Source: Psammoneis japonica
Lineage: Eukaryota
Length of the DNA: 64,000 nt
Reading direction: 5' to 3'
NCBI GenBank assembly: GCA_008632985.1
Contig: QPGO01000194.1
Location: 1 to 64,000, forward strand
Shown: positions 1 through 64,000 of the stretch, piece after piece
Numbering within the stretch: position 1 is the stretch's first letter
Layout of the letters: each line of letters starts with the position of its first letter
Program-made: the position numbers and the translations under genes
The notes under the pieces: generated by a model
Seen by the model: only the letters and a program-made list of their open reading frames with translations
Told to the model about the DNA's origin: nothing
Database searches by the model: none

Positions 1-1550
1 GTGGAAAGAGTTGTCCAGAGTTTGTTTGAATGCTCCATTCTGCATTGTGCGATCCATCGCGCAATGACAACTCCAACAGCTCGGCCACCCACATGAGATC
101 CCTGATTTGGCCTGTTGATGCATGTGTTCAGTGTTGATGGTTGATGTGTCCAATGACAGAGATGTGGTCCAGGAACTGCAAATGGATCATCAAGCAAGGG
201 ACAATCAGGTGTTTCTGTGGATTTGTAAAAATGAGTTGACATTGTGGAAGTCGTTGCGGAATCCACAACAAAGTGCAACATTTAGGAAACCTTTTCCTGG
301 AAGGAAGGGTTGAAATGTTTCGGACAATTGCACGACAACCCTTGCTGCTTGTGTGACTCAGATCTCCTGATGTTGCCACAACACACCATCAATTGCTGCA
401 AGGTTGTCACACAGACTTTCAACAATGACAATGGCCAAGAGTGGTGCCCAGCAACAGGCGGCTTTCAGAGCCCGCAAAATTGAGGAATTGGGGAAGGAAG
501 AATGGAACAGGTGTGATGCAGCGCGAAAGAGAAAGAGCATCAAGAGAAGGAACCGAGATGCTAAAGTGCTTGAGGAGAGAGTCAAGGCGACAGCCATGTT
601 GCCCCAGAGCAGGTTCCGTCTGACTCCGATCTGCACCCCTGCACCAGCAACATTTCAAAGCCCACAGCCAACAAGAACCACAGAAGAGGCAATGAGGACG
701 AGTCGGAGGATGGCAAAATTTGTGAGTGTGAGCCCTCAAGACTCCCCATCAAGGCAAACAACGGATGCGACTGTGATGATGAGTTGTCGGAGGCCAAGGT
801 TTGTGTTTGTGAGTCCTTGGGCAGAGAGGGACACACGGACAGTGAGGGTGCCAGTGTTGGAGAGCTTGGCAGTCGCAACCATGGCTGGAAAAGGGGCAGT
901 TCCATTCGTTTGCCATTGACAGAGGAATTCCAGATGATCCGTCTTGATTTCCATGATGAAGCTGAACTGTGTGCAGTTGGTGCGAAGATTGTCCAAGAGG
1001 CATTTGAAACCCAAGGCAGGCCTTGGCAATGTTCTTGGTCAAGTTGCTGGTGGCTTGACTGACAAAGTTCGCTGGGACCTCCAGTGCATCCTTGATGGTC
1101 ACAACAATTTTGTGCACAACAAGTGGGTGCACCGTTTGGACAACCCACGTGTGCACAAGGAGGTGTTGGATCGTGTCATCCCAAACTGGGAATTTCATGA
1201 CTGCAATTGCCGTTCACCGCCTGAAACAACTGCTTGATGAGAGTCACATGGAGAATGCAATTCTCAAGTGAAAGCTCAGTCTTTGCCAACTTGATGGCAA
1301 AAATGGCCAACCGGGAAAGCGCCGCCACTGGGGATCCCACTGAATTCTCCAGAAAACTCACAACTCGTAACCAAAATTGCACTGAATTTGCGGAATCCTC
1401 TTGCAATTAACAACGTGTGACCAACTTCTTTGTGACCATTTGTTCATTCCATTGAACTTCTCAATTGTGCTCTCTGCTCACTCCTTTTACGTCAAACTGT
1501 CACCAGTGCCTTGTTGCCCCCACCACAACCCACTTTGCTGCACTTTTGGA
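1..1550. repeat. Dispersed repeat family A, copy 1 (empty-site copy, truncated by window start), with decayed + strand ORF remnants
   Basis: Position 1 aligns to 10725. 1-603 matches 10725-11330 and ~607-1550 matches 18173-19146. Differences are dominated by TG/CA/CG swaps. Confidence 0.9.
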
Positions 1551-3697
1551 ACACAAGAGACCACACAGCAAGAAAAAGAGAGAGAGTGGAGCAAGAGGTG
1601 ACAGAGGGCACAGGTGAAGATCAAGCTGACGGGGAGCCATGCAGCAGCTCTCAGTGGCTGCAAGCAAGGCCCACAGAGGTGGAGCTGGACCAAGGAGAGA
1701 AGATGGAAGAAGGGCTCTTTGACAGGTTAAGAGTTCCAAAAGACAGCCCTGCATGTCAGGCAACAAGCTCCATCAAACAATGGAGCTGCAAATGTCAAAT
1801 GAAAAGAGGGCCAAACAGCAGACTGGTCTGCAAGAAAGTCACAGAGACAGAACTTAACTGTGTCAGATTTCCAATGCAGGTGGTGTGTGTTGCATCCTCC
1901 CAATTGTTGCTCCTTCCTGAGGAGATGCTCCCAAAAGCTTTGCTGCAGGGTTCCTTGCAGGGGCGCTCCATTGGCAACAGCACAACACAAGCTGACCAAG
2001 CACATGGCACTGGGACAGACTGGGAACTTGACAACATGCTTGCCCTTGATGCCCCAACAAACAAGCCATGGGGGTGGGCTGCACTCCCAATTGCTCCTTC
2101 CTGAGAAGATGCTCCCAGATGCCAGATGCAATGCATGACAGTTTGGGTGGCCTGCACAGGGCACAAGAAACTGGCTTGTTGGAAGCACCAGCAGCAGATC
2201 ACCAAGCTTTGCTGCAGGGTTCCTTGCAGGGGTGCTCCATTGGCAACAGCACAACACAAGCTGACCAAGCACATGGCGCTGGAACAGACTGTGAATGGCA
2301 AATGGAAAAGCACCTTTAGATGGCAGCCAGAGCAGATCTCCATCCAAGATCTGCCTCTTTCAGCTCTTTCTCACACCAGCACTCATGTCATCACAGTTGT
2401 CAGCACAACTTCTTTTGGCCTTTCCATCATGTTTCTTTGGTTTCATGTTCATTGTGTCACTTTTTTGCATTGCCTGGATGTGGTTTGCAAAATGAAAAAG
2501 CAGAAGACCATGAGCATGTGCTTTGTGCATGGTTGTGCTGGCACCAGCTCATGCACACAGACTGATCTCAAAATTGCAGTCTTTTGCATCACTCTGAAGT
2601 GAGCATGATGGCAGCAACCCTCCCATGCACTCACCTCTGTCATCTGAAGTTGCCACAGTTGTTGCATCACAAGTGCAGCAAATTTGTTTTTCAGCAGAAA
2701 ATCACAAGCCATTTTGGCCAAATTTGAAGACAAAGAGTGGCAGCCAGCCACCCTTAAAAGGAGCTTTCTGAGCTTTTAAAAAACCTCAATGATGCCACAA
2801 AGTCACCACTTGTGTTGACAAATGAACACAACAAACCAAATTGTTCACTTTCCTTGTTCAATTCTGCCTTCTTTTGTTTCAAAGTTCTGCTGTTTTGTGA
2901 GTCATGACCATCTCTGGCAACTGCACCAAAGTGCACAGCTTGACCCAAGAGAGACAAACCATGCTTCTTGATCCAAAAAAAGACAACCCATCAACTGTGC
3001 ACTCTTGGCTGCAATGCCAACCAGCACAATGGTTTGCTGCTTGCACAGCATTTTGCACTTGTGCACAAATTTGGGTCAGTCATGTTGATCTGCCAAAATG
3101 ATGTTTCACTCAATTGCAGCTTTCAATCCACTTTTAAATGCCACACAATGAGCCTCATTGTTGCAATGAGCACCTTGGCTTGAATTTGTCCTTGCACAAC
3201 TCAGGCCATTGTGGGTTTGTCTTTTGCATTGCCTGCCTCTTTGGAACAAGCATGTGAGCCCTTGGTGGCTTGGTCAAATGCTTGTTCATTGGTTTTGGCA
3301 CTCCACTTCTCTTGTCCAATTTTTTCATGTGGAAGCTCCTTGTCACCTTCAGGAACTGTGTGCACCCCCTTCTTCATCAGAAGCTAAAGACTTCTAAACA
3401 GCATCATTTTTCAGCTCATCCTTCAATGCAGAACAGACTGTTTGCACCCAGCATTTTTGCTGCAACTCTTGGGCTCAAAGTTGTCAAAATGAACAGCCAA
3501 ATGAGAGAACATTTTTAAAACCAACCAACATCCATGCCATGGTGGTCATCTTTGGCAAGTTTTTGCATGGGTGAGGGCACTCTGTTGTTCTTTGTGCACT
3601 TTGATGGTGCTGTTCTGACATCATTCAGGATGGGACAGAGCAAGCTTGGGACCACTTGCACCATCAATTGCTCTCCAGTTTCCAGTTTTGTCACACC
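1550..3697. repeat. Dispersed repeat family B, copy 1
   Basis: Colinear with 19801-22267. This copy lacks ~21170-21481 and has an internal duplication ~1935-2010/2204-2290. Confidence 0.85.
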
Positions 3698-4674
3698 TGG
3701 GTTGGTTCTCATTTTCAAGGTGGAGCTGTGAAGATCCACTGTTGCACAGGCTCATTTCAAGTGCTTGTCCCATGCCTTCAGTTGCTCTAGAAGCCAGCCA
3801 CCAGCAGCGATGCTGTCATCCAAGATTTCTCCATGTCCAAGAGTGCAAAGGCATCCCAGTGAGAAAGATTCTTGCCCAATCACTTTAACAAGCATGTTGG
3901 CAGAACAGCCAAGACAGCAGACAAGTCTTTGTCATCTTTGCATTCAGCAAACGTCAACTGGGTGCAATCTTGCATGTTCTGTGGATGTGTTCTGAGCTCT
4001 CCTTGTTCTGCACAAAATGACACACCGCACCCATCTGACTGTCCAGAGCAGTGATCATTTGTTCGTTGGACCATTTGACAGGCTCAATGGCACTGTTCCA
4101 TCAGTGCTGTGGCAAGATGCACTGTGGTTGCAGCAAAATTGACAGCAGTGTGCCAGCACACAGCATGGTTTCTTTTTGGTGCATCTGGTTGGCTGCATCA
4201 TGAAGGTGCAACGTCATGCAGTTGTGTTGATCCAGTCCTTGGCTGACCACTCACTGTCAGAAGATTGAAAAACAAAGCTGAAAAAGAAATCAAAATGTGT
4301 TGATGGACAATGCCAGAGCCATCCGTCACCAGGGGTGACCCAGAGTTGGAGCTCTGGTCATGTGCGGAGAGCCACAAAGGGTGCAAGGCATGGGCTGTGA
4401 GCAAAAACTCTGTGAACTCATGAACACTGCAAAACAACATTGACAAAACAAAGGATCAAGCTTGCTGCAATGTGGCTTGTGTGGTGCTTGTTGTGGGCTT
4501 GTGCACAGCTTCTGCATTGGCCCTCTGATGCAAAAGCAGATTGCAGAAGACAGCCCCTGTTTGTGCATGGGCAGGCACAGACCACTGTCTCTCATTGGTT
4601 CCCAGTGTGTGCCAAACAATCAATGGGTTGATTGCTCATCTCTTTCTGGGCTCTTTGACTGGTTGGTTGTTCTG

Positions 4675-5130
4675 AAAGACAGCACTGCATGTCAGGCAAT
4701 GAGAGTTCCATCAACCAATGGAGCTGCAAACATCAAATGAAAGGAGCGCCAAACAGCAGCCTGGCCTGCAAGACAGTCATCATGCAGACAGAACTTGATG
4801 GTGTCAGATTTCCAATGCAGGTGTGTGACATAAAAAGCACTGCCATGGCTGTCACTCTCTTTGAGTGCAACACCCAACATTTGATGTGCCATTGCAAGTG
4901 GCAGAAAGGGGGGGCAGGGTGCACTGCTTCACCACACAAGTGTCTTGGAGGAACTTGATGACACACTTGCCCTCAAGGCCAGCACCAAACAAGCCAGAGC
5001 AGGGTTGTTTTTGCACTCTTGATGGCTCCTGAGGAGATGCTCTCAAATGCCAGGCAGCATGAGCAGTGGATCACAAAGCATTGCTGCAGGGTTCCTTGCA
5101 GGGGCACTCTGTTGGCAATGGCACAACAAG
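4675..5130. repeat. Partial, more diverged third copy of family B
   Basis: Matches ~20000-20500 (gcatgtcaggcaa...gtgtcagatttccaatgcaggt...gctgcagggttccttgcagggg). Confidence 0.75.
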
Positions 5131-5451
5131 CATGATCAACATCCATGGATGGAAAACCAGGGCACAGGAGCATGGTGAACTTGCTCCATTTTGTTAAAGC
5201 ACATGGAGTGGTTGCAACAAGCATGAGTGCACTTGCTGTCCCACCACTTGAGAAGATTGCTGCAAATCCTGCTTGTTTTGTTGTGAGCCACCTGCAGACA
5301 ATTGGTGATTGCTGCACTGGGGGATGTTTTCAGCTGGCAGCTGTCTGGAAAATCTGTTGCAAAATTTGTGCCAAAAGAGTCTAATGATCAGTGCAACTGG
5401 TGGTTTTGTCCAGTTTTGGTGAACACTGGACAAACTGGATGTCTTTTTTTG

Positions 5452-5960
5452 CACATGCTGCCACCCTGAAGTGAGACAAGAGACCACACAGCAAGGAAAA
5501 AGAGAGTGAGCGGAGCAAGAGGTGACGGAGGGCACAGGTGAAAATGAAACTCATGGGGAGCCATGCAGCAGGTCTCAGTGGCTGCAAGCAAGGCGCACAG
5601 AGGTGAAACTGGACCAAGGAGAGAACATCCATGATGTTCAGCCCTCCCCATTAAAATGTCTTTTAAACCCAGCCCCTGTTGTGGACCCTGAAACACCCAA
5701 AGTGTCATGGTCTGCAATGTTCTTGTGGATGTCCATGACATCCGTGACAGTGACTTTGGGAACTCCATGACATCTGTGACATCACAAACTCAGTGTCAAA
5801 TTAGCTGAGACACCTTTTTTGTTGTGGACTCAAGTTTTTGTGGATTCTGTGACATCCATGATGAAATGGAGTCAGCGACATTGACTGTGTTCAGCACAGC
5901 CCATTGAAATGTCTTGGAAACTCAGCAACTGTTGTGGACTTTGCAACACCCAAACTGTCA
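5452..5960. repeat. ~500-bp module duplicated at ~7897-8422; its first ~150 bp also occur at ~1553 and ~19780
   Basis: acatgctgccaccctgaagtgagacaagagaccacacagcaaggaaaaagagag is shared at 5452 and ~7900, with colinear downstream sequence. Confidence 0.85.
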
Positions 5961-6089
5961 TGGTGTGCCAATGTCCAGCACTCCCCATTAAAATGTCTTG
6001 GAAACCCAGCCACTTTGTGGACTTTGCATCACCCAAACTGTCAAGGCCTCCATGACATTGGTTGTGTCATGGACTCTGTGACATCCGCC

Positions 6090-9000
6090 AGCACTCCAAA
6101 ATGAAACAGCTGAGAAACCTTGCCCTTGTTCCAGACTCTGCAACATCCACAGTGTTGCGGACTCTGTGACATCTGCCCTCACTGCAAAATGAAACAGTTG
6201 AGAAACCTTGTCCTTGTTGCAGACTCTGCAACATCCACAGTGTCATGGAATCCATGACATCCGTGACATCTGGACTCTGCGACATCCGCCCGCAGTCCAA
6301 AATGAAACAGTTGAGAAACCCTGTCCTTGTTGCAGACTCTGCAACATCCACAGTGTCACGGATTCCATGACATCCGTGACGTCTGGACTCTGTGAGATCT
6401 GCCTGCAGTCCAAAATGAAACAGCTGAGAAACCTTGTTCTTGTTGCAGACTCTGCAATGCCCACAGTGTCATGGACTCCATGACATCCACAATGTCATGG
6501 CCTCCATGACATCCACCACACTCCAAAATGAAACAGTTGAGAAACCTTGTCCTTGATGCAGACTCACAGTGTCACAGACTCCATGGCATCTGCCACATCA
6601 TGGCCTCCTTGACATCCACCAAACTCCAAAATGAAACAGTTGAGAAACCTTGTCCTTGTTGCACACTCTGCAACATCCACAGTGAGGAAGACTCCATGAC
6701 ATCCGTGATGTCATGGACTCCACAACATCCACCCATGCTCCAAAATGAAACAGTTGAGAAATCTTGTCTTTGTTGCAGACTCTGCAACATCCACAGTGTC
6801 ACAGAATCTGTGGCATCCATGAGGACATGGACTCCGTGACATCCGCCCGCACTCCAAAATGAAACAGTTGAGAAACCTTTTCCTTGTTGCAGACTCTGTG
6901 ACACCCACAGTGCAATGGAATCCATGATGTCCGTGATGTCATGGACTCCATGACATCTGCCCACACTCCAAAATGAAACAGCTGAGAAACCTTGTCCTTG
7001 TTGCAGACTCTGCAACATCCACAGTGTGGCAGACTCTGTGACATCCGTGACATCATGGACTCTGTGACATCTGCCTGTTCTCCAAAATGAAACAGTTGAG
7101 AAACCTTGTCCTTGTTGCAGACTCTGCAACATCCACAGTGTCATGGAATCCATGACATCCGTGATGACATGGACTCCGTGACATCCGCCCTCACTCTAAA
7201 ATGAATCAGTTGAGAAACCTTGTCCTTGTTGCAGACTCTGCAACACCCACAGTGTCACAGAATCTATGACATCCATGATGTCATGGACTCTGTGACATCC
7301 ATGACTTCATGCACTCCACAACAAAAAAAGTGGAGTCCTTGTTGTGGACTGAGAAACCTTTTCCTTGTTGCAGACTCTGTGACATCCACAGTGCAATGGA
7401 ATCCATGACGTCTGTGATGTCACAGACTCCGTGACATCTGCCCACACTCCAAAATGAAACAGTTGAGAAACCTTGTCCTTGTTGCAGACTCTGCAACATC
7501 CACAGTGAGGTGGGCTCCATGACATCCATGACATCATGGACTCCGCAACATCCACCAATGCTCCAAAATGAAATGGTTGAGAAACCTTGTCCTTGTTGCA
7601 GACTCTGCAACATCCACAGTGCGGCAGACTCTGTGATTTCCGTGACATCATGGATTCTGTGACATCCGCCGGTTCTCCAAAGTGAAATGGCTGAGAAACC
7701 TTTTCCTTGTTGCAGACTCTGCAACATTCACAGTGTCACGGAATCCATGACATCCATGATGTCATGGACTCAATGACATCCACAATGTCATGCACTCCAC
7801 AACAAAACAGTGGAGCCCTTGTTGTGGACTCTGCAACACCAAAAGTGTTGTCTGTTCCATGACATCTGTGATGTCATGGACTCTGTGACATCTGTCCACA
7901 CATGCTGCCACCCTGAAGTGAGACAAGAGACCACACAGCAAGGAAAAAGAGAGAGAGCAGAGCAAGAAGCAACAGAGGGCACAGGTGAAGATGAAGCTCA
8001 CAAGGAGCCATGCAGCAGCTCAAGCAAGGCCCACAGAGGTGGAGCTGGACCAAGGAGAGAACATCCATGATGTTCAGCCCTCCCCATTAAAATGTCTTGG
8101 AAACCCAGCCCCTGTTGTGGACCTTGCAACACCCAAAGTGTCATGGTCTGCAATGTCATGGATTCTGTGAGATCAATGATTTCATGGACTCTGTGACATC
8201 CATGACAGTGACTTCAGGAACTCCATGACATCCGCGACATCACAAACTGAACATCAGATCAGCTGAGACACCTTTTTTGTTCTGGACTCAAGTTTTTGTG
8301 GATTCTGTGACATCCATGATGAAATGGAATCAGCAACATTGATGATGTTCAGCACGGCCCATTAAAATGTCTTGGAAACCCAGCCACTGTTGTGGACTTT
8401 GCAACACCCAAACTGTCTTGGTGCCCCCACTCCAAAATGAAGCAGCTCAGAAACCTTGCCTGTGTTCCAGACTCTGCAACATCCACAGTGTCACAGACTC
8501 TGTGACATCCATGACATCATGGACTCCATGACATCCGCCCTCATTCTCTATGATGAAACAGCTGAGAAACCTTGTCCTTGTTGCAGACTCTGCAACATCC
8601 AGAGTGTCACGGAATCCATGACATCCATGACATCTGGACTCCGTGACATCCGCCCGCAGTCCAAAATGAAACAGTTGAGAGACCTTGTCCTTGTTGCAGA
8701 CTCTGCAACACCCACAGTGTCACAGACTCAGTGACATCTGTGACATCATGGACTTTGTGACATTGGCCCTGGCTCTAAAACGAAACAGCTGAGAAACCTT
8801 GCAGACTCTGCAACATCCACAGTGTCACGGAATCCATGACATCTGTGATGTCTGGACTCTGTGACATCCGCCCACAGTCCAAAAAGAAACAGTTGAGAAA
8901 CCTTGTCCTTGTTGCAAACTCTGCAACACCCACAGTGTCACAGAATCCATGACATCCATGATGTCATGGACTCCGTGACATCCATGACTTCATGCACTCC

Positions 9001-10570
9001 ACAACAAAAAAGTGGAGTCCTTGTTGTGGACTCTGCAACACCCAAAGTGTTGTGGATTCCATGACATCCATGATTTTTTGGACTCTGCGACATCCACCTG
9101 CACTCCAAAATGAAACAGTTGAGAAACCATGTCCTTGTTGCAGACTCTGTAACATCCAAGTTGTTGTGGAGCCTGTGACATCCATGACATCATGGACTCC
9201 ATGACATCCATGATGTTCAGCGCTCCCCATTAAAATGTCTTTGAAACCCAGCCCCTGTTGTTGACTCTGCAACACCCAAACTGTCACAGACTCCATGACA
9301 TCCATGGCATCATGGACTCTGTGACATCCACCTGCACTCCAGAACAAAATGGCTGAGAAAGAACCTTGTCCAACTTTCTGAAACACCTTTTTTGTTGTGG
9401 ACTCAAGTTGTTGTGGATTCTGTGACATCCATGATGTCAATCCATGACACTCATGATGTTCAGCACTCCCCATTGAAATGTCTTGGAATCCCAGCCCCTG
9501 TTGTGGACTCTACAGTGCCCAAACTGTTGTGGACCCCATGACATCTGTGACATCATGGACTCCATGACATCCACCTGCACTCCAAAATAAAATGGCTGAG
9601 AAACCTTGTCCTTGTTGCAGACTCTGCAACATTTGCAGTGTTGCAGACTCTGTGACATCTGCCCTCACTCCAAAATGAAACATCCACAATGTCACGCACT
9701 CCACAACAAAACAGTGGAGCCCTTGTTGTGGACTCTGCAACACCAAAAGTGTTGTCTGTTCCATGACATCTGTGATGTCATGGACTCTGTGACATCCGTC
9801 TGCACTTCACAATGAAACATCTGAGAAACCTTGTCCTTTTTGCAGACTCTGCAACATCCACATTTTGTTCTGGAATCTGTGACATCCATGATGTCACGGA
9901 TCCTGTGACATCAGTGACACCATGGACTTGGTGACATTTGTGACATCACAAACTCCACAAAGAAACAGTTGAAGATTCCATGAAGCACAGTGTCGCGGAT
10001 TCCCTGACATCTGCAATGTCATGGACTCCATGACATCTGGGACATCACACACTCAACAACAAAACAGTTGAGAAACTTTGTTTTGTTGTGGACTCTGCAA
10101 CATCAAAATTTGTTGTGGATTCTGTGACATCCATGATGTGTCATGGTTTCCATGACATCCATGATGTTCAGCGCCCCCATTGAAATGTCTTGGAAACCCA
10201 GCCCCTGTTTTGGACTCTGCAGCCCCCAAAGTGTCATGGATTCCATGACACCCATGATTTCATGGACTCTGCAACATCTGTCCTTGCTTCACAATGAAGC
10301 AGTTGAGAAACCTTGTCCTTGTTGCAGAAAAGTTTGAGAAACCCAGCCCTTGTTGTGGGCTGCCCAACATCTGCAATGTCACAGATGCTGTGACATGATC
10401 TGCAATGTTGTGCAACAAAAGAGCTTGGAAACCTTTTCCTTGTTGCAGATTCTTCATCATCCACATTGTCACAGATTCCATGCCATCCATGATGTCATGG
10501 ACTCCATGACATCCATGACATCACACACTCCACAACCAAGCAGTTGAGAAACCTTGTCCTTGTTGCGGGC
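6090..10570. repeat. Degenerate tandem array, ~114-bp unit built from 9-bp subrepeats and GANTC-centred palindromes
   Basis: ctccaaaatg-type unit starts at 6738, 6852, 6966, 7080, 7194 (period 114). Recurrent tgttgcaga-c-tctgcaaca and tgtcatgga-N-tccatgaca. Confidence 0.92.
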
Positions 10571-10724
10571 TCTGCACTGTTTCTCAATCACACCAACACT
10601 GTGTTTCAATTGTCAGTCAATGTGGTGTTGGGAGACTCATGTGTGCAGCTGTTGGCAGTGTGGCAGAATGGACTCTCTGCTGGCGGCAGCCAGGAACAGA
10701 AAAGGTGCTCTCTGCTGCGGCAGA

Positions 10725-11330
10725 GCAGAAAGAGTTGTCCAGAGTTTGTTTGAATGCACCATTCTGCATCACGCGATCCATCGTGCAATGACAATTCCAA
10801 CAGCTTGGCTGCCCACATGAGATCCCTGATGTGGCCTGTTGATGCATGTGTTCAGTGTTGATGGTTGATGTCTCTAATGACAGAGATGCAGTCCAGGAAC
10901 TGCAAATGGATCATCAAGCAAGGGACAATCAGGTGTTTCTGTGGATTTGTAAAAATGGGCTTGTGTTGCGGAAGTCATTACGGAATCTGCAAAGAGGTGC
11001 AATGTTTGGGGAACCTTTTCCTCGAAGAAAGGGTTGAAATGTTTTGGATGCCCACATGACAACGCTTGCCACTTGTGTGACTCAGATCTCCTGACATTGC
11101 CACAACACACCATCAATTGCTGCAAGGTTTTCACACAGACTTTCAGCAATGACAATGGCCAAGAGCGGTGCCCAGCAACACAGGCAGATTTCAGAGCCCG
11201 CAAAATTGAGGAATTGGGGAAGGAAGAATGGAGCAGGCATGAAGCAGTGCAAAAGAGAGAGAGTGTCGAGAGAAGGAACAGAGATGCCAAGGCACTTGAG
11301 GAGAGAGTCAAGGTGATGGCTGCGTTGCTG
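10725..11330. repeat. Family A copy 2, left part (interrupted by the copia insertion)
   Basis: Aligns with 1-603 and stops at the LTR edge. Confidence 0.9.
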
Positions 11331-11512
11331 CAAACAAATCTCGATGCAACGAAAGAACAAGCACGATGCCTTAAGTCTAAATGGGAAGTGGCAACACTGT
11401 CAATGCAAACCTAAACCTGATTAGATTGTGAGCGTGTCACTGCAGCACCACTCGATCCACACATCTTAACCAACCACCAATTGTGACATGGCCCTCCATC
11501 CAGATTTACTTG
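11331..11512 (-). repeat. 3' LTR (182 bp)
   Basis: Ungapped match to 17987-18168 with 15 differences by hand alignment, all transitions. Confidence 0.92.
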
Positions 11513-11676
11513 GTCCCCGTGAAACGGCAATGACAATGCCGATTCGTCTGAACATGTAACATCCTCTCACAGAGAGGCAAACCACAAGAACCCAAATTAA
11601 ACCACCAGACATGCTGGCTTGGGAGGCCACGATACGTGGACGCGAGCCACAGGTGCCTGGCCTTGGTGTCGGGACA

Positions 11677-14600
11677 TCACCAAAAAATGCGCGAGCAAAG
11701 CTTCCATCGCCGCTCTCCTGCAACCACCTTCGCAAGTAGATCGGCCAAGTTTGTTTCCGTGTCCTCCTTGCCAACACGAATAATTCCCGCTGCGACCGCT
11801 TCTCGTGCAACATGGTAGTTGATGGCATCATGCTTCTTGTGCAAAACCGACTCGGGTGCACTTACATTCTTTGCAACACCGCGATTGTCACAAAAGACAC
11901 TTGCCGGTCCTTCAAGGGGAACCCCAAACATACGAAGCTTGTAACGCAAAGCAACAACCAATTCTTTACAAATCCGCATCGCAACCAATTCACTCCCGAA
12001 CGTTGCCGATTCCACCGTGTTCTGCCGCTTGCTGAACCATGCCACTGGCGCGTCATTGACGAATGTCAGAATCCCGCTGTGCAACCTGCGAGTGACAACA
12101 TTCCCTGCATGGTCAGCATCAACAAATGCACAGATGTTTGCCGGATCACCACGAGGCTTCGGTGCCCGTGGCGGCAGTTCCTCCTCGACGTCCCCATAAA
12201 ACTCGGTCCAGTCTGCGTTCGAATTGAAAATAGATTCATCAATCACCGGTTCCTTTGGATCAAATCCGATGCATCCGACGTTCTGGTGTTTCTTCATGTG
12301 CGCAAATGCATGGTGCAATGCCTCAAGATGTCCTTTCCTTGGATTAGCTTGACATTGAGATAGGATTGAAACCTCATGCAAGATGTCGACACGACCCAAC
12401 TCGATCGCATGACGACAAATCCCTGTCAGCTGTAAACACCTGTCCACCAAGTCGGGGCCCAACTCGTCCGTCATGTCCAGTTCCGGTTTGCACTTTGGGG
12501 GCAGTGGATCCTTTGCACTGTTCTTCAGAACCTCTCCATTGCCGTCTTCATCCAATGGGCCTTCCACAGTCTTAATCGCCGATTCAACATATGACCTCGG
12601 GGAACTCGCCCAGATTGTGCGCCCATCCTGAGTCTGAACCTTCTCAACGTTAGCTCCAAGACAAACTTCTGGTTCTCCTTCGCTGCCGGGCTTCACGGCA
12701 CAGTGTTCACCCATTGCAGTGACAACAGACTTCCCTTGATGGGAAATGATTGGCATGTCATCGACATGAACCAAAAGCATTTCATGATGCTCATGCCCAT
12801 CCTCACGAGTCGCCGCACGCAAGCAGACATCTGGGTCCACTCTCGTCGATTCGAAGCCTGAGTCATGTAAGACCGATGACAGTGCAGACCTCCAAGAGTG
12901 TCCCGAGCTCTTTAAGCCACATGACACCCGAGTGACAACAAGTGCCTTTCCTTCGTACTCGCCGCATTCCTTTCCACCTTCAAACCACATCTTTTCTGCG
13001 CACGGTGCATTGAGACAAGCATTCTCCAGATCAATCGTCGCAATGTTGATGCCATTCAAGGCTGCTGACAAGAATCCAAGTCGCACACTGTCTCTGGAAA
13101 CCACGCCAGAGCAAGTGATCGATGCCAGGGCCTCTGTCATGTGTCCGCCAGCTGCAAACCTTGCCTTTCTGGTGAAATCCATTTCAATGTCGAATGCCAT
13201 GTGGCACCTGATCTCCTGATGACCACGCAAAGTTGTGCTCTTGCCTTCCTGGACGACTTGAGGGGTTTCAGCTTCGTGCTCGCGCTATGCCACCTTTGCC
13301 TTTGCCATCTCCTTGTTGATTGCACGAGCCCAACAATCTGTCCCTGTTTCCTGATCAATCCGCAAAGCGTCCTCCGTGGACTTGGGCAATCGGGTCCCAA
13401 ACTTGTGAGTCGTGCGCCAGCACTTCTTCTTGACCTTGGACACAATGCGGTTCCGTTTGTGCAGGACATGTGTGACCCACCAAGCAAAAGCAGGTTCTTC
13501 CGTCAACCTGTTCGCAACAGCATGCTCAGCAACTTCAATGGGGTTAGAGTCCTTTGGATCTTTGAGTTTGACCCAAGATGAGCTGCCATCCTTCCATCCA
13601 ACCAGTGGCTTCCATCCTTTTGTTGTGATCTTCTTCTTCTCCTTCCCGTCAGCAGTTCGTACGGTGCCATCAGCAATCGACACCGCATCGTCACTCCTCT
13701 CGTGGTCCTGCATCTCGTGCAAGATAGAACACTGGTTGCCCTCACTGTCAACCTGAGCAAACATGTTCTCGGCAATCACATTGGCTGCGTGCTTGTCTGT
13801 GGTTCTGTCGGTGTGTTCCACTTCGCACTCGCGAGTGTCAAACAATGGGTTTTGATGCCGAGTCCCAATTGGACGCCCATCCTGTCCTCTTGCACGTTTC
13901 GTCACAACACCACGTCGCTCGCCGTCGGTTCCGATGTCAAACACAAGTTCCATTCCCAGGTGTTGATCGATTGCCTGCTCGTTGTCGTCGTCTGGTCACT
14001 CGTCGGGCAATGGCATGTTGCCACATTCCTCGTCCTCTGGCGTGATGCCGCCCTCATGTTCCACACCGAGGTTGCCGTCAATTGCAAGATCGTCCAACAC
14101 ATTGACAAAGTCAGTGTCGTCCAATCGCTTCTCCAGCTGCTCATTAAAGTTGTCGACCTTGACGCGAATGTCCGGTTGTGCCACATCAGCCTGTGTCACA
14201 TGCTCGACCGATGTTTTGGAGACAATCTTCCCATTTTCCGCAATGATCCAACAGCACACATCCGAGCCAACTTTGTGTGAGACACCAAGCCACCGTCCAA
14301 GCCTTCGAGGATCGTCAGTTGCACTCGGCTTGTTGGGCCTGTCCCACCACCATGCCATGTCGTAGAAACCAAAATCTAAATGCTCGCCTGTCTCTGGTGT
14401 CTGCCCAGTGACCTCTTCATGTCCAGTCCTCTCATCCCTGCCTCTTGCCATGCGCGACACTAATTCCGACTCGCAAACAAGACCAAAATCCCACAATCGC
14501 TTTGGCACCTTCTTCTTCGTCATCCGCAGCCGCCAACGTTTGGCTAAGAAACCAATTTCGCGCTCCGCTGCCTGGTTCTGGTTCTTCCGACCCTGCTCTG

Positions 14601-15981
14601 ATGTTCTTAATTGTGTTCTCACACGTCGTGCGTGTCTCACAAATTTGGTGCTCCTTCCTGTGAACTCTCCTGCCCCGTCCGACATAAGATGTTCTGGTGC
14701 ACCCACGTCGTCTGTGAATTCAACAAGAGACAAACCTGCCTCCGACCTGGTGGTCATCGGCACAACCTTCACGAATTTGCCCTGAGTGCAAACATTGGCA
14801 CACGTGTTGCCGAGCAAAGACTTCACCTTGGATGTCAAAGTGTCCACAAACCATGTTCCTTTCAGACGCTTCCGATGCAAGTCAAGATGATCCACCCTCA
14901 CTCTTCGTGACATCGGCTGGGTCGCCGTTCGCACACCGCGCTGAGTTGTTACATTGAGAGCATCTTTTGCCGTTTCTAAACCGACACTCCATTTTCGGGC
15001 CAGCTCTTCAGCGTCAACCTTCGAGTGCCGATCCTTGCTGTGTAAATCTTTGACTGCCCTCTGCCTCTTGTCCACATCGTTGTGACATGTGCAAGCCATG
15101 TTCACTGAGCTGACAAGCCTGTCGCAAAACGATTGAAGTTGATGGATGGGAGACACAGACGATGGTTGCATTTCGACCTCGCCCCAGCATGCTGCTTGGG
15201 ACTTTGCCTTCTCGCTCCTTAATTCCAAGACCTGTTCTTGTCGCATGCCAGAGGTTGATGATCGAATGGCACGCATCTCCGCCTGCTCTCTAGTGCGCTC
15301 TGGCAAGCCCATGTCTGTCTGTGCTGGATCCCATGCATCACCTGTCAACAGCACAACCGGTGAGTTCTGTACTTCCCAATCCGTCGGAACACGAGACTTG
15401 AAAGACACAATTGTCCCCGTGGTGTTGAAAGGGATGAAAGCTTCGTCAGCTTCAATGCCAAATCCGTTTCGGGTGTCGCAAGGGTTGTCGTGTGCGGGTG
15501 TGTTGCACGCACGGAGTTGGTTGGGATTCAAAAGTGAGTGTTCCATGTCAGTCCCAAACCAGAGCATTTGATCACCAACCAGCAAACACTCACGAGTCGT
15601 TTCCGGATCTGTCCATGCGGTGCAACAACGTGCCACAGGAATCTGTTTGATCGGCTCATGAGAGTCCAGAAATGGATGCACCTTGCACACTTCATTTGTC
15701 ATCTCCATGAGCTTCCAGTTTGCCCCAGCGCAACAAGTGTCCGCATGAGCATCACATTCATTTCGAGCGACAAACCCAGGTGTCGTCAAATTTGTCATCT
15801 GTGCAGAACTCGTCGATCGGATCACACGTTTTGATGTCACGGCAATGTGCCTCTTTGTCGCCTTTCCTTTGAAACGAGACATTGGGTGGGGTTTGGTCAA
15901 CAGCAAGAAGAGCAACACAAGCAAAAACGACAAGTGCACCAAATGCGCCAACACTCCAGCAGCTGTTGCCACCCCAAGGAG
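11677..15981 (-). pseudogene. pol: pol (protease, integrase, chromodomain-like segment, reverse transcriptase, RNase H) with two in-frame stops
   Basis: PR CDAHADTCCAG; IN FVDT...MSDGAGE...AAEREIG; RT RKARFAAGGH, CGLKSSG, LVHVDD; RNase H FVDADHAG, ESATFGSE, FCDN, NLADLLAK. ORFs 13996-15972, 13285-13953 and 11677-13230 share one frame, with stops at 13996-13998 (TGA) and 13285-13287 (TAG). Confidence 0.93.
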
Positions 15982-17526
15982 TCAGGTGGAACCATTGCAG
16001 GCTCCCCGACCGAAGGCACGTCCATTGCATCCACCGCGATCCCGGTCAGCGCCGCAACCACGCCCGCTGCTCCTTTGCTCCTGATCCTGTTGTTGGGTTT
16101 GGCCTTGGCCATCTTGATGGACTTGGGCTTCAGCTGCATGCCCACCGCCCCCATCGCGTCCTTGTCGACCTGCGGGAGACCCACAGCCACCACCGCGTCC
16201 ATGACCCATTCGTTCGCGAGCTTGGAACACGCAGCTCATGCCCCCATCACACTGTAACTTTTCCCATTCTTGAGCGCTAAAGCTCCTTGTAGGGTCGGAT
16301 GCATCGACTCCATTGATCATCGTAGTGTGGTCGCCACCTCTGCCTTGACAGCCGCCACCACATCCGTGTCCACCCCCACGTCCAAATCTTCCTCCGCGAC
16401 CGCGACCTCGACAAAAACCGCGGCCACCGCCGCCACCACGGCTCATTTCAGAAATCTTGCGCTTTGAGCAACGCCGGGCTTCCAACTGAGTGCCTGCATG
16501 CAAACGAGAGACTTCGGATGAGAAATGAGCACATGCCCCCGCGAAGTCACGAGGGTGCTGACTGCCAATGACAGCCGTTGCTGCAATGAGACGAGTGTCA
16601 TCCGTTCGGATCCCTTTTAGAAGAATGTCAACTTTCTGTCGTTCAGATTTGCGGTCGTCCGGTGATTTGTTCAAAGCAGCGAAAGCACTGGCGAGTTTCT
16701 CATTGAACTTTTCAAACGGGAGCGATCCTTCCTTTTCACAAAACAAGGTTTCAACAGTTGCCACAGCCAGATGGATGCACTTGCTCAACTCGCCCTGTCC
16801 ATTGCAATGGTCAACCCATGCTTTGAATGCTCCACGTCCGTCTTCTGTTGCGCCAAACGGTTCGATCCATGCCCATCCTGCCGTGTCGACCAAGTGTTCC
16901 TTCAACATGCGGCAAACGCTGTGGTTGTCCTCGTCACATGCGGCGCCATTCAATGGCATCTGGCACATGCGCTGTTGTTGAGCATCCGTGAATGCAGCCG
17001 GAGCTGGCATTGTCCTTATGACATGGCAAAGGGGTTCTTTCAACACGCCAAATTTCTGTGCCAAGAGATTCAGGAAAGCATCTTCGCACACATCGAAGTC
17101 ATCGGGCTTGAACTTTACGAGACCGCTTGCCGACGCGTCTGAATCCATGCGCTCCTTTTCGATGCACCTGCCATTCCGGGCTGCAGCCACAGCTGCCACA
17201 TTAAAGTCTGCCGCAACCAATGGCTGATTCCGTTTGAGCAAATCCTGGCACCACCATGCCAGCGCCTGCAAGTTCTTGATCTGAGTGGTCCCAAGAGTCA
17301 CACGTCCGTCGGCCACCGTGCAACGAGACGCCCTCTGCACCATGTCTTCCACATCGTGATCACTCTCCATCACTGCGATGCTTTCCAAAGTCGTGAACCC
17401 TTCATAGAAGACCAACCTCGCCCTTGCGTTCTGGTCAGCAACACCACAAACTTGCAAAACTGCGTCAACGTCAGCTGCCGCGGCTGACGCTGCAAGTGCT
17501 GCTGCTGGTGCTGCCGCTGCTGCCAT
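15982..17526 (-). pseudogene. gag: gag-like ORF with RGG-rich C-terminal region
   Basis: Long ORF between the 5' LTR and pol, in frame with pol. Contains EDGRGAFKAW...GQGE and KVDILLKGI segments and a GRGRGGRFGRGG tract. Confidence 0.8.
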
Positions 17527-17970
17527 CCTGTGATAGAGAAAGGGCACAAAGGTCCCGCACCGGGAACATGTGGCTGTCAGTCTGCATGGTCATGATGACT
17601 GCACTTTCTCTGTGTTGTGACAACGGGTTCACACAGCCACCCGACGTCAGGGTGATCAGTCCTGTGTCGTTCATGTCAACCGACATTGTTGAGCACACGC
17701 TCGGGCACATTGCCCAATGCCGCAGTCCCTTCACACCCGTCACACATGTGAGGATAGTGACTGTCTTTGCGAGCATCACCATTGCAAGCTGTTTTTGTGG
17801 ATGTTGTGACAAGTGACATGAGACACATCATCGTGCGCATCAATCCGAATTCTGATGCATCGCGCACAGCTCAGCACCGTTTCTACAGCTGCACGTTCCA
17901 TGCAAACAACACAACAAACAATCGTCCATGACGAATTGCACTCGAAACCATTTCGCTCTGTCTTTTTCGT

Positions 17971-17983
17971 CTTGGCTCTGATG
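17971..17983 (-). other. Putative primer-binding site (initiator tRNA-Met-like)
   Basis: Minus strand reads catcagagccaag 3 nt inside the 5' LTR, resembling the copia tRNA-iMet PBS (TGG)TATCAGAGCC with TA->CA. The TGG is absent. Confidence 0.5.
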
Positions 17984-17986
17984 GAG

Positions 17987-18168
17987 CGAATAAATCTCGA
18001 TGCAACGAAAGAACAAGCACGACACCTTGGGTCTAAATGGGAAGCAGCAACACTGTCAATGCGAACCTAAACCTGATTAGATTGTGAGCGTGTCGCTGCA
18101 GCACCACTCGATCCACATGTCTCAACCAATCACCAATTGTGACATGGCCCTCCATCCAGATTTACTCG
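17987..18168 (-). repeat. 5' LTR (182 bp) with 10-bp terminal inverted repeat
   Basis: Top-strand ends cgaataaatc ... gatttactcg (9/10 inverted match). Confidence 0.92.
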
Positions 18169-18172
18169 GCTG

Positions 18173-19146
18173 GAGCAGGTTCCGTTCGATTCCGATCCGC
18201 ACCCCTGCACCAGCAACATTTCAAAGCCCACAGCCAACAAGAACCACAGAAGAGGCAATGAGGACGAGTTGGAGGATGGCAAAATTTGCAAGTGTGAGCC
18301 CTCAAGACTCACCGCCAAGGTGAACAACGGATGAGACTATGATGGCAAGTTGTCAGAGGCCAAGGTTTGTGTTTGTGAGTCATTGGATGGAAAGGGATGC
18401 ATGGATGGTGAGGATGCGGTGTTGAAGAGCTTGGCAGTTGCAACCATGGCTGGAAATGGGGCAACTCCATTCGTTTGCCATTGACAGAGGAATTCCGGAT
18501 GATCCGTCTTGATTTCCATGATGAAGCTGAGCTGTGTGCAGTTGGTGCAAAGATTGCCCAAGAGGCATTTGAAACCCACCTGCCAAATTTAAAACTGGAG
18601 GCAGGCCTTGGCAATGTTTTGGTCAAGTTGCTGGTGGCTTGACTGACAAAGTTCGCTGGGACTGTCAGCACATCCTTGACGGTTGCAACAATTTTGTGCA
18701 CAACAAGTGGATGCACGGTTTGGACAACCTGTGTGAGTGCAAGGAGGTGTTGGATCAGGTCATTCACGAACTGTGCCAAAGTGAGAATTTTGTGACTGCA
18801 ATCGCGGCGTTCACCACCTGAAACAACTGCTTGATGAGAGTTGCATGGAGAATGCGATGCTCAAGCAAAAGCTCAGCCGTTGCCAACTTGATGGCAAAAA
18901 CAGCCGACCGGGAAAGCGCGCCACAGAAGATCCCATTGAATTCTCTAGAAGACTCGTGGCTCGTAACCAAATTGCGTTGCCTTTGCAGAATCCTCTTGCA
19001 ATTAACAAATGTGACCAACTTCTTTGTGACCATTGGTTCATTCCATTGAACTTCTCAATTGTGCTCTCTGCTCACTCCTTTTAGGTCAAACTGTTGCCAG
19101 TGCCTTGTTGCCCCCACTGCAACCCACTTTGCCGCACTTCTTGGAA
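18173..19146. repeat. Family A copy 2, right part
   Basis: Resumes alignment with ~607-1550 right after the LTR (gagcaggttccgt). Confidence 0.9.
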
Positions 19147-19800
19147 TGAACGGTGCCTTTGGTGGCGCCTCTTTGCCATTTTCTGCGCATCACTGCTCCT
19201 GATGTCACCAAAAATCTAACATCCAACCACATGTTGTTGTGGCACTTTGAAACTTTCAACAATGGCATCTTGATCTCTCCGACCTTTGGTTTGTCTGTTT
19301 TTACCAGAGAGAAAAAGACATGCGTCTCATGAGAATGTGGCAAACACCAGGCTGCATGTGCAATGGAGTGATGCAGACGATCAAACAACTTTTGATCTGG
19401 AAGCAGGAACAGCAACTTGTGAAAAGGAGGCTCCCAAGCAAGTGCACGTGCTGATGCAGGCATCATTGTCCCACTGCAAGATGCAATTCCAAGGTCACGG
19501 CAAGCATGCAAAATCTAAAGCCAATTCCACCTCATGCACTGTGCACAAGTCATGCAAAAACAACTTCATCATCTCGGAGACCTGTTTGTCCTGCTCTCAT
19601 GACTCTTGTTTTCTCATCCAAACACGTTGTTCTCCAGATTGGTTGGAAATTGACAAACTTTTGGGTGACAATTGGAAACCAAGCAAAACAACACTCATGC
19701 ATTCAAAAGTCACTTTCCAGTGGGTAGAGCCAAAGAGCTGACCAATGCCAGGCAACCCACAGCTGGAGCTCCAGCCAGAATGCTGCCACCCCAAAGGGAG

Positions 19801-22267
19801 CCAAGAGACCACACAGCAAGGAAAAAGAGAGAGAGTGGAGCAAGAGGTGACAGAGGGCACAGGTGAAGATCAAGCTGATGGGGAGCCATGCAGCGGCTCT
19901 CAGTGGCTGCAAGCAAGGCCCACAGAGGTGGAGCTGGACCAAGGAGAGAAGATGGACCCAGTCTGGAAGGGCTCTTTGACAGGTTGAGAGTTCCAAGAGA
20001 CAGCCCTGCATGTCAGGCAACAAGCTCCATCAAACAATGGAGCTGCAAATGTCAAATGAAAAGAGATCCAAACAGCGGACTGGCCTGCAAGAAAGTCATG
20101 GAGACAGAACTTGACTGTGTCAGATTTCCAATGCAGGTGGTGTGTGTTGCATCCTCAATGAGCACTCCTGCTTTCAAAAGCTCTGCCATGGCTGTCACTC
20201 TGTTTGAGTGCAGCATCAGACATTTGATGTGCCGCTGCAAGTGGCGGCAAAGGTCAGGGTGCACTGCTTCACACAGGTGTCTTGGGGAACTTGACAACAT
20301 GCTTGCTCCAGAGGCCCCAACAAACAAGCCAGGGGATGTTGCTCCTTCCTGAGGAGATGCTCCTAGATGCCAGATGCAATGCATGACTGTTTGGGTGGCC
20401 TGCAGAGGGCACAAGAAACTAGCTTGTTGGCAGCACCAGCAGCAGATCACCAAGCTTTGCTGCAGGGTTCCTTGCAGGGGCGCTGCACTGGCAACAGCAC
20501 AACACAAGTTGACCAAGCACATGGTGCTGGGACAGACTGTGAATGGCAAATGGAAAAGCACCTTTAGATGGCAGCCTGAGCAGATCTCCATCCAAGATCT
20601 GCCTCTTTCAGCTCTTTTTTGCCAGCACTCATGTCATCACAGTTGTCAGCACAACTCCGCTTGGCCTTTTCATCCTGTGTCTTTGGTTTTGTGTTCACTG
20701 TGTCACTTTTTTGCATTGCCTGGATGTAGTTTGCAAAATGAAAAAGCAGAAGACCGTGAGCATGTGCTTTGTGCATGGTTGTGTTGGCACTGGCTCATGC
20801 ACACAGACTGATCTCAAAATTGCAGTCTTTTGCATTGCTCTGAAGTGAGCATGATGGCAGCAACCCTCCTTTGCACTCACCTCTGTCATCTGAAGTTGTC
20901 ACAGTTGTTGTGTCACAAATGCAGCAAATTTGTTTTTCAGCAGAAAATCACAAGCCATTTTGGCCAAATTTGAACACAAAAAGTGGCAGCCAGCCACCCT
21001 TAAAAGGAGCTTTCTGAGCTTTTAAAAAACCTCAATTTGCCTCAATGATGCCACAAAGTCACCACTTGTGTTAACAAATGAATCTGACAAACCAAGTTGT
21101 TCACTTTCCTTGTTCAATTCTGCCTTCTTTTGTTTCAAGGTTCTGCTGTTTTGTGAGTCATGACCGTCTCCCTCCAGAAAGCTTTGCATTTGAGCACAAC
21201 TTCATCTTGAAACTGGGGTGCCACCACAGGCCAGTCCTGTCTGGCCTTTGTGCAGGACCTTTAAAACCACTTGTGCAAAGCACAACAAAAATTGCACACC
21301 ATGATGAGCACTGCCACCAATGCATTGTCTTGCAGCACTGCACCCATTGCAATGCTGACTGCCAAACTGCACCAACATGCTCTTGACACCTCCAAGCATG
21401 TGGCGAACTTTTCATTTTGTTCAAAGATGAGTGCATCTTTGAGTGTGCTGACACAGTTAAATGGCAGCACTCACAGAACATTTCTGGCAACTGCACCAAA
21501 GTGGACAGCTTGACCCAAGAGAGACAAACCGTGCTTCTTGATCCCAAAAAGACTGCCCATCAACTGTGCACTCTTGGCTGCAATGCCAACCAGCACAATG
21601 GTTTGCTGCTTGCACAGCATTTTGCACTTGTGCATGAATTTGGTCAGTCATGTTGATCTGCCAAAATGATGTCTCACTCAATTGCAGCTTTCAATCCACT
21701 TTTAAATGCTGCACAATGAGCCTCATTGTTGCAATGAGCACCTTGGCTTGAATTTGTCCTTGCACAACTCAGGCCATTGTGAGTTTGTTTTTTGCATTGC
21801 CTGCCTCTTGGAACAAGCATGTGAGCCCTTGGTGGCTAGGCAAATGCTTGTTCAATGGTTTTGGCACTCCACTTCTCTTGTCCAATTTTTTCATGTGGAA
21901 GCTCCTTGTCACCTTCAGGAATTGTGTGCCTCCCCTTCTTCAATGGAAGCTAAAAGACTTCTGAACAGCATTGTTTTTCAGCTCATCCTTCAATGCAGAA
22001 CAGACTGTTTGCACCCAGCATTTTTGCCACAGCTCTTGGGCTCAAAGTTGTCAAAATGAACAGCCAAATGAGAGAACATTTTTAAAACCAACCAACATCC
22101 ATGCCATGGTCATCTTTGGCAAGTTTTTGCATGGGTGAGGGCACTCTGTTGTTGTTCTTTGTGCACTTTGATGGTGCTGTTCTGACATCATTCAGGATGG
22201 GGAAGAGCAAGCTTGGGACCACTTGCACCATCAACTGCTCTCCATTTTTACCAGTTTTGTCACACCT
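19801..22267. repeat. Dispersed repeat family B, copy 2
   Basis: Colinear with 1550-3697. Confidence 0.85.
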
Positions 22268-22949
22268 GCATGTCTGCACCCACATTTGACAGCAGCACTT
22301 TGGGTTGCTCAAAAATGGAGGAGCAGCAAGTTGAGAACAACCCCTGCAAGCAAGCAGTCAAGAGGTGACAGCACCCCCAAACCTTTGTCATTCTTTGCCT
22401 TGTGTGGGTTGGACAACCCAACAATCAGACAGAGGAGAGAGAGAAAAAGAAGAGGGCAAGCACCTTCTCCAATTTCTCATGCAGGCTGTCATCACTGCTG
22501 CATCCTCTCACAGTTGTCCTTTTGCACCTTGCAAAACTGCAGAAGACCAGCAGTCCAGGGCAGAAGAGGAGCAGCAGCAGCAGTGGCAGCAGTTTGGACT
22601 CAATGTGCCCTCAAAGCGAGGCTGAAGTCAATGCTGACAGACATTGGAGACAGGGGGTGCACTCCCTTGTGTCAGACAGACTGGGGTGGACAGCATGGAG
22701 AGATCAGATGATCTCTCTTTTGCTCACTTTCTTTCTCATCTGGCACAAGATTGTCATCTGTCCCAGACATCCATCAGATTGTCCTGATGCCAGCAGTCCG
22801 TGAGGTCATGAGCAGCAGTGTTGTCTTCCTCAACACAACTGTGCCACAATGTTGTTGTGTGATTTGGCAATGTTTCTCTGTTGAAGTCATCATCTTTGCC
22901 ACAGTCATTTTTTTCTTTCTTGGTTTGTGATCACCACGACCACCGCAGA

Positions 22950-24000
22950 ACACATGCCAGCATTCCACGCAGGAATTTGATTTTTTCCCATGCAACCATG
23001 GTCAACAGGACCCCATCCAATTGGCTGAGATGAAGTTGATGCTGGTTGAATTCAACCCTCAGCTTCACTTGCCCAATGCCCATCATTGCCTGGACATCCT
23101 TTGTTCTGACAAGATGCCTGCTCCTGAAGAACTTCTGGATGGATTTGCTCCTCAAGGCCTCAAGAGCAATGCCCCTCCATCATGAGATCATCATGACCTC
23201 ATCATCCCCAAGGCTGCACTGACCAAAGATCTCAAACAGATTGGACCGATTGTGGACAAAGCTCCTCTCTTTGTGGCTGCTCCTGAAGCTTCTCTGATTT
23301 GTCCAAACCATGCCAATCTTCAGAAGGCTGTGATCAAGGCAATTTCAGGTGGTCATGATGCCATGACAGTCTGTGTTGAGACTGTGTTTCTTTTCTTCTG
23401 TCCTGATTTCCAATCTTTTGCATGTTGGGACAATGTGTCTGATGCTCCACATCCAAAGTCATCTCACACCTCAAGTTCTGCACCTCCACTGGCTGCCGCT
23501 GCAGGTGCCACCCCTGAAGATCTGGCCAAGGCCTTGGCCACTCATTCGCCCAGTCTAAAAGAGCATGAGCAGACCATGACCAATGCGTTGAAGAAAGCTG
23601 CTCCTCCTCTGCCTTCTTCTGCACCTTCCACCACAACTGCTTTGACTTCAACAACTTTGACTGGTGCTCTGTGCACTTTCAATCCCAAAGACTCCCCAAG
23701 GATGCACTGGCTCATTGCAGTCAGGATGCTTCTGGCAACCATGATGGATGCACAAAAGCTGCTGTGATTGCCACTGCATCTGCAACCAATCTTTTGCATC
23801 CTCACAAGCTTGTGGCATCCAAGTTGGGTCCAGTTGCTGGGTCCACTGCATGCAACACTGACGCCACTGTTGCATCTCATGTTGCAGATGCACTCGCTGT
23901 GGACATTCAGATGGACCCCATGGATGCTAATTCCTTGAGTGTCAAGTCTGCTGTGTCTGTTGTGGAACATTTCAGCTGAGCCATCTGCAGATGTTGATGC
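22950..24000 (+). pseudogene. Heavily decayed ORF remnant of unknown, probably TE-derived, protein
   Basis: Protein-like helical stretches (ATPEDLAKALATHSPSLKEHEQ) in ORFs 23252-23767 and 23671-23979. No family recognised. Confidence 0.3.
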
Positions 24001-25265
24001 TGGATCCCTTGCAATCCTTGTCAATTGGCAGCACTCCCCGCCAGCGTCCATGCCTGCCTGCTCAAGACATCAAAGTTTTTTGTTTCTGGCCATTTCATTG
24101 TTCTGTGCAAAGATGGTCACACTCACCTCCAGGATGGGCTGCCCTCCATTGCCAAGGTTGCACCCAAGCTGCTTGCCACCTGCATGCCACCATCATCTGA
24201 TGCTTGCGGATGCCACCGGCACTCTGTTGGTTGTCAAGTTGATTCACATTTGGATTTTTTGTTTAGATCATTAGTTTTGGACACATGCTGCCACCATTCC
24301 TTCTGTTGTCCAAACAAGACCAACAGAAGCAGGGCAGCCATGAAAAAGGCCACAGAGTCTTGCTGACTTCTGCTGTCATGTCTCTTTCCTCCGTTGTCAG
24401 GACCATTGTTGCATTCATTTGCACTTTTCATGGCACTCTGGACCTGCCCACCATTGCCAATGATGATCCTTCATTTTGTGATCAAGGGAGAGAGCAATGT
24501 CATGCAGAGGAAGTGTGCAAGATTTACAATCACACCAGCTCTTCCAGTGTGTTGCCTCTTTCCTTTGGCGTCAAGACCATTGTGGTGTTGAGCAGTGTTT
24601 TTCCTGGCACTCCTGACCCATTGACCATCCCCAATGATGCCCCTGTGCTTTTTGATCAAAGGAGGGATTCCTGCAGCACAGAGGAAGCACACAAAGGCTT
24701 TTGAGAATTCAACCTTCAACCAAGACACCTTGCTTGACAATCACATTTTGAATGCTGTGCGATGCTCACCTGCAACACGTCACTGTTCTTCTGATGTTGA
24801 GTGAGCTTGTGATGCATTTTGTTTGTCCAGTGTGTTTTTCAGGGGCAACACAAAATGTGATGGAAGCACTGGCTTGTCAGGCAGGCTGCTGTTGCTTCAT
24901 TTTCACCGCATCATCTGTGCCATGGTGGATTTCCATTTTTGGCCCCATCTCTTGGTGGGGTGAGTTTTGGCGATGGCATGACTTGCCAGAATGTCCCATT
25001 GCGGTCAATTGTTTGTGGATTGATGAAATGATTCTGTGGTGCATGACTTAATTCTCCAGAAGATTTGTTGGGAACTGCCTTTGACATTTTTTGTTGAAGA
25101 CCGATGCCACTGACTGCAGGTTGGGTGCTTTGTTCCTGACACGCTTGTTGCTTGATGGGACGTCATTGTTGGTTGTTGTCATGGTTTGCGGGCCAAGTCT
25201 TTGCCATTCCTTTTGGCCCTTCTCTTTGTTCTGCCATTCTGGTCCTCTTTTTGCTTCAGCTGTTC

Positions 25266-25293
25266 TCTTTCTTTCTTTCTTTCTTTCTTTCTT
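25266..25293 (+). repeat. (TTTC)n microsatellite
   Basis: tctttctttctttctttctttctttctt. Confidence 0.85.
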
Positions 25294-28200
25294 GCCTCAC
25301 AGTTTTCTTTTTGTGGTGTGGAGCTGCACTCTTGGCACACAACTGAGCACACAAAGAGCACATTTTTGCACAATCATTTCGTTGTTGATGACCACTGCAC
25401 CCAAAAATTGCAAGCTCTGACAGGTGATGACAAAATCATCTGGCACTGAAATCTGTGCAGAAAGTCATGCACTGTGGTTTCTTTTTCACCTGGAACTGGA
25501 CAAGCCAGCTGGGGGGACAGCGCCACTGCACATCAGACAACTTGTTGGAACAGCCATTTGACACCCAGATCTCATCAGTTGACAGAGCTGTGCCACTCCT
25601 GTCAGCAAGTCTTATTGTGCCAGCATCACTTGAACTCAAAGAAACCTTGGCAGGGGAGAGCAAGGAGGGGCAGCAGAGTGAGTCAAAGTGAGCAATCCCA
25701 AAATGACATTTGTTCTGCTGCTGCACCATTCTTCTTGTTCACAAAGATGCACTCTGTTTCAACTGCTGTGGGGCCCTGGCAGTGGGCAGGACTTGCAGAT
25801 GTTGACTTTTTCTGTGACCAAAATGCACAGTGGAGAAACGGACAGGCACCTTTTCATCATCCATCCATCCACCAACCCAAAAGCCAGCCTCTTGAAAAAC
25901 AACATGTGAGATGAATGCTGTCTGGATGCACCACCCATGGCATGGTTGGTCATCAATGATCTGCGTTTGACATTTGGGAAACAATCTCAGCAGCTTGATT
26001 GGTTTGAAAAAGCATGCACTGTTCTGCAACCCCTCTTCTGGCTCTCGGCCTTTTTGGCTGTTCAATGCCAAGCAAAGCAACAAGCAACTCATTCCTCAGT
26101 GTTTCACCGGCTCTTAACGTGTTGGTGTGAGCAAACAATTGCTTGCAACTGCCACACAAGATGCAAGGCAAGATCATTGTGCCAACAGAATGACAGCAGA
26201 AGCCTTCCTAAACAAGATTGTTTGACACACAAGGAAAAGAATGAACACAGTCATGAAAACAGAGAAAAGATTGGTTGGGTGTTGCCATGAGCAATCCCAG
26301 AAGATCAATGAACTTCTCCCTTGTGATTTCATTTTGTGGAGTGGCCTTGGGTCTGTTTTTGGACTCGCATCATTTTGCCTTTGGGGTTTTGCAATGCAAA
26401 GAGCCTCTGTCTGCTGTGCTGTGGGGATCTGTGGATCAGCCAGCACTTGCTGCAGCGTGGTGAGCACCAGAGCTTTTTGGGCTGGCTGGATTCATCATTG
26501 GATGGCTGTGCATTGTTCTTGATGCTGCCCTGGGAAGTTCTGAAGAAAACACACAACCCACTCCACCTGAAATGCTGATTTGCATTTTTCACTTTGCTGC
26601 ACAGCACTGGTCAAGTGGTGTGATGAGTTCTGCAGGCATGGATTGTAGTGTGATTTTGGTCATTGTGTCCATCTTGGAGGCAACAGGGTTTGCAGTTTTG
26701 GATGGGATGGTGGCAGGCTTTGTCACCAGCACCACAACTGCTGTTGGTGGTCCATTGATTGAGGTGGGGCTCTTGTCATTTTTTGGTGGACATGGTGGAT
26801 GCCAGGATTTGAACAAGACACAACCAGCTTCTTTCCTCTCTGAATTGTGCCCATCTGCTTTCTCAGCAGACCAACTGCAGGAAACATTGGAAGAAGCATT
26901 TGGAGCCAGTTGTCCATCAAGTCAGAAGCAATGGTTCCAAGAAGGACAACACACCTTGTCCCGCTTGCAATGACTCTTGGTGTGTGGGTTGTCCCAGCTC
27001 CAAACTGTGATGCAAAGGGCCACCACGTGCTGCTCATGGTTGCACCGTCAAGTGAAATTGCTGCAGCGGGCAAGGATTTGTGATTCATTGGAATGTGCCT
27101 TGCATGCCAGACTGATGAACACAGATGTTCTCAAGATCTTAAAGAAGACCAGTCAAGAGAAGCGCAGCATTGACTCTGTGCGGGCTTGGCATTTGGAAAA
27201 TGCAAATGAGATGGGCTCACCATGGATGTGGCATTGTGTTGAGTGCTGTCTGGGTGGACCAAAGGCAGGCACAACATGTTCATTGCCAAACACAACAATG
27301 GTTGTCAGAAAGCTGGAGCCAAAACACCAGACAAAAAGCCAGATGATGACCTGGCAATCTTGATGCATTCCAGCCCCAGGTGGATTTTGTGTTGCATGTG
27401 GGCTCACAAAATTCTGTGTGCCAGCTCCACAGCTCATGTGTTGAGCAACAAACACATGTGTCTTTGACATGTGAATGTGTGAATGAGTTTGTGTGGGCAA
27501 CTGGGCCTCTTGATGCTCAAAGTTTTTGATTGAAGCTGTGCCTGCCTCACACGATTTCCAAAACATTGGAGAATCGCACTGTGTGAAAAAAGGTCAAAAG
27601 TTGTTGAGTGGGTGGCCCAACAATTGCACTGCAAAATGACACAAGATGCCACCAAAGTGATGGTCCAATCTCACAGCCCAGCAGTGCAAGGTCCCACCCA
27701 GAGCTGGAGCACATGTCTCCAGCACATGGTTGGCAATGTGAGGCTTGTCATTTGCAGTGGTGTCAACACTCTCACAGGGTGCACCGGAGGTGTGGGCAGC
27801 TGGCGCGGTGTTGCTGGGCAAAGGTGCAACAGCACTTTAAATTGGGTTTGGCTTTTTTGTCTTTGATGTGACAACAGCTCCATGGGAAGAGTGAAGATCC
27901 ACTCCATGCCCACCAAAATGTTGGAACATGAAGAGCACACACGTCTGGAAAGCAATGGCGGACAGTGGGTCCAGACAGGGATCAACGGCCAAGGAAGATG
28001 ATGAGACAGATCCAGGGGAAAAGAGCACTGAGAATGATGCAACTGATGGAACTGTGGTCAGGAGTGAAAACAAGAACAATGAGAATGAGAGTGTTCTTGA
28101 TGGCGGGCAAAAGAATGAGCCAGAAGAGGAAATGAGCAGGGGGTCAAATCACACTCTGAGACAGCTGTCAACTCTGGCACCCATTAGATCATTCTGCATC

Positions 28201-28650
28201 TTTCAAGGGAGCTCTATGATTTTGAAAATCCAGACCCAAGGCACAGAAATGGCTGTTTCAACACAATCACTTAGAAACACCACAGCCATGGGAGAAGACA
28301 GAGTGGCATGAAGGCACCGGCATTACATCATGTACAAGTACCCAAGGCCCATGGCGACTGAAGATGGTGGAGGGCACGGGGCCAGCTGCGAGGTCCTCTC
28401 CTTGCTGGCTTACAGTCTTGGCTACAAGGACCACAGAGTGTCAATGACACATGTGATTGTTTTCGACCGCCGAGCTCCAACCTTGTTATCAGAAACTCAA
28501 TTCTCAGAAGAAATTCGAATAAGTCTTAGGTTCGAGTCGGCAGTACAAAAGCAGAAATCACTTTGTAAACGGCTCAGCTATAATACATTTTAAACATTAT
28601 GGAGCTACGTCTTTCTCGATTAATTGAGCAATCCATCATCTTGCGCATTT

Positions 28651-29334
28651 TTAAAAGGACACGGCGGTAATCTTGTAGCAGATCTTGGAGTTGTCTTCTG
28701 GTAGGTTGATGACGAGATCGCCGGTGAATGTTCCAGCCTGGCCCTTGGGATCACACTTAACGATAAACTGTGTTAGTTCTCCTCCACGACGATCCATTCT
28801 TCCAGTTGATGGGGAAACCGAGAGCGAAGGGTGCGAGTCGTTGCTAAAAGCAGCAAAGTAATCTTCAAACGTCATACACACCGGGGCAACGTCGAGAGTA
28901 ATCTCAGCTCCAGAAGAAGATGCAGCTACCTGCATCTGAACCTCTCCATCTGGGACGGAAGAAGGGATAAACTCCATGCCTTCGGGAATATCTTCTGCCT
29001 GCTCGATCCCGCCCATCATCACGGCGTCTTCTCCCAAGTTTTCCATTCCGGGAAGCTGTGGGCCGTCGCCACCCCCCATCTTTGCCTGGCTACCCAACAT
29101 TCCCTCCGAGAACGCAACCTCTTGATCTGGGTTGTAGCCTTCCGGCAGGTAATCGCCGGTGTCCGTGGAACCCATTTTCTCAGAATCCGGTTTCCAGGTG
29201 TTGCCGCCAAGAAACACATTTGGGTCGCTTCCAACCGCCAGGGACGAGCTCTTGCGGACAAAGGCGGTCGAAGGGGTGAACGAAAGGGCTGCAGGTGCAG
29301 CACATAGAGCAAAGAAAGCAGCAGATAACTTCAT
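28651..29334 (-). CDS. Plastid-targeted protein of unknown function (227 aa)
   Basis: Single ORF. MKLSAAFFALCAAPAALS-FTP is a signal peptide plus ASAFAP-type cleavage motif, followed by an acidic middle and a beta-rich C-terminal domain (SVSPSTGRMDRRGG). Confidence 0.8.
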   Translation of the reverse strand: MKLSAAFFALCAAPAALSFTPSTAFVRKSSSLAVGSDPNVFLGGNTWKPDSEKMGSTDTGDYLPEGYNPDQEVAFSEGMLGSQAKMGGGDGPQLPGMENLGEDAVMMGGIEQAEDIPEGMEFIPSSVPDGEVQMQVAASSSGAEITLDVAPVCMTFEDYFAAFSNDSHPSLSVSPSTGRMDRRGGELTQFIVKCDPKGQAGTFTGDLVINLPEDNSKICYKITAVSF

Positions 29335-29749
29335 GTTGATTCGGTGACAATAAGCAGAGGATGCTACTCGTAGGTATGCCTGCTGGTCGGCGAGAATAGA
29401 ACAACAACATCGACATCGCGAGACACGACGAAGGTGGCTGACGCACGATCCTTGCGCAAAAAGCAAGATCTCTTCTGATTGCTTTTTCGCGCGCTTTTTG
29501 CTTTTGTGCGCGGATTCAATTCGCGCGGGAAAAATTGCGCGATTTGCCCGCTATCCGCCGTCCATCAGCATTCTGGATTCGGCATCATGATGTTCACCGC
29601 ACACGTCTCATTCATTCAATCAGGCAGTTCAATCAACTCTCATTCATCTGTCTTCCTCGTTCTTCCTGTGATATCTTCACTCCAGAGGACTTTGGTTGAA
29701 GCCGACTAGACCGCTTTCCAGGTAGTTGTTCGTTGAAAAAATCGATATC

Positions 29750-31511
29750 ATGCCGTCCTTCAAGGTTTCTTTGCTCGATTATGGCGCAGGAAATGTGAGG
29801 TCCGTGCGAAATGCGATTCTTGCAAATGGGTACGAGATTGAAGATATTACTAGCCCTGAACAGATTGATGCGGCCAAGGTGCTGGTTTTTCCGGGAGTCG
29901 GATCTTATGGTTCGGCAATGTCTGTGCTTAAGAAGGAAGGCTACGATGAACCTCTACGTCGGTACTTGGCAAACCATGATCGCCCCTTCTTAGGTATCTG
30001 CCTGGGCATGCAGACTCTGTTTGAGTCGTCAGAAGAATGCGAAGGCGGCGAAGTGATTCCTGGTTTGGGTGTGATCCCTGGGAAAGTCATCAAATTTGAC
30101 GAGAAGAAAATGACTGTTCCTCACATTGGTTGGAATGGACGGGTTCTTCATCAAGACAGTCCAGTTCTTCGTCACGTGACAGCAGATGAAGACGTTTACT
30201 TTGTCCACTCGTATTACGCCCCAATCACTGATAGCAACCGGGAGTGGGTCCTCACTAGCACCACTTACTCGGGACAACGTTTCATCAGTGCTATTCAGCG
30301 TGGGTCTGTTGTAGCTACGCAGTTTCACCCAGAGAAGAGTGGCGTGACTGGTCTTCACACTCTGAAAGGTTTTCTCGAGGTCAGTTGAATCGCTACCTAT
30401 TGTTTTTGTGTTTTGTCTTGGTCTTTTCTCATCTCGCTTCTTAACAAAATTCTGCTTCTTAGGCCATCGAAAATGGAACGCTTGCAAACACTAAAACCCT
30501 AAGTGTTGATCCCAATTCTCGCACACAACTCGTGAAACGTGTCGTGGTTGCTTTGGATGTCAGATCCAATGATCACGGCGATTTGGTGGTAACCAAGGGT
30601 GATCAATACGATGTTCGCGAGAACGAAAAAGAGGGAGTAGTGACTGGACGTGGTGGAGTCCGAAACTTGGGAAAGCCGGTATCCCTGGCAAGACGGTATT
30701 ACGAAGAGGGCGGCGACGAAATCGCGTTTCTCAACATTACTAGTTTCCGTCAAGGTGTCATTGATGATATGCCCATGCTTCAAGTTCTCGAACAAGCATC
30801 CCAGAACATTTTTGTTCCCCTCACGGTTGGCGGTGGTATCCGTAGTCACAAAGATGCTCAAACAGGGCAAGAGTATTCTGCACTCGAGGTAGCAGCTCGG
30901 TACTTTCGTGCTGGGGCTGACAAGGTAAGCATTGGCAGCGACGCTGTTTACGCCGCAGAGGCACTTGTGTCTGCTGGCGGAATCAAATCCGGTACGACAT
31001 CGATCGAGACAATATCAAAGGTGTATGGAGTTCAAGCGTAGTGGTTTCTATCGATCCAAAGAGAGTGTATGTCAGGTCCAAAGACGACTGTGATTCGAAG
31101 CACGTCATTGTAGATTTAGATAGCAGCCAGGCTGGTCCAAATGGCGAAACGCTCTGTTGGTATCAGTGCACAGTAAAGGGAGGGCGTGAAGCATGCGATA
31201 TTTGTGCAGTCACTCTGGCCAAAGCCGTTGAGCAGCTGGGTGCGGGCGAAATCATGTTGAACTGCATTGACATGGATGGCCAAGGCAATGGTTTTGATCA
31301 TGCCCTTTGTCGCGCCGTATCGGACGCCGTTTCTATTCCTGTTATTGCGAGTAGTGGCGCAGGAAAAGAGGAGCATTTTTCCGATGTGTTCAAAGAAACA
31401 GAGGTGCAAGCTGCGTTGGCTGCTGGCATGTTCCACAGGAAGGAAGTGGAAATTGAGGCGGTCAAGAAGCACATGATTGAGCAAGGTATCCCAACGAGGA
31501 GGTCAGCGTAG
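29750..31511 (+). CDS. HIS7: Bifunctional imidazole glycerol phosphate synthase (HisH glutaminase + HisF cyclase)
   Basis: [74 protein letters not shown]. Intron 30380-30462 keeps frame. One-base deletion at ~31038. Confidence 0.96.
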
Positions 31512-31557
31512 CTGGAGACACAGAAAAACAGTTCTACTCATAACGTCTTAGTCAAAG

Positions 31558-33208
31558 TTAAAATGCAAAACTTTCAAAAGATCTTCTGTAGGTCTGAGAG
31601 GAGTCGATGATGTCTCGGATAAAAGCGGGAGCTCTGTCGATATCGATGTTGGTACCATCAACAGAGAAGAACCCAAGCGTAGTCCGTTCAGAAATATGAT
31701 CTGGTACCGACATAGTCAAGTTAATGTTGTTTCTCACATCTAGTACCACCAGCGACTCTCCCTCGAGAAGATGCAAAGGAAATGATCCAGAACCACGTAA
31801 ATGTTGTTGCGTAGGTCAAGCTGGACCAATCGGGTCGCCATACTCAAAAAGTCAGAATCAATATCGGTTTCGAAGCGGTTTCCACCCAAGTAGATATATT
31901 CTAGAGATGTGATGTCGTTCAGAGAAGAAAGAGTGCCTGTCATTTTGTTTCCATCTAAAGCCAAAGTACGCAAGGATAAATGCCAATTCGGAATCGACCC
32001 TTGCAAGTCATTGTTCGACAATCCTAAAACATGAAGATGTTCCAACTCTTCCATCCAAAGTGGGAGAACACCCGATATATTATTGTCATTCAGGTTGAGA
32101 AACTCCAAATGATTCAAACTACGCAGCCATTCCGGAAAAGACCCTGATATTTTGTTGCTCTCCAAAGACAAGAAGTCAATGCCGGAGAGTAGACCAATCT
32201 CATCAGGAATCTCACCAGACAAGTTGTTTCCAGCTGGACAAGGACGAAATGGAAAACGCTTGTGAGGTGCATGGAACCGCCAAAGTCTCCAGCAAGCACC
32301 AATCTTGAATCTGTAGACTTACGAATAAAGATGTCTTCAACACGGAGATAACTGTCACACATCACACCAGCGGCGAAGTCGCCACCGGTTAGATCCGACT
32401 TGAGATCGAACCAAGCACACTCGTGCTCATCGCTTAGAAATTTCAAGTCAAAATCCCAGTTGTCGCCGTCTAGTGCAAAATAGAAAACAGCAAGCGCATA
32501 GCGTTGAATGAAATAATGGGCGTCTTCGAGTGAGACGCCAGCCTCGGGAATATCATAGCGTAGCGGGTCATCGTTCGATATCCACTGAGCTGCAGAATGC
32601 TGAGGGGTTCCGGGAGTAGCTAGAGCGGAAGCTGACGAGATGCCGTCGCTGAGAAATGAAATTGTTTGGTCAATACGATTCGGTTGTTTGTCCTCACTTT
32701 TACCAGAGTGGGATTCGGAATTGTTATCTGCGATGGTCAGCCAAACCGTGAGCACAGTCGCAAGCATCAGAACCAAGACAACACTGACCGCAATTATCCA
32801 ACGAACGCGTCCTCCTTTATTATAACGCATAGAATTCGTTCGTGGTGAGCTTTTCTCTTGAAATTCTCCATCCATAGATGAAGAATCTGACTTCGATTGC
32901 TTGTCGTCCATAAACTTGTTGGCCTCTGTGACATCCCAACTCGAGTTTTTCCATGATCGAATACTGCTATCTGAAGTCATTCTTTGTAGTTGTTGGACGG
33001 GTCTTGTTCTATTTCCTTCGACGTAATCACTATTTCCGAACTGACGAGATCTTCGAGGAATTCCCAATAGCGACGTAGCATGGGTTCGCACTTCAACATC
33101 TCTGTCTGACAAGAATCGGGAATTACTGGATCGGGGCGGGAGCGGCGGGAGATCCCCATCGTCAACGGTACTTCTGGGACGCACATTTTCGTTTTCTCTG
33201 GGATTCAT
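31558..33208 (-). CDS. Single-pass membrane leucine-rich-repeat protein (diatom-type LRR family)
   Basis: TM helix WIIAVSVVLVLMLATVLTVWL; cap motif PQHSAAQW...QRYALAVFYF...FLSDEHECAW; LxxLxLxxNxxsG repeats. Intron 32234-32322. One-base deletion at ~31799. Confidence 0.85.
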
Positions 33209-33507
33209 TGTGCTTGTTGCTAATCTTCCTTCAGAATAAGAATCCGCTGGACTGCAACGCACAAGAATAGTTCATAGTTTTGCAGCGCCGCACGAAAAAC
33301 CTCTATCCGGGAGCAACAGTCGCGTTTTCAGCCACTCGTGAGAATCCACGACTCGATGAACGCGGAAAGTGCACGAGTGAGATGTGAGGTGACAACATAA
33401 CCAATTCTATTCGGTATTTTTCTGCTTGGGAAGGAACGAGAACGCTTCGCTTTCGTTCTCCTGGTAGATCAACAACCCGCGATAGAGTAGATTCTACAAA
33501 GGAATAA

Positions 33508-34518
33508 TTATGCTTTTAGACCTCCACTCATGCCCCCGTCGACAACAAGATTTGTGGCAGTAGTATAGCTCGCCTCTTCACTAAGTAGAAAAGCAACGGA
33601 TTTGACGACTTCCTCAACAGATCCTAGACGTTTCATTGGTACACTAGATTTCATCAGAAACAACGATGAGTTAGATTCTGTCGAGATGGAGAAATCTTGC
33701 ACCAACCGAAACGCCTGTAAGAATACGCACCTATTTATCTTCCCCTTCGCCACCAAATCTGGGTCTGTAGCAAAATACGGGGAACCAGACTTGGCATGAA
33801 GCTCGTTCTGTCTAGTCCACATATACCCGGGCCCTATGAGGGCGGGACTGACAGCATTCACACGAATTCCGTATGGTGCCAAGTCCTGTGTGAAACCCAT
33901 GAAGCAATCATACAAGCCGCTTGAGAATTAGAAGGTTGCTGGAAATTTCACGCCCAAACGCAAGAAGTGTCCGGCTCTCACCTTTGCCGTACTAACTGTC
34001 ATGGCCAAAACAGCAGCCTTACTCGAACTGTATGCAACCATGGCTGGTGTTCCACGCAAGCCCGCTACACTAGCTGTATTAACAATGGAATACTTTCCCT
34101 CTTTCTTTGCCATGTGCTTGGCGACTGATTGAAGTACCGTGAACATTCCGGTCACATTGATGTTCATGACGGTGGCGAAATCAGCAGGATTATATTCAAG
34201 TGTTGGCTTTATTTCGCCTTGATAACCGGCATTGTTCCATAGAGCGTCGATTCCGCCAAGCTTTTCCACAACCGACGCAGTAGCTGCATCAACCGAAGAT
34301 GGATCAGTCACGTCGCAAACAAAGGTTTCAATGACCACATTCGATCCACATTCGGTTCGAACCAAGTCAGCTGTCTCGTTCAACGAGTCTTTGTTCATAT
34401 CCATCGCGGCAATCCGAGCGCCATGCTTTGCAAAGTATAGGCATCCTTCCCGGCCAAAATTTCCTGCCGCCCCGGTAATGACAATGTTCTTGTTCTCGAA
34501 TCGCTTCGACGGATTCAT
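33508..34518 (-). CDS. Short-chain dehydrogenase/reductase, xylitol-dehydrogenase-like
   Basis: TGAAGNFG, NNAGYQG, catalytic YSSSK, DLAPYGIRVNAVSP, MWTRQNELHAKSGSPYFATDP. Two introns. Confidence 0.88.
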
Positions 34519-35009
34519 TTTTGATACTCCTGCAGGTGATTCCTCTCCCTTTTCCGTGCCGTACCGTTTCTTCGTTCTAGCTTCTCGCAATTGGACGACT
34601 GCACCCGAAGCTCACAGTCGCACGGAAGCAGGCGAAAGACGACTTGCGGCGCTTGCAGGAGCGCAATTGCGATGTGGGGAAGCCAAATTTATTTTGAGTT
34701 TGTCGCGTTTTCGCGCCCAGCGACACTTGTGACGTCGCTGGCTCCCGGTTGGTCGGTCACAAGTCTATTTATCATTATTCATATACGAAACTTTTGTATG
34801 TACTCGATACAATTCTTTCATGCTCCTAAGTCTGGATGACGCAAGACTCAGAATATTGTAGCGATCGTGACACTTCACTTCAACCGACGCGGATAGGCAG
34901 GTGACACCCCATTCTTGATGTTCTTTGACAGCTGCCGCGATCTTTCTCGCAAAAAAGAAGAATATTGCAAACGATTGACACTCCAGAACAAACATCAACT
35001 AGCTAGACA

Positions 35010-36881
35010 ATGACTCGCAACGGCATGACGCTAACGACTCGCAGCTCTTCGATAACCGCGGATGGTTACTCAAGCGCTGGGAGTACAGGTTGGGGGGACG
35101 AAATGGGGGCAGGATCGGACCAGCTCTTCTTTGTCACCTCCTACTCCAACTTTGACAAACTTGGTGAGTTGTTGGCGAAGCATTCTTCGCCTTTTCGTAC
35201 GGATCCAGTGTTGTCGGAACCTTTTCATTCAGCTCGTCTCTCCGATAATGTTTCTCACCTTCTCTGTCTCATCTTGTATTGTTGTAGCCCACGGGCCACG
35301 AGGCACCGAAGCAGAGCATTCCATTTATGTGTATCGTTTTCATCCAAATGATGCTTCACTTGTGTTGCTCAACATCAGCGGCGATGCAAGTGATGTCCTG
35401 AACCCTGCATTCTCTCGTCTCCATCCACGGTAAGTGTACAGTCTTGGGTTGTAAGCTGTGCGGCTGTTTGACTGAAGACAAAACGTTGTGTTCTTACCCA
35501 TGAATTCTTTTGTTCATCATATGTATGTTCCAATCGGTGCAGATTGAACGTTGTATACACGTGTACAGAGGACGTGGAAGACAATGGAAAGATATTTGCT
35601 TACTCCATTGGCGCCAATGGATCACTTACTGAACTAGGTTCCGTCGATGCCGGCGGAACTTCAACCTGCTACCTCACGATTGACAAAGCCCAAGAGAATA
35701 TGCTGTGCGTGAACTACTGGGACTCGACGCTTGCCGTCATCCCCATCTCTCGCGAAACCGGCGAGTTCCTAGGTCCGATTCACAGCATGTATGATCCAAA
35801 GGGGGAAAGGGAATGGTTGCGGCCGCAAAGAAGAACGGCGGCGTGAACCATTCACGAAATGATGACTCCACCATTCGTCAACGCCAGGCGGATCCTCATT
35901 CGCATGCTCTCGTGCTTGACCCATATGTTGGGGCTGTTGCGTATGTTCCAGATTTGGGAAAGGACGTAGTGCGCGAATTCTACTACGATCGCAAAAAAGC
36001 GGCAATCGATATGGAGTTGAATGTACTACCAAGTGGCTTATGCACTGGAAAGCCCGATGGTCCACGCTACTTCGAGTTTCATCCAAACTACAATATTGCT
36101 TACGTTGTGAACGAGCTCAGTTCTACGGTAAGTCAGCAAAGTCGAAGGTTTGCACTGTCAACAATCCAGACTCTTGCTCTAAACTCATTGTTTCTTATTC
36201 CTAACTCTGTAGATTGCGGTCTTTTCTGTGGACCGCGCCCTACTCAATGAAATCGAAAGGGCAGCCAAAAATGGCGAGCCCATGGAAAGGTTCAAGGGAC
36301 GTTCCTCTTTGAGACTTATCCAGTCCATCAGCACGATTCCGAATGCTTTCCCAACGACGATGAATACCTGTGGCCGTATTACCGTCCACCAGTCGGGCCG
36401 ATTCGTCATCGTCTCGAACCGCGGCCATCAGAGCATCGCTATCTTCCGCGTCAAGACCAAGGGACCCAAACGCGGCCAGCTCTGTGCCGTCGGCTACTTC
36501 CACACTCGCGGAGAGACCCCGCGCCACTTTCAGTTTGACTCGAGTGGCCAGTTCCTCATTGTGGCTAATCAGGACAGTGATAGCATCGCCGTCTTCACCT
36601 TCAACCTGAGCAGCGGAGCGATTCAGTACTCGGGAAACGAGTATCACGTTCCGTCGCCGAACTTTGTTTGTTGCTGCCCTATTCAACCTGATCCTCCGTT
36701 ATCCGAGGTCCTTGGTGAAACGGAAAATGTGATTGAGTATGATCTAGCCAGTGAGGAGAGCACAATCCCTGTCGATGATGTCGAAAGCAAGGAGACTCTC
36801 AAGACCGAGCTCGCCAAAGCGCGTGACGAAATTGCAGAATTGCGGGAGCAGCTTGCCCGCCTTGCTGCCAAGAGCGACTAA
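35010..36881 (+). CDS. Beta-propeller lactonase (6-phosphogluconolactonase Pgl/YbhE, cycloisomerase-2 family) with C-terminal coiled coil
   Basis: RQADPHSHA, YVPDLGKD, GPRYFEFHP, YVVNELSST, VSNRGHQSIA, GETPRHF, VANQDSD. Three introns. One-base deletion in the G-run at ~35803. Confidence 0.88.
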
Positions 36882-37052
36882 ATAGTGAATGAAGGATTTC
36901 AGTGCTGACGAAAATATTGTCAATTGTAACACAGCGGCAGGTGTCATCAATCACATGCCGACAGGCTCTACCAGCACTACTAGAAACGTTTAAAAATTAA
37001 AGCAATACATACTAGAGTATTGTACTCAAAACAAAAACGCGCGATTGTCACT

Positions 37053-37941
37053 CTAGATCCCTTCTGGTCTGGGTCCACCAAAGAAATGGTGCTCACAAAG
37101 ACCCATTATCATGTCTTTCCTAAGGGCGCCTTCGATTCGATCCTTTAGGACAGCCTTAGCTTCCGGTTCAGACTCGCCCTCCTTTGCCTCATACTTGTCA
37201 AGAAACAGTAGCGTAGGCAATCCCATGATGTTTAATCTAGACGCCATGACTTCTTCCTTGTCTGTATCCAATTTGACAAACCGAACGCGGCCTTGCAGCT
37301 CTTGAGCTGCAGCTTCAAACTCCGGTGCCTAGTTTGATGAAAAAAGTAAAACCGATGAGACAGAAAGAAGGGAAACAGAGAAGTGCTAGCTCCAGTTACA
37401 GCGTTCAAAGTAAATCTCTTACCATGACGAGGCAAGGCCCTAAATTTTGACAAAGAATTCGATGAGACACAAAAAATGTAAAAAACGAGGGAAAACAACG
37501 AGTCGGTAAACGGAAAAGAGACAAGTTCTCCAAGGAGAAGACAGCGCAACACAGCGTCATCCTCCGAAGGTCAAATTTAATCTCTTACCACACCTATAGG
37601 GTAGCATCAAGAAAAGAATTCTTTAAGAAACACGGACAACTGCGGCAAACTTTGAAAACGGGGAAAAAATAAACAGAAGAACTAGGACCTGAAAGGAGCA
37701 GCGGCTCGTACCATGTCGCATATGCATCAATAACCAAGGGTTGATCCCAATCTGTCATCATGATTTCTAATTCTTCCCCTGTCACCAACGGCGCGGCCTT
37801 TTCTTTAGTCGAGTCTGATGCAAACAAAACAGATGAGGTCGATGGCTTTGTCGCTCTTGCGCCGACAGGAGCAAAACTCTCAACAGAGCAGAGTCCCGAA
37901 AGCAATGCAAAAACCGCGGGAAGAAGAGAAACTGCAAGCAT
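37053..37941 (-). CDS. Plastid-targeted thioredoxin, Trx z/CITRX-like
   Basis: Exons 37941-37712, 37593-37589, 37439-37423, 37328-37053 splice to VIDAYATWCGPCLVMAPEFE...FVKLDTD...GLPTLLF. Presequence ...VES-FAP. Confidence 0.9.
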
Positions 37942-38322
37942 TAGGTCAGGTTCAAGGGGATACGGAGAAAGACAACTGATTCGATGCTGCCTGTTATGTG
38001 CTTAGGGTGTCCAGTTCATCTCTCGTAATTAAATCAACATCATTCTCAAATTCATCGGCATCGCGGGCTTTCCGCTTTCCGCTTCTTTTCTCGTGCGTTG
38101 TGTGGTGTGCATCGCACGGCGGGCGGAAGACAGACGCAAATCATTTTTCCCGGCAGGTGGACAGGCGCCGACGAAAGGCTGATAGAAAAAGCAAGCAAGT
38201 AGCTACTCTAGGGCCCTTAATAGAACGGTATCTTCAGTCTGGAGAGCCCTAATTTCAAATTACTCGCTAAGCTTCACTTTAGCTCTAACATATATCAAAA
38301 ATTTGAAGGAGGCGCAGCCCTT

Positions 38323-41253
38323 TCAGGAAGAATCAGAAGCTTCACCATTTCGTGCGAGGCTCTTTTTCCACTCTTCTCGGAGCTTGGCATCACGATCAAT
38401 ATAGCAGTGGTCAAGCTTCAGTTTTTCGCTCTCACGAAGTCCCTTGTTGATAAAGGATATCGTCTCTTCCTTCAAAGCCTGGGCAGTTTGTTGTTCAACC
38501 GCATTACCTGGAAATCTCGCAGAAAGCCAAAGAAAGAGCTCAAGCTCATTGTGAATACTGCAAAGCGTGGAGAGATCATCGAAGGACTTGGCGCGCTTTG
38601 GAATGAGTTTTCTGGTGAACAGAATTCAAGAGAATCACGTGGTGTCAGCAACACACGAGTTTGAATCAGTTGCGGCCTCGGACTTTGTGTTGTCTGCACA
38701 TACCTTACCCGCTCAACCCTGGAGCTTCAGCGGTTGCGTACTTCTCAGCGAATTTCTTCAACGTCCGAAGTGAATACTGGTTGTTTACAGCAGCGGGAGC
38801 CATACAGATAGTATACTTGTCACGAATGGAAATAGGCAAGTCATCCACTAGCTGGGAGATGACTTGCATTGGAGTCTGCTTGCAATGAAGAAATCTCCCT
38901 TGGTCTTTGCGAGATCTTCGAACTCAACCAATATTTTGAAGAGATTGTCGTATTCTTTTCCTAGCTCGTACTTCTCGAGCGCTTCGCTAAAATTCTCGAT
39001 ATGGTCGGAGGTGGGAAGCAGCCCTGCCTTTGAATAGAAGGGACATTTTCTTTTATGCATTTTCGAAGATGTGCCATGTCGCGTGGATCGCGACAAGTAA
39101 CGAAACCGCAAGGAAAAGGGCTGTTCTTTCGTCCTGCGCGACCACTTATCTGCTTCACTGACGAATGATCAAGCTGGACGATTGCGTCTCCATTGGACTT
39201 GTAAACTGAATTGAAAATAATGCGACCAATGTTGAGATTCAGGCCCATGCCAATTGCGTCGCTCGCCACGAGAACATCGTAGCCGGAGTCTGGATCGTTA
39301 AAGAGACGCGCTTGGTCAGTCCTAGTTTCCGGCGGCAGCATTCCATAGACCACACAACACTTGTGCTCGGTAGTTCGCTCGATTTCTCTCTTAATGGCGA
39401 ATATATCGTTTCGCGAAAAGGCCACGACGCAGTCTCCTTTGCGACTGATTTAAAGCTTCCTCTCATGTTGGGGCTCGAAGCCACACTTTTCTTGGCAACT
39501 TTTAAGTCCCCGAATCGTTTGTAGCGTCTCAACTCAAACTCATCTCCGCAGACTTTCACCATCCGTCGAACAATCTCCTCCGCCTCTAAAGAACCGCACA
39601 CATGAATCTCCTTGCATCGCATTCCCAATAGAGCACGAGACCACGCAAAACCTCGAAATGGGTCAGCAATCATTTGCTAACATTTCGAGAGGATGTGTAG
39701 AGAGAAGAAAAAATGAGAAATCGAACGTGCAAAACAGAGGGAAGTGTCTGGCAACAGTGGTGGTACACACTCAGACGACTCACAATTTCGTCAATGACAA
39801 CGCAATCAAAGTCTTCCATCGTTGGAGCAATCTCTACCGTTGCTGCCACGTGGGTGCAAAAGGAACTTCACGTTTCTCTTGACCTGTATACAAGGAAGTG
39901 TACAAGCCCTGCGCAGTCAAGTTCTCGTAGACCTCTGCTGCCAAGAGCCGAAGGGGCCCAAGTATATGCCTTTCTGAGCTTTCTTAAGACGCTCGAGTGC
40001 AGCATGTGTCTTTCCTGAATTCGTTGGACCTCCATGAAAGATGATCTTTCGTCTATCCATTCTAGCGTGCTGGTACCATTCATGAGGTTTGGTCAGATCG
40101 GTTTTCGCATCCAGTACACGGTATTGTTCAATCATGCGACTGTGTCGGTCTTGTATATGCGCAGCAAATGCAAGCGAAATGTCTTTGAGTACGTCCTGGA
40201 CAACGCTACTCGCATGATCGTATTCAATTGTCGGCAAGACTGGCGAGAATCTGGCACAGTCGGCCTCGAGTCGTTTGATTTGATTCGCGACTTTGTCTAC
40301 CGCTAGCTGCACATGATGCACAGTTCGTTTCTGTTTCTCCAACCGTTCTACATACGCGTTGACAATCATGGAGTTACCCGAGTCTTTCTTGTCGGTAGGT
40401 TGTTTTGATGCATCCCCCCCTCCCACAAGGACGACACACTCTGAATTATTCGATCAACCGTAGACTTTGGTTCGTCGGTAGGAGGAACTTCGTCTTGTAT
40501 CTCGGGCGGTGGGTTACTTTCAAGCTCGCTTAAAAGCTGTCTGGACGATTCGAGTCTCCTGATACGCTTGTTGTATTGTTTTGTTTTGTCATTGAGCTTC
40601 TTTTCGTACTCCTGATAATCGGTCTTGTTTCTTCTAAAACTTCTGAACTTCTTTGACCACTGTAAGTCGGCAAAACCCACGTCGACGAGTCGATCAAGAA
40701 CATTTTCCAAATTCGGTTTCAATTTTTCCGGATTGTCTTGAACAGCGTGCGAAAAGCTTACAATGGAATCTTTATACAATTGCCGATAGTCATACAAAAC
40801 ACCTGACCCACCACTGCCGTTCGCGACAACACCTCGCTTCAAAAAGTCCATATTAAGTTTCTTTTTCACGTCTGCTTTCGACAACGAAGGATTAAGTTGA
40901 GTCATTGTGCGACGAAAGAACTGAACGTCATTGTCCAGCCAGTACGGAATTGACCTGGCAGCATTCTTGCGATCTCGCTTTTGAGATTTCTCATCTTTTT
41001 CTCTGGACGGCATTTCGGCAGGGATAGCCGCGCCCTTTTCTTTTCGTACGGTGAGTCGCCCCTTACTCGCGGAAAAGGACATTAGGTTTTGTTCATCTTT
41101 TAAGAGAGGCTGCGATGAAAGCCAGCGACGAGAACCTCCGACAAGCACGGGAGCATTCAAACATGCCGATCGCTGTAACGAACGAGGTGCGCACACAAGA
41201 GGTCGGCGGCTCCGAAGGCGCGTTCTACAGCTCGACACTGACATTCGCCTCAT
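38323..41253 (-). CDS. SUV3: Mitochondrial SUV3-like ATP-dependent RNA helicase
   Basis: [53 protein letters not shown]. Arg/Ser-rich presequence. One intron and several single-base deletions. Confidence 0.9.
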
Positions 41254-41605
41254 AATTCAATCATTCACTCTGATAGCTGAGCGTGTCTAGATGACAAGCT
41301 CCGCAATCTTCTATAGCTGTCTCTAGAGTAGATGGAACTTCGTTGTGGAATCGGGCGGTGGTGCCGTTTGCCGTTCACGGTGCGGTGGTGGGTGCGTGGT
41401 GTTCAGTGCTGTGTGCGTCGCGCTTCAAGAAAACGCGCGCGCGGGACCGACCATACAACCGCCTGAATCCGATCGCATGTCTCCGATCTGCCGACACGCC
41501 GACACACTGAACGAACCGACGACACACCATGAACCATGATTTCAGATTGCTTACGGCGTTGATGTTGTAATTTCATGTGGTTAATCCATTGGTGAATCTG
41601 ATATT

Positions 41606-43542
41606 ATGGTCTTTGGAGCATTGAGAGTCCAAGGATGGATTACCCAACATGTTTCGCGGAGATTGAAGAACGTTCATCGACGTGCAACTCATGGTCGATG
41701 TTTCTGTGCGGAACCAGACGGACATGGCAGCAGACGTCATATCATTACATACCTGACAGATGTGGAAGGCGATGCTGCTTACTTGAATCGCTACGTGGAA
41801 AATTCAAAGGTTCTGACCTTTCGTCAGGTGGAGCCTCGACTGGACTCATCAGGTTGTGAGTTTTTTCCATACCGCAAATGCATTGATTTCACATCAGACG
41901 ACAGCATCCTTGTGTATGGAGGAGATGTATGGGATCGGGGCGGATCAGATCTTTATGTCATTCGTCAACTTTTGGATTTAAGACGGCGGCATGGACCGGA
42001 ACGCGTGTACTTTTTATTTGGAAACCGAGATTTAAACAAGATGCGTATTCTTCAAGAAATAGGTTTGAACGATAACGAGCCACTGCCAAAGCACGGCGGT
42101 GTATACTTTTTACGAGGAACGGGTAGACAGGGTGATCCAGACTACTGTGAAAAGTTCTTATCTGGTGACGATAGCAGCTTGCAATCCTCATTGATGGTAC
42201 CGAGCCAAACGGCAGCGGAGAGACTCAAGTGGATGCTATCTCAAACAATGGGGAGTCCTGATGCTTTTGAGTCCCGACGATTAGAACTTGAATCCGAACA
42301 AAGGCTGTCATCTACTGGTAACGGGTCAGAAGCAGAGAATATCATGGTCACAGATGAGGATGTCGTACAGTCCTATAGAAACTCGTGCCATCCCAGTCAT
42401 GGCGAAATGGGACGTTACTTGTCAAAGGCCAATTTAGTGCTTCGCTTGGGCAATGTTTTGTTTATGCACGGGGCCCTTCCTCTTACGCAAAATGTATTGG
42501 ACAAGGTCATTGCTAAATGTGGAGGATCGCCTCCGAATGAAGAGGACGCAATGCGGTTGTGGACGGACTTTGATTTTGCCATGCCGTGGAGAAGACACGA
42601 TGATGAGGTAAGAAGCAATGTTTCAACCGTCGATGAGTGGTTCAATGAATTGAATGATTTTGCAAGACGACACATTGGTGCATGGAAGCATGATATTGCT
42701 GAAAAGGAAACCAGTAAAGGCCTTGACAAAGGACACAGTGACTTTGCTGCAAGTGATGCTTGGATTACGTACGGTGGCTACCATCAATCAGCAACAAGGC
42801 AACCGTACGGAGATTTGCTTCAATACGGAATGGGATGGACGCCAGGAGGGAAGCGAAATCCTACCGTGGTCTACTCCAGTTGGTTTGACAATGGAAACCC
42901 AACGTGCTATCGCCCTGATGTTGAGAATATCGAGTATCTCACGTTTGCCAGCTTGGTTCGCAGTTTCTTCAAAGTGTCCGGTTTCCAACTGTGCGTTTCT
43001 GGTCATCAACCTCATGGAGATGTACCAATGGCGATCCGTGTTATAGATGAAGCAAGTTCTTGTTGGATCATGTGCTGTGACACAAGCTACTCTGGGGATT
43101 TGAAATGGATCGACTCTGGTAAGAAGAAACGGACCAACCCTGGAAGAGGCAGTGGCACAAGCGGCCGAGGTGATCTGGCAGTCAGGTACGTTGTTTCTAT
43201 CTTATGAGATCTTCGCTATTTATTTTCTTAGCTAAGTGTATTTGCCCGATTCTGTCGATGATCGTATACTACGATAGCGAAGTATTGATTGAGCAATGCG
43301 TTCGCTCTGGGAAGGTTATCGGGGTCAAATGTCATGGCGTTCTTAGCGACGGATCGAGTTATGAGACTGTCAATCTCATGGAGGGTACGGATTTTGTGGG
43401 ACAGCCTGTATCTCCAAGTCTCTCCAAAAAGATTAGCGCTTCTGGCGACAACTATTGGGTAAAGGCCAAAATGAAAGATGGTTCCTACCTAGTCACTCGT
43501 GGTGAAGGATTCGAAGTGTTTAATCTCATTGTAAACGACTGA
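41606..43542 (+). CDS. Calcineurin-like metallophosphoesterase family protein
   Basis: TDVEG, GGDVWDRG, GNRD, MHG, GHQP motifs in canonical order. Intron ~43186-43277. Confidence 0.8.
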
Positions 43543-43552
43543 AGCTATGCAA

Positions 43553-44386
43553 CTACCATTCAGTCCACGACTTTTGTTTCATTGAAGTATTGCAAAGGGG
43601 ACACGTAGGCTCTTTGGCTCTCTTTGTTTTGTTTGCAAATGTGTACGCCCACTGATCTACGCACTCTACGTGAAACTCGTGTTGACAATTCGGCAGAATT
43701 CGAATGACATCGTCGCGTCTGTAGTCTTCGCAACAAATGCAACACGTGTCGTTATACTTTCGACAGTTTCGTACAGCTTCTTCCAATTCGTTTCTCTCCA
43801 AAAAATCCGTGGGCCTGGCACCGCGATGTGCAAGCATTTGTTTGAGTTGAGAAATAGAGCACAATGACATGTCCTCCTCTGGGACAAAGTGTTCGATAGG
43901 CAAGACCTCAATCATTTTCACAATCTCTTTTATTCGTCGTTCTTTGCTTCTTTCGTTGTCAGCAGCAGGCTCTAAGCCTTCCATGCGTGATAGCACGGCC
44001 AACAACCCAAAGATCAATTGTAAGTAGGACAAGGCACTCTCGATTCCAACAAACAGAGAGAGCGCCATGATTGTAATAGCGAAAGCAAAACCAATCAACG
44101 CGTGATGCCAATGCTCATGCAGATACGAGATTGCGTCTCGTGCGCTATTTCTAACCTCTCTCCATCCATCAGACGCCATCTGAAACACTGCATCCCATGA
44201 ATGCGAAGGGCTCAACGAAACGTAGGCAGAGACAACTCCCACAAACCCAAACACAACACCTACAATTTGGGCGACGCTCGGAACGCGACTCGTAGTTAAT
44301 GCTAATAGAATCTGTAGAATAAGGAGGATAATGAGGCCAGAATAGTACAAGGGCTCGACGTCGTTGGTCGTCAAGAACAGGATCAT
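43553..44386 (-). CDS. Multi-pass membrane RING-H2 E3 ubiquitin ligase
   Basis: CCICCEDY...LPNCQHEFHVECVDQW...CPLC with N-terminal hydrophobic helices. Confidence 0.88.
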   Translation of the reverse strand: MILFLTTNDVEPLYYSGLIILLILQILLALTTSRVPSVAQIVGVVFGFVGVVSAYVSLSPSHSWDAVFQMASDGWREVRNSARDAISYLHEHWHHALIGFAFAITIMALSLFVGIESALSYLQLIFGLLAVLSRMEGLEPAADNERSKERRIKEIVKMIEVLPIEHFVPEEDMSLCSISQLKQMLAHRGARPTDFLERNELEEAVRNCRKYNDTCCICCEDYRRDDVIRILPNCQHEFHVECVDQWAYTFANKTKRAKEPTCPLCNTSMKQKSWTEW

Positions 44387-44863
44387 GGTGGAGGCAAGCG
44401 CTAACCTTACTGGAACCTAAATTTATTTCAGGGCTTGCGCTTGAGCTTATTTCTATGTTCGATATTCAATGATGTTTACTTTCATAAGTACAGTACGATG
44501 ATATATGTACACAAATAAAATATCTATTCATACTGTTCGATTGAATCGAACTTGGATTCACTCAATTTTTCAGATTTTCGGTGAAAAAAATCGTCGACAT
44601 CATTCTGTCGCCTGCTACTGTTGCCAAATTGAAAGGTTGAAGACGATAGTCGTGACAGAGAGAACGAATACAAGAAAGAGACGCATTGACACAAGTGTTT
44701 TAAAGTGTGTTTCGTTGCTTCACTCGCTTTGAATTACACGCAAAGAAGAGCTTTCTCGATTTCCACACTCTGGAAAGAGGTACATAAAAGAGAACCCGAC
44801 ACACATTGTTCCATACCGGTAGGGCCGAGCGGGACTGGGGCTTGCTTTTACAAACGCACAACT

Positions 44864-47068
44864 ATGCCTCCCATGTATGAGGAAAGCACGGAGCCACTGG
44901 TTTCAGAACGGCAAGTTCGAATCCGTACAATGTCGACAAACCGAATTTTATCAATTGCAAGTTTAGTGGCGTTGGTTGGTGTCGCTGTGTACTTTCAGTG
45001 GCAGGTTCAGTTGCTCACTACGGAATTGGTGAAGGAGGAAGTTCAGATTAGTGACTTGAATTCCATAATTAACAAACAGGCAGAAGTGATACACAGGTTT
45101 AACACGTCAGTTACGAATTCGGACGTTGTAAAGCACCTGACCAAGCTCGAGAACAATTTGAATTCGACAGAACTAGAACTCAGGAACGAGTTGAAGAAAA
45201 CGGAGATGTCCATTGAGAATAGACTCTCACAGACTCTCACGACGTTGGACCAGACGGTAACAAAAGCTCAGGAGGATATTAGGAATGAGGTAGCGAAGGT
45301 CAAGGATGATGTCGATGAGTATGTGCGATCGACGCAGGACCAATTCAGTATGGAGAACGACTTTATGATTTAGTAAGCAAAACAAGCAGTGCGTACAAGA
45401 GCCGACCACCACTTGAACCATTGCGCTAACAGCATTTTGTTTCCGTGCTTGTAGCCAATTGGCTGGGACGTTTACGTTGCTCAGTGGACTAATCTCAATG
45501 TGGCACATGACGGCGCATCTTCGGCGTTATAATGAGCCCTCTGTGCAACGGAAAATTCTTGCCATTTTGTGGATGTGTCCCATTTACGCCATCACTTCCT
45601 GGCTTAGTTTAGTCTTCATCCAGTTTGAGGGATACTTGGCGATTGTGAAGGATTTCTACGAAGCGTACATTATTTACCAGTTTCTTTCTTTTTGCATTGC
45701 GGTTTTGGGACGTGGTGATCGAGAGGTCGTTGTGGATATACTTGCCGAAAATGCTGAACATCTCACTCCGCCCTTTCGGCTGTGCGGATGTTTCAATCCC
45801 GATCCGTATGAAAGCGACAGAGAATTAGCTGACGCTGTACTTTTGCAGTGCCAGAGCTTCGCCATGCAATTCGTATTTCTCAAACCTTTAACAACGATTG
45901 CACTTTTTGTCTTGGAAAAGATGGACTACTACGGAGGAGGAGAATCTGTGAATGATTACCGGTCCCCACAGTTTTACCTTATCATGACTCAGAACTTGTC
46001 CGTATTCATCGCCTTTGCTGGTCTGCTGAAATTTTACCATGCTGTCGACAAGGAGCTTGCGTGGTAAGATTCCGTCATGAGTTGTGGCGTGAGTTATTTA
46101 TGATACAAACTGGTTGCCCTCTAACCGCACGCTGCCCCTTATTTCGAATGCCCAAGGTGTCGACCATTTGCCAAGTTCCTTTGCATCAAAGGGGTGGTGT
46201 TCATGACCTTTTGGCAAGGTCTAGCTATTTCCATCCTTGCTAGCACGACAGATGTCGGCGGAGACGATGCACAGACTTGGGCCAGGTCTTCCCAGAACTT
46301 TCTGATTTGCCTGGAGATGCTTTTGTTCTCGATTGCACATTTTTATTGCTTTCCGGTAGAAGAATGGGAGGAAGGGTACAAGGCGGCTCATTCTGGTGGA
46401 CGGTTCGGAGATAGCATTGCCCTCAACGATTTCTATCAAGATCTGAAGCTAGTTATTTCGTAAGTTGCCCCAGTCGCGGTGGGTTGTACGCGTACCTTTC
46501 AACTTACAGTTTTCATTGTTCCGTGTTTAGGCAAAACAAGAAAAAAGGAAAGCTGAAACTCCAGCCACAAATCTTGGAAGCTCTAGAGGAGGGTGAAACG
46601 GATGAGAAAGAAAGCGAGACGCAGGCAGATACGAGTATTACGTCCGAAGATGTACCGGGAGACGATGAGGCCGAGAGTTTGTCAAACGCGGAAGACGTGC
46701 AAGAGGCAGCGACGCGCCTTCTCAACAGTCTCGCATTTATAGGAGGTGATACCAGTGTCCGGCAGATACCGAAGCCCGAACCAGAGCCAAGCATGGTGGA
46801 GAGCCCTCGCGCCGAAGACGTTTCTATCGGCAGTGCATCCAACAACCATGATAATGAAAGTGACAGCGCAGAAATCGCACCGATAGACGACGAAGTGCCA
46901 CCAAATGAAACCACAAGCCTTCTCAGTCGAGATTCCGAGGAAGAAGCTATCGAATCGATGAGAACTCACAACGACGATATGCTTCGGCCGAGCATTTTCA
47001 CGACGGTTTCAGACATCGAAGACTCATTTTTAGAGAAAGATCGAGTTAAAAATGGTTCTTCTCGTTAG
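44864..47068 (+). CDS. TMEM184/OST-alpha family membrane protein with N-terminal TM plus coiled coil
   Basis: ILWMCPIYAITSWLSL, DFYEAYIIYQF, QFVFLKP, KGVVFMTFWQG, QNFLICLEML. Three introns. Confidence 0.9.
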
Positions 47069-47156
47069 ATGTATTTCCATGTTAATACTCATAAATAAAA
47101 GAATGAAATAAAATGTACACAATCCGAGGCACAGCAGTCGTTTAGGTAGGTGTTGG

Positions 47157-50100
47157 TTACAACTCTACGGTATCTTTATCTATTTGCGGCGTACTCGGGC
47201 GACTTCCAGAGGTCGACAGGCTCATTTCATCGTTTTGCGGACGATAGATCTGGCGTGCGACAAACAAGCTGAAGTCTTTCTCATTCCAATATGATGAATG
47301 TGCAGCTAATGCCGCCACGTATTCTGTTGCATTCTCGATCTCTTTCTCCTGAAGCATGTAGTCTATTCTTTGCCCTTGATTTAAACTCCCACAGTTGACA
47401 TAAACCATACGATGGTCTTCGGAACTGATATCTGACACCTCTTCATCGTCGTCAAAGCCGACGTCGGTCGCTGCATCCAAAAGGCCCAGCCCGGCAATCT
47501 GCTGCTCTACAGCATTAATTACATTTTGCTGCGTCTTCCACGTTTCATCAACCATTTTTCGCCACAAAAGCTTTGTCTGGTATTGCACCCTGAACCCTCC
47601 CTTCCAATGCATAATGATTCTCGGGTCAATCTCGGCGTTCTTTGGATCCAGGAGCGGCTCAATTCTGTATGCAACTGGGTCATATGGATGAAATACGTTA
47701 AAGACCCGCCGACAGCCAGACAAGTAGAAGTTCTCACTCAGTGGTTTGTGTTGATTTCGAATCATGAGAAACACTGGGAGAGTGTAAGACGTCACGAAAG
47801 AGATAACCACCAAGCAAAATTGCACAATCAGTTCAACGCTTACCTGGAATCGGTGACCCGAGCATAAATGCATTCTGCACTTCGAATTCAAGTTGAGGGT
47901 ATGCAGTCATCATCCGTCTATAAGTATCGGCTGCTGGAGAAGATACTGCACCCGTAGCTTCGGCATCCGACAATTGCGATAGATTCTCGCCATCATCAGG
48001 CGAGGGCTGCTGAAGGACACTACCACACGATATCGTACTGGCTGAGGAGGGACTTAGAACGCACAACGACGGGGGTTCGTAGGTCTCTGAGACACCTGCA
48101 GCAGGGACTTGGTTTGCTAGAATATCCCATGATATCACAGACCCGAGAGAATGACCAATGAGAGAGATCTTTCCATTAAAGCCGGTCAAAGAACGAAATT
48201 TGGTAACAACCAAGTTCATTTCGCTTGTCACAATATCGATCATCTTGTCGTGGTGTTCAGGAGACATGAAGTACAGAATGTCCAATAGCGTATCGTTGGC
48301 AAATGCACGCATCTGCGGAATCGTCCGGAGAGAGATATCATTCATATTTGCATTCGGTGAGCGCTCATATCTTGTCGACATGTCGGGCGTAGGTTGTCGC
48401 TGGGACTGCAGTGCAAACGCTTCATGCCACTCCACAGGTAAAAATTCAACTCTCCCTCGCATACGTTCTTTCAAGCGCCGAACTTCTTCGGATTGCACAG
48501 CGTGTATGTGGTCATGATTGTTTCTCAGAAACTGACAGCAGTCTACGATAGATGATAACGCCGGCAAGAAACCACCAAAGAAATCAAACGTACGGAGCAT
48601 CTCTCCAATTCCATGAATGATTAGAACCAGATGGTCAACCTCATCCTCCTCGTCGTCTCGAAAAAAAGCCTTCTCTTCGTTTTCTTTCGTCCGAGAGCTA
48701 CACACTGCCAGCGATGTGTCTACATCAATATCTTCGACATTTTCGATCATGACAAGGTTTGATTTTTTCTTGCACTCAGCTTCGACTGATTCATCAAGCT
48801 CGATAGAAGAGAATTTTTCCTCATCATCAACAGGAGATGTCCTTGAGTTCAGTGACGTAGGCTGCGTAGGTTCGATCTCGTCTGTAACACCACGGTACAC
48901 CCGACGTTTGAACAAGGAGACAGCGCTACCAAGCGTCTTTGAAACAGCCGTCACTTGCTTAAGCGAGCGGAATTGGACTAATTGAGTTTCTGCGCCGTTT
49001 GGACTCGGCACTTCGACCGTTAGCAGCTCTCCATGTATTTCACTGCCTTGGCTCTGACTTTGATTTGATAGCCTCCACTTGAGAAACAAATAGGCGTCTT
49101 CTAGCACGGCTGCGCCCTCTTCACTATACGGCTGTAGCCCATGCCGTTGGGTGTCAAGAAACCACACCGCTCTTCGGACGTCGTCCCCTGGTCCATGAAA
49201 TCTCCACAACGTAGGTCTCATTATCATTTTTATTGGCGGAGGCAAAAGTGCTTTGCGCACCGACGCGCTTTCCTCATTCTTAGTTTCTTTACATTTGTTG
49301 CAGTAGCTCCCATAAGTTGGTAGCACAAGCGGCGGTCGCCACTCTTCAAACTCATCGCGACATTCCGAGCAGCAGCACAAATACGACAGTGCGTGCCTCT
49401 TTTGGTCAATGAGAATATCTCGGTCCATTTTGGGTTGATACCATTGTGCAACTGTTGGATATGGAGAAGCACAATACTCCTCAGGTGCTCCTTGTTCCTC
49501 GAGAAGGCATTCGTCATTTCTGCTTGTCTGGTTAGGAGGAATGCTACTGACTCTTTCGCTTTGGGCTCCGGCCAAGAACTCCCAATATCGCTCCTCTAAC
49601 TTATCCCCTTCTGGAAGCTGAACCCACGGCGCGTCTCGGCCAGGACGTTTTCCGTTCTGATATCTAAGTCGGAACCAAAGCGGCTTTACTTTTGAATCGC
49701 GGTTGTGCTCGTGAGTTTCCCATGCATCTCCGGAGTTGGGCAAAAGAAAAGGCGCTTCCGACTCCCGGTAAGTCGGATACCGTGATAGCCACTCGTCATC
49801 TTTTGTCAAGCCCTTACCCCTGTCTCTCAGAAGACCTGTTAACACCAGATCGTGATAGAGGACAGGGTTGTGTGACCGAATATGCGCCGCCAACTCATAT
49901 CTTTGAATTACATCGCCCAACGAAAAATAGCGCTCACAGATATGGTCAATCACTTCCTCTTTATGTATTTTGTCCAACTTTTCGTAAGGTCCCGAACCAA
50001 GGACTTTCCATTGCGTGTGCATCAGAGTTCGGGTAATGTTGGCATCTACAATCTTGGCATATATGTATATCTCTCTTGCTGCCGTCGTCAGAGCCCACTT

Positions 50101-50907
50101 TGTCCCAGTCATTGCAAAATCGACGGATTCTCTTACGGCTGCTTTGGAAGGAATAGGATATTGTGCTACATGCCATGCGGCTACGGCTAAATGCGCGCTC
50201 TTTACCAAAGCCGGTGCTAGGATATTCTCTCCCACAAACGGAACGCTCCGAACAACATCAAGAGACGCGTCAGCGACAACCTTTGCTTGATCCGACTTTA
50301 GAAAGCCCACAGTTTCAACTGTAGCACGTTCAACGCCCCAAAAAGCAGGCAATAATATCCAGTCACGAACTGGTACCAGCAATCCGTGCTCTAAACCATT
50401 GGCGCCCGCCTAAACAGCAGAGAGAGCAAGCGAGAAAGAACAGAGTGTCAGGTGCAGGAAAATCGATATCTATAATCAAGAAAGAGAGAGACTAATTCTA
50501 AAAATGAAACCAGTTCGAAAGAAAAACATACCTTTGCAGCGCCATATAACTGACCGGCAGACTGAGACGAGGCCACAAGCAATCCGCGAAGAGCGTTGTA
50601 TGCGTTCTCCCAGTGATCAACAGCAGTTTGCGCAGCATCAATAGACGCATCATTTGAATCCCAAATCTGCCACAACGATGAAAAACAGAAGAAGCAACAA
50701 ACAGGGTTCAACAAGGAATCAACAGGAAAATAAGGCAGGTTTAGAACGTCGATCACGATTCTGAAAGCTGAAAGGAGCCGATGGAAAACAACAATACCGT
50801 CGCACCTTCCGCTTACTCGCAAGAGCTGCACGTTTAGACACCCTCTGAACTTGCCTCCAACTCTTATTGGGTGGAGGATTTGATTTCGAAGGCGTGACCG
50901 GCGTCAT
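47157..50907 (-). CDS. DDHD-domain intracellular phospholipase A1
   Basis: HLVLIIHGIG, VEFLPVEWH, DTLLDILYF, lipase GHSLG, FMLGSP, FNVFHPYDPVAYRIEP, RIDYMLQ, AHSSYW. 5' exons are approximate. Confidence 0.9.
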
Positions 50908-51437
50908 GGTTTCTGGCGAGAGTCTGAGTGGCTGAGTGACGAAAATGATTGCTAATCATTGCCATGAACAACTGTCGAACTGCATGTTTCCGCGCCATGG
51001 CGGCAGCGGACGCAGCCTCGATGACGCGCGCTTTTTCCCGCCTAAAAGAACTTCCGCCCAAACCCCATAATTTCTGTCTATTGCTCACAATATATTCAAC
51101 GTTGAATATGTTTATTCAATGATCATTCGTGTTTAAAAAGTTTGATGAGTACAGTACAGCATTTGTGAGCTCTACGCACCAATCAGCGTGCTGTACAGCA
51201 TGGTATGAAGTTGGTGCTACCGGTGTCGTATTTTGTGAACAAAACCTGCCAGCCTCGCTTTTGCTGAAGATGCACTTCGACAGATGCATCTTCCCATAGA
51301 AGCTGCGTAAGACCTGGCATTGTCGAGGCAATCCCGTCCGAGCAAGCCTTCGAAACCACAATCACCTGATCCTCTCACAATTCCAAACTTGACCACCTGA
51401 TCAAGCATCGACTTGCGTCTTGCTGCTGTCAATCATC

Positions 51438-52106
51438 ATGCAGTCCTCTTTTCTTCTCTTCACCATGGCGCTCTTTGCCATCGTTGATGGTGCTGTTCCA
51501 TTCCCCATGGAACATGCGCTCTTTGCCTTTGCCGTCTTCATCGCGTTGAAGCAAGCCGTTCAATTTTCGAGTGTCGACGAGATGTGCGTTGCGACTGTCC
51601 GAGTCTTTGAGACCAAGCCATCCAAGATGGTTCCAATCCAGTTTCCCATCGAGCGGTCGAATGACAGAAAGAGAAAGCGATCGAGCACTGCCAGCCATTC
51701 TGACGACGTTGAAGACTCTTCTCGTGAAACGAAAGTGCCGAAAACCGCCATGACCACTTGCAAACACAACATCCGCAAAGTCCACAAGAGCAAACGTTCA
51801 AAGGACAAGGAACGTGACTCTCCCTTCGATCGCCAAAAGACACAAGCGTTGGCACGTAAAAATCTCATCAATGCCCGTCGCTTTGGCACAAACAAAAAGC
51901 CCGCTGCTCAGAAGAAGCTCCGTCAGCATCGACCGGCCGAAGATGTTCCGTTTTTTCTCCGCATGCATCAGGAAGTGCAAGCCGCCAAACGAAAGGAAAG
52001 GGTCCAGGCTCATCATCATCGGGCAAAATCCGCATCGTTGTTGGGAAGCAATCAAGGGAAGAACTCCACTTTGCAACATGATGAGGAGGCATCTCTGATG
52101 CCTTGA
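51438..52106 (+). CDS. Unknown Tyr-free ORF (hydrophobic N-terminus, basic C-terminus) inside a TpA-free island; possibly a mutated repeat-derived gene
   Basis: ORF of 222 aa from ATG 51438 with no Tyr. One TA in 51310-52168. Confidence 0.45.
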   Translation: MQSSFLLFTMALFAIVDGAVPFPMEHALFAFAVFIALKQAVQFSSVDEMCVATVRVFETKPSKMVPIQFPIERSNDRKRKRSSTASHSDDVEDSSRETKVPKTAMTTCKHNIRKVHKSKRSKDKERDSPFDRQKTQALARKNLINARRFGTNKKPAAQKKLRQHRPAEDVPFFLRMHQEVQAAKRKERVQAHHHRAKSASLLGSNQGKNSTLQHDEEASLMP

Positions 52107-52812
52107 TTCACTGTGGTGAGGGAACCAACTGGAGCTGTCCAGTCGGTCGTGACCAACTCACCAAATCATAGAATTCACTCTCGATTGTTACAAGTAAAAT
52201 CCAGACAAGTGCCAAGCAATTTAGAACAGAAAAAAGAAATGCATGGAGCAATCCCACTCAACATCAAATCTGCTATTCGTTTTTTTAGACTCCGCTAGAG
52301 AGAGCGACTTTGTAGCATGTACGCGGGGTACCGGCATGTTTGTTTCAACTCGTGTTTGATAGATCCATCTTCCGTCATGTAAATGTTCTTTCTTGCCTTT
52401 TCATTTGCACGGTAGTCACCAACATTGGTCAACTAGTAATTACTGCCAAGATCTTTCGTGTGCTCCATTAGTTGACTTCTAGCTTGAAAGCTATCCAATG
52501 GTTATAGGCAATCCGATTAGGCCGACGTGTCATCGGCCACGGTTCGAGACATTCTACAAGAGCAACGCTTTAAAAATACAAACGAGACAAATCTTTATCG
52601 TTATTGAAACTACATCTCGGATCCAATTCGGTGTCACCTCTCTGAATACAATGTTGTTTCCTACCAAGGCGATGTTGCGTAAACAGTACAAGTACGTAGC
52701 GCCTTCTTAGAGCAGAGTACGTAGGTCATGCAACCTCTGCACTCATTTCGGGTAATACTTGTACAAAAGTTTGACAACTTGATTTGATTGCTGCTGGGCT
52801 GTATTCAATTTC

Positions 52813-54183
52813 TTAGCTTACCTCCGATCGATTGTGTGGCTCCTGAAGCAACTTGATAAAGTCAGGTCCACGAGGAATAATTGACCAGCGGTTTAAATCC
52901 GGATGAGAGGCAAAATAGTGCATCTTGATTTGATCCATATTGACCGTGTCCGCAACTCCTGGTGTCTGGTAGATCTCTCGCATGTAGTTGAGAATTGCCG
53001 GAGTCGAGGCAACGCTGCGGGTGTTGGTTTTAAAGTAGACAATGTAAACTTCATCAAATCGAAGTAACGTCACAAACAAACGAATGTCGGCTTCCGTCAT
53101 TTTGTCACCGGCAATGAATCGTTGTTTCTGAAGGATAGAGTCAATTCGATCAAATGAATCCGTTAACTGCTCAATCGCCTCGTCGTAAGCCTGCTGCGAA
53201 GTTGCAAAGCCGCAACGGTAAACGCCATTGTTGATAGTCGGATAGATCCAATCATTGACACTATCAATTGCCGTCTGCAACTCCTCAGGGTAGAAGTCAA
53301 CGTCCGGATTCTTTGCAAAATCGTTGAATTCCGAGTTGAGCATACGTATGATTTCCGAGGATTCGTTGCTGACAATAGTATTCCGCTTGGTATCCCACAG
53401 GATGGGGACCGTGTACTTGCCATCTGTATCCTTAGCTTCTTCATACAAATCTCTCACACTGAAGGAACCAAAAAGAGGATCTGGGTCGTTGCCCGGGAGA
53501 GCCGCGGGGAAAGGCCCGCCCAAACCAATAGTGTTATGAAATTCTTCTCCGTCAGGATTACCAAACACCCACCCACGGTGTTCGTCACTTTCGTCGTCGG
53601 GCCTTGTCTTGCGCCAAACAGGGTGCATCACAGTGACAGAAATGCTGTCTTCCAGCCCCTTTAGAGCCCGCATCAGCAAAGTCCGATGAGCCCATGGGCA
53701 TGCATAGGCAACATACAAATGGTAGCGATTCTTTTCTGGAGGGAATGGAGCTCCTTTTTCTGTCATAATTCAGTCACACAGCACAAAAGAGAAACGTAAG
53801 AAGTAGCTTCTAGAGAGTCAAAGTAACCTCTGTAGCCCTACAGATGCACACTCACCTCTGCTGATCCAGTTCCGCCAAGACGCCTCCCGTCTCTTGAACG
53901 CGCCGTCTTGTGATACCTCGTCCAAAGCAGTGCGTGCCATCTCGAGCTTGCTGTCCGAGTGAAAGTATGCACCGCCACGAGGCAAGCTAACAGCCGAGTT
54001 CCTAGTACTCAAGGAGGAGGCTCCCTCATTCTTTGGTAACGTATTTTCAAAGGCATGCGAGAAACCAAGGGCTGAGGACGACAACGCATGGGCGTTCATT
54101 CGTCTCCTAATCGGCGAGAATGCTGTTACGGAGTTTATAGAGCGCAACAACATAGCGATACCGGTAGTGAACAGAAAATTCAT
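52813..54183 (-). CDS. Glutathionyl-hydroquinone reductase (Xi-class GST, ECM4/YqjG family), probably plastid-targeted
   Basis: RYHLYVAYACPWAHR, TVPILWD, NESSEI, NNGVYRCGFA, HYFASH. Presequence ...SVTA-FSP. One intron ~53762-53854. Confidence 0.93.
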
Positions 54184-54609
54184 AGGCCACACTGTGAAAC
54201 AATAGCAGTGATTCAATTGTGAGCTTGATGTGCTTTTTCTGATGTCGCCATCGCATCATCCATCATGCCCATCGCCGCACCTCGCCGTGTCGGAGGGATT
54301 GCTGGAACGGTGACGAATGCGAAAGAACGCCATGATGTACCGGCACGTACATTATTTGTACGTTCTAACTTAATTCTCTTTAACCAGAGCTGTAGAAATG
54401 ACATTGGTAAATAATAATGTTGTACTGTAATACAAGCATATATTTCCATAGGTTTGAATATACATTTTATGCGGACAACTGTACTACCGGTATCTTGAAC
54501 CTGCACTTTTCATGTTCGTTGATGAGTGGCCATGACCGCTCTCACGTGACAGTACATAACACTACACTCGTCCACTTCAACGGGGAGGCATTACATCCGA
54601 GAAGTAACA

Positions 54610-57591
54610 ATGGCTGAAGTTGCGGAGCCTGTAAAAATCCACCCTGCACGAAACGTGGTACTGGAAGGCTGGTTGTTGAAACGCAGCAATCATAAACGAG
54701 GATGGAACAATCGGTACTTTGTTCTGGAGGAAAATGAACTTACGTACTTTGAAAAGAGCGAAGATACCAAGCCCAAAGGGACGTTTTCTCTCGCTCAACC
54801 TGGGTGCAAAGTGAGTGACATATACCTTCATGAGAGACAAAAGGATAAATCGATAATCTATTGCATCAAAATCTCGTGGTGGTCTGAAAAGCGAGCAAAA
54901 TCAGACCTCAAGTCAGGCGCTTCCAATGCCGAAGAGAGCCTTCAAGTTGACCCTACAACGCCTCAGAGATCAGCCACGACATCTAGAGGACGTGATAAGG
55001 CCAGAAATACCGATAGCAAGAAGACTCATGTTCGGTCACCTTCTGAACCACGAAGTGCCAGTGGCTGGCCTGCAGAGGCTCCCCCAGATATGTCGTTGTC
55101 TGACTCGCTACCTTCGGAGCTTCTGGCTCACTACTCATTGACCGAAATTCATAGCGAAAACCGACAGATTTCGCCTACAGCTGGGACGTCCATGCCAAAA
55201 CCAGCAGCCGTATCGCAACGGGCTATCAGCTTACCACCCCGTCCTCTTGCGTCTCGTTCTCGTTCGGTGACTCCCCAGTCAACATCTCGTTTGTTGCCTC
55301 GAACGCCCTCATCTGATACGGCTGTGGAGAGTGCTGCTCCTGACCAATCCTTTTCTCAGCCACGACCCCGGACGACATCAAGTGAACAAGAACAGCTTAT
55401 CATGCAGTCCGAGTACATGGCCAACAAAAAGGCGAGTCAGAAAAAGAAGAGGAAGAAAATGGTAAAGGGTGGTAAGATTGCCGCCGCTGCGGGAGCCGCC
55501 GTTGGTATTGGCGTGGTGACTGCTGGTGTTGGACTTGTTGCTGGCTTGATGGCTCTGGGAGCTGGAGCAGCGGCTGGAGGTACCGGTGTTGCGGCAGAGC
55601 ATCAAATGAAGCGCAAAAAAGATAAAGGATGGATTGTTGCGTCGACTGACTACGAAGATATTAAGCGCTGGAGAGCCATTCTGGAAGCATGTATCGCGGC
55701 CGAAACTGTCACAGATAGCACCTGGGGACAGATGTTTGCCATGGAGGGGAGAAATACCACCACCATTATGCTGCCTACCACCCCTAGAATCGCAACCGCG
55801 TTGAGTTCAGACGCGGCTGCCCCAGGTGAAGAGAAGCGAAGGAATTACCGGTTGGTTGAGGTACCAAACAAACACAAGAAGCCCACCTATTCATATTGGC
55901 GACCATTGGAAGGTGGCTGGGCGGCCTTGTTGGGTGCGGGTGTACAAGGGCTTCGAATCTTGAGGGAAGAAAGAGAGCAGGAATCCCTCGCTCTGACGAA
56001 GCGACTTCAGGGAGTGCTCTCGTTCGAGAGCGCTCAGTGCCCTCCAATGAAGGCGCAGGTGATTTTGAACTCGTCTCCTTTGAATGCATTCATGTGCCTT
56101 ATGTCCCTCAATCGGGTCCCTTCATCCACTGAGTTTGAAACGCCGCTATCTGGGCAGCGGGCTTCATTTCAGATCATTGATTCCATTGACGAACATATGG
56201 ATGTCATTCACGTCATGTTTCGTCCTCTTTTTCTCTTTCCTTCCTGGACTGCGCCTCGTGACTTTGTCCTTTTCCGATACTGGCGGTTGCAGGACGACGG
56301 TACATACCTTGTTTGCTATGACTCTGTAGAGCACCGAGAGTGTTCGCCCAGACCTGGTTACGTCCGTGGCGAAATGCATGCTGTTTATACCATTTCGCCT
56401 CGGAAAGAGGCTGCGAAGAAAAACAAAGGAACTACGCAAGCATCAAATGCTGAAACACCTCAGTGTTTGATGACTGCGGTAGTGCAGGTCGAGCCACGTG
56501 GTTGGGTTCCAACCTCCCCGCTCCCTCCGTTGGGAAACCAAGGATACGCTGATGCATTTTCGATATCTACGCTGCTCCAAATATTGGACATTAAGGATGC
56601 GCTTGATCATGACCGGTTCGTCTCAATGGGCATGCGCCACCCGCTATTTTCGGAAAAATTTCCCCTTCCTTTCTCTTCGAAAACACCACGAAGAAAAGCA
56701 GACAGCCCAAGCGGCGAATCTGTCCTCGGGCCCGTTGGTTCCTTCGAAGACCCAGACTACGACTTTGCATATGCTGAGAGGGAATCGATTGCCACAAGCC
56801 CTAAAACTGATGGTGGTGTGGGAATTATGTCGAGTCCGCCACCTCTGACGAAAGAACGCTGGGCCCAACCAGACGCCAATTCGTTTCGTGTCAGAGGCAA
56901 ATCGTATATCAAAGATGGCAAGAAAATTAATGCGGGTTCGTCCTTGGGGCGTCTCATTGCTGTAGATGTTGTTCAGGTGGCAAAGAATTTCTTCTCCGGT
57001 TTTTGCGCACACCCAGAGGAACGGATGCAGCGTGCTCTTGCGAGAGATCGCGAGCGCATTGAGGAGGGTCTCCCGAGCGAAATGCCCACCTTCATTTTCT
57101 GTGTCAACGTCTGTCTACCCGGTCCACCCTGTTACCATGGTGTTTTCTACTATGCAATTGATGATATGTCTACTATTGATGGCAGTAACGGAACGCCGGA
57201 ATCGAAGCTTGCAAACGAGTTTATCTTTGGCACGGACGATAAAATGCGCGACAAGACGTTCAAGTTGATTCCCCAGATTGTTGAAGGCAACTTTCTAGTG
57301 AAGAAAGCAGTTGGTAATACCCCGGCAATTATGGGCGACAAGCTCCGTCAGCTTTACGTCCGCGGAGATAATTATTTTGAAGTGGTCTTGGACTGCGGAT
57401 CGAGCGCGGTTGCCGCTGGAGTCATTCGTCTTGCGCTTGGATATGCCAAGACTATGGTTATTGACATGGGATTCGTTCTCGAGGGCTATGATGAGGAGAC
57501 GCTGCCGGAAAAGATTATGGGGTGCACGAGGATCAAGAATTTAGAGTTTGGACCGCATCTGCGGTTTGTTTCCCCCCCAACCGACTCGTGA
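54610..57591 (+). CDS. EDR2-like lipid-binding protein (PH + START + EDR2 C-terminal/DUF1336)
   Basis: PH EGWLLKR...WNNRYFVL; START PRDFVLFRYW...YVRG...QVEPRGW; C-terminal FRVRGKSY, FKLIPQIVEG, ETLPEKIMG. Confidence 0.9.
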   Translation: MAEVAEPVKIHPARNVVLEGWLLKRSNHKRGWNNRYFVLEENELTYFEKSEDTKPKGTFSLAQPGCKVSDIYLHERQKDKSIIYCIKISWWSEKRAKSDLKSGASNAEESLQVDPTTPQRSATTSRGRDKARNTDSKKTHVRSPSEPRSASGWPAEAPPDMSLSDSLPSELLAHYSLTEIHSENRQISPTAGTSMPKPAAVSQRAISLPPRPLASRSRSVTPQSTSRLLPRTPSSDTAVESAAPDQSFSQPRPRTTSSEQEQLIMQSEYMANKKASQKKKRKKMVKGGKIAAAAGAAVGIGVVTAGVGLVAGLMALGAGAAAGGTGVAAEHQMKRKKDKGWIVASTDYEDIKRWRAILEACIAAETVTDSTWGQMFAMEGRNTTTIMLPTTPRIATALSSDAAAPGEEKRRNYRLVEVPNKHKKPTYSYWRPLEGGWAALLGAGVQGLRILREEREQESLALTKRLQGVLSFESAQCPPMKAQVILNSSPLNAFMCLMSLNRVPSSTEFETPLSGQRASFQIIDSIDEHMDVIHVMFRPLFLFPSWTAPRDFVLFRYWRLQDDGTYLVCYDSVEHRECSPRPGYVRGEMHAVYTISPRKEAAKKNKGTTQASNAETPQCLMTAVVQVEPRGWVPTSPLPPLGNQGYADAFSISTLLQILDIKDALDHDRFVSMGMRHPLFSEKFPLPFSSKTPRRKADSPSGESVLGPVGSFEDPDYDFAYAERESIATSPKTDGGVGIMSSPPPLTKERWAQPDANSFRVRGKSYIKDGKKINAGSSLGRLIAVDVVQVAKNFFSGFCAHPEERMQRALARDRERIEEGLPSEMPTFIFCVNVCLPGPPCYHGVFYYAIDDMSTIDGSNGTPESKLANEFIFGTDDKMRDKTFKLIPQIVEGNFLVKKAVGNTPAIMGDKLRQLYVRGDNYFEVVLDCGSSAVAAGVIRLALGYAKTMVIDMGFVLEGYDEETLPEKIMGCTRIKNLEFGPHLRFVSPPTDS

Positions 57592-57653
57592 TCTCAGTAC
57601 GTGAGATTTCGTGTATGGGGACATCCCGAATAAATTTAGCATGGCTAAAACCT

Positions 57654-57960
57654 NNNNNNNNNNNNNNNNNNNNNNNNNNNNNNNNNNNNNNNNNNNNNNN
57701 NNNNNNNNNNNGATAATTATTTTGAAGTGGTCTTGGACTGCGGATCGAGCGCGGTTGCCGCTGGAGTCATTCGTCTTGCGCTTGGATATGCCAAGACTAT
57801 GGTTATTGACATGGGATTCGTTCTCGAGGGCTATGATGAGGAGACGCTGCCGGAAAAGATTATGGGGTGCACGAGGATCAAGAATTTAGAGTTTGGACCG
57901 CATCTGCGGTTTGTTTCCCCCCCAACCGACTCGTGATCTCAGTACGTGAGATTTCGTGTA
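57654..57960. other. Scaffold gap (N run 57654-57711) followed by an exact copy of 57367-57615
   Basis: Apparently identical ~250 bp on both sides of the gap, typical of unmerged contig overlap. Confidence 0.9.
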
Positions 57961-58132
57961 GATAGACAAAGACCGCTTAAAGTTTGATATTTTATATTGT
58001 GCTAAAACAATTCCATGGCTGCTAAAATTTCGTACATGCATCGTGGTCTCGGAAATGAATAACAAGAGCAACATTAGGGCATTACAAACCGGTTTCGGTG
58101 CGACGATGCATTTGTAAACAATCTGAATGTAG

Positions 58133-58947
58133 CTAGTATCGATACTTTGTAGAATAGTCTTTGGGTGACACCACTAATCCACGACCCTTTCTTGCTCCTC
58201 TGTAGACAATCTGTAAACAAGATCAAAATGGAAAAGCAAAACAAGAAGTGAGCAAGACTTCCGTGTACGGTACCGCCTGGCAAAAGCACGCATGACGCAG
58301 GACGACAACGAGCCTCAGGAAGACCCAAAGCCCAGTTTCTATTGACGCACCTCGATAATATCAATCAGCTCCTGTTTATCAGTCAACGCCCAGGATATTT
58401 TGTTGTTGTTTCCTGTTCCCAAATCCACCATAATGTGCCTTTAACGTGCGGAAGGAAAAGTCAGTAAAGGAAAGGTGAGATCGCTGAATAAAAAGGGGAA
58501 AGTGACTATACAATATGAGCTACAATATTACTCACTTGTTGCGGTAGAAAAACATCGTCGTGCAAGGGTCATACAGCTCATACATGCCGTTGAAATCTGG
58601 CACTTCGTCGATATCAACCAAGTATATAACCGCAAAGTTCTTTACTTTTTCTGCCACATTCTGAAGATGAAAGCGGTTTAACACAGCAACAAAAAATGAG
58701 TTCGATGGGACAACAAACAATGGAAATGCCGGGACAACTAAAGCAGCAGAAGCGTCGGGTCAGCAGCAGCAGCAGCAGACGCAATCGCAAGTCCAGCTGA
58801 GTCACGTACCATCAGAACTTCGTCTTGCACCATGCACGTTTCATCTTGATCCCGTCCAAACCGAATAACAACAACCCTATCCTCCTCTGTGAGAATCGCT
58901 TGGTCAACCTCCCAACCCGAATGAAGATGCGGTAGTAGGTACGCCAT
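58133..58947 (-). CDS. DIM1: U5 snRNP protein Dim1 (thioredoxin-like 4A)
   Basis: Four exons: MAYLLPHLHSGWEVDQAI..., VKNFAVIYLVDIDEVPDFN...FFYRNK, HIMVDLGTGNNNKI, VYRGARKGRGLVVSPKDYSTKYRY*. Confidence 0.96.
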
Positions 58948-59319
58948 TGCTCTTCGAAAGTAGTGCTGTAACTTCAGTCTCTCCTCCGTCGTCGCGTTGT
59001 CGTGTGTTGAATGTTTCTGAGAATTTTCCGTTGAGGATTGTAATTTTAGTTTCTCATTTATGTACATCTTTTAATCTTCTTTTTGCCTTTTCTACGTCAT
59101 CTTTAGTAATCGTTTACGTGGAACCTTTCAAACGTGCGTGCGCAAGACGACGCGCGGAAGTGTGACTTGCACCTCCGCCCTGCCTGCGCGCTGCATGCCC
59201 TGCTGCTCCTCTCGGCGGCAGGCATTTTCAATGCTGTACACGTAGAGGCCATGGTGCGAATGGCGTTGTCTTGGCAGTATCAACACTCTTGTTCGAGGCA
59301 GCTTTAACGATAGGCAATA

Positions 59320-61203
59320 ATGACTTCACCTCAGGGACTATCCCGCGTTCAAAGGGAGCTGCTTGAGCTCCGAGAGAAAGGTCTCGCAACAAACCAGCGC
59401 GACAAGTACAAAGACTGTAAGTTTTTCTGCAACTCGCAGTGCGACAAGAACACACTTGTTCTAGGAATTTCGATTCACTGATCTGACTTGGAATATTATC
59501 TCTCTGCTTAGTGACGGGAGCGGTAACAACTCCTGAAGAGGCAGCTGCGTTCTTGGCAGCCATGCGTGACAAAAGTCGTAGTGGCGCACGAGTGCAACCT
59601 CCCGCGAATCTGTCGGCGGATGGGTACGATGCATGGTTTTTGCAACAGAAGGCACGTGAGAGGGAACTCAAGAGGAAGCGCCAGGAAGCAGAGGCATTGT
59701 TGCATGGATATCGTTCATCTCTGTCACACCAGAAGCTTCGAGTGAAAGATGATGGAAGAGATGCAACCGCCATATCGCATCAAGTTTCTCAGGAGGACGG
59801 AGGAGAAATGAATGCGCTTGATGAAAACGACAGTTGGGTTGAATTCGACGATACAGACTTTTGTGAAGGAATAGGAAAGATTGACTTGTCAGCTTTTGAT
59901 AGTCAGAACGATGGCGATGCAGAGCGAGATTTCAAAGGCGTGGCTGCGTTTGACAACACACCCCGTGAAAATCGTGTTGCATTTGAAGAGTTTCCTCCAT
60001 CTGGTGCCGATTTCAGTACGCCCACTAATACTACTGTTGATGAAAAAACACCGGAATCTTCCGATGATAGACCACGCAAGAAGGAAAAGCCGGTTCCGAC
60101 CCCAGCGAAACATCTGATACCCGACGACACTGAATGGAGAGAGTGGGTCAGCTCAAGTAAGTGCTCTAATTTTGTTATTCTTGACAACGTGGCTGATTAG
60201 GGATTCGAATCACTCAGTATGATCTCGTTTGTGTATTATAGCGAAAGGAGCACGGTTCCCTGCTGAAAGCGGGAGGTACCATCTCTACGTTTCGTTTGCA
60301 GACCCAGGATCGCACCGCGTTCTCATAATTCGAGCCCTGAAGGGCCTGGAAGATGCCATTTCTGTTACTGTTGTGCACCCGACTTGGAGACGAACTCGAC
60401 CGGATGATCCCGATGATGGACACAGGGGTTGGATTTTCGGCGACCCGGACGGCGATCCATTCACAAACACAGCCGGGCGTGGTGGACCGTTTCCAGCGTC
60501 TTACCCAGGCACCGACCCCGACCCCATATTCAACGCTTACAGCATCAAAGAAATTTACGAGAATGCGGGAGACACGGCGAAACGGTACACTGTGCCAATT
60601 TTGTGGGACAAGGTCAAATCCACAATTGTCAACAACGAGTCTTCGGATATCGCTTACATGCTCAACTCTCGGTTCAACGATTTTGCAAAGAATGCCGATT
60701 TGGACCTTTACACTGAAGCGGAAGAAGAAAAAGTAGACGAGATTGACGACTGGATTCAACCCTTAATGATCAATGGAGTGTATCGTTGTGGCTTTGCGAA
60801 AACACAGGAGGACTACGAAAAAGCTATTACGGAATTGACCGATGCGTTTGACCGGGCAGAGTCAGTTCTCGACAAGCAACGATTTCTTGTGGGCGACACG
60901 CTGACGGATGTTGACGTCCGGTTGTTTGTCAGCTTGTTCCGGTTTGACGAGGTGTACGCGTTTTACTTCAAGACTAATACGCGTCTCGTAATGCTTTCTC
61001 CAACGCTTCTGAACTACTGTCGGGATATATTTCAAATGGAGGGTATCGCTGAAACTTGTGATATGGAACAGATAAAGGCTCACTTTTTTGGTAGTCACGC
61101 GGAGTTGAACAAATTCTCTATCATTCCCCGTGGCTTGGGTTTCACGAAGCTCCTCAATGAACCTCATAATCGGGTTGACATGGTCGACACATCAAGTACA
61201 TAA
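59320..61203 (+). CDS. Second GS-HQR/ECM4 paralog with long N-terminal extension and altered active site (DPGS in place of CPWA)
   Basis: Introns 59418-59511 and ~60157-60241 join the ORFs in frame. RYHLYVSFADPGSHR, TVPILWD, NESSDI, NGVYRCGFA. Confidence 0.85.
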
Positions 61204-61449
61204 ACTTTCAATTTTCAGATCGACATTATCTTGTGACGATCATCGACGCTTAGGCCCCTCTACTATAGGTTGTAGCTAAGCCTCTTCTAAGATCGCGGGA
61301 GTAAGTCGGGCCATCCGTCCGCGCCAAGGGCGTGACCTGTCATTAGTTTGGCCGATGTCCATAACTTTCCCGACGTACGGTGTACATGCAGGAGAGGATG
61401 CGGGGAGGCAAGATGAACAGTCATTTGTCGAACACGCATGTCCACGACA

Positions 61450-64000
61450 GCCGTAGTTTGAGACAATCCGAAATCATTTTGTGACATCGTTGTGTCTCAA
61501 ACTATTTGGTTTGAAAGAAACTGGTTTGAGACAAAATGCTTGTAGACAACTGCTGTCTCAAACTGCACAGTTTGGATGAGACAACTCAAGGCTGAAAGAA
61601 GCCAGTGTTGCCTGTTCCATTGTTCCAGTGCCCATGAGGCAAGACCATGGCATCGTGGATGTGAGAGGCATTGGTGTGAGATCCTGTCATTCATGTGATT
61701 GGTTTTCTTCACAACGGCATTGTTCCCCAAGTTGTCCCAAGCAAGAGAAATGAGGAGTGTGGTCCCCAAGCCATGATGGCAGGAACAACATCTTTCCCCA
61801 AGTGGCCCCAGGAGAAATGAGGAGTTGGGTCCCTGCCCCCTGAACCAATGGCAAAAACTGCACATGGTCAAAGGACACTGCACATGGCCAAGAATGTCAT
61901 GTGCCACATCTGTGTGGGCCTCAAGGGCAAAACTGGAAGATGGCAGTGGTGGTGCTCCAGCAAACAGGAATTTCTTGGCCTTGCAATGGTTTCAAGCATG
62001 GACAGCTCTGTGGCTTTGTCACCAACATGGGAGTTGGGCCACACTGTTGGTGCCTTTTAGGATGAGCAGCACAGGAATGCTGTTGGCAACAACAGCATGA
62101 CTTGCAAGTGGATTGTCCAACCCTGGTGCTGGAATGGACAGGTGCAGAACTTTCAGCATGATGGAGCTTGGGACCACCACAAGAGCCACCGGGTGGCAAG
62201 GATGGACGCAAGCTCAGGGGCTTCCCATGGTGGACATTTGGTGGACACAACACAAAGGGCTGCAAGATGCTCATCAATGTGGGTGGGAGCCAGTGGAGAT
62301 CACCAGTCTACAAAGAGAGAGGTTCAAGAGGTGACATGGAGAGAGCTTTTCCCAAAGGCAAAGTTCCTTGTCAAGGCAGACATGGCAAGCAGTGGCAAAG
62401 TGTCATGGCTCATGCGGAAAAAGATGGCTGGTGGCAGTTTCAGCAAGGACAGGATTGCAGGAAGACTGGGCAAAGAAGAAAGGAGTGCATTGTGAATGCA
62501 GTCAATGCAAAAAGGAACACTGTCACTCAGACGACAATGGAGAGTGCAATGGCTGGCAAGTGTTTTGTGATGCACGGCATGTTGAGTGAAGTGATGCTTA
62601 ACACGACCCTTCTTTGGTGCAGTTGTGAGATGACAGAGCAGCAAGCCAAGGAATTGTGCAGTCAGAAGAGAGCTGCTGCAGAAAACCAAAGGAGGAAGAG
62701 GAAGAAGAAGGCACAAGTGGAGGATGAAGAACCGCTCCTCCTGGCAACTTGGGATGATGAGACAGTGGACACCATTGTGGGGGAGAAGTGAAAGAACAAG
62801 GAAGCATGTGCATGGTTCTACAATGACATCCTTAAATTCATGAAGACTGCAGTGTGGAGAAAGAAGGTGGAGCCGGGTGAGACCAAGGCTCCAGATCTAA
62901 CTGTGGCAAGCAACAAGGCTCTGGGGCTGCTGACATTGGAAAACCACTGGAAGATTTGGGAGCACAAGGCCCTTCATGACAAGATTGTTGGAGGGGGGGC
63001 AGACACAGGGGACAAAGAGGAGGTGCAGTTGAAGCCATCACCCAACTGCATGGACCCAATGCAACAGCGTGACTCATGGAGTGATGAAGGAACACTGTGG
63101 TTCAACACCCCACTTGAGCAAGTGAAGGAGGGCAGGGCAAGTGGGGAAGGTGTGCAGTTCAACACACATGGTGCAGCAGCAGCGAGAAGAGGGAGAGCAA
63201 TGAAAAGGGCAAGGGAGCAAAAAAGAAGAAAATGCTGGTGGAGAAGGAGGCAAGGAAACAGGCAACAACAGAGCTTTCTAGTGACAATGAGGAGGACAAG
63301 GAAAAGAGGAAATGGAAAAGGACCAGAGCAACAAGGACAGCAAAGAAGAGGAAGAAGGAATTGAAACATTGACCAAGAATGAAGAAGATGAAAAAATGGG
63401 GCAAACTCTGGTGCAGTGAGGGAGCAGAGCCTGTTGTCAATGTGAGATTGGAAAACAGCAAAGCAATGCATTGGTGTTCATTGAAAACATTTACAAACTG
63501 GGAATGCAGCAATTCAGTGTTCATTGAGAGATGTTTCATGCTGTGGATTGACAAACAACTTGTGCCACACATTCCAAAAACAACATTGAATGTGTTTGTT
63601 GGCATCAATTGTTTTTGTCAAAAGGCTTTTTAAAGTCAAAAGTCTGCGGGCAAACAAGGAAGGCAATCTGAAGGGGAAATGGGGTGCATTTTCACAGTTG
63701 GTGGTTTTGTCTCATGGGACATGATGGTGGGGCTCCACAGCAACATTTTTTGTCTTTCATGTTTGATGAATTGTCACCACACACACAACTGTCAAGGTTT
63801 GAAACAATGGAATTTTGTGCTGCAATGGATTAAAAAATGACTGGGAGCAAGGTGGTCTGGATCACAGCAGTGCATGCTCTGATGAGGTTGGTTGGTGCTG
63901 TCATGGGGTTGTTTGCTTTGCTCTGGAGTTTGGAAGTTCAAATCTAATCTTGTTGGGGATGAGGTGACAAGGGGCCACAATGCCACAAGCAAGATCAACC
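61450..64000. mobile_element. Decayed repeat/probable DNA transposon block, TpA- and CpG-depleted, with degraded + strand ORF (~62300-63360)
   Basis: Abrupt loss of TA and CG after ~61550. Clustered tttgagaca motifs in both orientations at the edge. Protein-like remnants RELFPKAKF, LGLLTLENHW, WSDEG..WFN. Confidence 0.6.

Follow-up and report, generated by a model that had tools for sequence, protein, structure and literature searches.

Probable TpA-directed hypermutation of transposons, satellite DNA and a gene island in a diatom-like genome, of the kind measured in Bigelowiella natans

Transposons, a satellite array and one small island around an orphan gene have lost nearly all their TpA dinucleotides in a 64,000-nt stretch of DNA (hereafter the window, meaning the whole stretch analysed), which appears to be nuclear DNA of a diatom-like stramenopile. 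This footprint probably reflects a targeted hypermutation acting in place on these sequences, of the same kind as in the rhizarian Bigelowiella natans, and sparing the flanking genes. The process would turn 5'-TpA-3' into TpG or CpA, an A:T to G:C change at one or the other base pair of the dinucleotide. Because the same signature was measured earlier in B. natans, the window would represent a second lineage with TpA hypermutation and not its first description. The sequence-only reading of this DNA had left room for a novel process, a suggestion that does not survive the report of TpA->TpG/CpA hypermutation in integrated NCLDV and virophage DNA of B. natans mutation-accumulation lines (Mettrop et al., bioRxiv 10.64898/2026.01.13.699255). 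Our literature search returned this preprint only for TpA hypermutation and no report for TpA loss in diatoms; one paper names both diatoms and hypermutation, in unrelated contexts (PMC9258296).

The depletion is beyond chance. Positions 1-28320 hold 137 TA where base composition predicts 1838 (observed/expected, o/e, 0.07), a count that none of 200 mononucleotide shuffles approaches (mean 1837, sd 34, minimum 1752). Recounting confirmed the 6 TA initially noted in the first 1500 nucleotides (98 expected from base composition), as well as the near-absence of TA in the final block, 61545-64000 (11 against 156; o/e 0.07). The statement that TA is ordinary in the genes between holds for the gene region as a whole (1302 against 2272 over 28321-61544; o/e 0.57) but fails for the island at 51309-52168, which keeps a single TA where 29.3 are expected at host level (P = 5.6e-12), with o/e values of 0.97 for CpG, 1.34 for TG and 1.27 for CA. 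By 2-kb bin, TA o/e lies at 0.01-0.14 in all bins of 1-28000 and at 0.43-0.70 in gene bins. The transitions between these states are abrupt, with borders at 28270-28320 and 61503-61545 and a sharpness of ~50 bp: successive 250-bp bins contain 1, 0, 0, 1, 2, 7 and 15 TA over 27001-28750, and 13, 2 and 0 over 61251-62000. On the left side, repeat depth stops where the TA-poor block stops, run X1 contigs reaching a depth of up to 4256 over 22269-28320 and dropping to 56 from 28343 onward. Confinement of the depletion to repeats had been proposed from the letters and is borne out here, with sharp borders. Table 1 lists the features of the window.

Table 1. Features along the 64,000-nt window and their TA status
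Feature	Position	Strand	Description
Repeat X, copy 1 (unclassified)	1-5887		TA- and CpG-stripped (TA o/e 0.05-0.06, CpG o/e 0.03-0.34); matches 10728-11316 and 18173-22268 at 86-94% identity
Satellite array, TA-stripped	5888-10576		Units of 84-114 nt, higher-order periods of 218-481 nt (TRF); TA o/e 0.01-0.06
Repeat X, copy 2, left part	10728-11316		88% identical to 4-590, with 13 TG/CA swaps; split by the copia element
Ty1/copia LTR retrotransposon	11317-18169	-	LTRs at 11317-11513 and 17973-18169; RVT_2 match
Repeat X, copy 2, right part	18173-22268		Matches 607-3699 at 86-94% identity; TA o/e 0.08-0.11
Further unclassified TA-poor repeats	22269-28320		TA o/e 0.03-0.04; sharp end near 28270-28320
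Host genes (internal control)	28321-61544		Pfam matches; TA o/e 0.57, CpG o/e 1.03
TA-free island	51309-52168	+	Inside the gene region; orphan ORF 51438-52103
Second TA-poor and CpG-poor repeat block	61545-64000		CpG o/e 0.09; extends past the window end

Pfam searches on 34 ORFs of the non-copia repeats, including repeat X, the repeats of 22269-28320 and the final block, found no family; the repeats of 22269-28320 have no further copy within the window. The orphan ORF of the island likewise matches no Pfam family, and has no homologue at E<=0.01 within 122-389 aa. Most targets are repeats; the TA-poor stretch 25303-26996 has single-copy k-mer depth. Repetition, foreignness or silencing may each be the trigger. 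The host genes encode HisH/HisF-type, SDR, lactonase, Suv3 helicase, RING, transporter and DDHD proteins, two GSTs and a PH-START-EDR2_C protein, and their named relatives are diatoms in every case. None of the listed read sets that hold this DNA is recorded as RNA; run X2 (recorded as 'DNA?') covers 28343-31000 with almost no cover of the repeats; one of its contigs skips 83 nt with GT..AG ends, at 30378-30460.

Among the AT dinucleotides only TpA is lost. In repeat bins AA, TT and AT show o/e values of 0.73-1.33 (AA 1.0-1.3), none of them being depleted, and GC is nearly constant (0.49 against 0.48). The loss is thus specific to TpA, with no general drive from AT to GC, and GC-biased gene conversion was rejected for this reason. 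TAA and TAG stops are reduced: the repeats have 141 and 70 of them, the gene block 563 and 561. With the gene-region o/e as baseline, positions 1-28320 lack ~911 TA and ~1139 CG, 2050 in all, a deficit similar to the TG plus CA surplus of ~2197. The earlier reading does not mention that CpG decays alongside TpA, a source of about half of the TG/CA excess.

Could the sequence itself be wrong? Contigs of the public run X1 reproduce the TA-poor stretches 25303-26996 and 27822-31000 at single-copy depth (~56-58) with few differences, and the TA-poor sequence is therefore not a base-calling artefact, the first caveat attached to the sequence-only reading. Genome-wide, copy differences in this run amount to 475 transitions against 72 transversions. 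The second of these stretches is spanned, over the border, by one contig of 4048 nt with 6 other letters; since the border is bridged at single-copy depth, a foreign contaminant block was also rejected. No platform is recorded for run X1, which may itself have supplied the assembly. An artefact of sequencing or assembly, with a modified base misread or a base-calling error at TA k-mers, could draw on that missing record and on the draft state of the window, which contains an N gap with exact duplicates on either side. It is nevertheless extremely improbable: public-run contigs support the single-copy stretches at full depth, a symmetric misread predicts strand-coherent, TG-only or CA-only versions at half depth whereas TG and CA are intermingled, Tyr-free copia fragments exist in public protein sets (P0099, P0132), and L036, a metagenomic relative, is stripped at different codons.

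The direction of change can be read from the copia element, whose polyprotein occupies a single frame (11677-17589) with no frameshift and three internal stops (two TGA, one TAG). It has 570 homologous representatives at E<=1e-30, while a Pfam search of its gag and integrase ORFs gave nothing credible, the one match being at chance level (E ~1e-3). The summed depth of its contigs is ~1400-2240, against ~56 for single-copy DNA. Its TA o/e is 0.16 and its tyrosine content 0.41%, against 3.09% in host ORFs. Compared with 66 homologues, the RT/RNase H ORF shows 3 Tyr, 6 TGY, 3 CAY and 1 ATG codons at 13 columns of conserved Tyr, and retains the other conserved residues (D 16/16, E 9/9, G 18/18, R 13/13). 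A MAFFT alignment of the polyprotein with 20 full-length homologues extends this pattern: 5 of 29 conserved Tyr are kept, 11 have become Cys (TGY), 6 His (CAY) and 7 something else, so that 17 of 24 replacements are the one-step TG/CA derivatives. In a leave-one-out control the 20 homologues each retain 59-88% of conserved Tyr, with 2 Cys replacements in all of them together. At conserved columns other than Tyr, the window element retains 0.72, within the homologues' range of 0.56-0.82.

Metagenomic relatives of the element, searched with a query alignment of 5 closer sequences, tell the same story. Their TA o/e spans 0.30-1.05, the majority lying at 0.6-0.9, and 79 of 80 carry ordinary TA. 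The sole relative with the same stripping is the metagenome contig L036, in which other codons are affected; since one environmental relative in 80 is stripped, the process is not general in diatom-like genomes. Conserved Tyr codons, control homologues and the TA levels of relatives agree on a directional change, from TA-bearing ancestors to TpG/CpA, as had been claimed. A family consensus itself free of TA, named beforehand as a possible refutation, is not what these relatives and Tyr-keeping homologues indicate. That the repeats were TA-poor from the outset by family or donor composition, or lost TA by selection, is hence scarcely credible, even with TA under-represented everywhere (host o/e 0.57): beyond the Tyr codons and the TA-bearing relatives, the non-coding satellite and the LTRs are equally affected, and leftover TA falls in polymorphic CA/TG columns of the satellite.

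These non-coding sequences also locate the process on DNA. Across 43 satellite monomers, columns 17, 95, 100 and 112 hold CA, TG and a few TA, and columns 10, 26, 51 and 70 hold CA, TG and CG. Among dinucleotide differences between repeat copies the TG/CA double swap is the commonest, with 52 per ~3840 aligned bases, as illustrated by gtgg at 1-4 and gcag at 10725-10728, an example already picked out by eye and confirmed here. Each such swap could have had a CG or a TA ancestor, the two being inseparable in the older repeats. The LTRs of an LTR element are expected to be identical upon insertion. Those of the copia element now agree at 177 of 197 positions, and differ by 3 TG/CA swaps, 3 TA<->TG/CA, 5 CG<->TG/CA, 2 other transitions and 4 transversions. 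Since the process reached the satellite and also the LTRs once they had inserted, genomic DNA rather than RNA is its substrate, and it acts in place on either strand, after insertion or amplification. The previous claim that genomic DNA is hit on both strands is upheld, also by the 11 TGY and 6 CAY codons of the copia frame. Long one-strand tracts were rejected: for 49 swaps a runs test gives P = 0.16, and Cys and His outcomes are intermingled in the order of conserved Tyr columns. The orientation of the swaps is biased, 33 against 16.

The same observations weigh on an RNA-level route in which transposon transcripts undergo A-to-I editing, preferably at UA, and reverse transcription fixes the changes. 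Retroelement copies are indeed among the affected sequences, and a 5' U preference is described as typical of ADAR-type editing (10.64898/2026.01.13.699255). We consider this route very unlikely: the satellite, whose replication has no RNA stage, has lost TA just as thoroughly and differs from monomer to monomer, swaps have accumulated between the LTRs since insertion, the coding frame is hit on both strands, and the borders match repeat ends, not transcript units.

CpG decay accompanies the loss of TpA in part of the window. CpG o/e is 0.36 over 1-28320 and 0.03-0.44 in the older repeats, where CpG has gone to TpG/CpA and satellite columns mix CG, TG and CA. Diatom transposons are described as CpG-methylated, and deamination of 5-methylcytosine explains this CpG part, and this part only. 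Where TA was lost with CpG near intact, in the copia element (CpG o/e 0.85) and the island (0.97), the loss of TpA is seen to be independent of CpG decay and faster. The copia loss corresponds to a fitted exponent of 1.72 per site, and LTR divergence outside YpR steps is ~3% (6/197); this would place TA loss of the order of 50-fold per base above the LTR background, an indirect estimate.

One account dispenses with a dedicated editor. T:G or U:G mismatches in methylated repeats would trigger error-prone patch repair by a polymerase-eta-like enzyme misinserting G opposite T at TA steps, and TpA loss would be a by-product of CpG deamination and repair. WA motifs are preferred by polymerase eta, which produces A->G changes; in the older repeats CpG decay coincides with TpA loss, and many copy differences are CG<->TG/CA. 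Among 40 of the 554 positions with another letter in run X1, 17 are CG<->TG/CA, only 2 involve TA, and 6 more form 3 TG/CA swap pairs, a mix that speaks against the targeted process. The account is still quite improbable, as the copia element and the island lost TA with little loss of CpG, AA is undepleted, and changes at former TA are transitions, in line with the Cys and His replacements. In B. natans, moreover, the 231 de novo mutations reported for two viral inserts all fell on TpA, 230 of them being A->G or T->C transitions (10.64898/2026.01.13.699255).

The surviving TA carry information on sequence context. Among them are 41 TTAA and 40 CTAA/TTAG, but 1 ATAT, 2 ATAC/GTAT and 3 GTAC, so that loss ranks by the base 3' of A as T > C > G >> A and TTAA is spared. 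A model with one rate per strand, determined by that base, describes the data well on the gene baseline (deviance 6.45, df 6, P = 0.37), with rates of 2.34 for T, 1.78 for C, 0.84 for G and 0.16 for A, and also on a baseline from 77 relatives (deviance 8.37, P = 0.21); the data reject a constant rate (P ~1e-35). On the pooled data the per-strand model does better than a symmetric duplex model (P = 0.001 and 0.007 for the latter), a preference that hinges on the assumed baselines and holds for the pooled data only, neither the copia element alone (7.87 against 8.54) nor the older repeats alone (6.52 against 8.21) favouring the per-strand model. The T-best order is unlike the anticodon-loop context of TadA/ADAT or the context of ADAR.

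A targeted process of this kind could be carried out by a strand-specific base-modifying enzyme reading a trinucleotide on one strand. In duplex sequence, A and T as chemical targets look the same; we infer adenine deamination, the likeliest candidate being a DNA adenine deaminase that would convert A to hypoxanthine, read as G, within a motif 5'-T-A-N where N = T > C > G >> A. It is rather unlikely that the T of TpA is modified instead, giving T->C within 5'-[A>G>C>>T]-T-A, for example as an oxidised or alkylated T pairing with G and made in silenced DNA by an enzyme of TET/JBP or other type. We know of no enzyme that makes clean T->C transitions in DNA, and count this against it. The evidence in the letters is all symmetric, TpA->CpA on one strand being TpA->TpG on the other, and the same strand ambiguity is stated for B. 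natans (bioRxiv 10.64898/2026.01.13.699255); adenine deamination, however, has precedents in the reports of DNA editing by ADAT2 (PMC10354150; cited in 10.64898/2026.01.13.699255).

Returning to adenine deamination, the enzyme would be guided to silenced or foreign chromatin and would cripple mobile DNA irreversibly by missense, with Tyr becoming Cys or His, Val becoming Ala, and Ile becoming Thr or Met. TATA-type and other TA-bearing signals would probably be lost as well, and neither the stop codons nor the AT-rich isochores typical of RIP would be produced. The footprint would constrain the search for such an enzyme: it should act on one strand per event, rank the 3' base as T > C > G >> A, spare TTAA, work independently of CpG decay and faster, and halt within ~50 bp of repeat ends. 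More tentatively, diatoms and chlorarachniophytes may share, or may each have evolved, a natural strand-specific DNA adenine base editor of 5'-T-A-[T/C/G]-3', directed at foreign or silenced chromatin and serving as SAR-wide immunity against transposons, satellites, viral inserts and stray foreign genes. We hold this broader proposal to be possible but doubtful. If true, a genome immune system opposite to RIP in direction would extend over SAR, and in its enzyme one would have the first natural example of A-to-G editing of eukaryotic chromosomal DNA. If this enzyme is indeed a DNA adenine deaminase occurring in nature, it would also be of relevance for base-editing work.

On more practical aspects, TA-free repeats have few stop codons and spurious long ORFs will therefore be called there; public databases already contain tyrosine-free 'proteins' with this origin, P0099 and P0132. 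Dating such elements by LTR divergence will give excessive ages.

Compared with known systems, the closest parallel is B. natans. There the preprint describes TpA-depleted, CpA- and TpG-enriched clusters, themselves enriched in reverse-transcriptase and DDE domains, which are likewise over-represented among TpA-depleted CDS, and a de novo rate of ~6e-7 per site per generation in viral inserts, raised ~1000-fold (10.64898/2026.01.13.699255). Both cases show transitions at TpA only, on both strands, acting locally with normal mutation elsewhere, and leave a long-term footprint of TpA depletion with CpA and TpG enrichment; adenine deamination is proposed in both. They differ in their hosts, a rhizarian and a diatom-like stramenopile, and in their targets, giant-virus and virophage inserts as described there and an LTR retrotransposon, unclassified repeats, a satellite and an orphan gene here. 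The footprint is far more complete in the window (TA o/e 0.07 against a Rho of 0.45 reported for the B. natans NCLDV region), and CpG decay runs alongside in the older repeats, unlike what is described for B. natans. The present analysis adds a 3'-neighbour rule (T>C>G>>A, with TTAA escaping); a term search of the preprint's main text turned up nothing on flanking context.

Other systems share some of these aspects. Deamination of 5-methylcytosine similarly loses CpG to TG/CA in methylated transposons, as in the older repeats, but does not remove TpA, which here disappears with CpG intact. APOBEC3 on cDNA, ADAR on dsRNA and ADAT2/3 DNA editing, reported for amphioxus BjADAT2 (PMC10354150), also deaminate bases of selfish nucleic acids guided by a short motif. 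Their substrates are RNA or replication intermediates, hit on a single strand, whereas resident chromosomal DNA including a satellite is altered here on both strands. Fungal RIP resembles the present process as an irreversible transition hypermutation that strikes repeated or selfish DNA, favours a dinucleotide and leaves a compositional footprint over repeat blocks. RIP changes C:G to T:A, mostly at CpA, and creates TpA, AT-rich DNA and stop codons (PMC2621366). In the window, by contrast, TpA stands at 7% of expectation, GC is unchanged, and TAA/TAG stops are removed. That a second lineage, with a diatom-like genome, carries the footprint of TpA hypermutation, and does so on a satellite and on commonplace transposons, suggests that this form of genome defence is spread more widely among eukaryotes and not limited to one species.

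The left block (1-28320), composed of repeats, contains 137 TpA against 1838 predicted from base composition, an observed/expected ratio (o/e) of 0.07, and 200 shuffles of this block gave 1837 +/- 34 with a minimum of 1752. The right block (61545-64000) is equally poor, with 11 TA versus 156 expected (o/e 0.07), while the 33 kb of gene region between the two blocks, which served as an internal control, holds 1302 versus 2272 (o/e 0.57) and has a CpG o/e of 1.03. The window is thus divided into three compositional domains. Depletion extends throughout the left block, with TA o/e at 0.01-0.14 in all 2-kb bins, and both borders are sharp: TA counts per 250 bp run 1, 0, 0, 1, 2, 7, 15 over 27001-28750 and 13, 2, 0 over 61251-62000, placing the limits at 28270-28320 and 61503-61545. 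A sequence-only reading of this DNA had described TA-poor repeats flanking ordinary genes. It counted 6 TA in the first 1500 bases, which is correct (98 are expected), the gtgg/gcag copy pair is present as quoted, and the contrast between repeats and genes holds, except for a TA-free island at 51309-52168 inside the gene region. At the right border, short inverted copies of gtttgagaca / tgtctcaaac cluster at 61445-61565 and may represent the terminal structure of an element starting there.

CpG is also depleted in most parts of the left block (o/e 0.36 overall). With the gene-region o/e as baseline, approximately 911 TA and 1139 CG are missing, 2050 together, and TG and CA are in excess by approximately 2197. 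AA, TT and AT show no depletion and GC content is 0.49 versus 0.48 in genes. Both self-complementary pyrimidine-purine (YpR) steps have therefore passed into TG/CA, with the rest of the composition unmoved.

Features of the window
Feature	Position	Strand	Remarks
Repeat X copy 1	1-5887		unclassified
Satellite array	5888-10576		
Repeat X copy 2	10728-11316 + 18173-22268		86-94% identity to copy 1
Ty1/copia LTR retrotransposon	11317-18169	-	inserted into X copy 2
Further repeats	22269-28320		without recognisable domain
Gene region			ordinary genes: HisH/HisF-type, SDR, lactonase, Suv3, RING, DDHD, two GSTs, PH-START-EDR2_C
Orphan ORF in island	51438-52103	+	without Pfam family

The copia element carries LTRs of 197 bp (177/197 identical) and a single frame of 1971 codons, free of frameshifts and interrupted by three stops. 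At its insertion site (11285-11316 / 18170-18205, compared with 570-630), X copy 2 lacks 16 nt of copy 1 around 593-608, and no clear target-site duplication was seen. X1, a public read run of the same organism, contains a contig in which 11313 is followed directly by 18173 and the bases are those of an empty site, indicating uninterrupted X copies elsewhere in the genome. All named relatives of the gene-region proteins are diatoms with a best identity of 54-61%, so the host is a diatom-like stramenopile not close to any sequenced species in the searched databases. The GST paralogues (GST_N_2 / GST_C_2; 52813-53766 on the minus and 60229-61203 on the plus strand) lie in opposite orientation on either side of the PH-START-EDR2_C gene. 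At the 3' end of the latter, a 58-base N gap (57654-57711) separates two exact 249-nt copies (57367-57615 and 57712-57960), which looks like a scaffolding artefact. A contig from a second run, X2, recorded as 'DNA?', omits 83 nt with GT..AG ends (30378-30460) in the HisH/HisF-type gene; X2 thus behaves like cDNA and the omitted segment is an intron.

A base modification misread symmetrically on both strands predicts half-depth, strand-coherent versions with TG only and CA only. None was seen in the X1 contigs, which cover 11001-31000, and this argues against the base-calling artefact that the sequence-only reading had named as fatal to itself; the platform of X1 is unrecorded, and the assembly may itself derive from this run. 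Single-copy word depth is approximately 56-58 on TA-poor parts, for example in a 1740-nt contig on 25303-26996, and reaches up to 4256 in repeats. A 4048-nt contig (27822-31000) spans the left border at single-copy depth with 6 mismatches. Differences to other genomic copies comprise 475 transitions versus 72 transversions. Within 40 of the 554 difference rows, 17 are CG<->TG/CA, 6 form three swaps (TG in one copy, CA in the other) and 2 involve TA. It follows that CpG decay continues as well and that a TA ancestor is not proven by a swap on its own.

The direction of change was assessed with copia homologues as outgroups, tyrosine codons (TAY) containing TA. In the RT/RNase H ORF, 13 columns with a tyrosine conserved among 66 homologues became 3 kept, 6 TGY (Cys), 3 CAY (His) and 1 ATG, while the other conserved residues were all retained (D 16/16, E 9/9, G 18/18, R 13/13, H 6/6, N 5/5). 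Across the whole polyprotein, compared with 20 full-length homologues, tyrosine is kept at 5 of 29 positions and replaced by Cys in 11, His in 6 and others in 7; changes of V->A (8) and I->T (5) are common too, as expected if GTA and ATA codons were altered. When each of the 20 homologues was left out in turn as a control, it retained 59-88% of conserved tyrosines, and the whole set showed only 2 Cys replacements. Conserved columns other than tyrosine are kept at 431/597 (0.72), within the 0.56-0.82 of the homologues, so that this copia is a normal family member except in its TA-containing codons. Nor is the family TA-poor by nature, since 80 metagenomic relatives have a TA o/e of 0.30-1.05, mostly 0.6-0.9. 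The TpA->TpG/CpA direction proposed earlier is hence borne out, and the possibility that the family consensus is itself TA-free is set aside.

Several observations place this process on DNA. The satellite, whose copies do not arise through RNA, has lost as much TA as the other repeats. Some columns of its 43 monomers mix CA/TG/TA (23/12/1 in column 17, 26/8/1 in column 112) and others CA/TG/CG (15/13/10 in column 70), indicating that TA and CG ancestors both decayed after amplification. The LTRs of one element are expected to be identical at insertion; those of copia now differ by 3 swaps, 3 TA<->TG/CA, 5 CG<->TG/CA, 2 other transitions and 4 transversions. Four segments compared between the X copies gave 49 swaps, 44 CG<->TG/CA, 13 TA<->TG/CA, 86 other transitions and 85 transversions. 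Strand outcomes are interspersed among the 49 swaps (runs test, P = 0.16), and Cys and His outcomes alternate along the order of the tyrosine columns without long tracts. This interspersion speaks for single-site events and against processive one-strand tracts; it also speaks against editing of one RNA strand, in agreement with the earlier preference for genomic DNA on both strands. The swaps between 4-3699 and 10728-22268 also have an orientation bias, copy 1 carrying CA in 33 and TG in 16.

Loss of TA can be told apart from loss of CpG. In the copia element, a TA o/e of 0.16 goes with a CpG o/e of 0.85. The island has 1 TA versus 29.3 expected at host level (P = 5.6e-12; TA o/e 0.02) and normal CpG (o/e 0.97). 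Older repeats have lost both, so TA loss came first and faster. The fitted loss in copia is 1.72 per TA site and its LTRs differ outside YpR steps at 6/197 positions, from which the TpA rate per base would be of the order of 50 times background, a figure that is a maximum if some of the loss took place before insertion. Searches with the island ORF returned neither a Pfam family nor a homologue, and the island may be a small foreign gene struck by the same process.

Surviving TA are not random: TTAA 41, CTAA/TTAG 40 and GTAA/TTAC 23 compare with ATAT 1, ATAC/GTAT 2 and GTAC 3. The ten classes are fitted by a model with independent contributions from the two strands, in which the base 3' of A determines the rate (deviance 6.45, 6 df, P = 0.37); the rates are 2.34 for T, 1.78 for C, 0.84 for G and 0.16 for A. 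A constant rate is rejected (P ~1e-35), and the fit is poorer with a symmetric duplex model (P = 0.001). With 77 metagenomic relatives as baseline, ranking and fit hold (per-strand P = 0.21 versus symmetric 0.007); the two models are inseparable in copia alone and likewise in older repeats alone. Written for a T target, the rule becomes 5'-[A>G>C>>T]-T-A.

Taken together, these results show a targeted, TpA-specific conversion of A:T to G:C that occurs in situ in the DNA, on both strands, and is confined to selfish DNA; the core of the sequence-only reading stands. The agent would be a strand-specific enzyme reading a trinucleotide, most simply a DNA adenine deaminase, and could be steered by chromatin state or by foreignness. 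A candidate lead comes from CDD/CDA-like deaminases that are specific to stramenopiles and carry SAM and Tudor fusions, described by Iyer et al. 2011 (PMC3239186).

Traces of the process extend beyond this genome's copia. Two among 150 representative homologues listed, P0099 (374 aa) and P0132 (380 aa), have zero tyrosine and raised Cys and His. One of the 80 metagenome loci, L036, with 72% nucleotide identity to 11885-12352, has a TA o/e of 0.07 and a CpG o/e of 0.89 in its first 500 bases. Its RT/RNase H piece of 229 residues counts 0 Tyr, 9 Cys and 9 His, and its positions 1-700 encode Cys where the copia of the window still has Tyr. The process therefore acts in other copia lineages or other genomes, and it is not general, 79 of the 80 metagenomic relatives being unaffected. 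Tyrosine-free, Cys/His-rich copia fragments, a protein-level shadow of TpA erasure, are thus already in public protein and metagenome collections. Because TGA is the sole common stop left, long spurious ORFs abound in the stripped repeats (outside copia, 39 reach 130 codons or more on the two strands of 1-28300), and gene callers will over-predict there.

The earlier reading knew of no matching system, and a precedent exists. Mettrop et al. (bioRxiv 10.64898/2026.01.13.699255) followed mutation-accumulation lines of Bigelowiella natans and located 231 of 302 nuclear mutations in integrated NCLDV and virophage regions; 230 of these 231 were A->G or T->C, every one of the 230 on TpA, at approximately 6e-7 per site per generation and in only some lines. 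RT and DDE domains were enriched in TpA-depleted CDS, and an ADAT2-like protein was proposed as a candidate only. Our literature searches found nothing similar reported in diatoms; as this preprint alone describes the process, the present case is a second lineage, with other targets (here transposons, a satellite and an orphan gene) and a much deeper footprint (TA o/e 0.07 versus a Rho of 0.45 in the B. natans NCLDV region). A context rule is also given here; searching the preprint's main text by terms turned up no passage on flanking context. Compared with RIP, chemistry and outcome are opposite. In six frames, 1-28300 contains 141 TAA, 70 TAG and 1357 TGA, versus 563 TAA and 561 TAG in the gene block, with TGA unchanged, so that inactivation would proceed by missense and signal loss and not by nonsense codons.

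Follow-up and report, generated by a model that had tools for sequence, protein, structure and literature searches.

Graded, neighbor-dependent loss of TpA in repeats of the diatom Psammoneis japonica, the probable footprint of region-targeted DNA hypermutation

The window analyzed here is a 64,000-nt stretch of the Psammoneis japonica genome (assembly GCA_008632985.1, contig QPGO01000194.1, positions 1 to 64,000), and it raises the question of why TpA has nearly vanished from its repeats and why the TAs that remain are mostly found within TTA or TAA. Positions 1 to 1500, which are part of an old repeat copy (copy A, 4 to 3699), contain 6 TAs versus about 60 expected at gene-region density (Poisson P = 4e-19). 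They are located at positions 226 (tgTAaa), 283 (ttTAgg), 562 (gcTAaa), 1368 (cgTAac), 1408 (atTAac), and 1488 (ttTAcg), exactly as listed in a sequence-only reading of the window, and all six have the TTA/TAA context (P = 0.0034 at the gene-region share of 0.387). That reading attributed the pattern to an enzyme with the self-complementary preferred substrate [ACG]TA[CGT].

Repeat blocks poor in both TA and CG occupy positions 1 to 11316, 18173 to 28200, and 61500 to 64000. Per 500 nt, the first block has observed-to-expected ratios (O/E) of 0.00 to 0.16 for TA, 0.00 to 0.49 for CG, and 1.5 to 2.6 for TG/CA, and it includes a tandem array of an approximately 114-bp satellite at about 5888 to 10620. 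In 26 aligned satellite monomers, whose copies are not independent, columns that mix TG and CA mostly retain residual CG rather than TA, and the monomers were therefore left out of the analysis of product choice. Copy B, the paralogue of copy A, lies at 10728 to 11316 plus 18173 to 22268 and holds a Copia-type long terminal repeat (LTR) retrotransposon at 11317 to 18172 (minus strand); the rest of copy B and other repeats make up the second block. In the old blocks, no Pfam family was found at the cutoff in the 51 open reading frames (ORFs) scanned out of 58 with at least 110 amino acids, and these blocks thus offered no second coding sequence for polarizing the changes. The sharp right edge of the second block (approximately 28.1 to 28.3 kb) and the sharp left edge of the third (approximately 61.5 kb) are each resolved within about 100 to 200 nt beside normal host genes. 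A contig of the sole sequencing run matching the stretch spans 27822 to 30000, across the right edge of the second block, and among 40 of 2,194 variant places listed from the run contigs, those in single-copy stretches resemble the window's own paralogue.

The gene region between these edges (28500 to 61400; TA O/E, 0.59; CG O/E, 1.04) carries ordinary host genes and served as the unmutated control. The organism-named relatives of its DDHD protein are all diatoms (38 to 52% identity over at least 59% of the query), and its EDR2-like protein has a best match of 61%; the genes of this region are long uninterrupted frames. Inside it lies an 860-nt island (51309 to 52168) with normal CG, a TG/CA O/E of 1.35/1.27, and one TA (cgTAaa, GTAA context), which is also in the biased context, as the earlier reading had stated. 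The next longest TA-free gap in the gene region is 202 nt. The island overlaps an ORF (51393 to 52106, plus strand) for which no Pfam family was found.

Counted together, the TA-poor blocks (1 to 28.2 kb and 61.5 to 64 kb; 30.7 kb) retain 148 TAs, 111 of which are TTA/TAA, versus 498 of 1,288 in the gene region (odds ratio, 4.8; Fisher P = 2.8e-17), and the bias that had been judged by eye across the repeats was thus borne out. The flanks of these TAs differ from the base composition of the blocks on both the 5' side (chi-square P = 4e-10) and the 3' side (P = 2e-17). The TA O/E is 0.05 in the old blocks and 0.16 in the Copia element, with a TG/CA O/E of 1.5 to 1.9, and AT, AA, TT, and other dinucleotides are at gene-region levels, so that among A/T contexts the depletion is specific to TpA. 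ApT has an O/E of 0.86 in the old blocks and 0.98 in the Copia element versus 0.94 in the genes. The proposed target had been likened to the VATB motif of 6mA (as given in that reading), which is also a four-letter, self-complementary motif with an A/T dinucleotide core. However, the core is TpA here and ApT there, the rule found here is graded rather than V/B binary, and the parallel finds no support since ApT is not depleted.

The Copia element reveals the direction of change, which is TA to TG or CA, i.e., A>G or T>C transitions. It was recognized by an RVT_2 match and contains LTRs at approximately 11333 to 11513 and 17989 to 18169 and a polyprotein frame at 11677 to 17589 with three internal stops. 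The polyprotein has 1,561 relatives at an E value of ≤1e-10, and among the 120 listed, two are named from the diatom Fragilaria crotonensis. The 24 columns with a conserved Tyr (Tyr in at least 70% of 60 homologues) are now occupied by 11 Cys (all TGY), 8 His (all CAY), and 5 Tyr, and all 19 replaced codons are therefore TGY or CAY. Other conserved residues are 74 to 100% retained, except for Ile (44%) and Asn (66%). The loss of TA is not a trait of the family, as the TA O/E is 0.61 to 0.89 in all 56 related Copia loci from metagenomes, which share at most 68% amino acid identity and served as an unmutated baseline only. In addition, the mutation acted on both strands, in sequence that had already been duplicated or inserted. 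The alignment of the two Copia LTRs has three TG/CA double differences in approximately 180 nt. The dinucleotide pair that differs most often between copies A and B is CA versus TG (44 sites), and 145 of 226 transitions fall in aligned TA/TG/CA/CG dinucleotides.

Loss of TA depends on the neighboring bases in a graded manner. A count of NTAN tetramers in repeats versus genes rejected uniform loss (deviance, 159 on 9 df; P = 1e-29), the outcome that the sequence-only reading had named as counting against a context rule. Half-site survival decreases from T (0.82) through C (0.43) and G (0.17) to A (0.10), with loss rates for the base 5' of T (mirrored, 3' of A) of approximately 2.35:1.75:0.86:0.18 for A:G:C:T; these values rest on the 148 surviving TAs and on baselines (the neighboring gene region or distant Copia relatives) that are not true ancestors. 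A multiplicative half-site model with four parameters fits the data (deviance, 6.1 to 6.5 on 6 df). Merging A, G, and C into one neighbor class was rejected (likelihood ratio, 45.3; P = 1e-10), as were the equalities C=T (P = 3e-5), G=C (P = 7e-6), and A=G (P = 0.02). The order T>C>G>A was repeated in four of four separate blocks with two baselines; survival for A, G, C, and T was.05,.09,.27, and.88 at 1 to 11 kb,.03,.09,.45, and.80 at 18173 to 28200, and.05,.18,.59, and.77 at 61500 to 64000. As a result of these graded rates, TTAA is hardly lost (.74), and GTAC (.03), ATAC/GTAT (.01), and ATAT (.01) are almost erased, with CTAA/TTAG (.34), GTAA/TTAC (.15), CTAG (.14), ATAG/CTAT (.08), CTAC/GTAG (.07), and ATAA/TTAT (.05) in between. 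The ranking of the classes is unchanged under internal TA/(TA+TG+CA+CG) normalization.

The neighbor effect extends beyond the adjacent base, with T enriched at position -2 of surviving TAs (49% versus 27%) and weakly at -3 (35% versus 26%). Protection is not absolute, as had been read from the polyprotein gene: the codon pair of the reverse transcriptase motif YVDD is now GTT CAT, and two conserved Leu columns are now Ser. The observation that some TAs remain in unprotected contexts also held, with 5 CTAT, 4 CTAC, and 9 GTAG left in the TA-poor blocks. In the duplicated segments and the LTR pair, 13 of 13 TAs present in both copies have the TTA/TAA context (P = 4e-6), which indicates that the survivors predate the copies and were inherited rather than newly made.

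Judged from the sequence, the TTA/TAA bias is probably the footprint of region-targeted, DNA-level hypermutation of TpA to TpG/CpA in repeats, with graded neighbor-dependent loss. Under this explanation, A:T-to-G:C transitions would occur in the DNA at TpA on either strand in repeats of this diatom genome, and the neighbors would set the speed of loss in a graded way, with the survival effects of the two sides multiplied and further protection from T at -2 (A at +2). An enzyme targeted to chromatin that is silenced or repetitive may carry out the change. As hypothesized in a preprint on the alga Bigelowiella natans, this could be an adenine deaminase acting on DNA, which would convert A to inosine that is read as G. 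The neighbor rule may then represent either the sequence preference of the enzyme or poor access to TA steps within T-tract/A-tract DNA.

The access alternative can be extended to a rule set by DNA mechanics rather than by protein reading, in which TA within TT/AA stacks opens or flips less easily and is less reachable. A-tracts have been linked to DNA rigidity. The ranking of contexts tracks the flanking step, with ApT the most vulnerable and TT/AA the most protective, and the tract-like protection out to -2 and weakly to -3 is consistent with this explanation, as are the near-even products at TTAY sites (see below), which fit a site-level property. However, when loss was modeled as simple decay with a multiplicative rate per site, the form that an opening energy would naturally take, the fit was poor (deviance, 21.0; P = 0.002). 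We regard a purely mechanical origin as possible but rather unlikely.

Reading of the palindrome by an enzyme with a binary [ACG]TA[CGT] motif, with TTA/TAA outside the motif, is improbable, although part of this earlier proposal stands. A 5' T or a 3' A does protect (75% of the survivors carry one or the other), and the pattern is strand symmetric. However, the binary rule was rejected (deviance, 86.9 on 8 df; P = 2e-15), as was a count of 0, 1, or 2 T half-sites (deviance, 50.9 on 7 df). ATAA/TTAT, despite its protective flank, survives no better than the VTAB sites, C is intermediate (CTAA/TTAG and CTAG), A, G, and C neighbors differ from one another, and position -2 also matters. The argument that a self-complementary motif is typical of an enzyme fails as well, because TA is its own reverse complement: any single-strand neighbor preference acting on both strands gives palindromic survivors, and the pattern is therefore no evidence for a palindrome-reading enzyme.

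Reading of the whole site nevertheless agrees with some of the data. A whole-site multiplicative rate model with back-mutation was not rejected (deviance, 10.4; P = 0.11), and TTAY Tyr codons yielded the two products in roughly equal numbers (4 His and 4 Cys), which would be expected with a rate set by the site as a whole. The simplest half-site model, in which the change on each strand depends only on its own outward neighbor, predicts approximately 9% His at these codons and is at odds with this result (P = 0.003, n = 8); another tally of the TTAY products gave 4 to 3. The tetramer gains lean the opposite way: relative to baselines, ACAA, CCAA, and GCAA increased more than ATGA, CTGA, and GTGA, which favors change away from the protective flank, with some product classes below baseline, a sign of baseline mismatch. 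In the copy pairs, with TA taken as ancestral, change away from the protective flank was found by 5 to 2. Such polarized products are few (TTAY, n = 8; copy pairs, 5 to 2) and thus do not settle the choice between half-site and whole-site reading.

It is very unlikely that the TAs in TTA/TAA are newborn, having arisen by C-to-T change in the TC context (TCA to TTA or, on the other strand, TGA to TAA). A TC-preferring C-to-T process does exist, since CpG loss in the old blocks is strongest at TCG (no TCGA left versus 173 in the gene region), and TG/CA is approximately 20 times more common than TA in these blocks. However, the 13 of 13 shared TAs are older than the copies, the Copia element keeps its CpG and yet has the same T>C>G>A order, and additive rates in an equilibrium model give a worse fit (deviance, 14.0; P = 0.03). 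CpG decay by deamination of 5-methylcytosine, like the change at TpA, turns a self-complementary YpR dinucleotide into TpG/CpA in silenced repeats, and it is also present in the old blocks (CG O/E, 0.15). It is a separate, slower process here, since roughly three quarters of the TA but little CG (O/E, 0.85) is gone from the Copia element, and the neighbor preference of CpG decay is opposite, with TCG the most lost and TTA the best kept.

Fungal RIP is a C-to-T process acting mainly on CpA to give TpA, and it thus creates TpA and removes CpA/TpG. The repeats of the window resemble RIP targets in being riddled with transitions at one dinucleotide with a neighbor preference, in their destroyed coding capacity, and in their sharp edges. 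The direction is reversed, however, with TpA nearly absent and CpA/TpG doubled, and RIP was ruled out on these grounds.

RNA-level editing of retrotransposon transcripts by an ADAR- or ADAT-like enzyme, fixed by reverse transcription, is highly improbable. ADAR prefers G 3' of the edited A and fungal editing favors UAG/UAA, whereas here, if the 3' neighbor counts, change is strongest at TAT/TAC and weakest at TAA. Like ADAR, TadA/ADAT2-ADAT3, and the fungal Tad2-Tad3-Ame1 mRNA editing system, the process here has a T at -1 of the changed A. U or T at -1 is required or preferred by adenosine deaminases converting A to I (read as G), according to PMC11156358 and PMC11087585, and U upstream of the edited A is described as typical of such enzymes in the discussion of the B. 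natans preprint (bioRxiv 10.64898/2026.01.13.699255). However, these are RNA enzymes, whereas DNA was changed here, on both strands and after insertion. The satellite, noncoding repeats, and sequences without reverse transcriptase genes are affected as strongly, the LTRs, identical at insertion, now differ by TG/CA doubles, the coding strand has both TA-to-TG (11) and TA-to-CA (8) changes, and the affected blocks have sharp genomic edges. ADAR-like hyperediting fixed by retrotransposition was accordingly rejected.

A sequencing artifact, with TG and CA arising as base-calling errors at TpA sites modified in silenced DNA, is equally improbable: the sole matching run may be the assembly's own source sample, leaving the base calls not independently confirmed, and its library type is not on record, but copies and LTRs differ in their product at a given site (TG in one and CA in the other) although the local sequence is the same, the run contigs reproduce TA-poor single-copy stretches (9 other letters over 25303 to 26996 and 6 over 27822 to 30000), and, in the text of the B. 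natans preprint (bioRxiv 10.64898/2026.01.13.699255), the same signature represents true de novo mutations in Illumina data.

The system most similar to region-targeted TpA hypermutation in the window is that of B. natans, as described in the main text of the preprint by Mettrop et al. (bioRxiv 10.64898/2026.01.13.699255). In two viral inserts, 230 of 231 de novo mutations were A>G/T>C, and all of these GC-biased mutations were stated to fall on TpA; TpA-poor, CpA- and TpG-rich clusters were enriched in transposon domains and in reverse transcriptase and transposase sequences. Like the changes in B. natans, those in the window are confined to TpA, with TpG and CpA as products, lie in sharply bounded foreign or repeat regions, and are accompanied by long-term low TpA with high CpA and TpG. 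The host here is a diatom (stramenopile), which belongs to a different supergroup from the rhizarian B. natans, and the targets are an LTR retrotransposon, a satellite, and other repeats rather than integrated viral DNA. The depletion is deeper here (TA O/E of 0.05 to 0.16 versus a Rho of 0.45 for the B. natans NCLDV insert), and the old blocks have also lost CpG, unlike in that report. The main text of the preprint gives no flank rule, and the words context, flank, trinucleotide, TTAA, and CpG are absent from it. In the literature searched, no report of TpA hypermutation in diatoms was found, nor any further TpA system beyond that of B. natans.

The footprint may be unlike that of ADAR, TadA/ADAT, or any cytosine deaminase, in which case it would suggest a DNA adenine deaminase or thymine-modifying enzyme of a kind not yet described. 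We tentatively suggest that this may be a diatom genome defense editor that acts on both strands of silenced repeats and changes A:T to G:C at TpA, with a footprint spanning 6 bp or more (A>G>C>>T at -1 and T protective at -2). Such an editor may have a common origin with the B. natans system or have converged on it, and it would lie in a second eukaryotic supergroup.

The only known account of AT-to-GC hypermutation specific to TpA is a 2026 preprint about one rhizarian alga, and its main text identifies no enzyme; the same signature is seen here, much deeper, in diatom repeats. For annotation, Tyr-free, Cys/His-rich, and stop-poor open frames in such genomes are to be taken as dead transposons. 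The neighbor rule provides a quantitative specificity profile for a candidate deaminase or base-modifying enzyme to reproduce in vitro, and, for the mutation tables of B. natans, it leads to a prediction of the TAs that should escape change. The finding suggests that a mirror image of fungal RIP either is widespread among marine algae or arose more than once.

TpA is close to zero from position 1 to ~28.2 kb and from ~61.5 kb to the end of the window (0 to 11 per 500 nt; observed/expected [O/E] ratio mostly 0.00 to 0.2 in 500-nt bins), and TpG and CpA are roughly doubled in these blocks (O/E, 1.5 to 2.6). The gene region (28.5 to 61.4 kb) has an ordinary TA O/E of 0.59 and a CG O/E of 1.04, and the borders of the TA-poor blocks are sharp, with the transition occurring within one or two hundred bases. 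CpG has also disappeared from most of the TA-poor DNA (O/E, 0.15), except at 11.3 to 18.2 kb, where a minus-strand Copia-type long terminal repeat (LTR) retrotransposon has kept CpG (O/E, 0.85) with a TA O/E of 0.16. The element is inserted into one of two paralogous repeat copies, as copy A (4 to 3699) recurs with 86 to 94% identity as the interrupted copy B (10728 to 11316 plus 18173 to 22268). A satellite with a unit of ~114 bp occupies roughly 5.9 to 10.6 kb. In one public run, contig depth was ~2000 across the Copia element versus ~57 in single-copy DNA. The highest contig depth of the examined stretch, ~5900 (versus ~57), was found at 27445 to 28088, close to the edge on the TA-poor side and with many loose ends at 27586 to 27858, which marks a short repeat of very high copy number at the block border.

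The sequence-only reading had proposed that TpA is kept mainly in TTA/TAA and that the preferred target is [ACG]TA[CGT] (VTAB). The six TAs it gave for positions 1 to 1500 are present in the sequence, versus ~60 expected at gene-region density, and all six have a TTA/TAA context (P = 0.0034). The bias extends to all TA-poor blocks, where 111 of 148 TAs have a 5' T or 3' A; the gene-region count is 498 of 1288 (p = 2.8e-17). Uniform NTAN loss after modelling of base composition, the outcome that the reading itself had set against its rule, is rejected (deviance 159, df 9), and the 5' and 3' bases next to TA are not distributed as block composition predicts (p = 4e-10 and 2e-17). TA survival in strand-symmetric classes, length normalised and relative to the gene region, was highest for TTAA (0.74), followed by CTAA/TTAG (0.34), GTAA/TTAC (0.15), CTAG (0.14), ATAG/CTAT (0.08), CTAC/GTAG (0.07), ATAA/TTAT (0.05), GTAC (0.03), ATAC/GTAT (0.01), and ATAT (0.01), and the ranking was unchanged when each class was instead normalised internally, as TA/(TA+TG+CA+CG) between identical flanks. 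A binary VTAB rule misfits these data (deviance 86.9, df 8, p = 2e-15), as does the number of T half-sites (0, 1, or 2; a T 5' of TA or its mirror image) (deviance 50.9, df 7, p = 1e-8), and a model with one factor per neighbour and the two sides multiplying fits (deviance 6.1, df 6, p = 0.41). The VTAB description is both too coarse and too narrow; the observation behind it holds, and graded neighbours replace the binary motif.

The fitted survival factors were 0.82 for T, 0.43 for C, 0.17 for G, and 0.10 for A, corresponding to decay rates of 0.18, 0.86, 1.75, and 2.35, respectively. The order T>C>G>A was common to all four blocks taken separately and did not depend on which of two baselines, the gene region or 56 Copia relatives, was used. 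Pooling of neighbours is rejected for C with T (p = 3e-5), G with C (p = 7e-6), A with G (p = 0.02), and A, G, and C together (p = 1e-10). The factors in the Copia element (A,.19 to.22; G,.34 to.38; C,.54 to.61; T,.74 to.90) are milder than those in the old blocks, the TA- and CG-poor repeat DNA outside the element (A,.04; G,.10 to.12; C,.39 to.45; T,.67 to.82), as one process with different run times would give for a younger element. In addition, T stands at -2 in 49% of surviving TAs versus 27% in genes (p = 2e-7), an enrichment that remains when only TAs with T at -1, or only those with C, are compared and that is less marked at -3; the best-kept TAs therefore lie at T-tract/A-tract junctions.

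The Copia polyprotein was aligned with 60 homologues, the best 60 of 120 listed relatives. In 24 columns with Tyr in at least 70% of homologues, the element has 5 Tyr, 11 Cys (always TGY), and 8 His (always CAY), which indicates that both TG and CA have replaced TA on the coding strand. The Tyr share is 0.4% versus 3.3% in the homologues, with His at 3.6% versus 2.6% and Cys at 3.4% versus 1.1%, and HVDD now stands in place of the YVDD motif. Retention of other conserved residues is 74 to 100%, with lower values for Ile (44%) and Asn (66%); most replacements of these two (Val, Thr, and Met for Ile; Asp for Asn) match TA-to-CA/TG changes within or across codons. Related metagenome Copia loci have TA O/E ratios of 0.61 to 0.89 in 56 of 56 cases, so TA loss is not a general trait of the family. 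One relative of the Copia RT frame (P0040) has the lowest Tyr share among the 120 relatives listed (1.7%; median, 3.5%) together with elevated shares of His (3.9%) and Cys (2.2%), and its composition may reflect a partial TA-to-CA/TG change in another organism.

Between copies A and B, CA against TG is the most frequent differing dinucleotide pair (44 sites), a two-base difference that should arise only from separate mutations, on opposite strands, of an ancestral TA or CG, and 145 of 226 transitions fall within aligned TA/TG/CA/CG dinucleotides. The two LTRs of an element are identical at insertion, and this pair contains three CA/TG doubles in ~180 nt. The TA changes arose in place. ApT and the remaining dinucleotides are unaltered in TA-poor DNA, and the satellite is depleted as strongly as the retrotransposon. 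The in-place changes, both products, unchanged dinucleotides, and satellite loss together count against editing of RNA prior to its reverse transcription, against biased gene conversion or another general drift from AT to GC, and against a process at ApT.

Neighbours also govern CpG loss in the old blocks (1 to 11000, 19000 to 28200, and 61500 to 64000), in the reverse direction from TA loss: TCG-containing classes survive at 0.07 to 0.13, and the best-kept classes are CCGC/GCGG (0.34) and ACGG/CCGT (0.33). Two metagenome Copia relatives (L050 and L054) combine CG O/E ratios of 0.14 to 0.18 and TG/CA ratios of 1.5 to 1.6 with normal TA (0.68 to 0.70), so Copia CpG decay elsewhere occurs without TA loss. 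Since CpG loss prefers TCG, TTA could in principle be newly made from TCA, and no TCGA is left in the old blocks versus 173 in the gene region. However, the TAs present in both sequences of a copy pair, with the LTRs counted among the pairs, are all TTA/TAA (13 of 13, p = 4e-6), the neighbour order is the same in the CpG-retaining Copia element, and an equilibrium model of newborn TAs with additive rates fits more poorly (deviance 14.0).

Because TA is self-complementary, a one-strand preference applied to both strands yields the symmetric pattern of survivors. The survival counts speak for half-site rates that add (deviance 6.5). With a site rate that is multiplicative, the fit is poor under simple decay (deviance 21.0, p = 0.002), and the same rate with back-mutation is not rejected (deviance 10.4, p = 0.11). 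TTAY Tyr codons became 4 His and 4 Cys, versus ~9% His under the simplest half-site model (p = 0.003, n = 8). At sites with one protective flank, copy pairs gave five hits away from the flank and two adjoining it, and tetramer gains, with visibly imperfect baselines, lean the same way. For the few polarised events, a reader with preferences on either side of the target base, or a property of the whole site such as DNA mechanics, would be a better match than dependence on one neighbour alone.

The gene region contains ordinary host genes with long uninterrupted frames, encoding PH-START-EDR2_C, two GSTs, RING, GATase, SDR, lactonase, a solute transporter, and a DDHD protein. All organism-named relatives of the DDHD protein are diatoms (Cylindrotheca, Nitzschia, Fistulifera, Seminavis, Mayamaea, Entomoneis, Epithemia, and a Bacillariaceae MAG; 38 to 52% identity across 59% or more of the query), and the named Copia relatives among the matches listed are from Fragilaria crotonensis, so the source is probably a pennate diatom. 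The DDHD-domain gene is split into two overlapping minus-strand frames (47157 to 47906 and 47833 to 50409) and its relatives are single proteins of about 1050 to 1300 aa, which implies a short intron or frameshift. The GST paralogues have opposite orientations (52813 to 53769, minus; 60223 to 61203, plus), with a 95-nt inverted repeat of 76% complementarity between them. A 58-N gap (57654 to 57711) bordered by two 100% identical 249-nt stretches (57367 to 57615 and 57712 to 57960) looks like an assembly gap artefact just past the PH-START-EDR2_C gene. Within the gene region, an 860-nt island (51309 to 52168) has one TA, normal CpG, and only mildly raised TG/CA. It overlaps a plus-strand frame (51393 to 52106) whose predicted protein is basic, rich in Lys, Arg, and Ser, and without a Pfam family, and the TpA process may have acted here on a short single-copy sequence.

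The closest known case is TpA hypermutation in Bigelowiella natans (bioRxiv 10.64898/2026.01.13.699255). According to the main text of that preprint, a mutation-accumulation experiment gave 231 de novo mutations in two regions of integrated viral DNA, 230 of them A>G or T>C, the GC-biased ones all on TpA; transposon domains are enriched in TpA-poor, CpA+TpG-rich clusters; and an ADAT2-like adenine deaminase acting on DNA is proposed. The words context, flank, trinucleotide, TTAA, and CpG do not occur in that main text. A search mostly outside subscription journals found no published report of an apparent diatom host, this depth of depletion, or satellite and LTR-element targets, of a CpG decay that is separate, slower, and opposite in its neighbour preference, or of a quantitative TpA neighbour rule. 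No deaminase or TET/JBP-like gene was found among 30 window frames scanned. The phenomenon itself is of a kind already known, described very recently. In P. japonica, the sequence patterns clearly indicate a DNA-level, region-bound, TpA-specific A:T-to-G:C process with graded neighbour dependence, acting after insertion and on both strands, and the change would be carried out by an enzyme guided to silenced repeats.

Follow-up and report, generated by a model that had tools for sequence, protein, structure and literature searches.

A once-intact copia retrotransposon in the window (the whole 64-kb stretch of DNA analysed here) has probably been hypermutated in place and at the DNA level by conversion of TpA to CpA or TpG, which is the best explanation of the data. 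An earlier note on this DNA had read such changes codon by codon in the gag-pol frame (Tyr to His or Cys, and Ile, Leu and Val replaced by comparable single steps). That observation was confirmed, and its interpretation as inactivation by missense change is supported.

The element and its reading frame

The element occupies positions 11329-18169 on the minus strand and can be assigned by its sequence to the Ty1/copia LTR retrotransposons, as an RVT_2 reverse transcriptase, an integrase upstream of it and flanking LTRs are all present. Its parts are:

17985-18169, minus strand: 5′ LTR, direct repeat of 11329-11513
15985-17589, minus strand: gag-like ORF, 535 aa, C-terminus Gly/Arg-rich
15982-15984, minus strand: in-frame TGA between gag and pol, context cTGAc
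13999-15981, minus strand: protease-integrase part of Pol, 661 aa, aligning colinearly with Pol relatives of 1404 aa
13996-13998, minus strand: in-frame TGA, context gTGAc
13288-13995, minus strand: linker between integrase and reverse transcriptase, 236 aa, containing GWKPLV, LKDPKDS and KFGTRLP
13285-13287, minus strand: in-frame TAG
11680-13284, minus strand: reverse transcriptase-RNase H, 535 aa
11677-11679, minus strand: terminal stop, TGA
11329-11513, minus strand: 3′ LTR, terminus ...TGCA at the host junction

Gag-pol forms a single frame (17589..11677, minus strand) of 1971 codons with three internal stops and the terminal one, i.e. four stops as compared with 35-87 in the other five frames. 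The 5.9-kb frame described earlier was therefore borne out, although the end coordinate then given, 17547, lies slightly inside the open frame, the true limit of which is 17589. Amino acids 556-1970 align in one HSP with the intact 1404-aa Pol protein P0122 (61% identity), which means that the frame contains no frameshift, as had been claimed. Colinear alignment to the 1404-aa Pol proteins also gives the Ty1/copia order of protease, integrase, reverse transcriptase and RNase H in one polyprotein; a Pfam search of the mutated Pol sequence named no integrase or protease domain, and 5314 library proteins match the protease-integrase ORF at E ≤ 1e-3. The reverse transcriptase is recognised as RVT_2 (PF07727; E 2.4e-8, score 34.3 bits, cutoff 31.6), and the reverse transcriptase-RNase H part has 1341 homologues (best identity 66%), nearly all of which carry PF07727. 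For the gag-like ORF the Pfam search returned no significant family.

The two LTRs are identical at 167 of 181 positions, and the 14 differences of the BLAST block consist entirely of transitions. Just upstream of the 3′ LTR lies a purine run (ACGGGGA, minus strand), and the 5′ LTR is followed by a ATCAGAGC-like stretch, which may resemble a tRNA-Met primer site. The host junction was set by comparison with an empty-site paralogue (see below), and at the junctions so fixed no clean 5-bp target-site duplication was recognised. Searches of the 64-kb window with blastn and tblastn found no other copy of the element.

The earlier argument that TA>CA or TA>TG cannot make a stop from a sense codon is sound, and the stops at 13996-13998 and 13285-13287 fit C>T or G>A. 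The former, where Arg is the residue most often seen in relatives (19 of those aligned), would fit CGA>TGA, i.e. a CpG>TpG change. The latter is a G>A change found in this copy alone: all aligned contigs of other copies read CCA on the plus strand (TGG, Trp), and the relatives have Trp (63), Phe (40) or Tyr (15). As for the TGA between gag and pol, it may be either a CGA>TGA change or a native stop, since according to a passage in Maumus (2009) one stop between gag and pol is frequent in diatom copia elements. Other copies end in TAA (plus strand TTA, here TCA, at 11678), a comparison by which the terminal TGA reads as a TA>TG step within the stop codon.

Direction and context of the changes in Pol

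The 48-nt catalytic string quoted earlier, GHEHHEMLLVHVDDMP, corresponds to minus-strand positions 12798..12751. Its motif HVDDMP (12751..12768, minus strand; codons CAT..ATG CCA) stands where the relatives have YVDDIL, with Tyr in 151, Ile in 113 and Leu in 150 of 157 sequences. Likewise, NACL is found where the majority of relatives have Tyr (143/151), SCGLK where they have Leu and Tyr (151/153 and 152/153), and KARFAAGG where they have Val (132/139). The less certain cases GWKPLV (Pro CCA, relatives Leu in 57/95), LKDPKDS (Pro CCA, Leu in 61/100) and DSGF (Ser TCA, Leu in 65/154) fit a TA>CA step as proposed, whereas KFGTRLP does not, its Thr codon ACC against Ile in 72/110 relatives indicating T>C in a TpC.

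Since conserved Tyr codons must be TAY, His or Cys at such columns polarises the change as TA-ancestral, independently of CpG, as the earlier note had maintained. The 23 conserved Tyr columns now hold 10 Cys, 7 His, 5 Tyr and 1 Val, so that 17 have become CAY or TGY, and the Tyr content is 0.4% in the element versus 3.9% in relatives. Compared with P0122, the nearest intact relative, replacements are strongly directional (forward/reverse: Y>H 11/0 and Y>C 16/0, together 27 to 0; L>P 5/1; L>S 5/1; I>T 8/1), whereas control pairs run about equally in both directions (I>V 16/14, K>E 4/3, M>V 2/2). The relatives do not share the altered motifs: 80 homologues average 0.6 Tyr>His/Cys replacements, against 13/17 here. 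Tyr has likewise given way to His or Cys in the short relatives L046 and L050, which come from unrelated metagenomes, and in the database proteins P0020 and P0236.

The element differs at 76 of the 516 Pol columns conserved in relatives: 11 of 124 in the protease-integrase part (5 being TpA steps), 10 of 93 in the linker (6 TpA steps) and 55 of 299 in reverse transcriptase-RNase H (29 TpA steps). Gag was excluded, the depth of aligned relatives there being 3-9 with no conserved columns. With ancestral codons inferred from relatives at most 66% identical, rather than from intact copies of the same family, and with the ancestral third base A of Val, Leu and Ile taken from the element's own present codon, the differences comprise 21 TA>CA, 19 TA>TG, 2 other A:T>G:C, 8 CpG decay steps, no other G:C>A:T, 10 transversions and 16 multi-step changes. 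The last two classes (26 of 76) are ordinary divergence, and the relatives' consensus is therefore not the ancestor. That 40 of the 42 inferred A:T>G:C changes fall at TpA is far from an even spread over contexts (binomial P=6e-28 against a null share of 0.178, the TpA share of nonsynonymous A>G/T>C opportunities in the coding DNA of 12 intact relatives).

TpA depletion across the window

In the element TpA is at 0.14-0.15 of expectation (61 observed, 384 expected), below all 80 related metagenome loci (range 0.25-0.98), whereas CpG is nearly intact (395 observed, 462 expected; 0.86). CpG decay and TpA loss are thus separable in rate. The phenomenon is domain-wide and not confined to the element, which lies within the following larger structures:

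1-28200, no strand assigned: TpA- and CpG-depleted repeat domain enclosing the element, edge at about 28.15-28.25 kb
10728-11313, no strand assigned: left portion of host repeat R, which the element interrupts, 88% identical to 4-587
18173-22268, no strand assigned: right part of host repeat R, 86-94% identical to 607-3699
61450-64000, no strand assigned: second depleted domain, continuing to the window end

An uninterrupted paralogue of R at 4-3699 represents the empty site. Taken as a whole, the depleted domain has TpA at 0.05 and CpG at 0.1-0.2 of expectation. In 2-kb windows of the first domain outside the element, observed/expected ratios are 0.01-0.09 for TpA, 0.03-0.34 for CpG and 1.7-2.0 for CA/TG; from about 61.5 kb onwards TpA is at 0.04-0.14 and CpG at 0.00-0.18, and CpA/TpG stands at 1.5-2.0 wherever TpA is depleted. 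Between the two domains lies a gene island with normal TpA (0.43-0.70). Viewed at 250-bp resolution, the domain boundaries near 28.2 and 61.45 kb are sharp, and the last gene ORF before the second domain ends at 61203. A Pfam search of nine ORFs from the flanking repeats gave nothing above threshold. In the satellite monomers, columns with CA/TG polymorphic pairs are mixed, some having a minority CG and others TA.

Survival of TpA depends on its flanks: TTAA is untouched (41 in the depleted domains, 58 in the gene island), whereas RTAY is almost extinct (ATAT, GTAT, ATAC and GTAC together 6 versus 403; odds ratio for retention 47, P=1e-26). Seven of the 31 TpA steps in the reverse transcriptase ORF occurred in TAA/TTA-type contexts, so that no simple one-strand trinucleotide rule fits. 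One-strand models based on the 3′ or the -2 neighbour of the edited A fitted the survivor counts equally, by symmetry, and each conflicts with some of the polarised Tyr changes, such as tTAC>tTGC or tTAT>tCAT. Ratios of xCAy to xTGy products gave no clear asymmetry.

The TA, CA and TG states of the LTR pair (TA/TA 4, TA/CA 2, TA/TG 1, CA/TG 3) include three CA/TG doublets, which means that conversion was independent in each LTR and took place after their separation. A two-copy model puts conversion at about 80% of susceptible TpA sites, and only 2-3 LTR differences in about 181 nt (about 1%) are neither TpA nor CpG. Alignment of the R paralogues over 3643 nt shows 42 CA/TG doublets; in such doublets alone a TA and a CG ancestor are indistinguishable. 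The stretch was found in one public sequencing run only (one sample, one study; 0.42 of sampled words), no RNA run being listed as containing it. In that one run 461 of 2476 aligned contigs are at least 99% alike to it, an agreement that may reflect the assembly's own data. Across the aligned contigs 692 of 766 variable places are transitions, and the 40 best-supported places at which this copy departs from the others, a small and biased part of the 766, include 13 of CpG decay here versus 3 of clear TpA change plus 3 doublets.

Mechanism and relation to known systems

We propose that a formerly intact Ty1/copia retrotransposon landed in a repeat that had already decayed, and that hypermutation then struck the inserted DNA in place and on both strands, making A:T to G:C transitions at TpA only. 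The target would be a whole repeat or heterochromatin-like domain, with the activity halting no more than a few hundred bases from neighbouring genes, eliminating at least about three quarters of the TpA sites in the element and proceeding some ten times faster than CpG decay of that domain. As no stops can arise from it, the frame would remain open even as the TA-containing codons for Tyr, Ile, Leu and Val are rewritten, and inactivation would have come by missense saturation, which extends to the catalytic motif, and by one or two nonsense changes of the ordinary kind. The agent could be a targeted DNA adenine deaminase, its product inosine being read as G, whose activity would be set by the bases flanking TpA (RTAY preferred, YTAR poor, TTAA refractory).

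Instead of the adenine, the thymine of TpA might be the modified base, e.g. as 5-hydroxymethyluracil made by a TET/JBP-type enzyme, which would then mispair with G or be misrepaired. Hydroxymethyluracil in dinoflagellate DNA reportedly favours TpA and TpC. TpA being palindromic, T>C on either strand would yield CpA and TpG equally, as seen (21 versus 19), and the flank dependence is duplex-symmetric, against a one-strand trinucleotide rule; on the other hand, the sequence reads the same for an A-initiated and a T-initiated change, and the authors of a preprint on Bigelowiella natans favour, in its main text and from homology only, an ADAT2-like adenine deaminase (Mettrop et al., bioRxiv 10.64898/2026.01.13.699255). 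We regard thymine modification as unlikely.

It is very improbable that the copy arrived already mutated, through editing of its RNA or cDNA before integration by ADAR/ADAT-like or APOBEC-like enzymes, even though the element is a retroelement, the other family copies differ mostly by transitions, and ADAR-type enzymes favour a 5′ U according to the same preprint's text. Had the genomic RNA been edited, the sense strand should show A>G alone, whereas T>C (21) equals A>G (19) on it; moreover, the LTRs were converted independently, the surrounding satellite and repeat R are even more depleted (TpA 0.05), and depletion follows the domain edges rather than those of the element. Strand symmetry and the same depletion in satellite and repeat R argue for action on DNA. 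That systematic errors of base calling or assembly, in DNA that is modified or repetitive, made TA read as CA or TG can be considered extremely improbable: the depleted regions are repeats, the weakest places of assemblies, and a single public run holds the stretch, but the run contigs agree with it as described, the changes are codon-coherent within a 5.9-kb frame devoid of indels, the LTRs differ from each other, TTAA is spared, and the same Tyr loss occurs in the four relatives named above. Finally, a copia lineage with different functional motifs, or low TpA from codon usage, has practically negligible probability; only the open frame speaks for it, whereas at most sites the element's residue is present in 0-1 of 80 homologues, substitution relative to the closest intact relative is strongly asymmetric, three stops interrupt the frame, and the reverse transcriptase is barely recognised by Pfam.

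The system that in-place TpA hypermutation most resembles is that of B. natans, where, according to the preprint's main text, integrated viral DNA undergoes TpA-restricted hypermutation, 230 of 231 de novo mutations in two viral regions of mutation-accumulation lines were A>G or T>C and all at TpA, the directly measured mutation rate was elevated about 1000-fold in some lines, and TpA-depleted CDS are enriched in reverse-transcriptase and DDE Pfam domains (bioRxiv 10.64898/2026.01.13.699255). As in that account, A:T>G:C transitions here are essentially restricted to TpA (40/42), both products occur (19 TA>TG and 21 TA>CA on the sense strand), the footprint is low TpA with high CpA+TpG, and, within the 64-kb window, particular foreign or silenced regions are affected while the rest is normal. 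The host here is not obviously B. natans: it has long intron-free ORFs, its nearest protein clusters are, weakly, diatom/oomycete, and a host protein of 1013 aa has 61% identity to its best relative. The target is a full-length LTR retrotransposon together with satellite and dispersed repeats instead of viral inserts, and depletion is near saturation (0.05-0.14, versus 0.45 reported for the B. natans NCLDV insert). TpA loss coincides here with CpG loss and depends on flanks, whereas the preprint's main text does not contain 'CpG', mentions DNA methylation in general terms only and is silent on flanking or trinucleotide context, which its supplementary tables may contain (bioRxiv 10.64898/2026.01.13.699255).

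Other systems share individual features. One transition class in a dinucleotide context, spread across repeated or foreign DNA and inactivating transposons without indels, recalls fungal RIP, a genome defence with its own dinucleotide footprint, which changes C:G to T:A mostly at CpA and thereby creates TpA and stop codons. The present changes are the opposite: TpA is destroyed (0.05-0.14), CpA/TpG is made (1.5-2.0), no stops can arise, and Pol has no G:C>A:T beyond CpG decay. Decay of 5-methylcytosine at CpG in methylated transposons likewise leaves CpA/TpG in excess and has affected this same domain too (8 Pol steps), but Tyr>His/Cys and TpA loss are beyond its reach. Animal ADAR/APOBEC hyperediting, which acts on RNA or single-stranded cDNA and is strand-asymmetric, resembles the present case in its deaminase-type clustered transitions crippling retroelements; here, however, the changes are strand-symmetric, postdate LTR separation and reach non-retroelement DNA in the flanks. 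A full-text literature search, with most subscription journals outside its scope, found no TpA-specific hypermutation beyond the B. natans preprint, and a term search of the available text of two diatom papers (PMC4504042, PMC2806351) returned nothing on it.

So far a single preprint, posted in 2026, has described TpA-only hypermutation, in one chlorarachniophyte and chiefly for integrated DNA of giant viruses and virophages. New here are a complete LTR retrotransposon polarised codon by codon, a host that appears to be a different algal lineage from B. natans, and changes that are domain-wide, strand-symmetric, later than LTR separation, near-saturating and separable from CpG decay. The flank rule (TTAA spared, RTAY erased) offers a concrete handle by which the responsible enzyme might be sought and tested. 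Annotation of such domains calls for caution, as TAA and TAG vanish, spurious long ORFs arise in all frames, and profile searches scarcely detect the wrecked domains. The chances appear evenly balanced that these findings represent a RIP-like TpA to CpA/TpG defence acting over silenced domains in a second, distant lineage (stramenopile/diatom-like, besides the rhizarian B. natans), with a flank code that is symmetric in the duplex (RTAY most favoured, YTAR poorly, TTAA exempt), a rate about ten-fold above 5-methylcytosine decay and missense-only inactivation of an LTR element. If this is true, TpA-editing defence would be old or recurrent within the SAR eukaryotes.

Frame, stops and insertion site of the copia element

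The minus-strand Ty1/copia LTR retrotransposon at 11329-18169 encodes gag-pol in a single continuous frame running from 17589 to 11677 (1971 codons). This frame holds 4 stops, against 35-87 stops in each of the five other frames of the element DNA. Its landmarks are the following:

11329-11513 and 17985-18169, LTRs, 167/181 identical
15982-15984, minus strand, internal stop TGA at the gag/pol boundary
13996-13998, minus strand, internal stop TGA
13285-13287, minus strand, internal stop TAG
11677-11679, minus strand, terminal stop TGA

The final ORF encodes a copia-type reverse transcriptase (RT) with a marginal Pfam match (RVT_2, E 2.4e-8, 34.3 bits for a cutoff of 31.6) and 1341 relatives by sequence search, the closest at 66% identity. 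Pfam returned no family for the integrase-region ORF, which has 5314 relatives by sequence search, or for the linker ORF. An intact 1404-aa Pol protein (P0122) aligns with residues 556-1970 in one colinear segment at 61% identity; therefore, Pol contains no frameshift and keeps the copia domain order. The element splits a dispersed host repeat (repeat R) into 10728-11313 and 18173-22268, and an uncut paralogue at 4-3699 represents the empty site. No clean target duplication was recognised at the junctions, and no primer-binding site within the element.

An earlier note, made from the sequence alone, had proposed that gag-pol was altered throughout by TA to CA or TG changes, and that these cannot turn a sense codon into a stop. 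The latter point was confirmed, since C is absent from stop codons and A>G after T yields only TGA from TAA. At the TAG (13285-13287), relatives have Trp (63), Phe (40) or Tyr (15) and all contigs of other copies read TGG, so that the stop is a G>A change private to the window copy. At the TGA of 13996-13998, Arg is the commonest residue in relatives, which is consistent with CGA>TGA. The TGA between gag and pol may be a mutation or a native stop; Maumus 2009 describes diatom copia elements as often having one stop at this point. The terminal TGA is TAA in other copies and is therefore a TpA step within the stop codon. As a by-product, TAA (15) and TAG (7) have become scarce in 11677-17589 next to TGA (124), which is why long spurious ORFs occur in the other frames. 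Long open frames of this sort on either strand, in the element (such as 13582-14280, plus strand, 232 aa) as well as in its flanking repeats, are not evidence of genes.

Substitution bias at TpA in Pol

The RT codons quoted in support of the proposal were found at 12798-12751, reading as claimed. Set against the majority residues of as many as 157 aligned relatives, the element has HVDDMP for YVDDIL (Y 151/157, I 113/157, L 150/157), NACL for NAYL (Y 143/151), SCGLK for LYGLK (L 151/153, Y 152/153) and KARFAAGG for KARFVAGG (V 132/139), the altered codons being CAT, ATG, CCA, TGT, TCA, TGT and GCA. Likewise, GWKPLV, LKDPKDS and DSGF fit a TA step, with CCA, CCA and TCA where Leu is the commonest residue in relatives. 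One further case, KFGTRLP, has to be dropped: its Thr codon is ACC, so that an Ile>Thr change there would fall in TpC.

The substitutions were tabulated by projecting 298 relatives (314 proteins less 16 unrelated host-gene relatives) onto the element, and a column counted as conserved if it held 30 or more sequences of which 70% or more agreed. The 516 conserved Pol columns showed 76 differences, made up of 21 single TA>CA steps, 19 TA>TG, 8 CpG>TpG/CpA, 2 other A:T>G:C, 0 other G:C>A:T, 10 transversions and 16 multi-step changes; in gag, there were no usable conserved columns among the aligned relatives. That is, 40 of the 42 A:T>G:C changes lie in TpA, against a null of 17.8% (the share of possible nonsynonymous A>G or T>C changes that fall in TpA, taken from coding sequences in 12 intact relatives; binomial P=6e-28). 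Every Tyr codon includes TA; of the 23 columns with conserved Tyr, 10 are Cys in the element, 7 are His, 1 is Val and 5 are still Tyr, against a mean of 0.6 Tyr>His/Cys at such columns in a control of 80 homologues; the Tyr content of Pol is 0.4%, that of relatives 3.9%. Seven signature substitutions account for 40% (25/62) of the element's differences and 4.9% of those of the homologues (n=80). Relative to P0122, the TpA exchanges are strongly directional (forward/reverse: Y>H 11/0, Y>C 16/0, L>P 5/1, L>S 5/1, I>T 8/1), whereas pairs not involving TpA show no such asymmetry (I>V 16/14, K>E 4/3, M>V 2/2). At the DNA level, 61 TpA were observed for 384 expected and 395 CpG for 462, and the TpA observed/expected (o/e) ratio of 0.14-0.15 is below that of all 80 related metagenome loci (0.25-0.98). 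Checks against the relatives and the substitution table revealed neither relatives sharing the altered motifs nor substitutions spread evenly over contexts. The original observation is real, and its interpretation essentially correct.

Other copies, strand and timing

Further family copies came from a single public sequencing run (one sample, one study), of which 2476 contigs matched the element (461 of them 99% alike or more, 672 at 95-99%, 817 at 90-95% and 526 below 90%). Transitions make up 692 of the 766 variable places. Among the best 40 of these 766, 13 rows have CA/TG in the window copy and CG in others, 4 show the reverse (CG in the window copy, CA/TG in others), 3 have CA/TG for TA in others, 2 keep TA for CA in others, and the remainder are 3 CA/TG doublets (6 rows), 3 transversions and 9 other transitions. 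The 13 rows indicate that CpG decay is active in the window copy too, and TpA dominance is not evident from these 40 places alone.

Of 81 sequences examined, which comprised 80 loci and the window, 68 showed no Tyr>His/Cys conversion. It was seen in the related protein P0020, where 16 of 19 conserved Tyr are now His/Cys; with 0.3% each, P0236 and P0020 rank lowest in Tyr content among 261 relatives of 250 aa or longer (median 3.7%). Two short metagenome contigs, L046 (spanning 1-1126) and L050 (1-1344), have His/Cys at 4/4 and 3/4 conserved Tyr, with TpA o/e of 0.30 and 0.25, respectively; they are 91% alike, and each is ~71% alike to the element. These relatives from other sources, P0165 included, thus share the footprint of the element, with TpA at 0.25-0.30, His/Cys at conserved Tyr positions and a Tyr content of 0.3-1.0%. 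At ~71% DNA identity, they belong to a copia family other than that of the element.

The sense-strand products are near equal (21 TA>CA and 19 TA>TG), which is not expected from editing of genomic RNA. Timing can be read from the LTRs, as the two copies are identical at integration. All 14 differences in their aligned block are transitions, and the paired dinucleotide states are TA/TA 4, TA/CA 2, TA/TG 1, CA/TG 3, CG/CG 5, CG/CA 3 and CG/TG 1. A CA/TG doublet means that a single ancestral palindromic dinucleotide changed separately in each LTR, and since CpG was largely kept, the doublets are best read as TpA-derived. Under a two-copy model, ~80% of susceptible TpA would have been converted after the LTRs parted, matching the 74% loss of conserved Tyr. 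Outside TpA and CpG, the LTRs differ at only 2-3 positions in ~181 nt. The element thus probably arrived intact and acquired its mutations after insertion, in place.

Depleted domains, flank dependence and known systems

The surroundings of the element point the same way and are more depleted still. In 2-kb windows over 1-10 kb and 20-28 kb, o/e is 0.01-0.09 for TpA, 0.03-0.34 for CpG and 1.7-2.0 for CA/TG, and the 18-20 kb window, which includes the right LTR, has TpA 0.11 and CpG 0.38. Across the gene island (28.2-61.4 kb), TpA rises to 0.43-0.70 and CpG to ~1, and depletion starts again at ~61.45 kb. Scanning at 250-bp intervals places the domain boundaries at 28.15-28.25 kb and 61.4-61.5 kb, a few hundred bases at most from the first and last gene ORFs. 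The element is thus a younger insertion within an older domain; because it has lost most TpA while keeping most CpG, the TpA process would run ~10x faster than the accompanying CpG decay, as estimated from -ln(0.25) vs -ln(0.86). The copies of repeat R, which are 86-94% alike and whose ORFs match no Pfam family, show 42 CA/TG doublets in 3643 aligned nt, with 42 CpG-type, 13 TpA-type, 68 other transition and 57 transversion differences.

A satellite array at 5452-10576 (~114-bp units, with 228-bp and longer periods, 72-88% alike) is nearly devoid of TpA (o/e 0.01-0.06), and its monomers have several CA/TG polymorphic column pairs, some with a CG and some with a TA minority. The gene island contains two glutathione S-transferase-like ORFs (GST_N_2 and GST_C_2; 52813-53769, minus strand, and 60223-61203, plus strand) 6.5 kb apart, with a PH-START-EDR2_C protein between them (54550-57591). 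The only gap in the window, an N run at 57654-57711, is flanked by an exact 249-bp duplication (57367-57615 and 57712-57960), which lies in or beside the 3′ end of this 1013-aa START/EDR2 gene and probably arose in assembly or scaffolding.

Relative retention of TpA by tetranucleotide, as TA/(TA+CA+TG+CG) in the depleted domains relative to the gene island
TTAA: 0.99
CTAA: 0.46
TTAG: 0.28
CTAG: 0.16
TTAC: 0.15
GTAA: 0.13
GTAC, ATAC, CTAC, TTAT: 0.03 each
ATAT: 0.01
GTAT: 0

Survival of TpA in the depleted domains is not random: TTAA alone is undepleted (41 copies in 1-28200 and 61450-64000, 58 in the island), YTAR sites survive in part, and RTAY is almost extinct, its four words numbering 6 in the depleted domains vs 403 in the island (TTAA vs RTAY odds ratio 47, P=1e-26). 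An additive model with two half-sites fits the retention values; being symmetric, it does not discriminate between an effect of the 3′ neighbour and one of the -2 neighbour of the edited position. A strict 3′-neighbour rule and a strict -2-neighbour rule are each contradicted by polarised Tyr events.

The closest known case is in Bigelowiella natans. According to a 2026 preprint, two integrated viral regions mutate at ~1000x the rate of the remaining genome in mutation-accumulation lines, though in some lines only; 230 of 231 mutations are A>G or T>C, all 230 at TpA. Reverse-transcriptase and DDE domains are over-represented among its TpA-depleted CDS, and an ADAT2-like DNA adenine deaminase is proposed by the authors; in the main text, 'flanking' and 'trinucleotide' do not occur and 'motif' is used solely for TpA itself and protein motifs. 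The window shares the signature and its regional confinement, but differs in how close to saturation it is, in the CpG loss found in the same place, in being polarised at codon level within a complete LTR retrotransposon and in its flank rule; its host, too, seems distinct, being gene-dense with long intron-free ORFs and having nearest protein clusters that point, weakly, to diatoms and then oomycetes. Compared with fungal RIP, the process is a mirror image, and it behaves otherwise than ADAR/APOBEC editing of retroviral intermediates. We consider DNA-level, domain-targeted TpA>CpA/TpG hypermutation in place, of the B. natans kind, to be the best explanation and a probable one by a good margin; chemically, it may proceed by deamination of adenine or by modification of thymine. 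A full-text literature search covering a minority of subscription journals yielded no further account of TpA-specific hypermutation. This kind of process has been described very recently and is already known from B. natans; the interest of the present case lies in what is likely a second host lineage, in the clean polarisation and in the flank rule.
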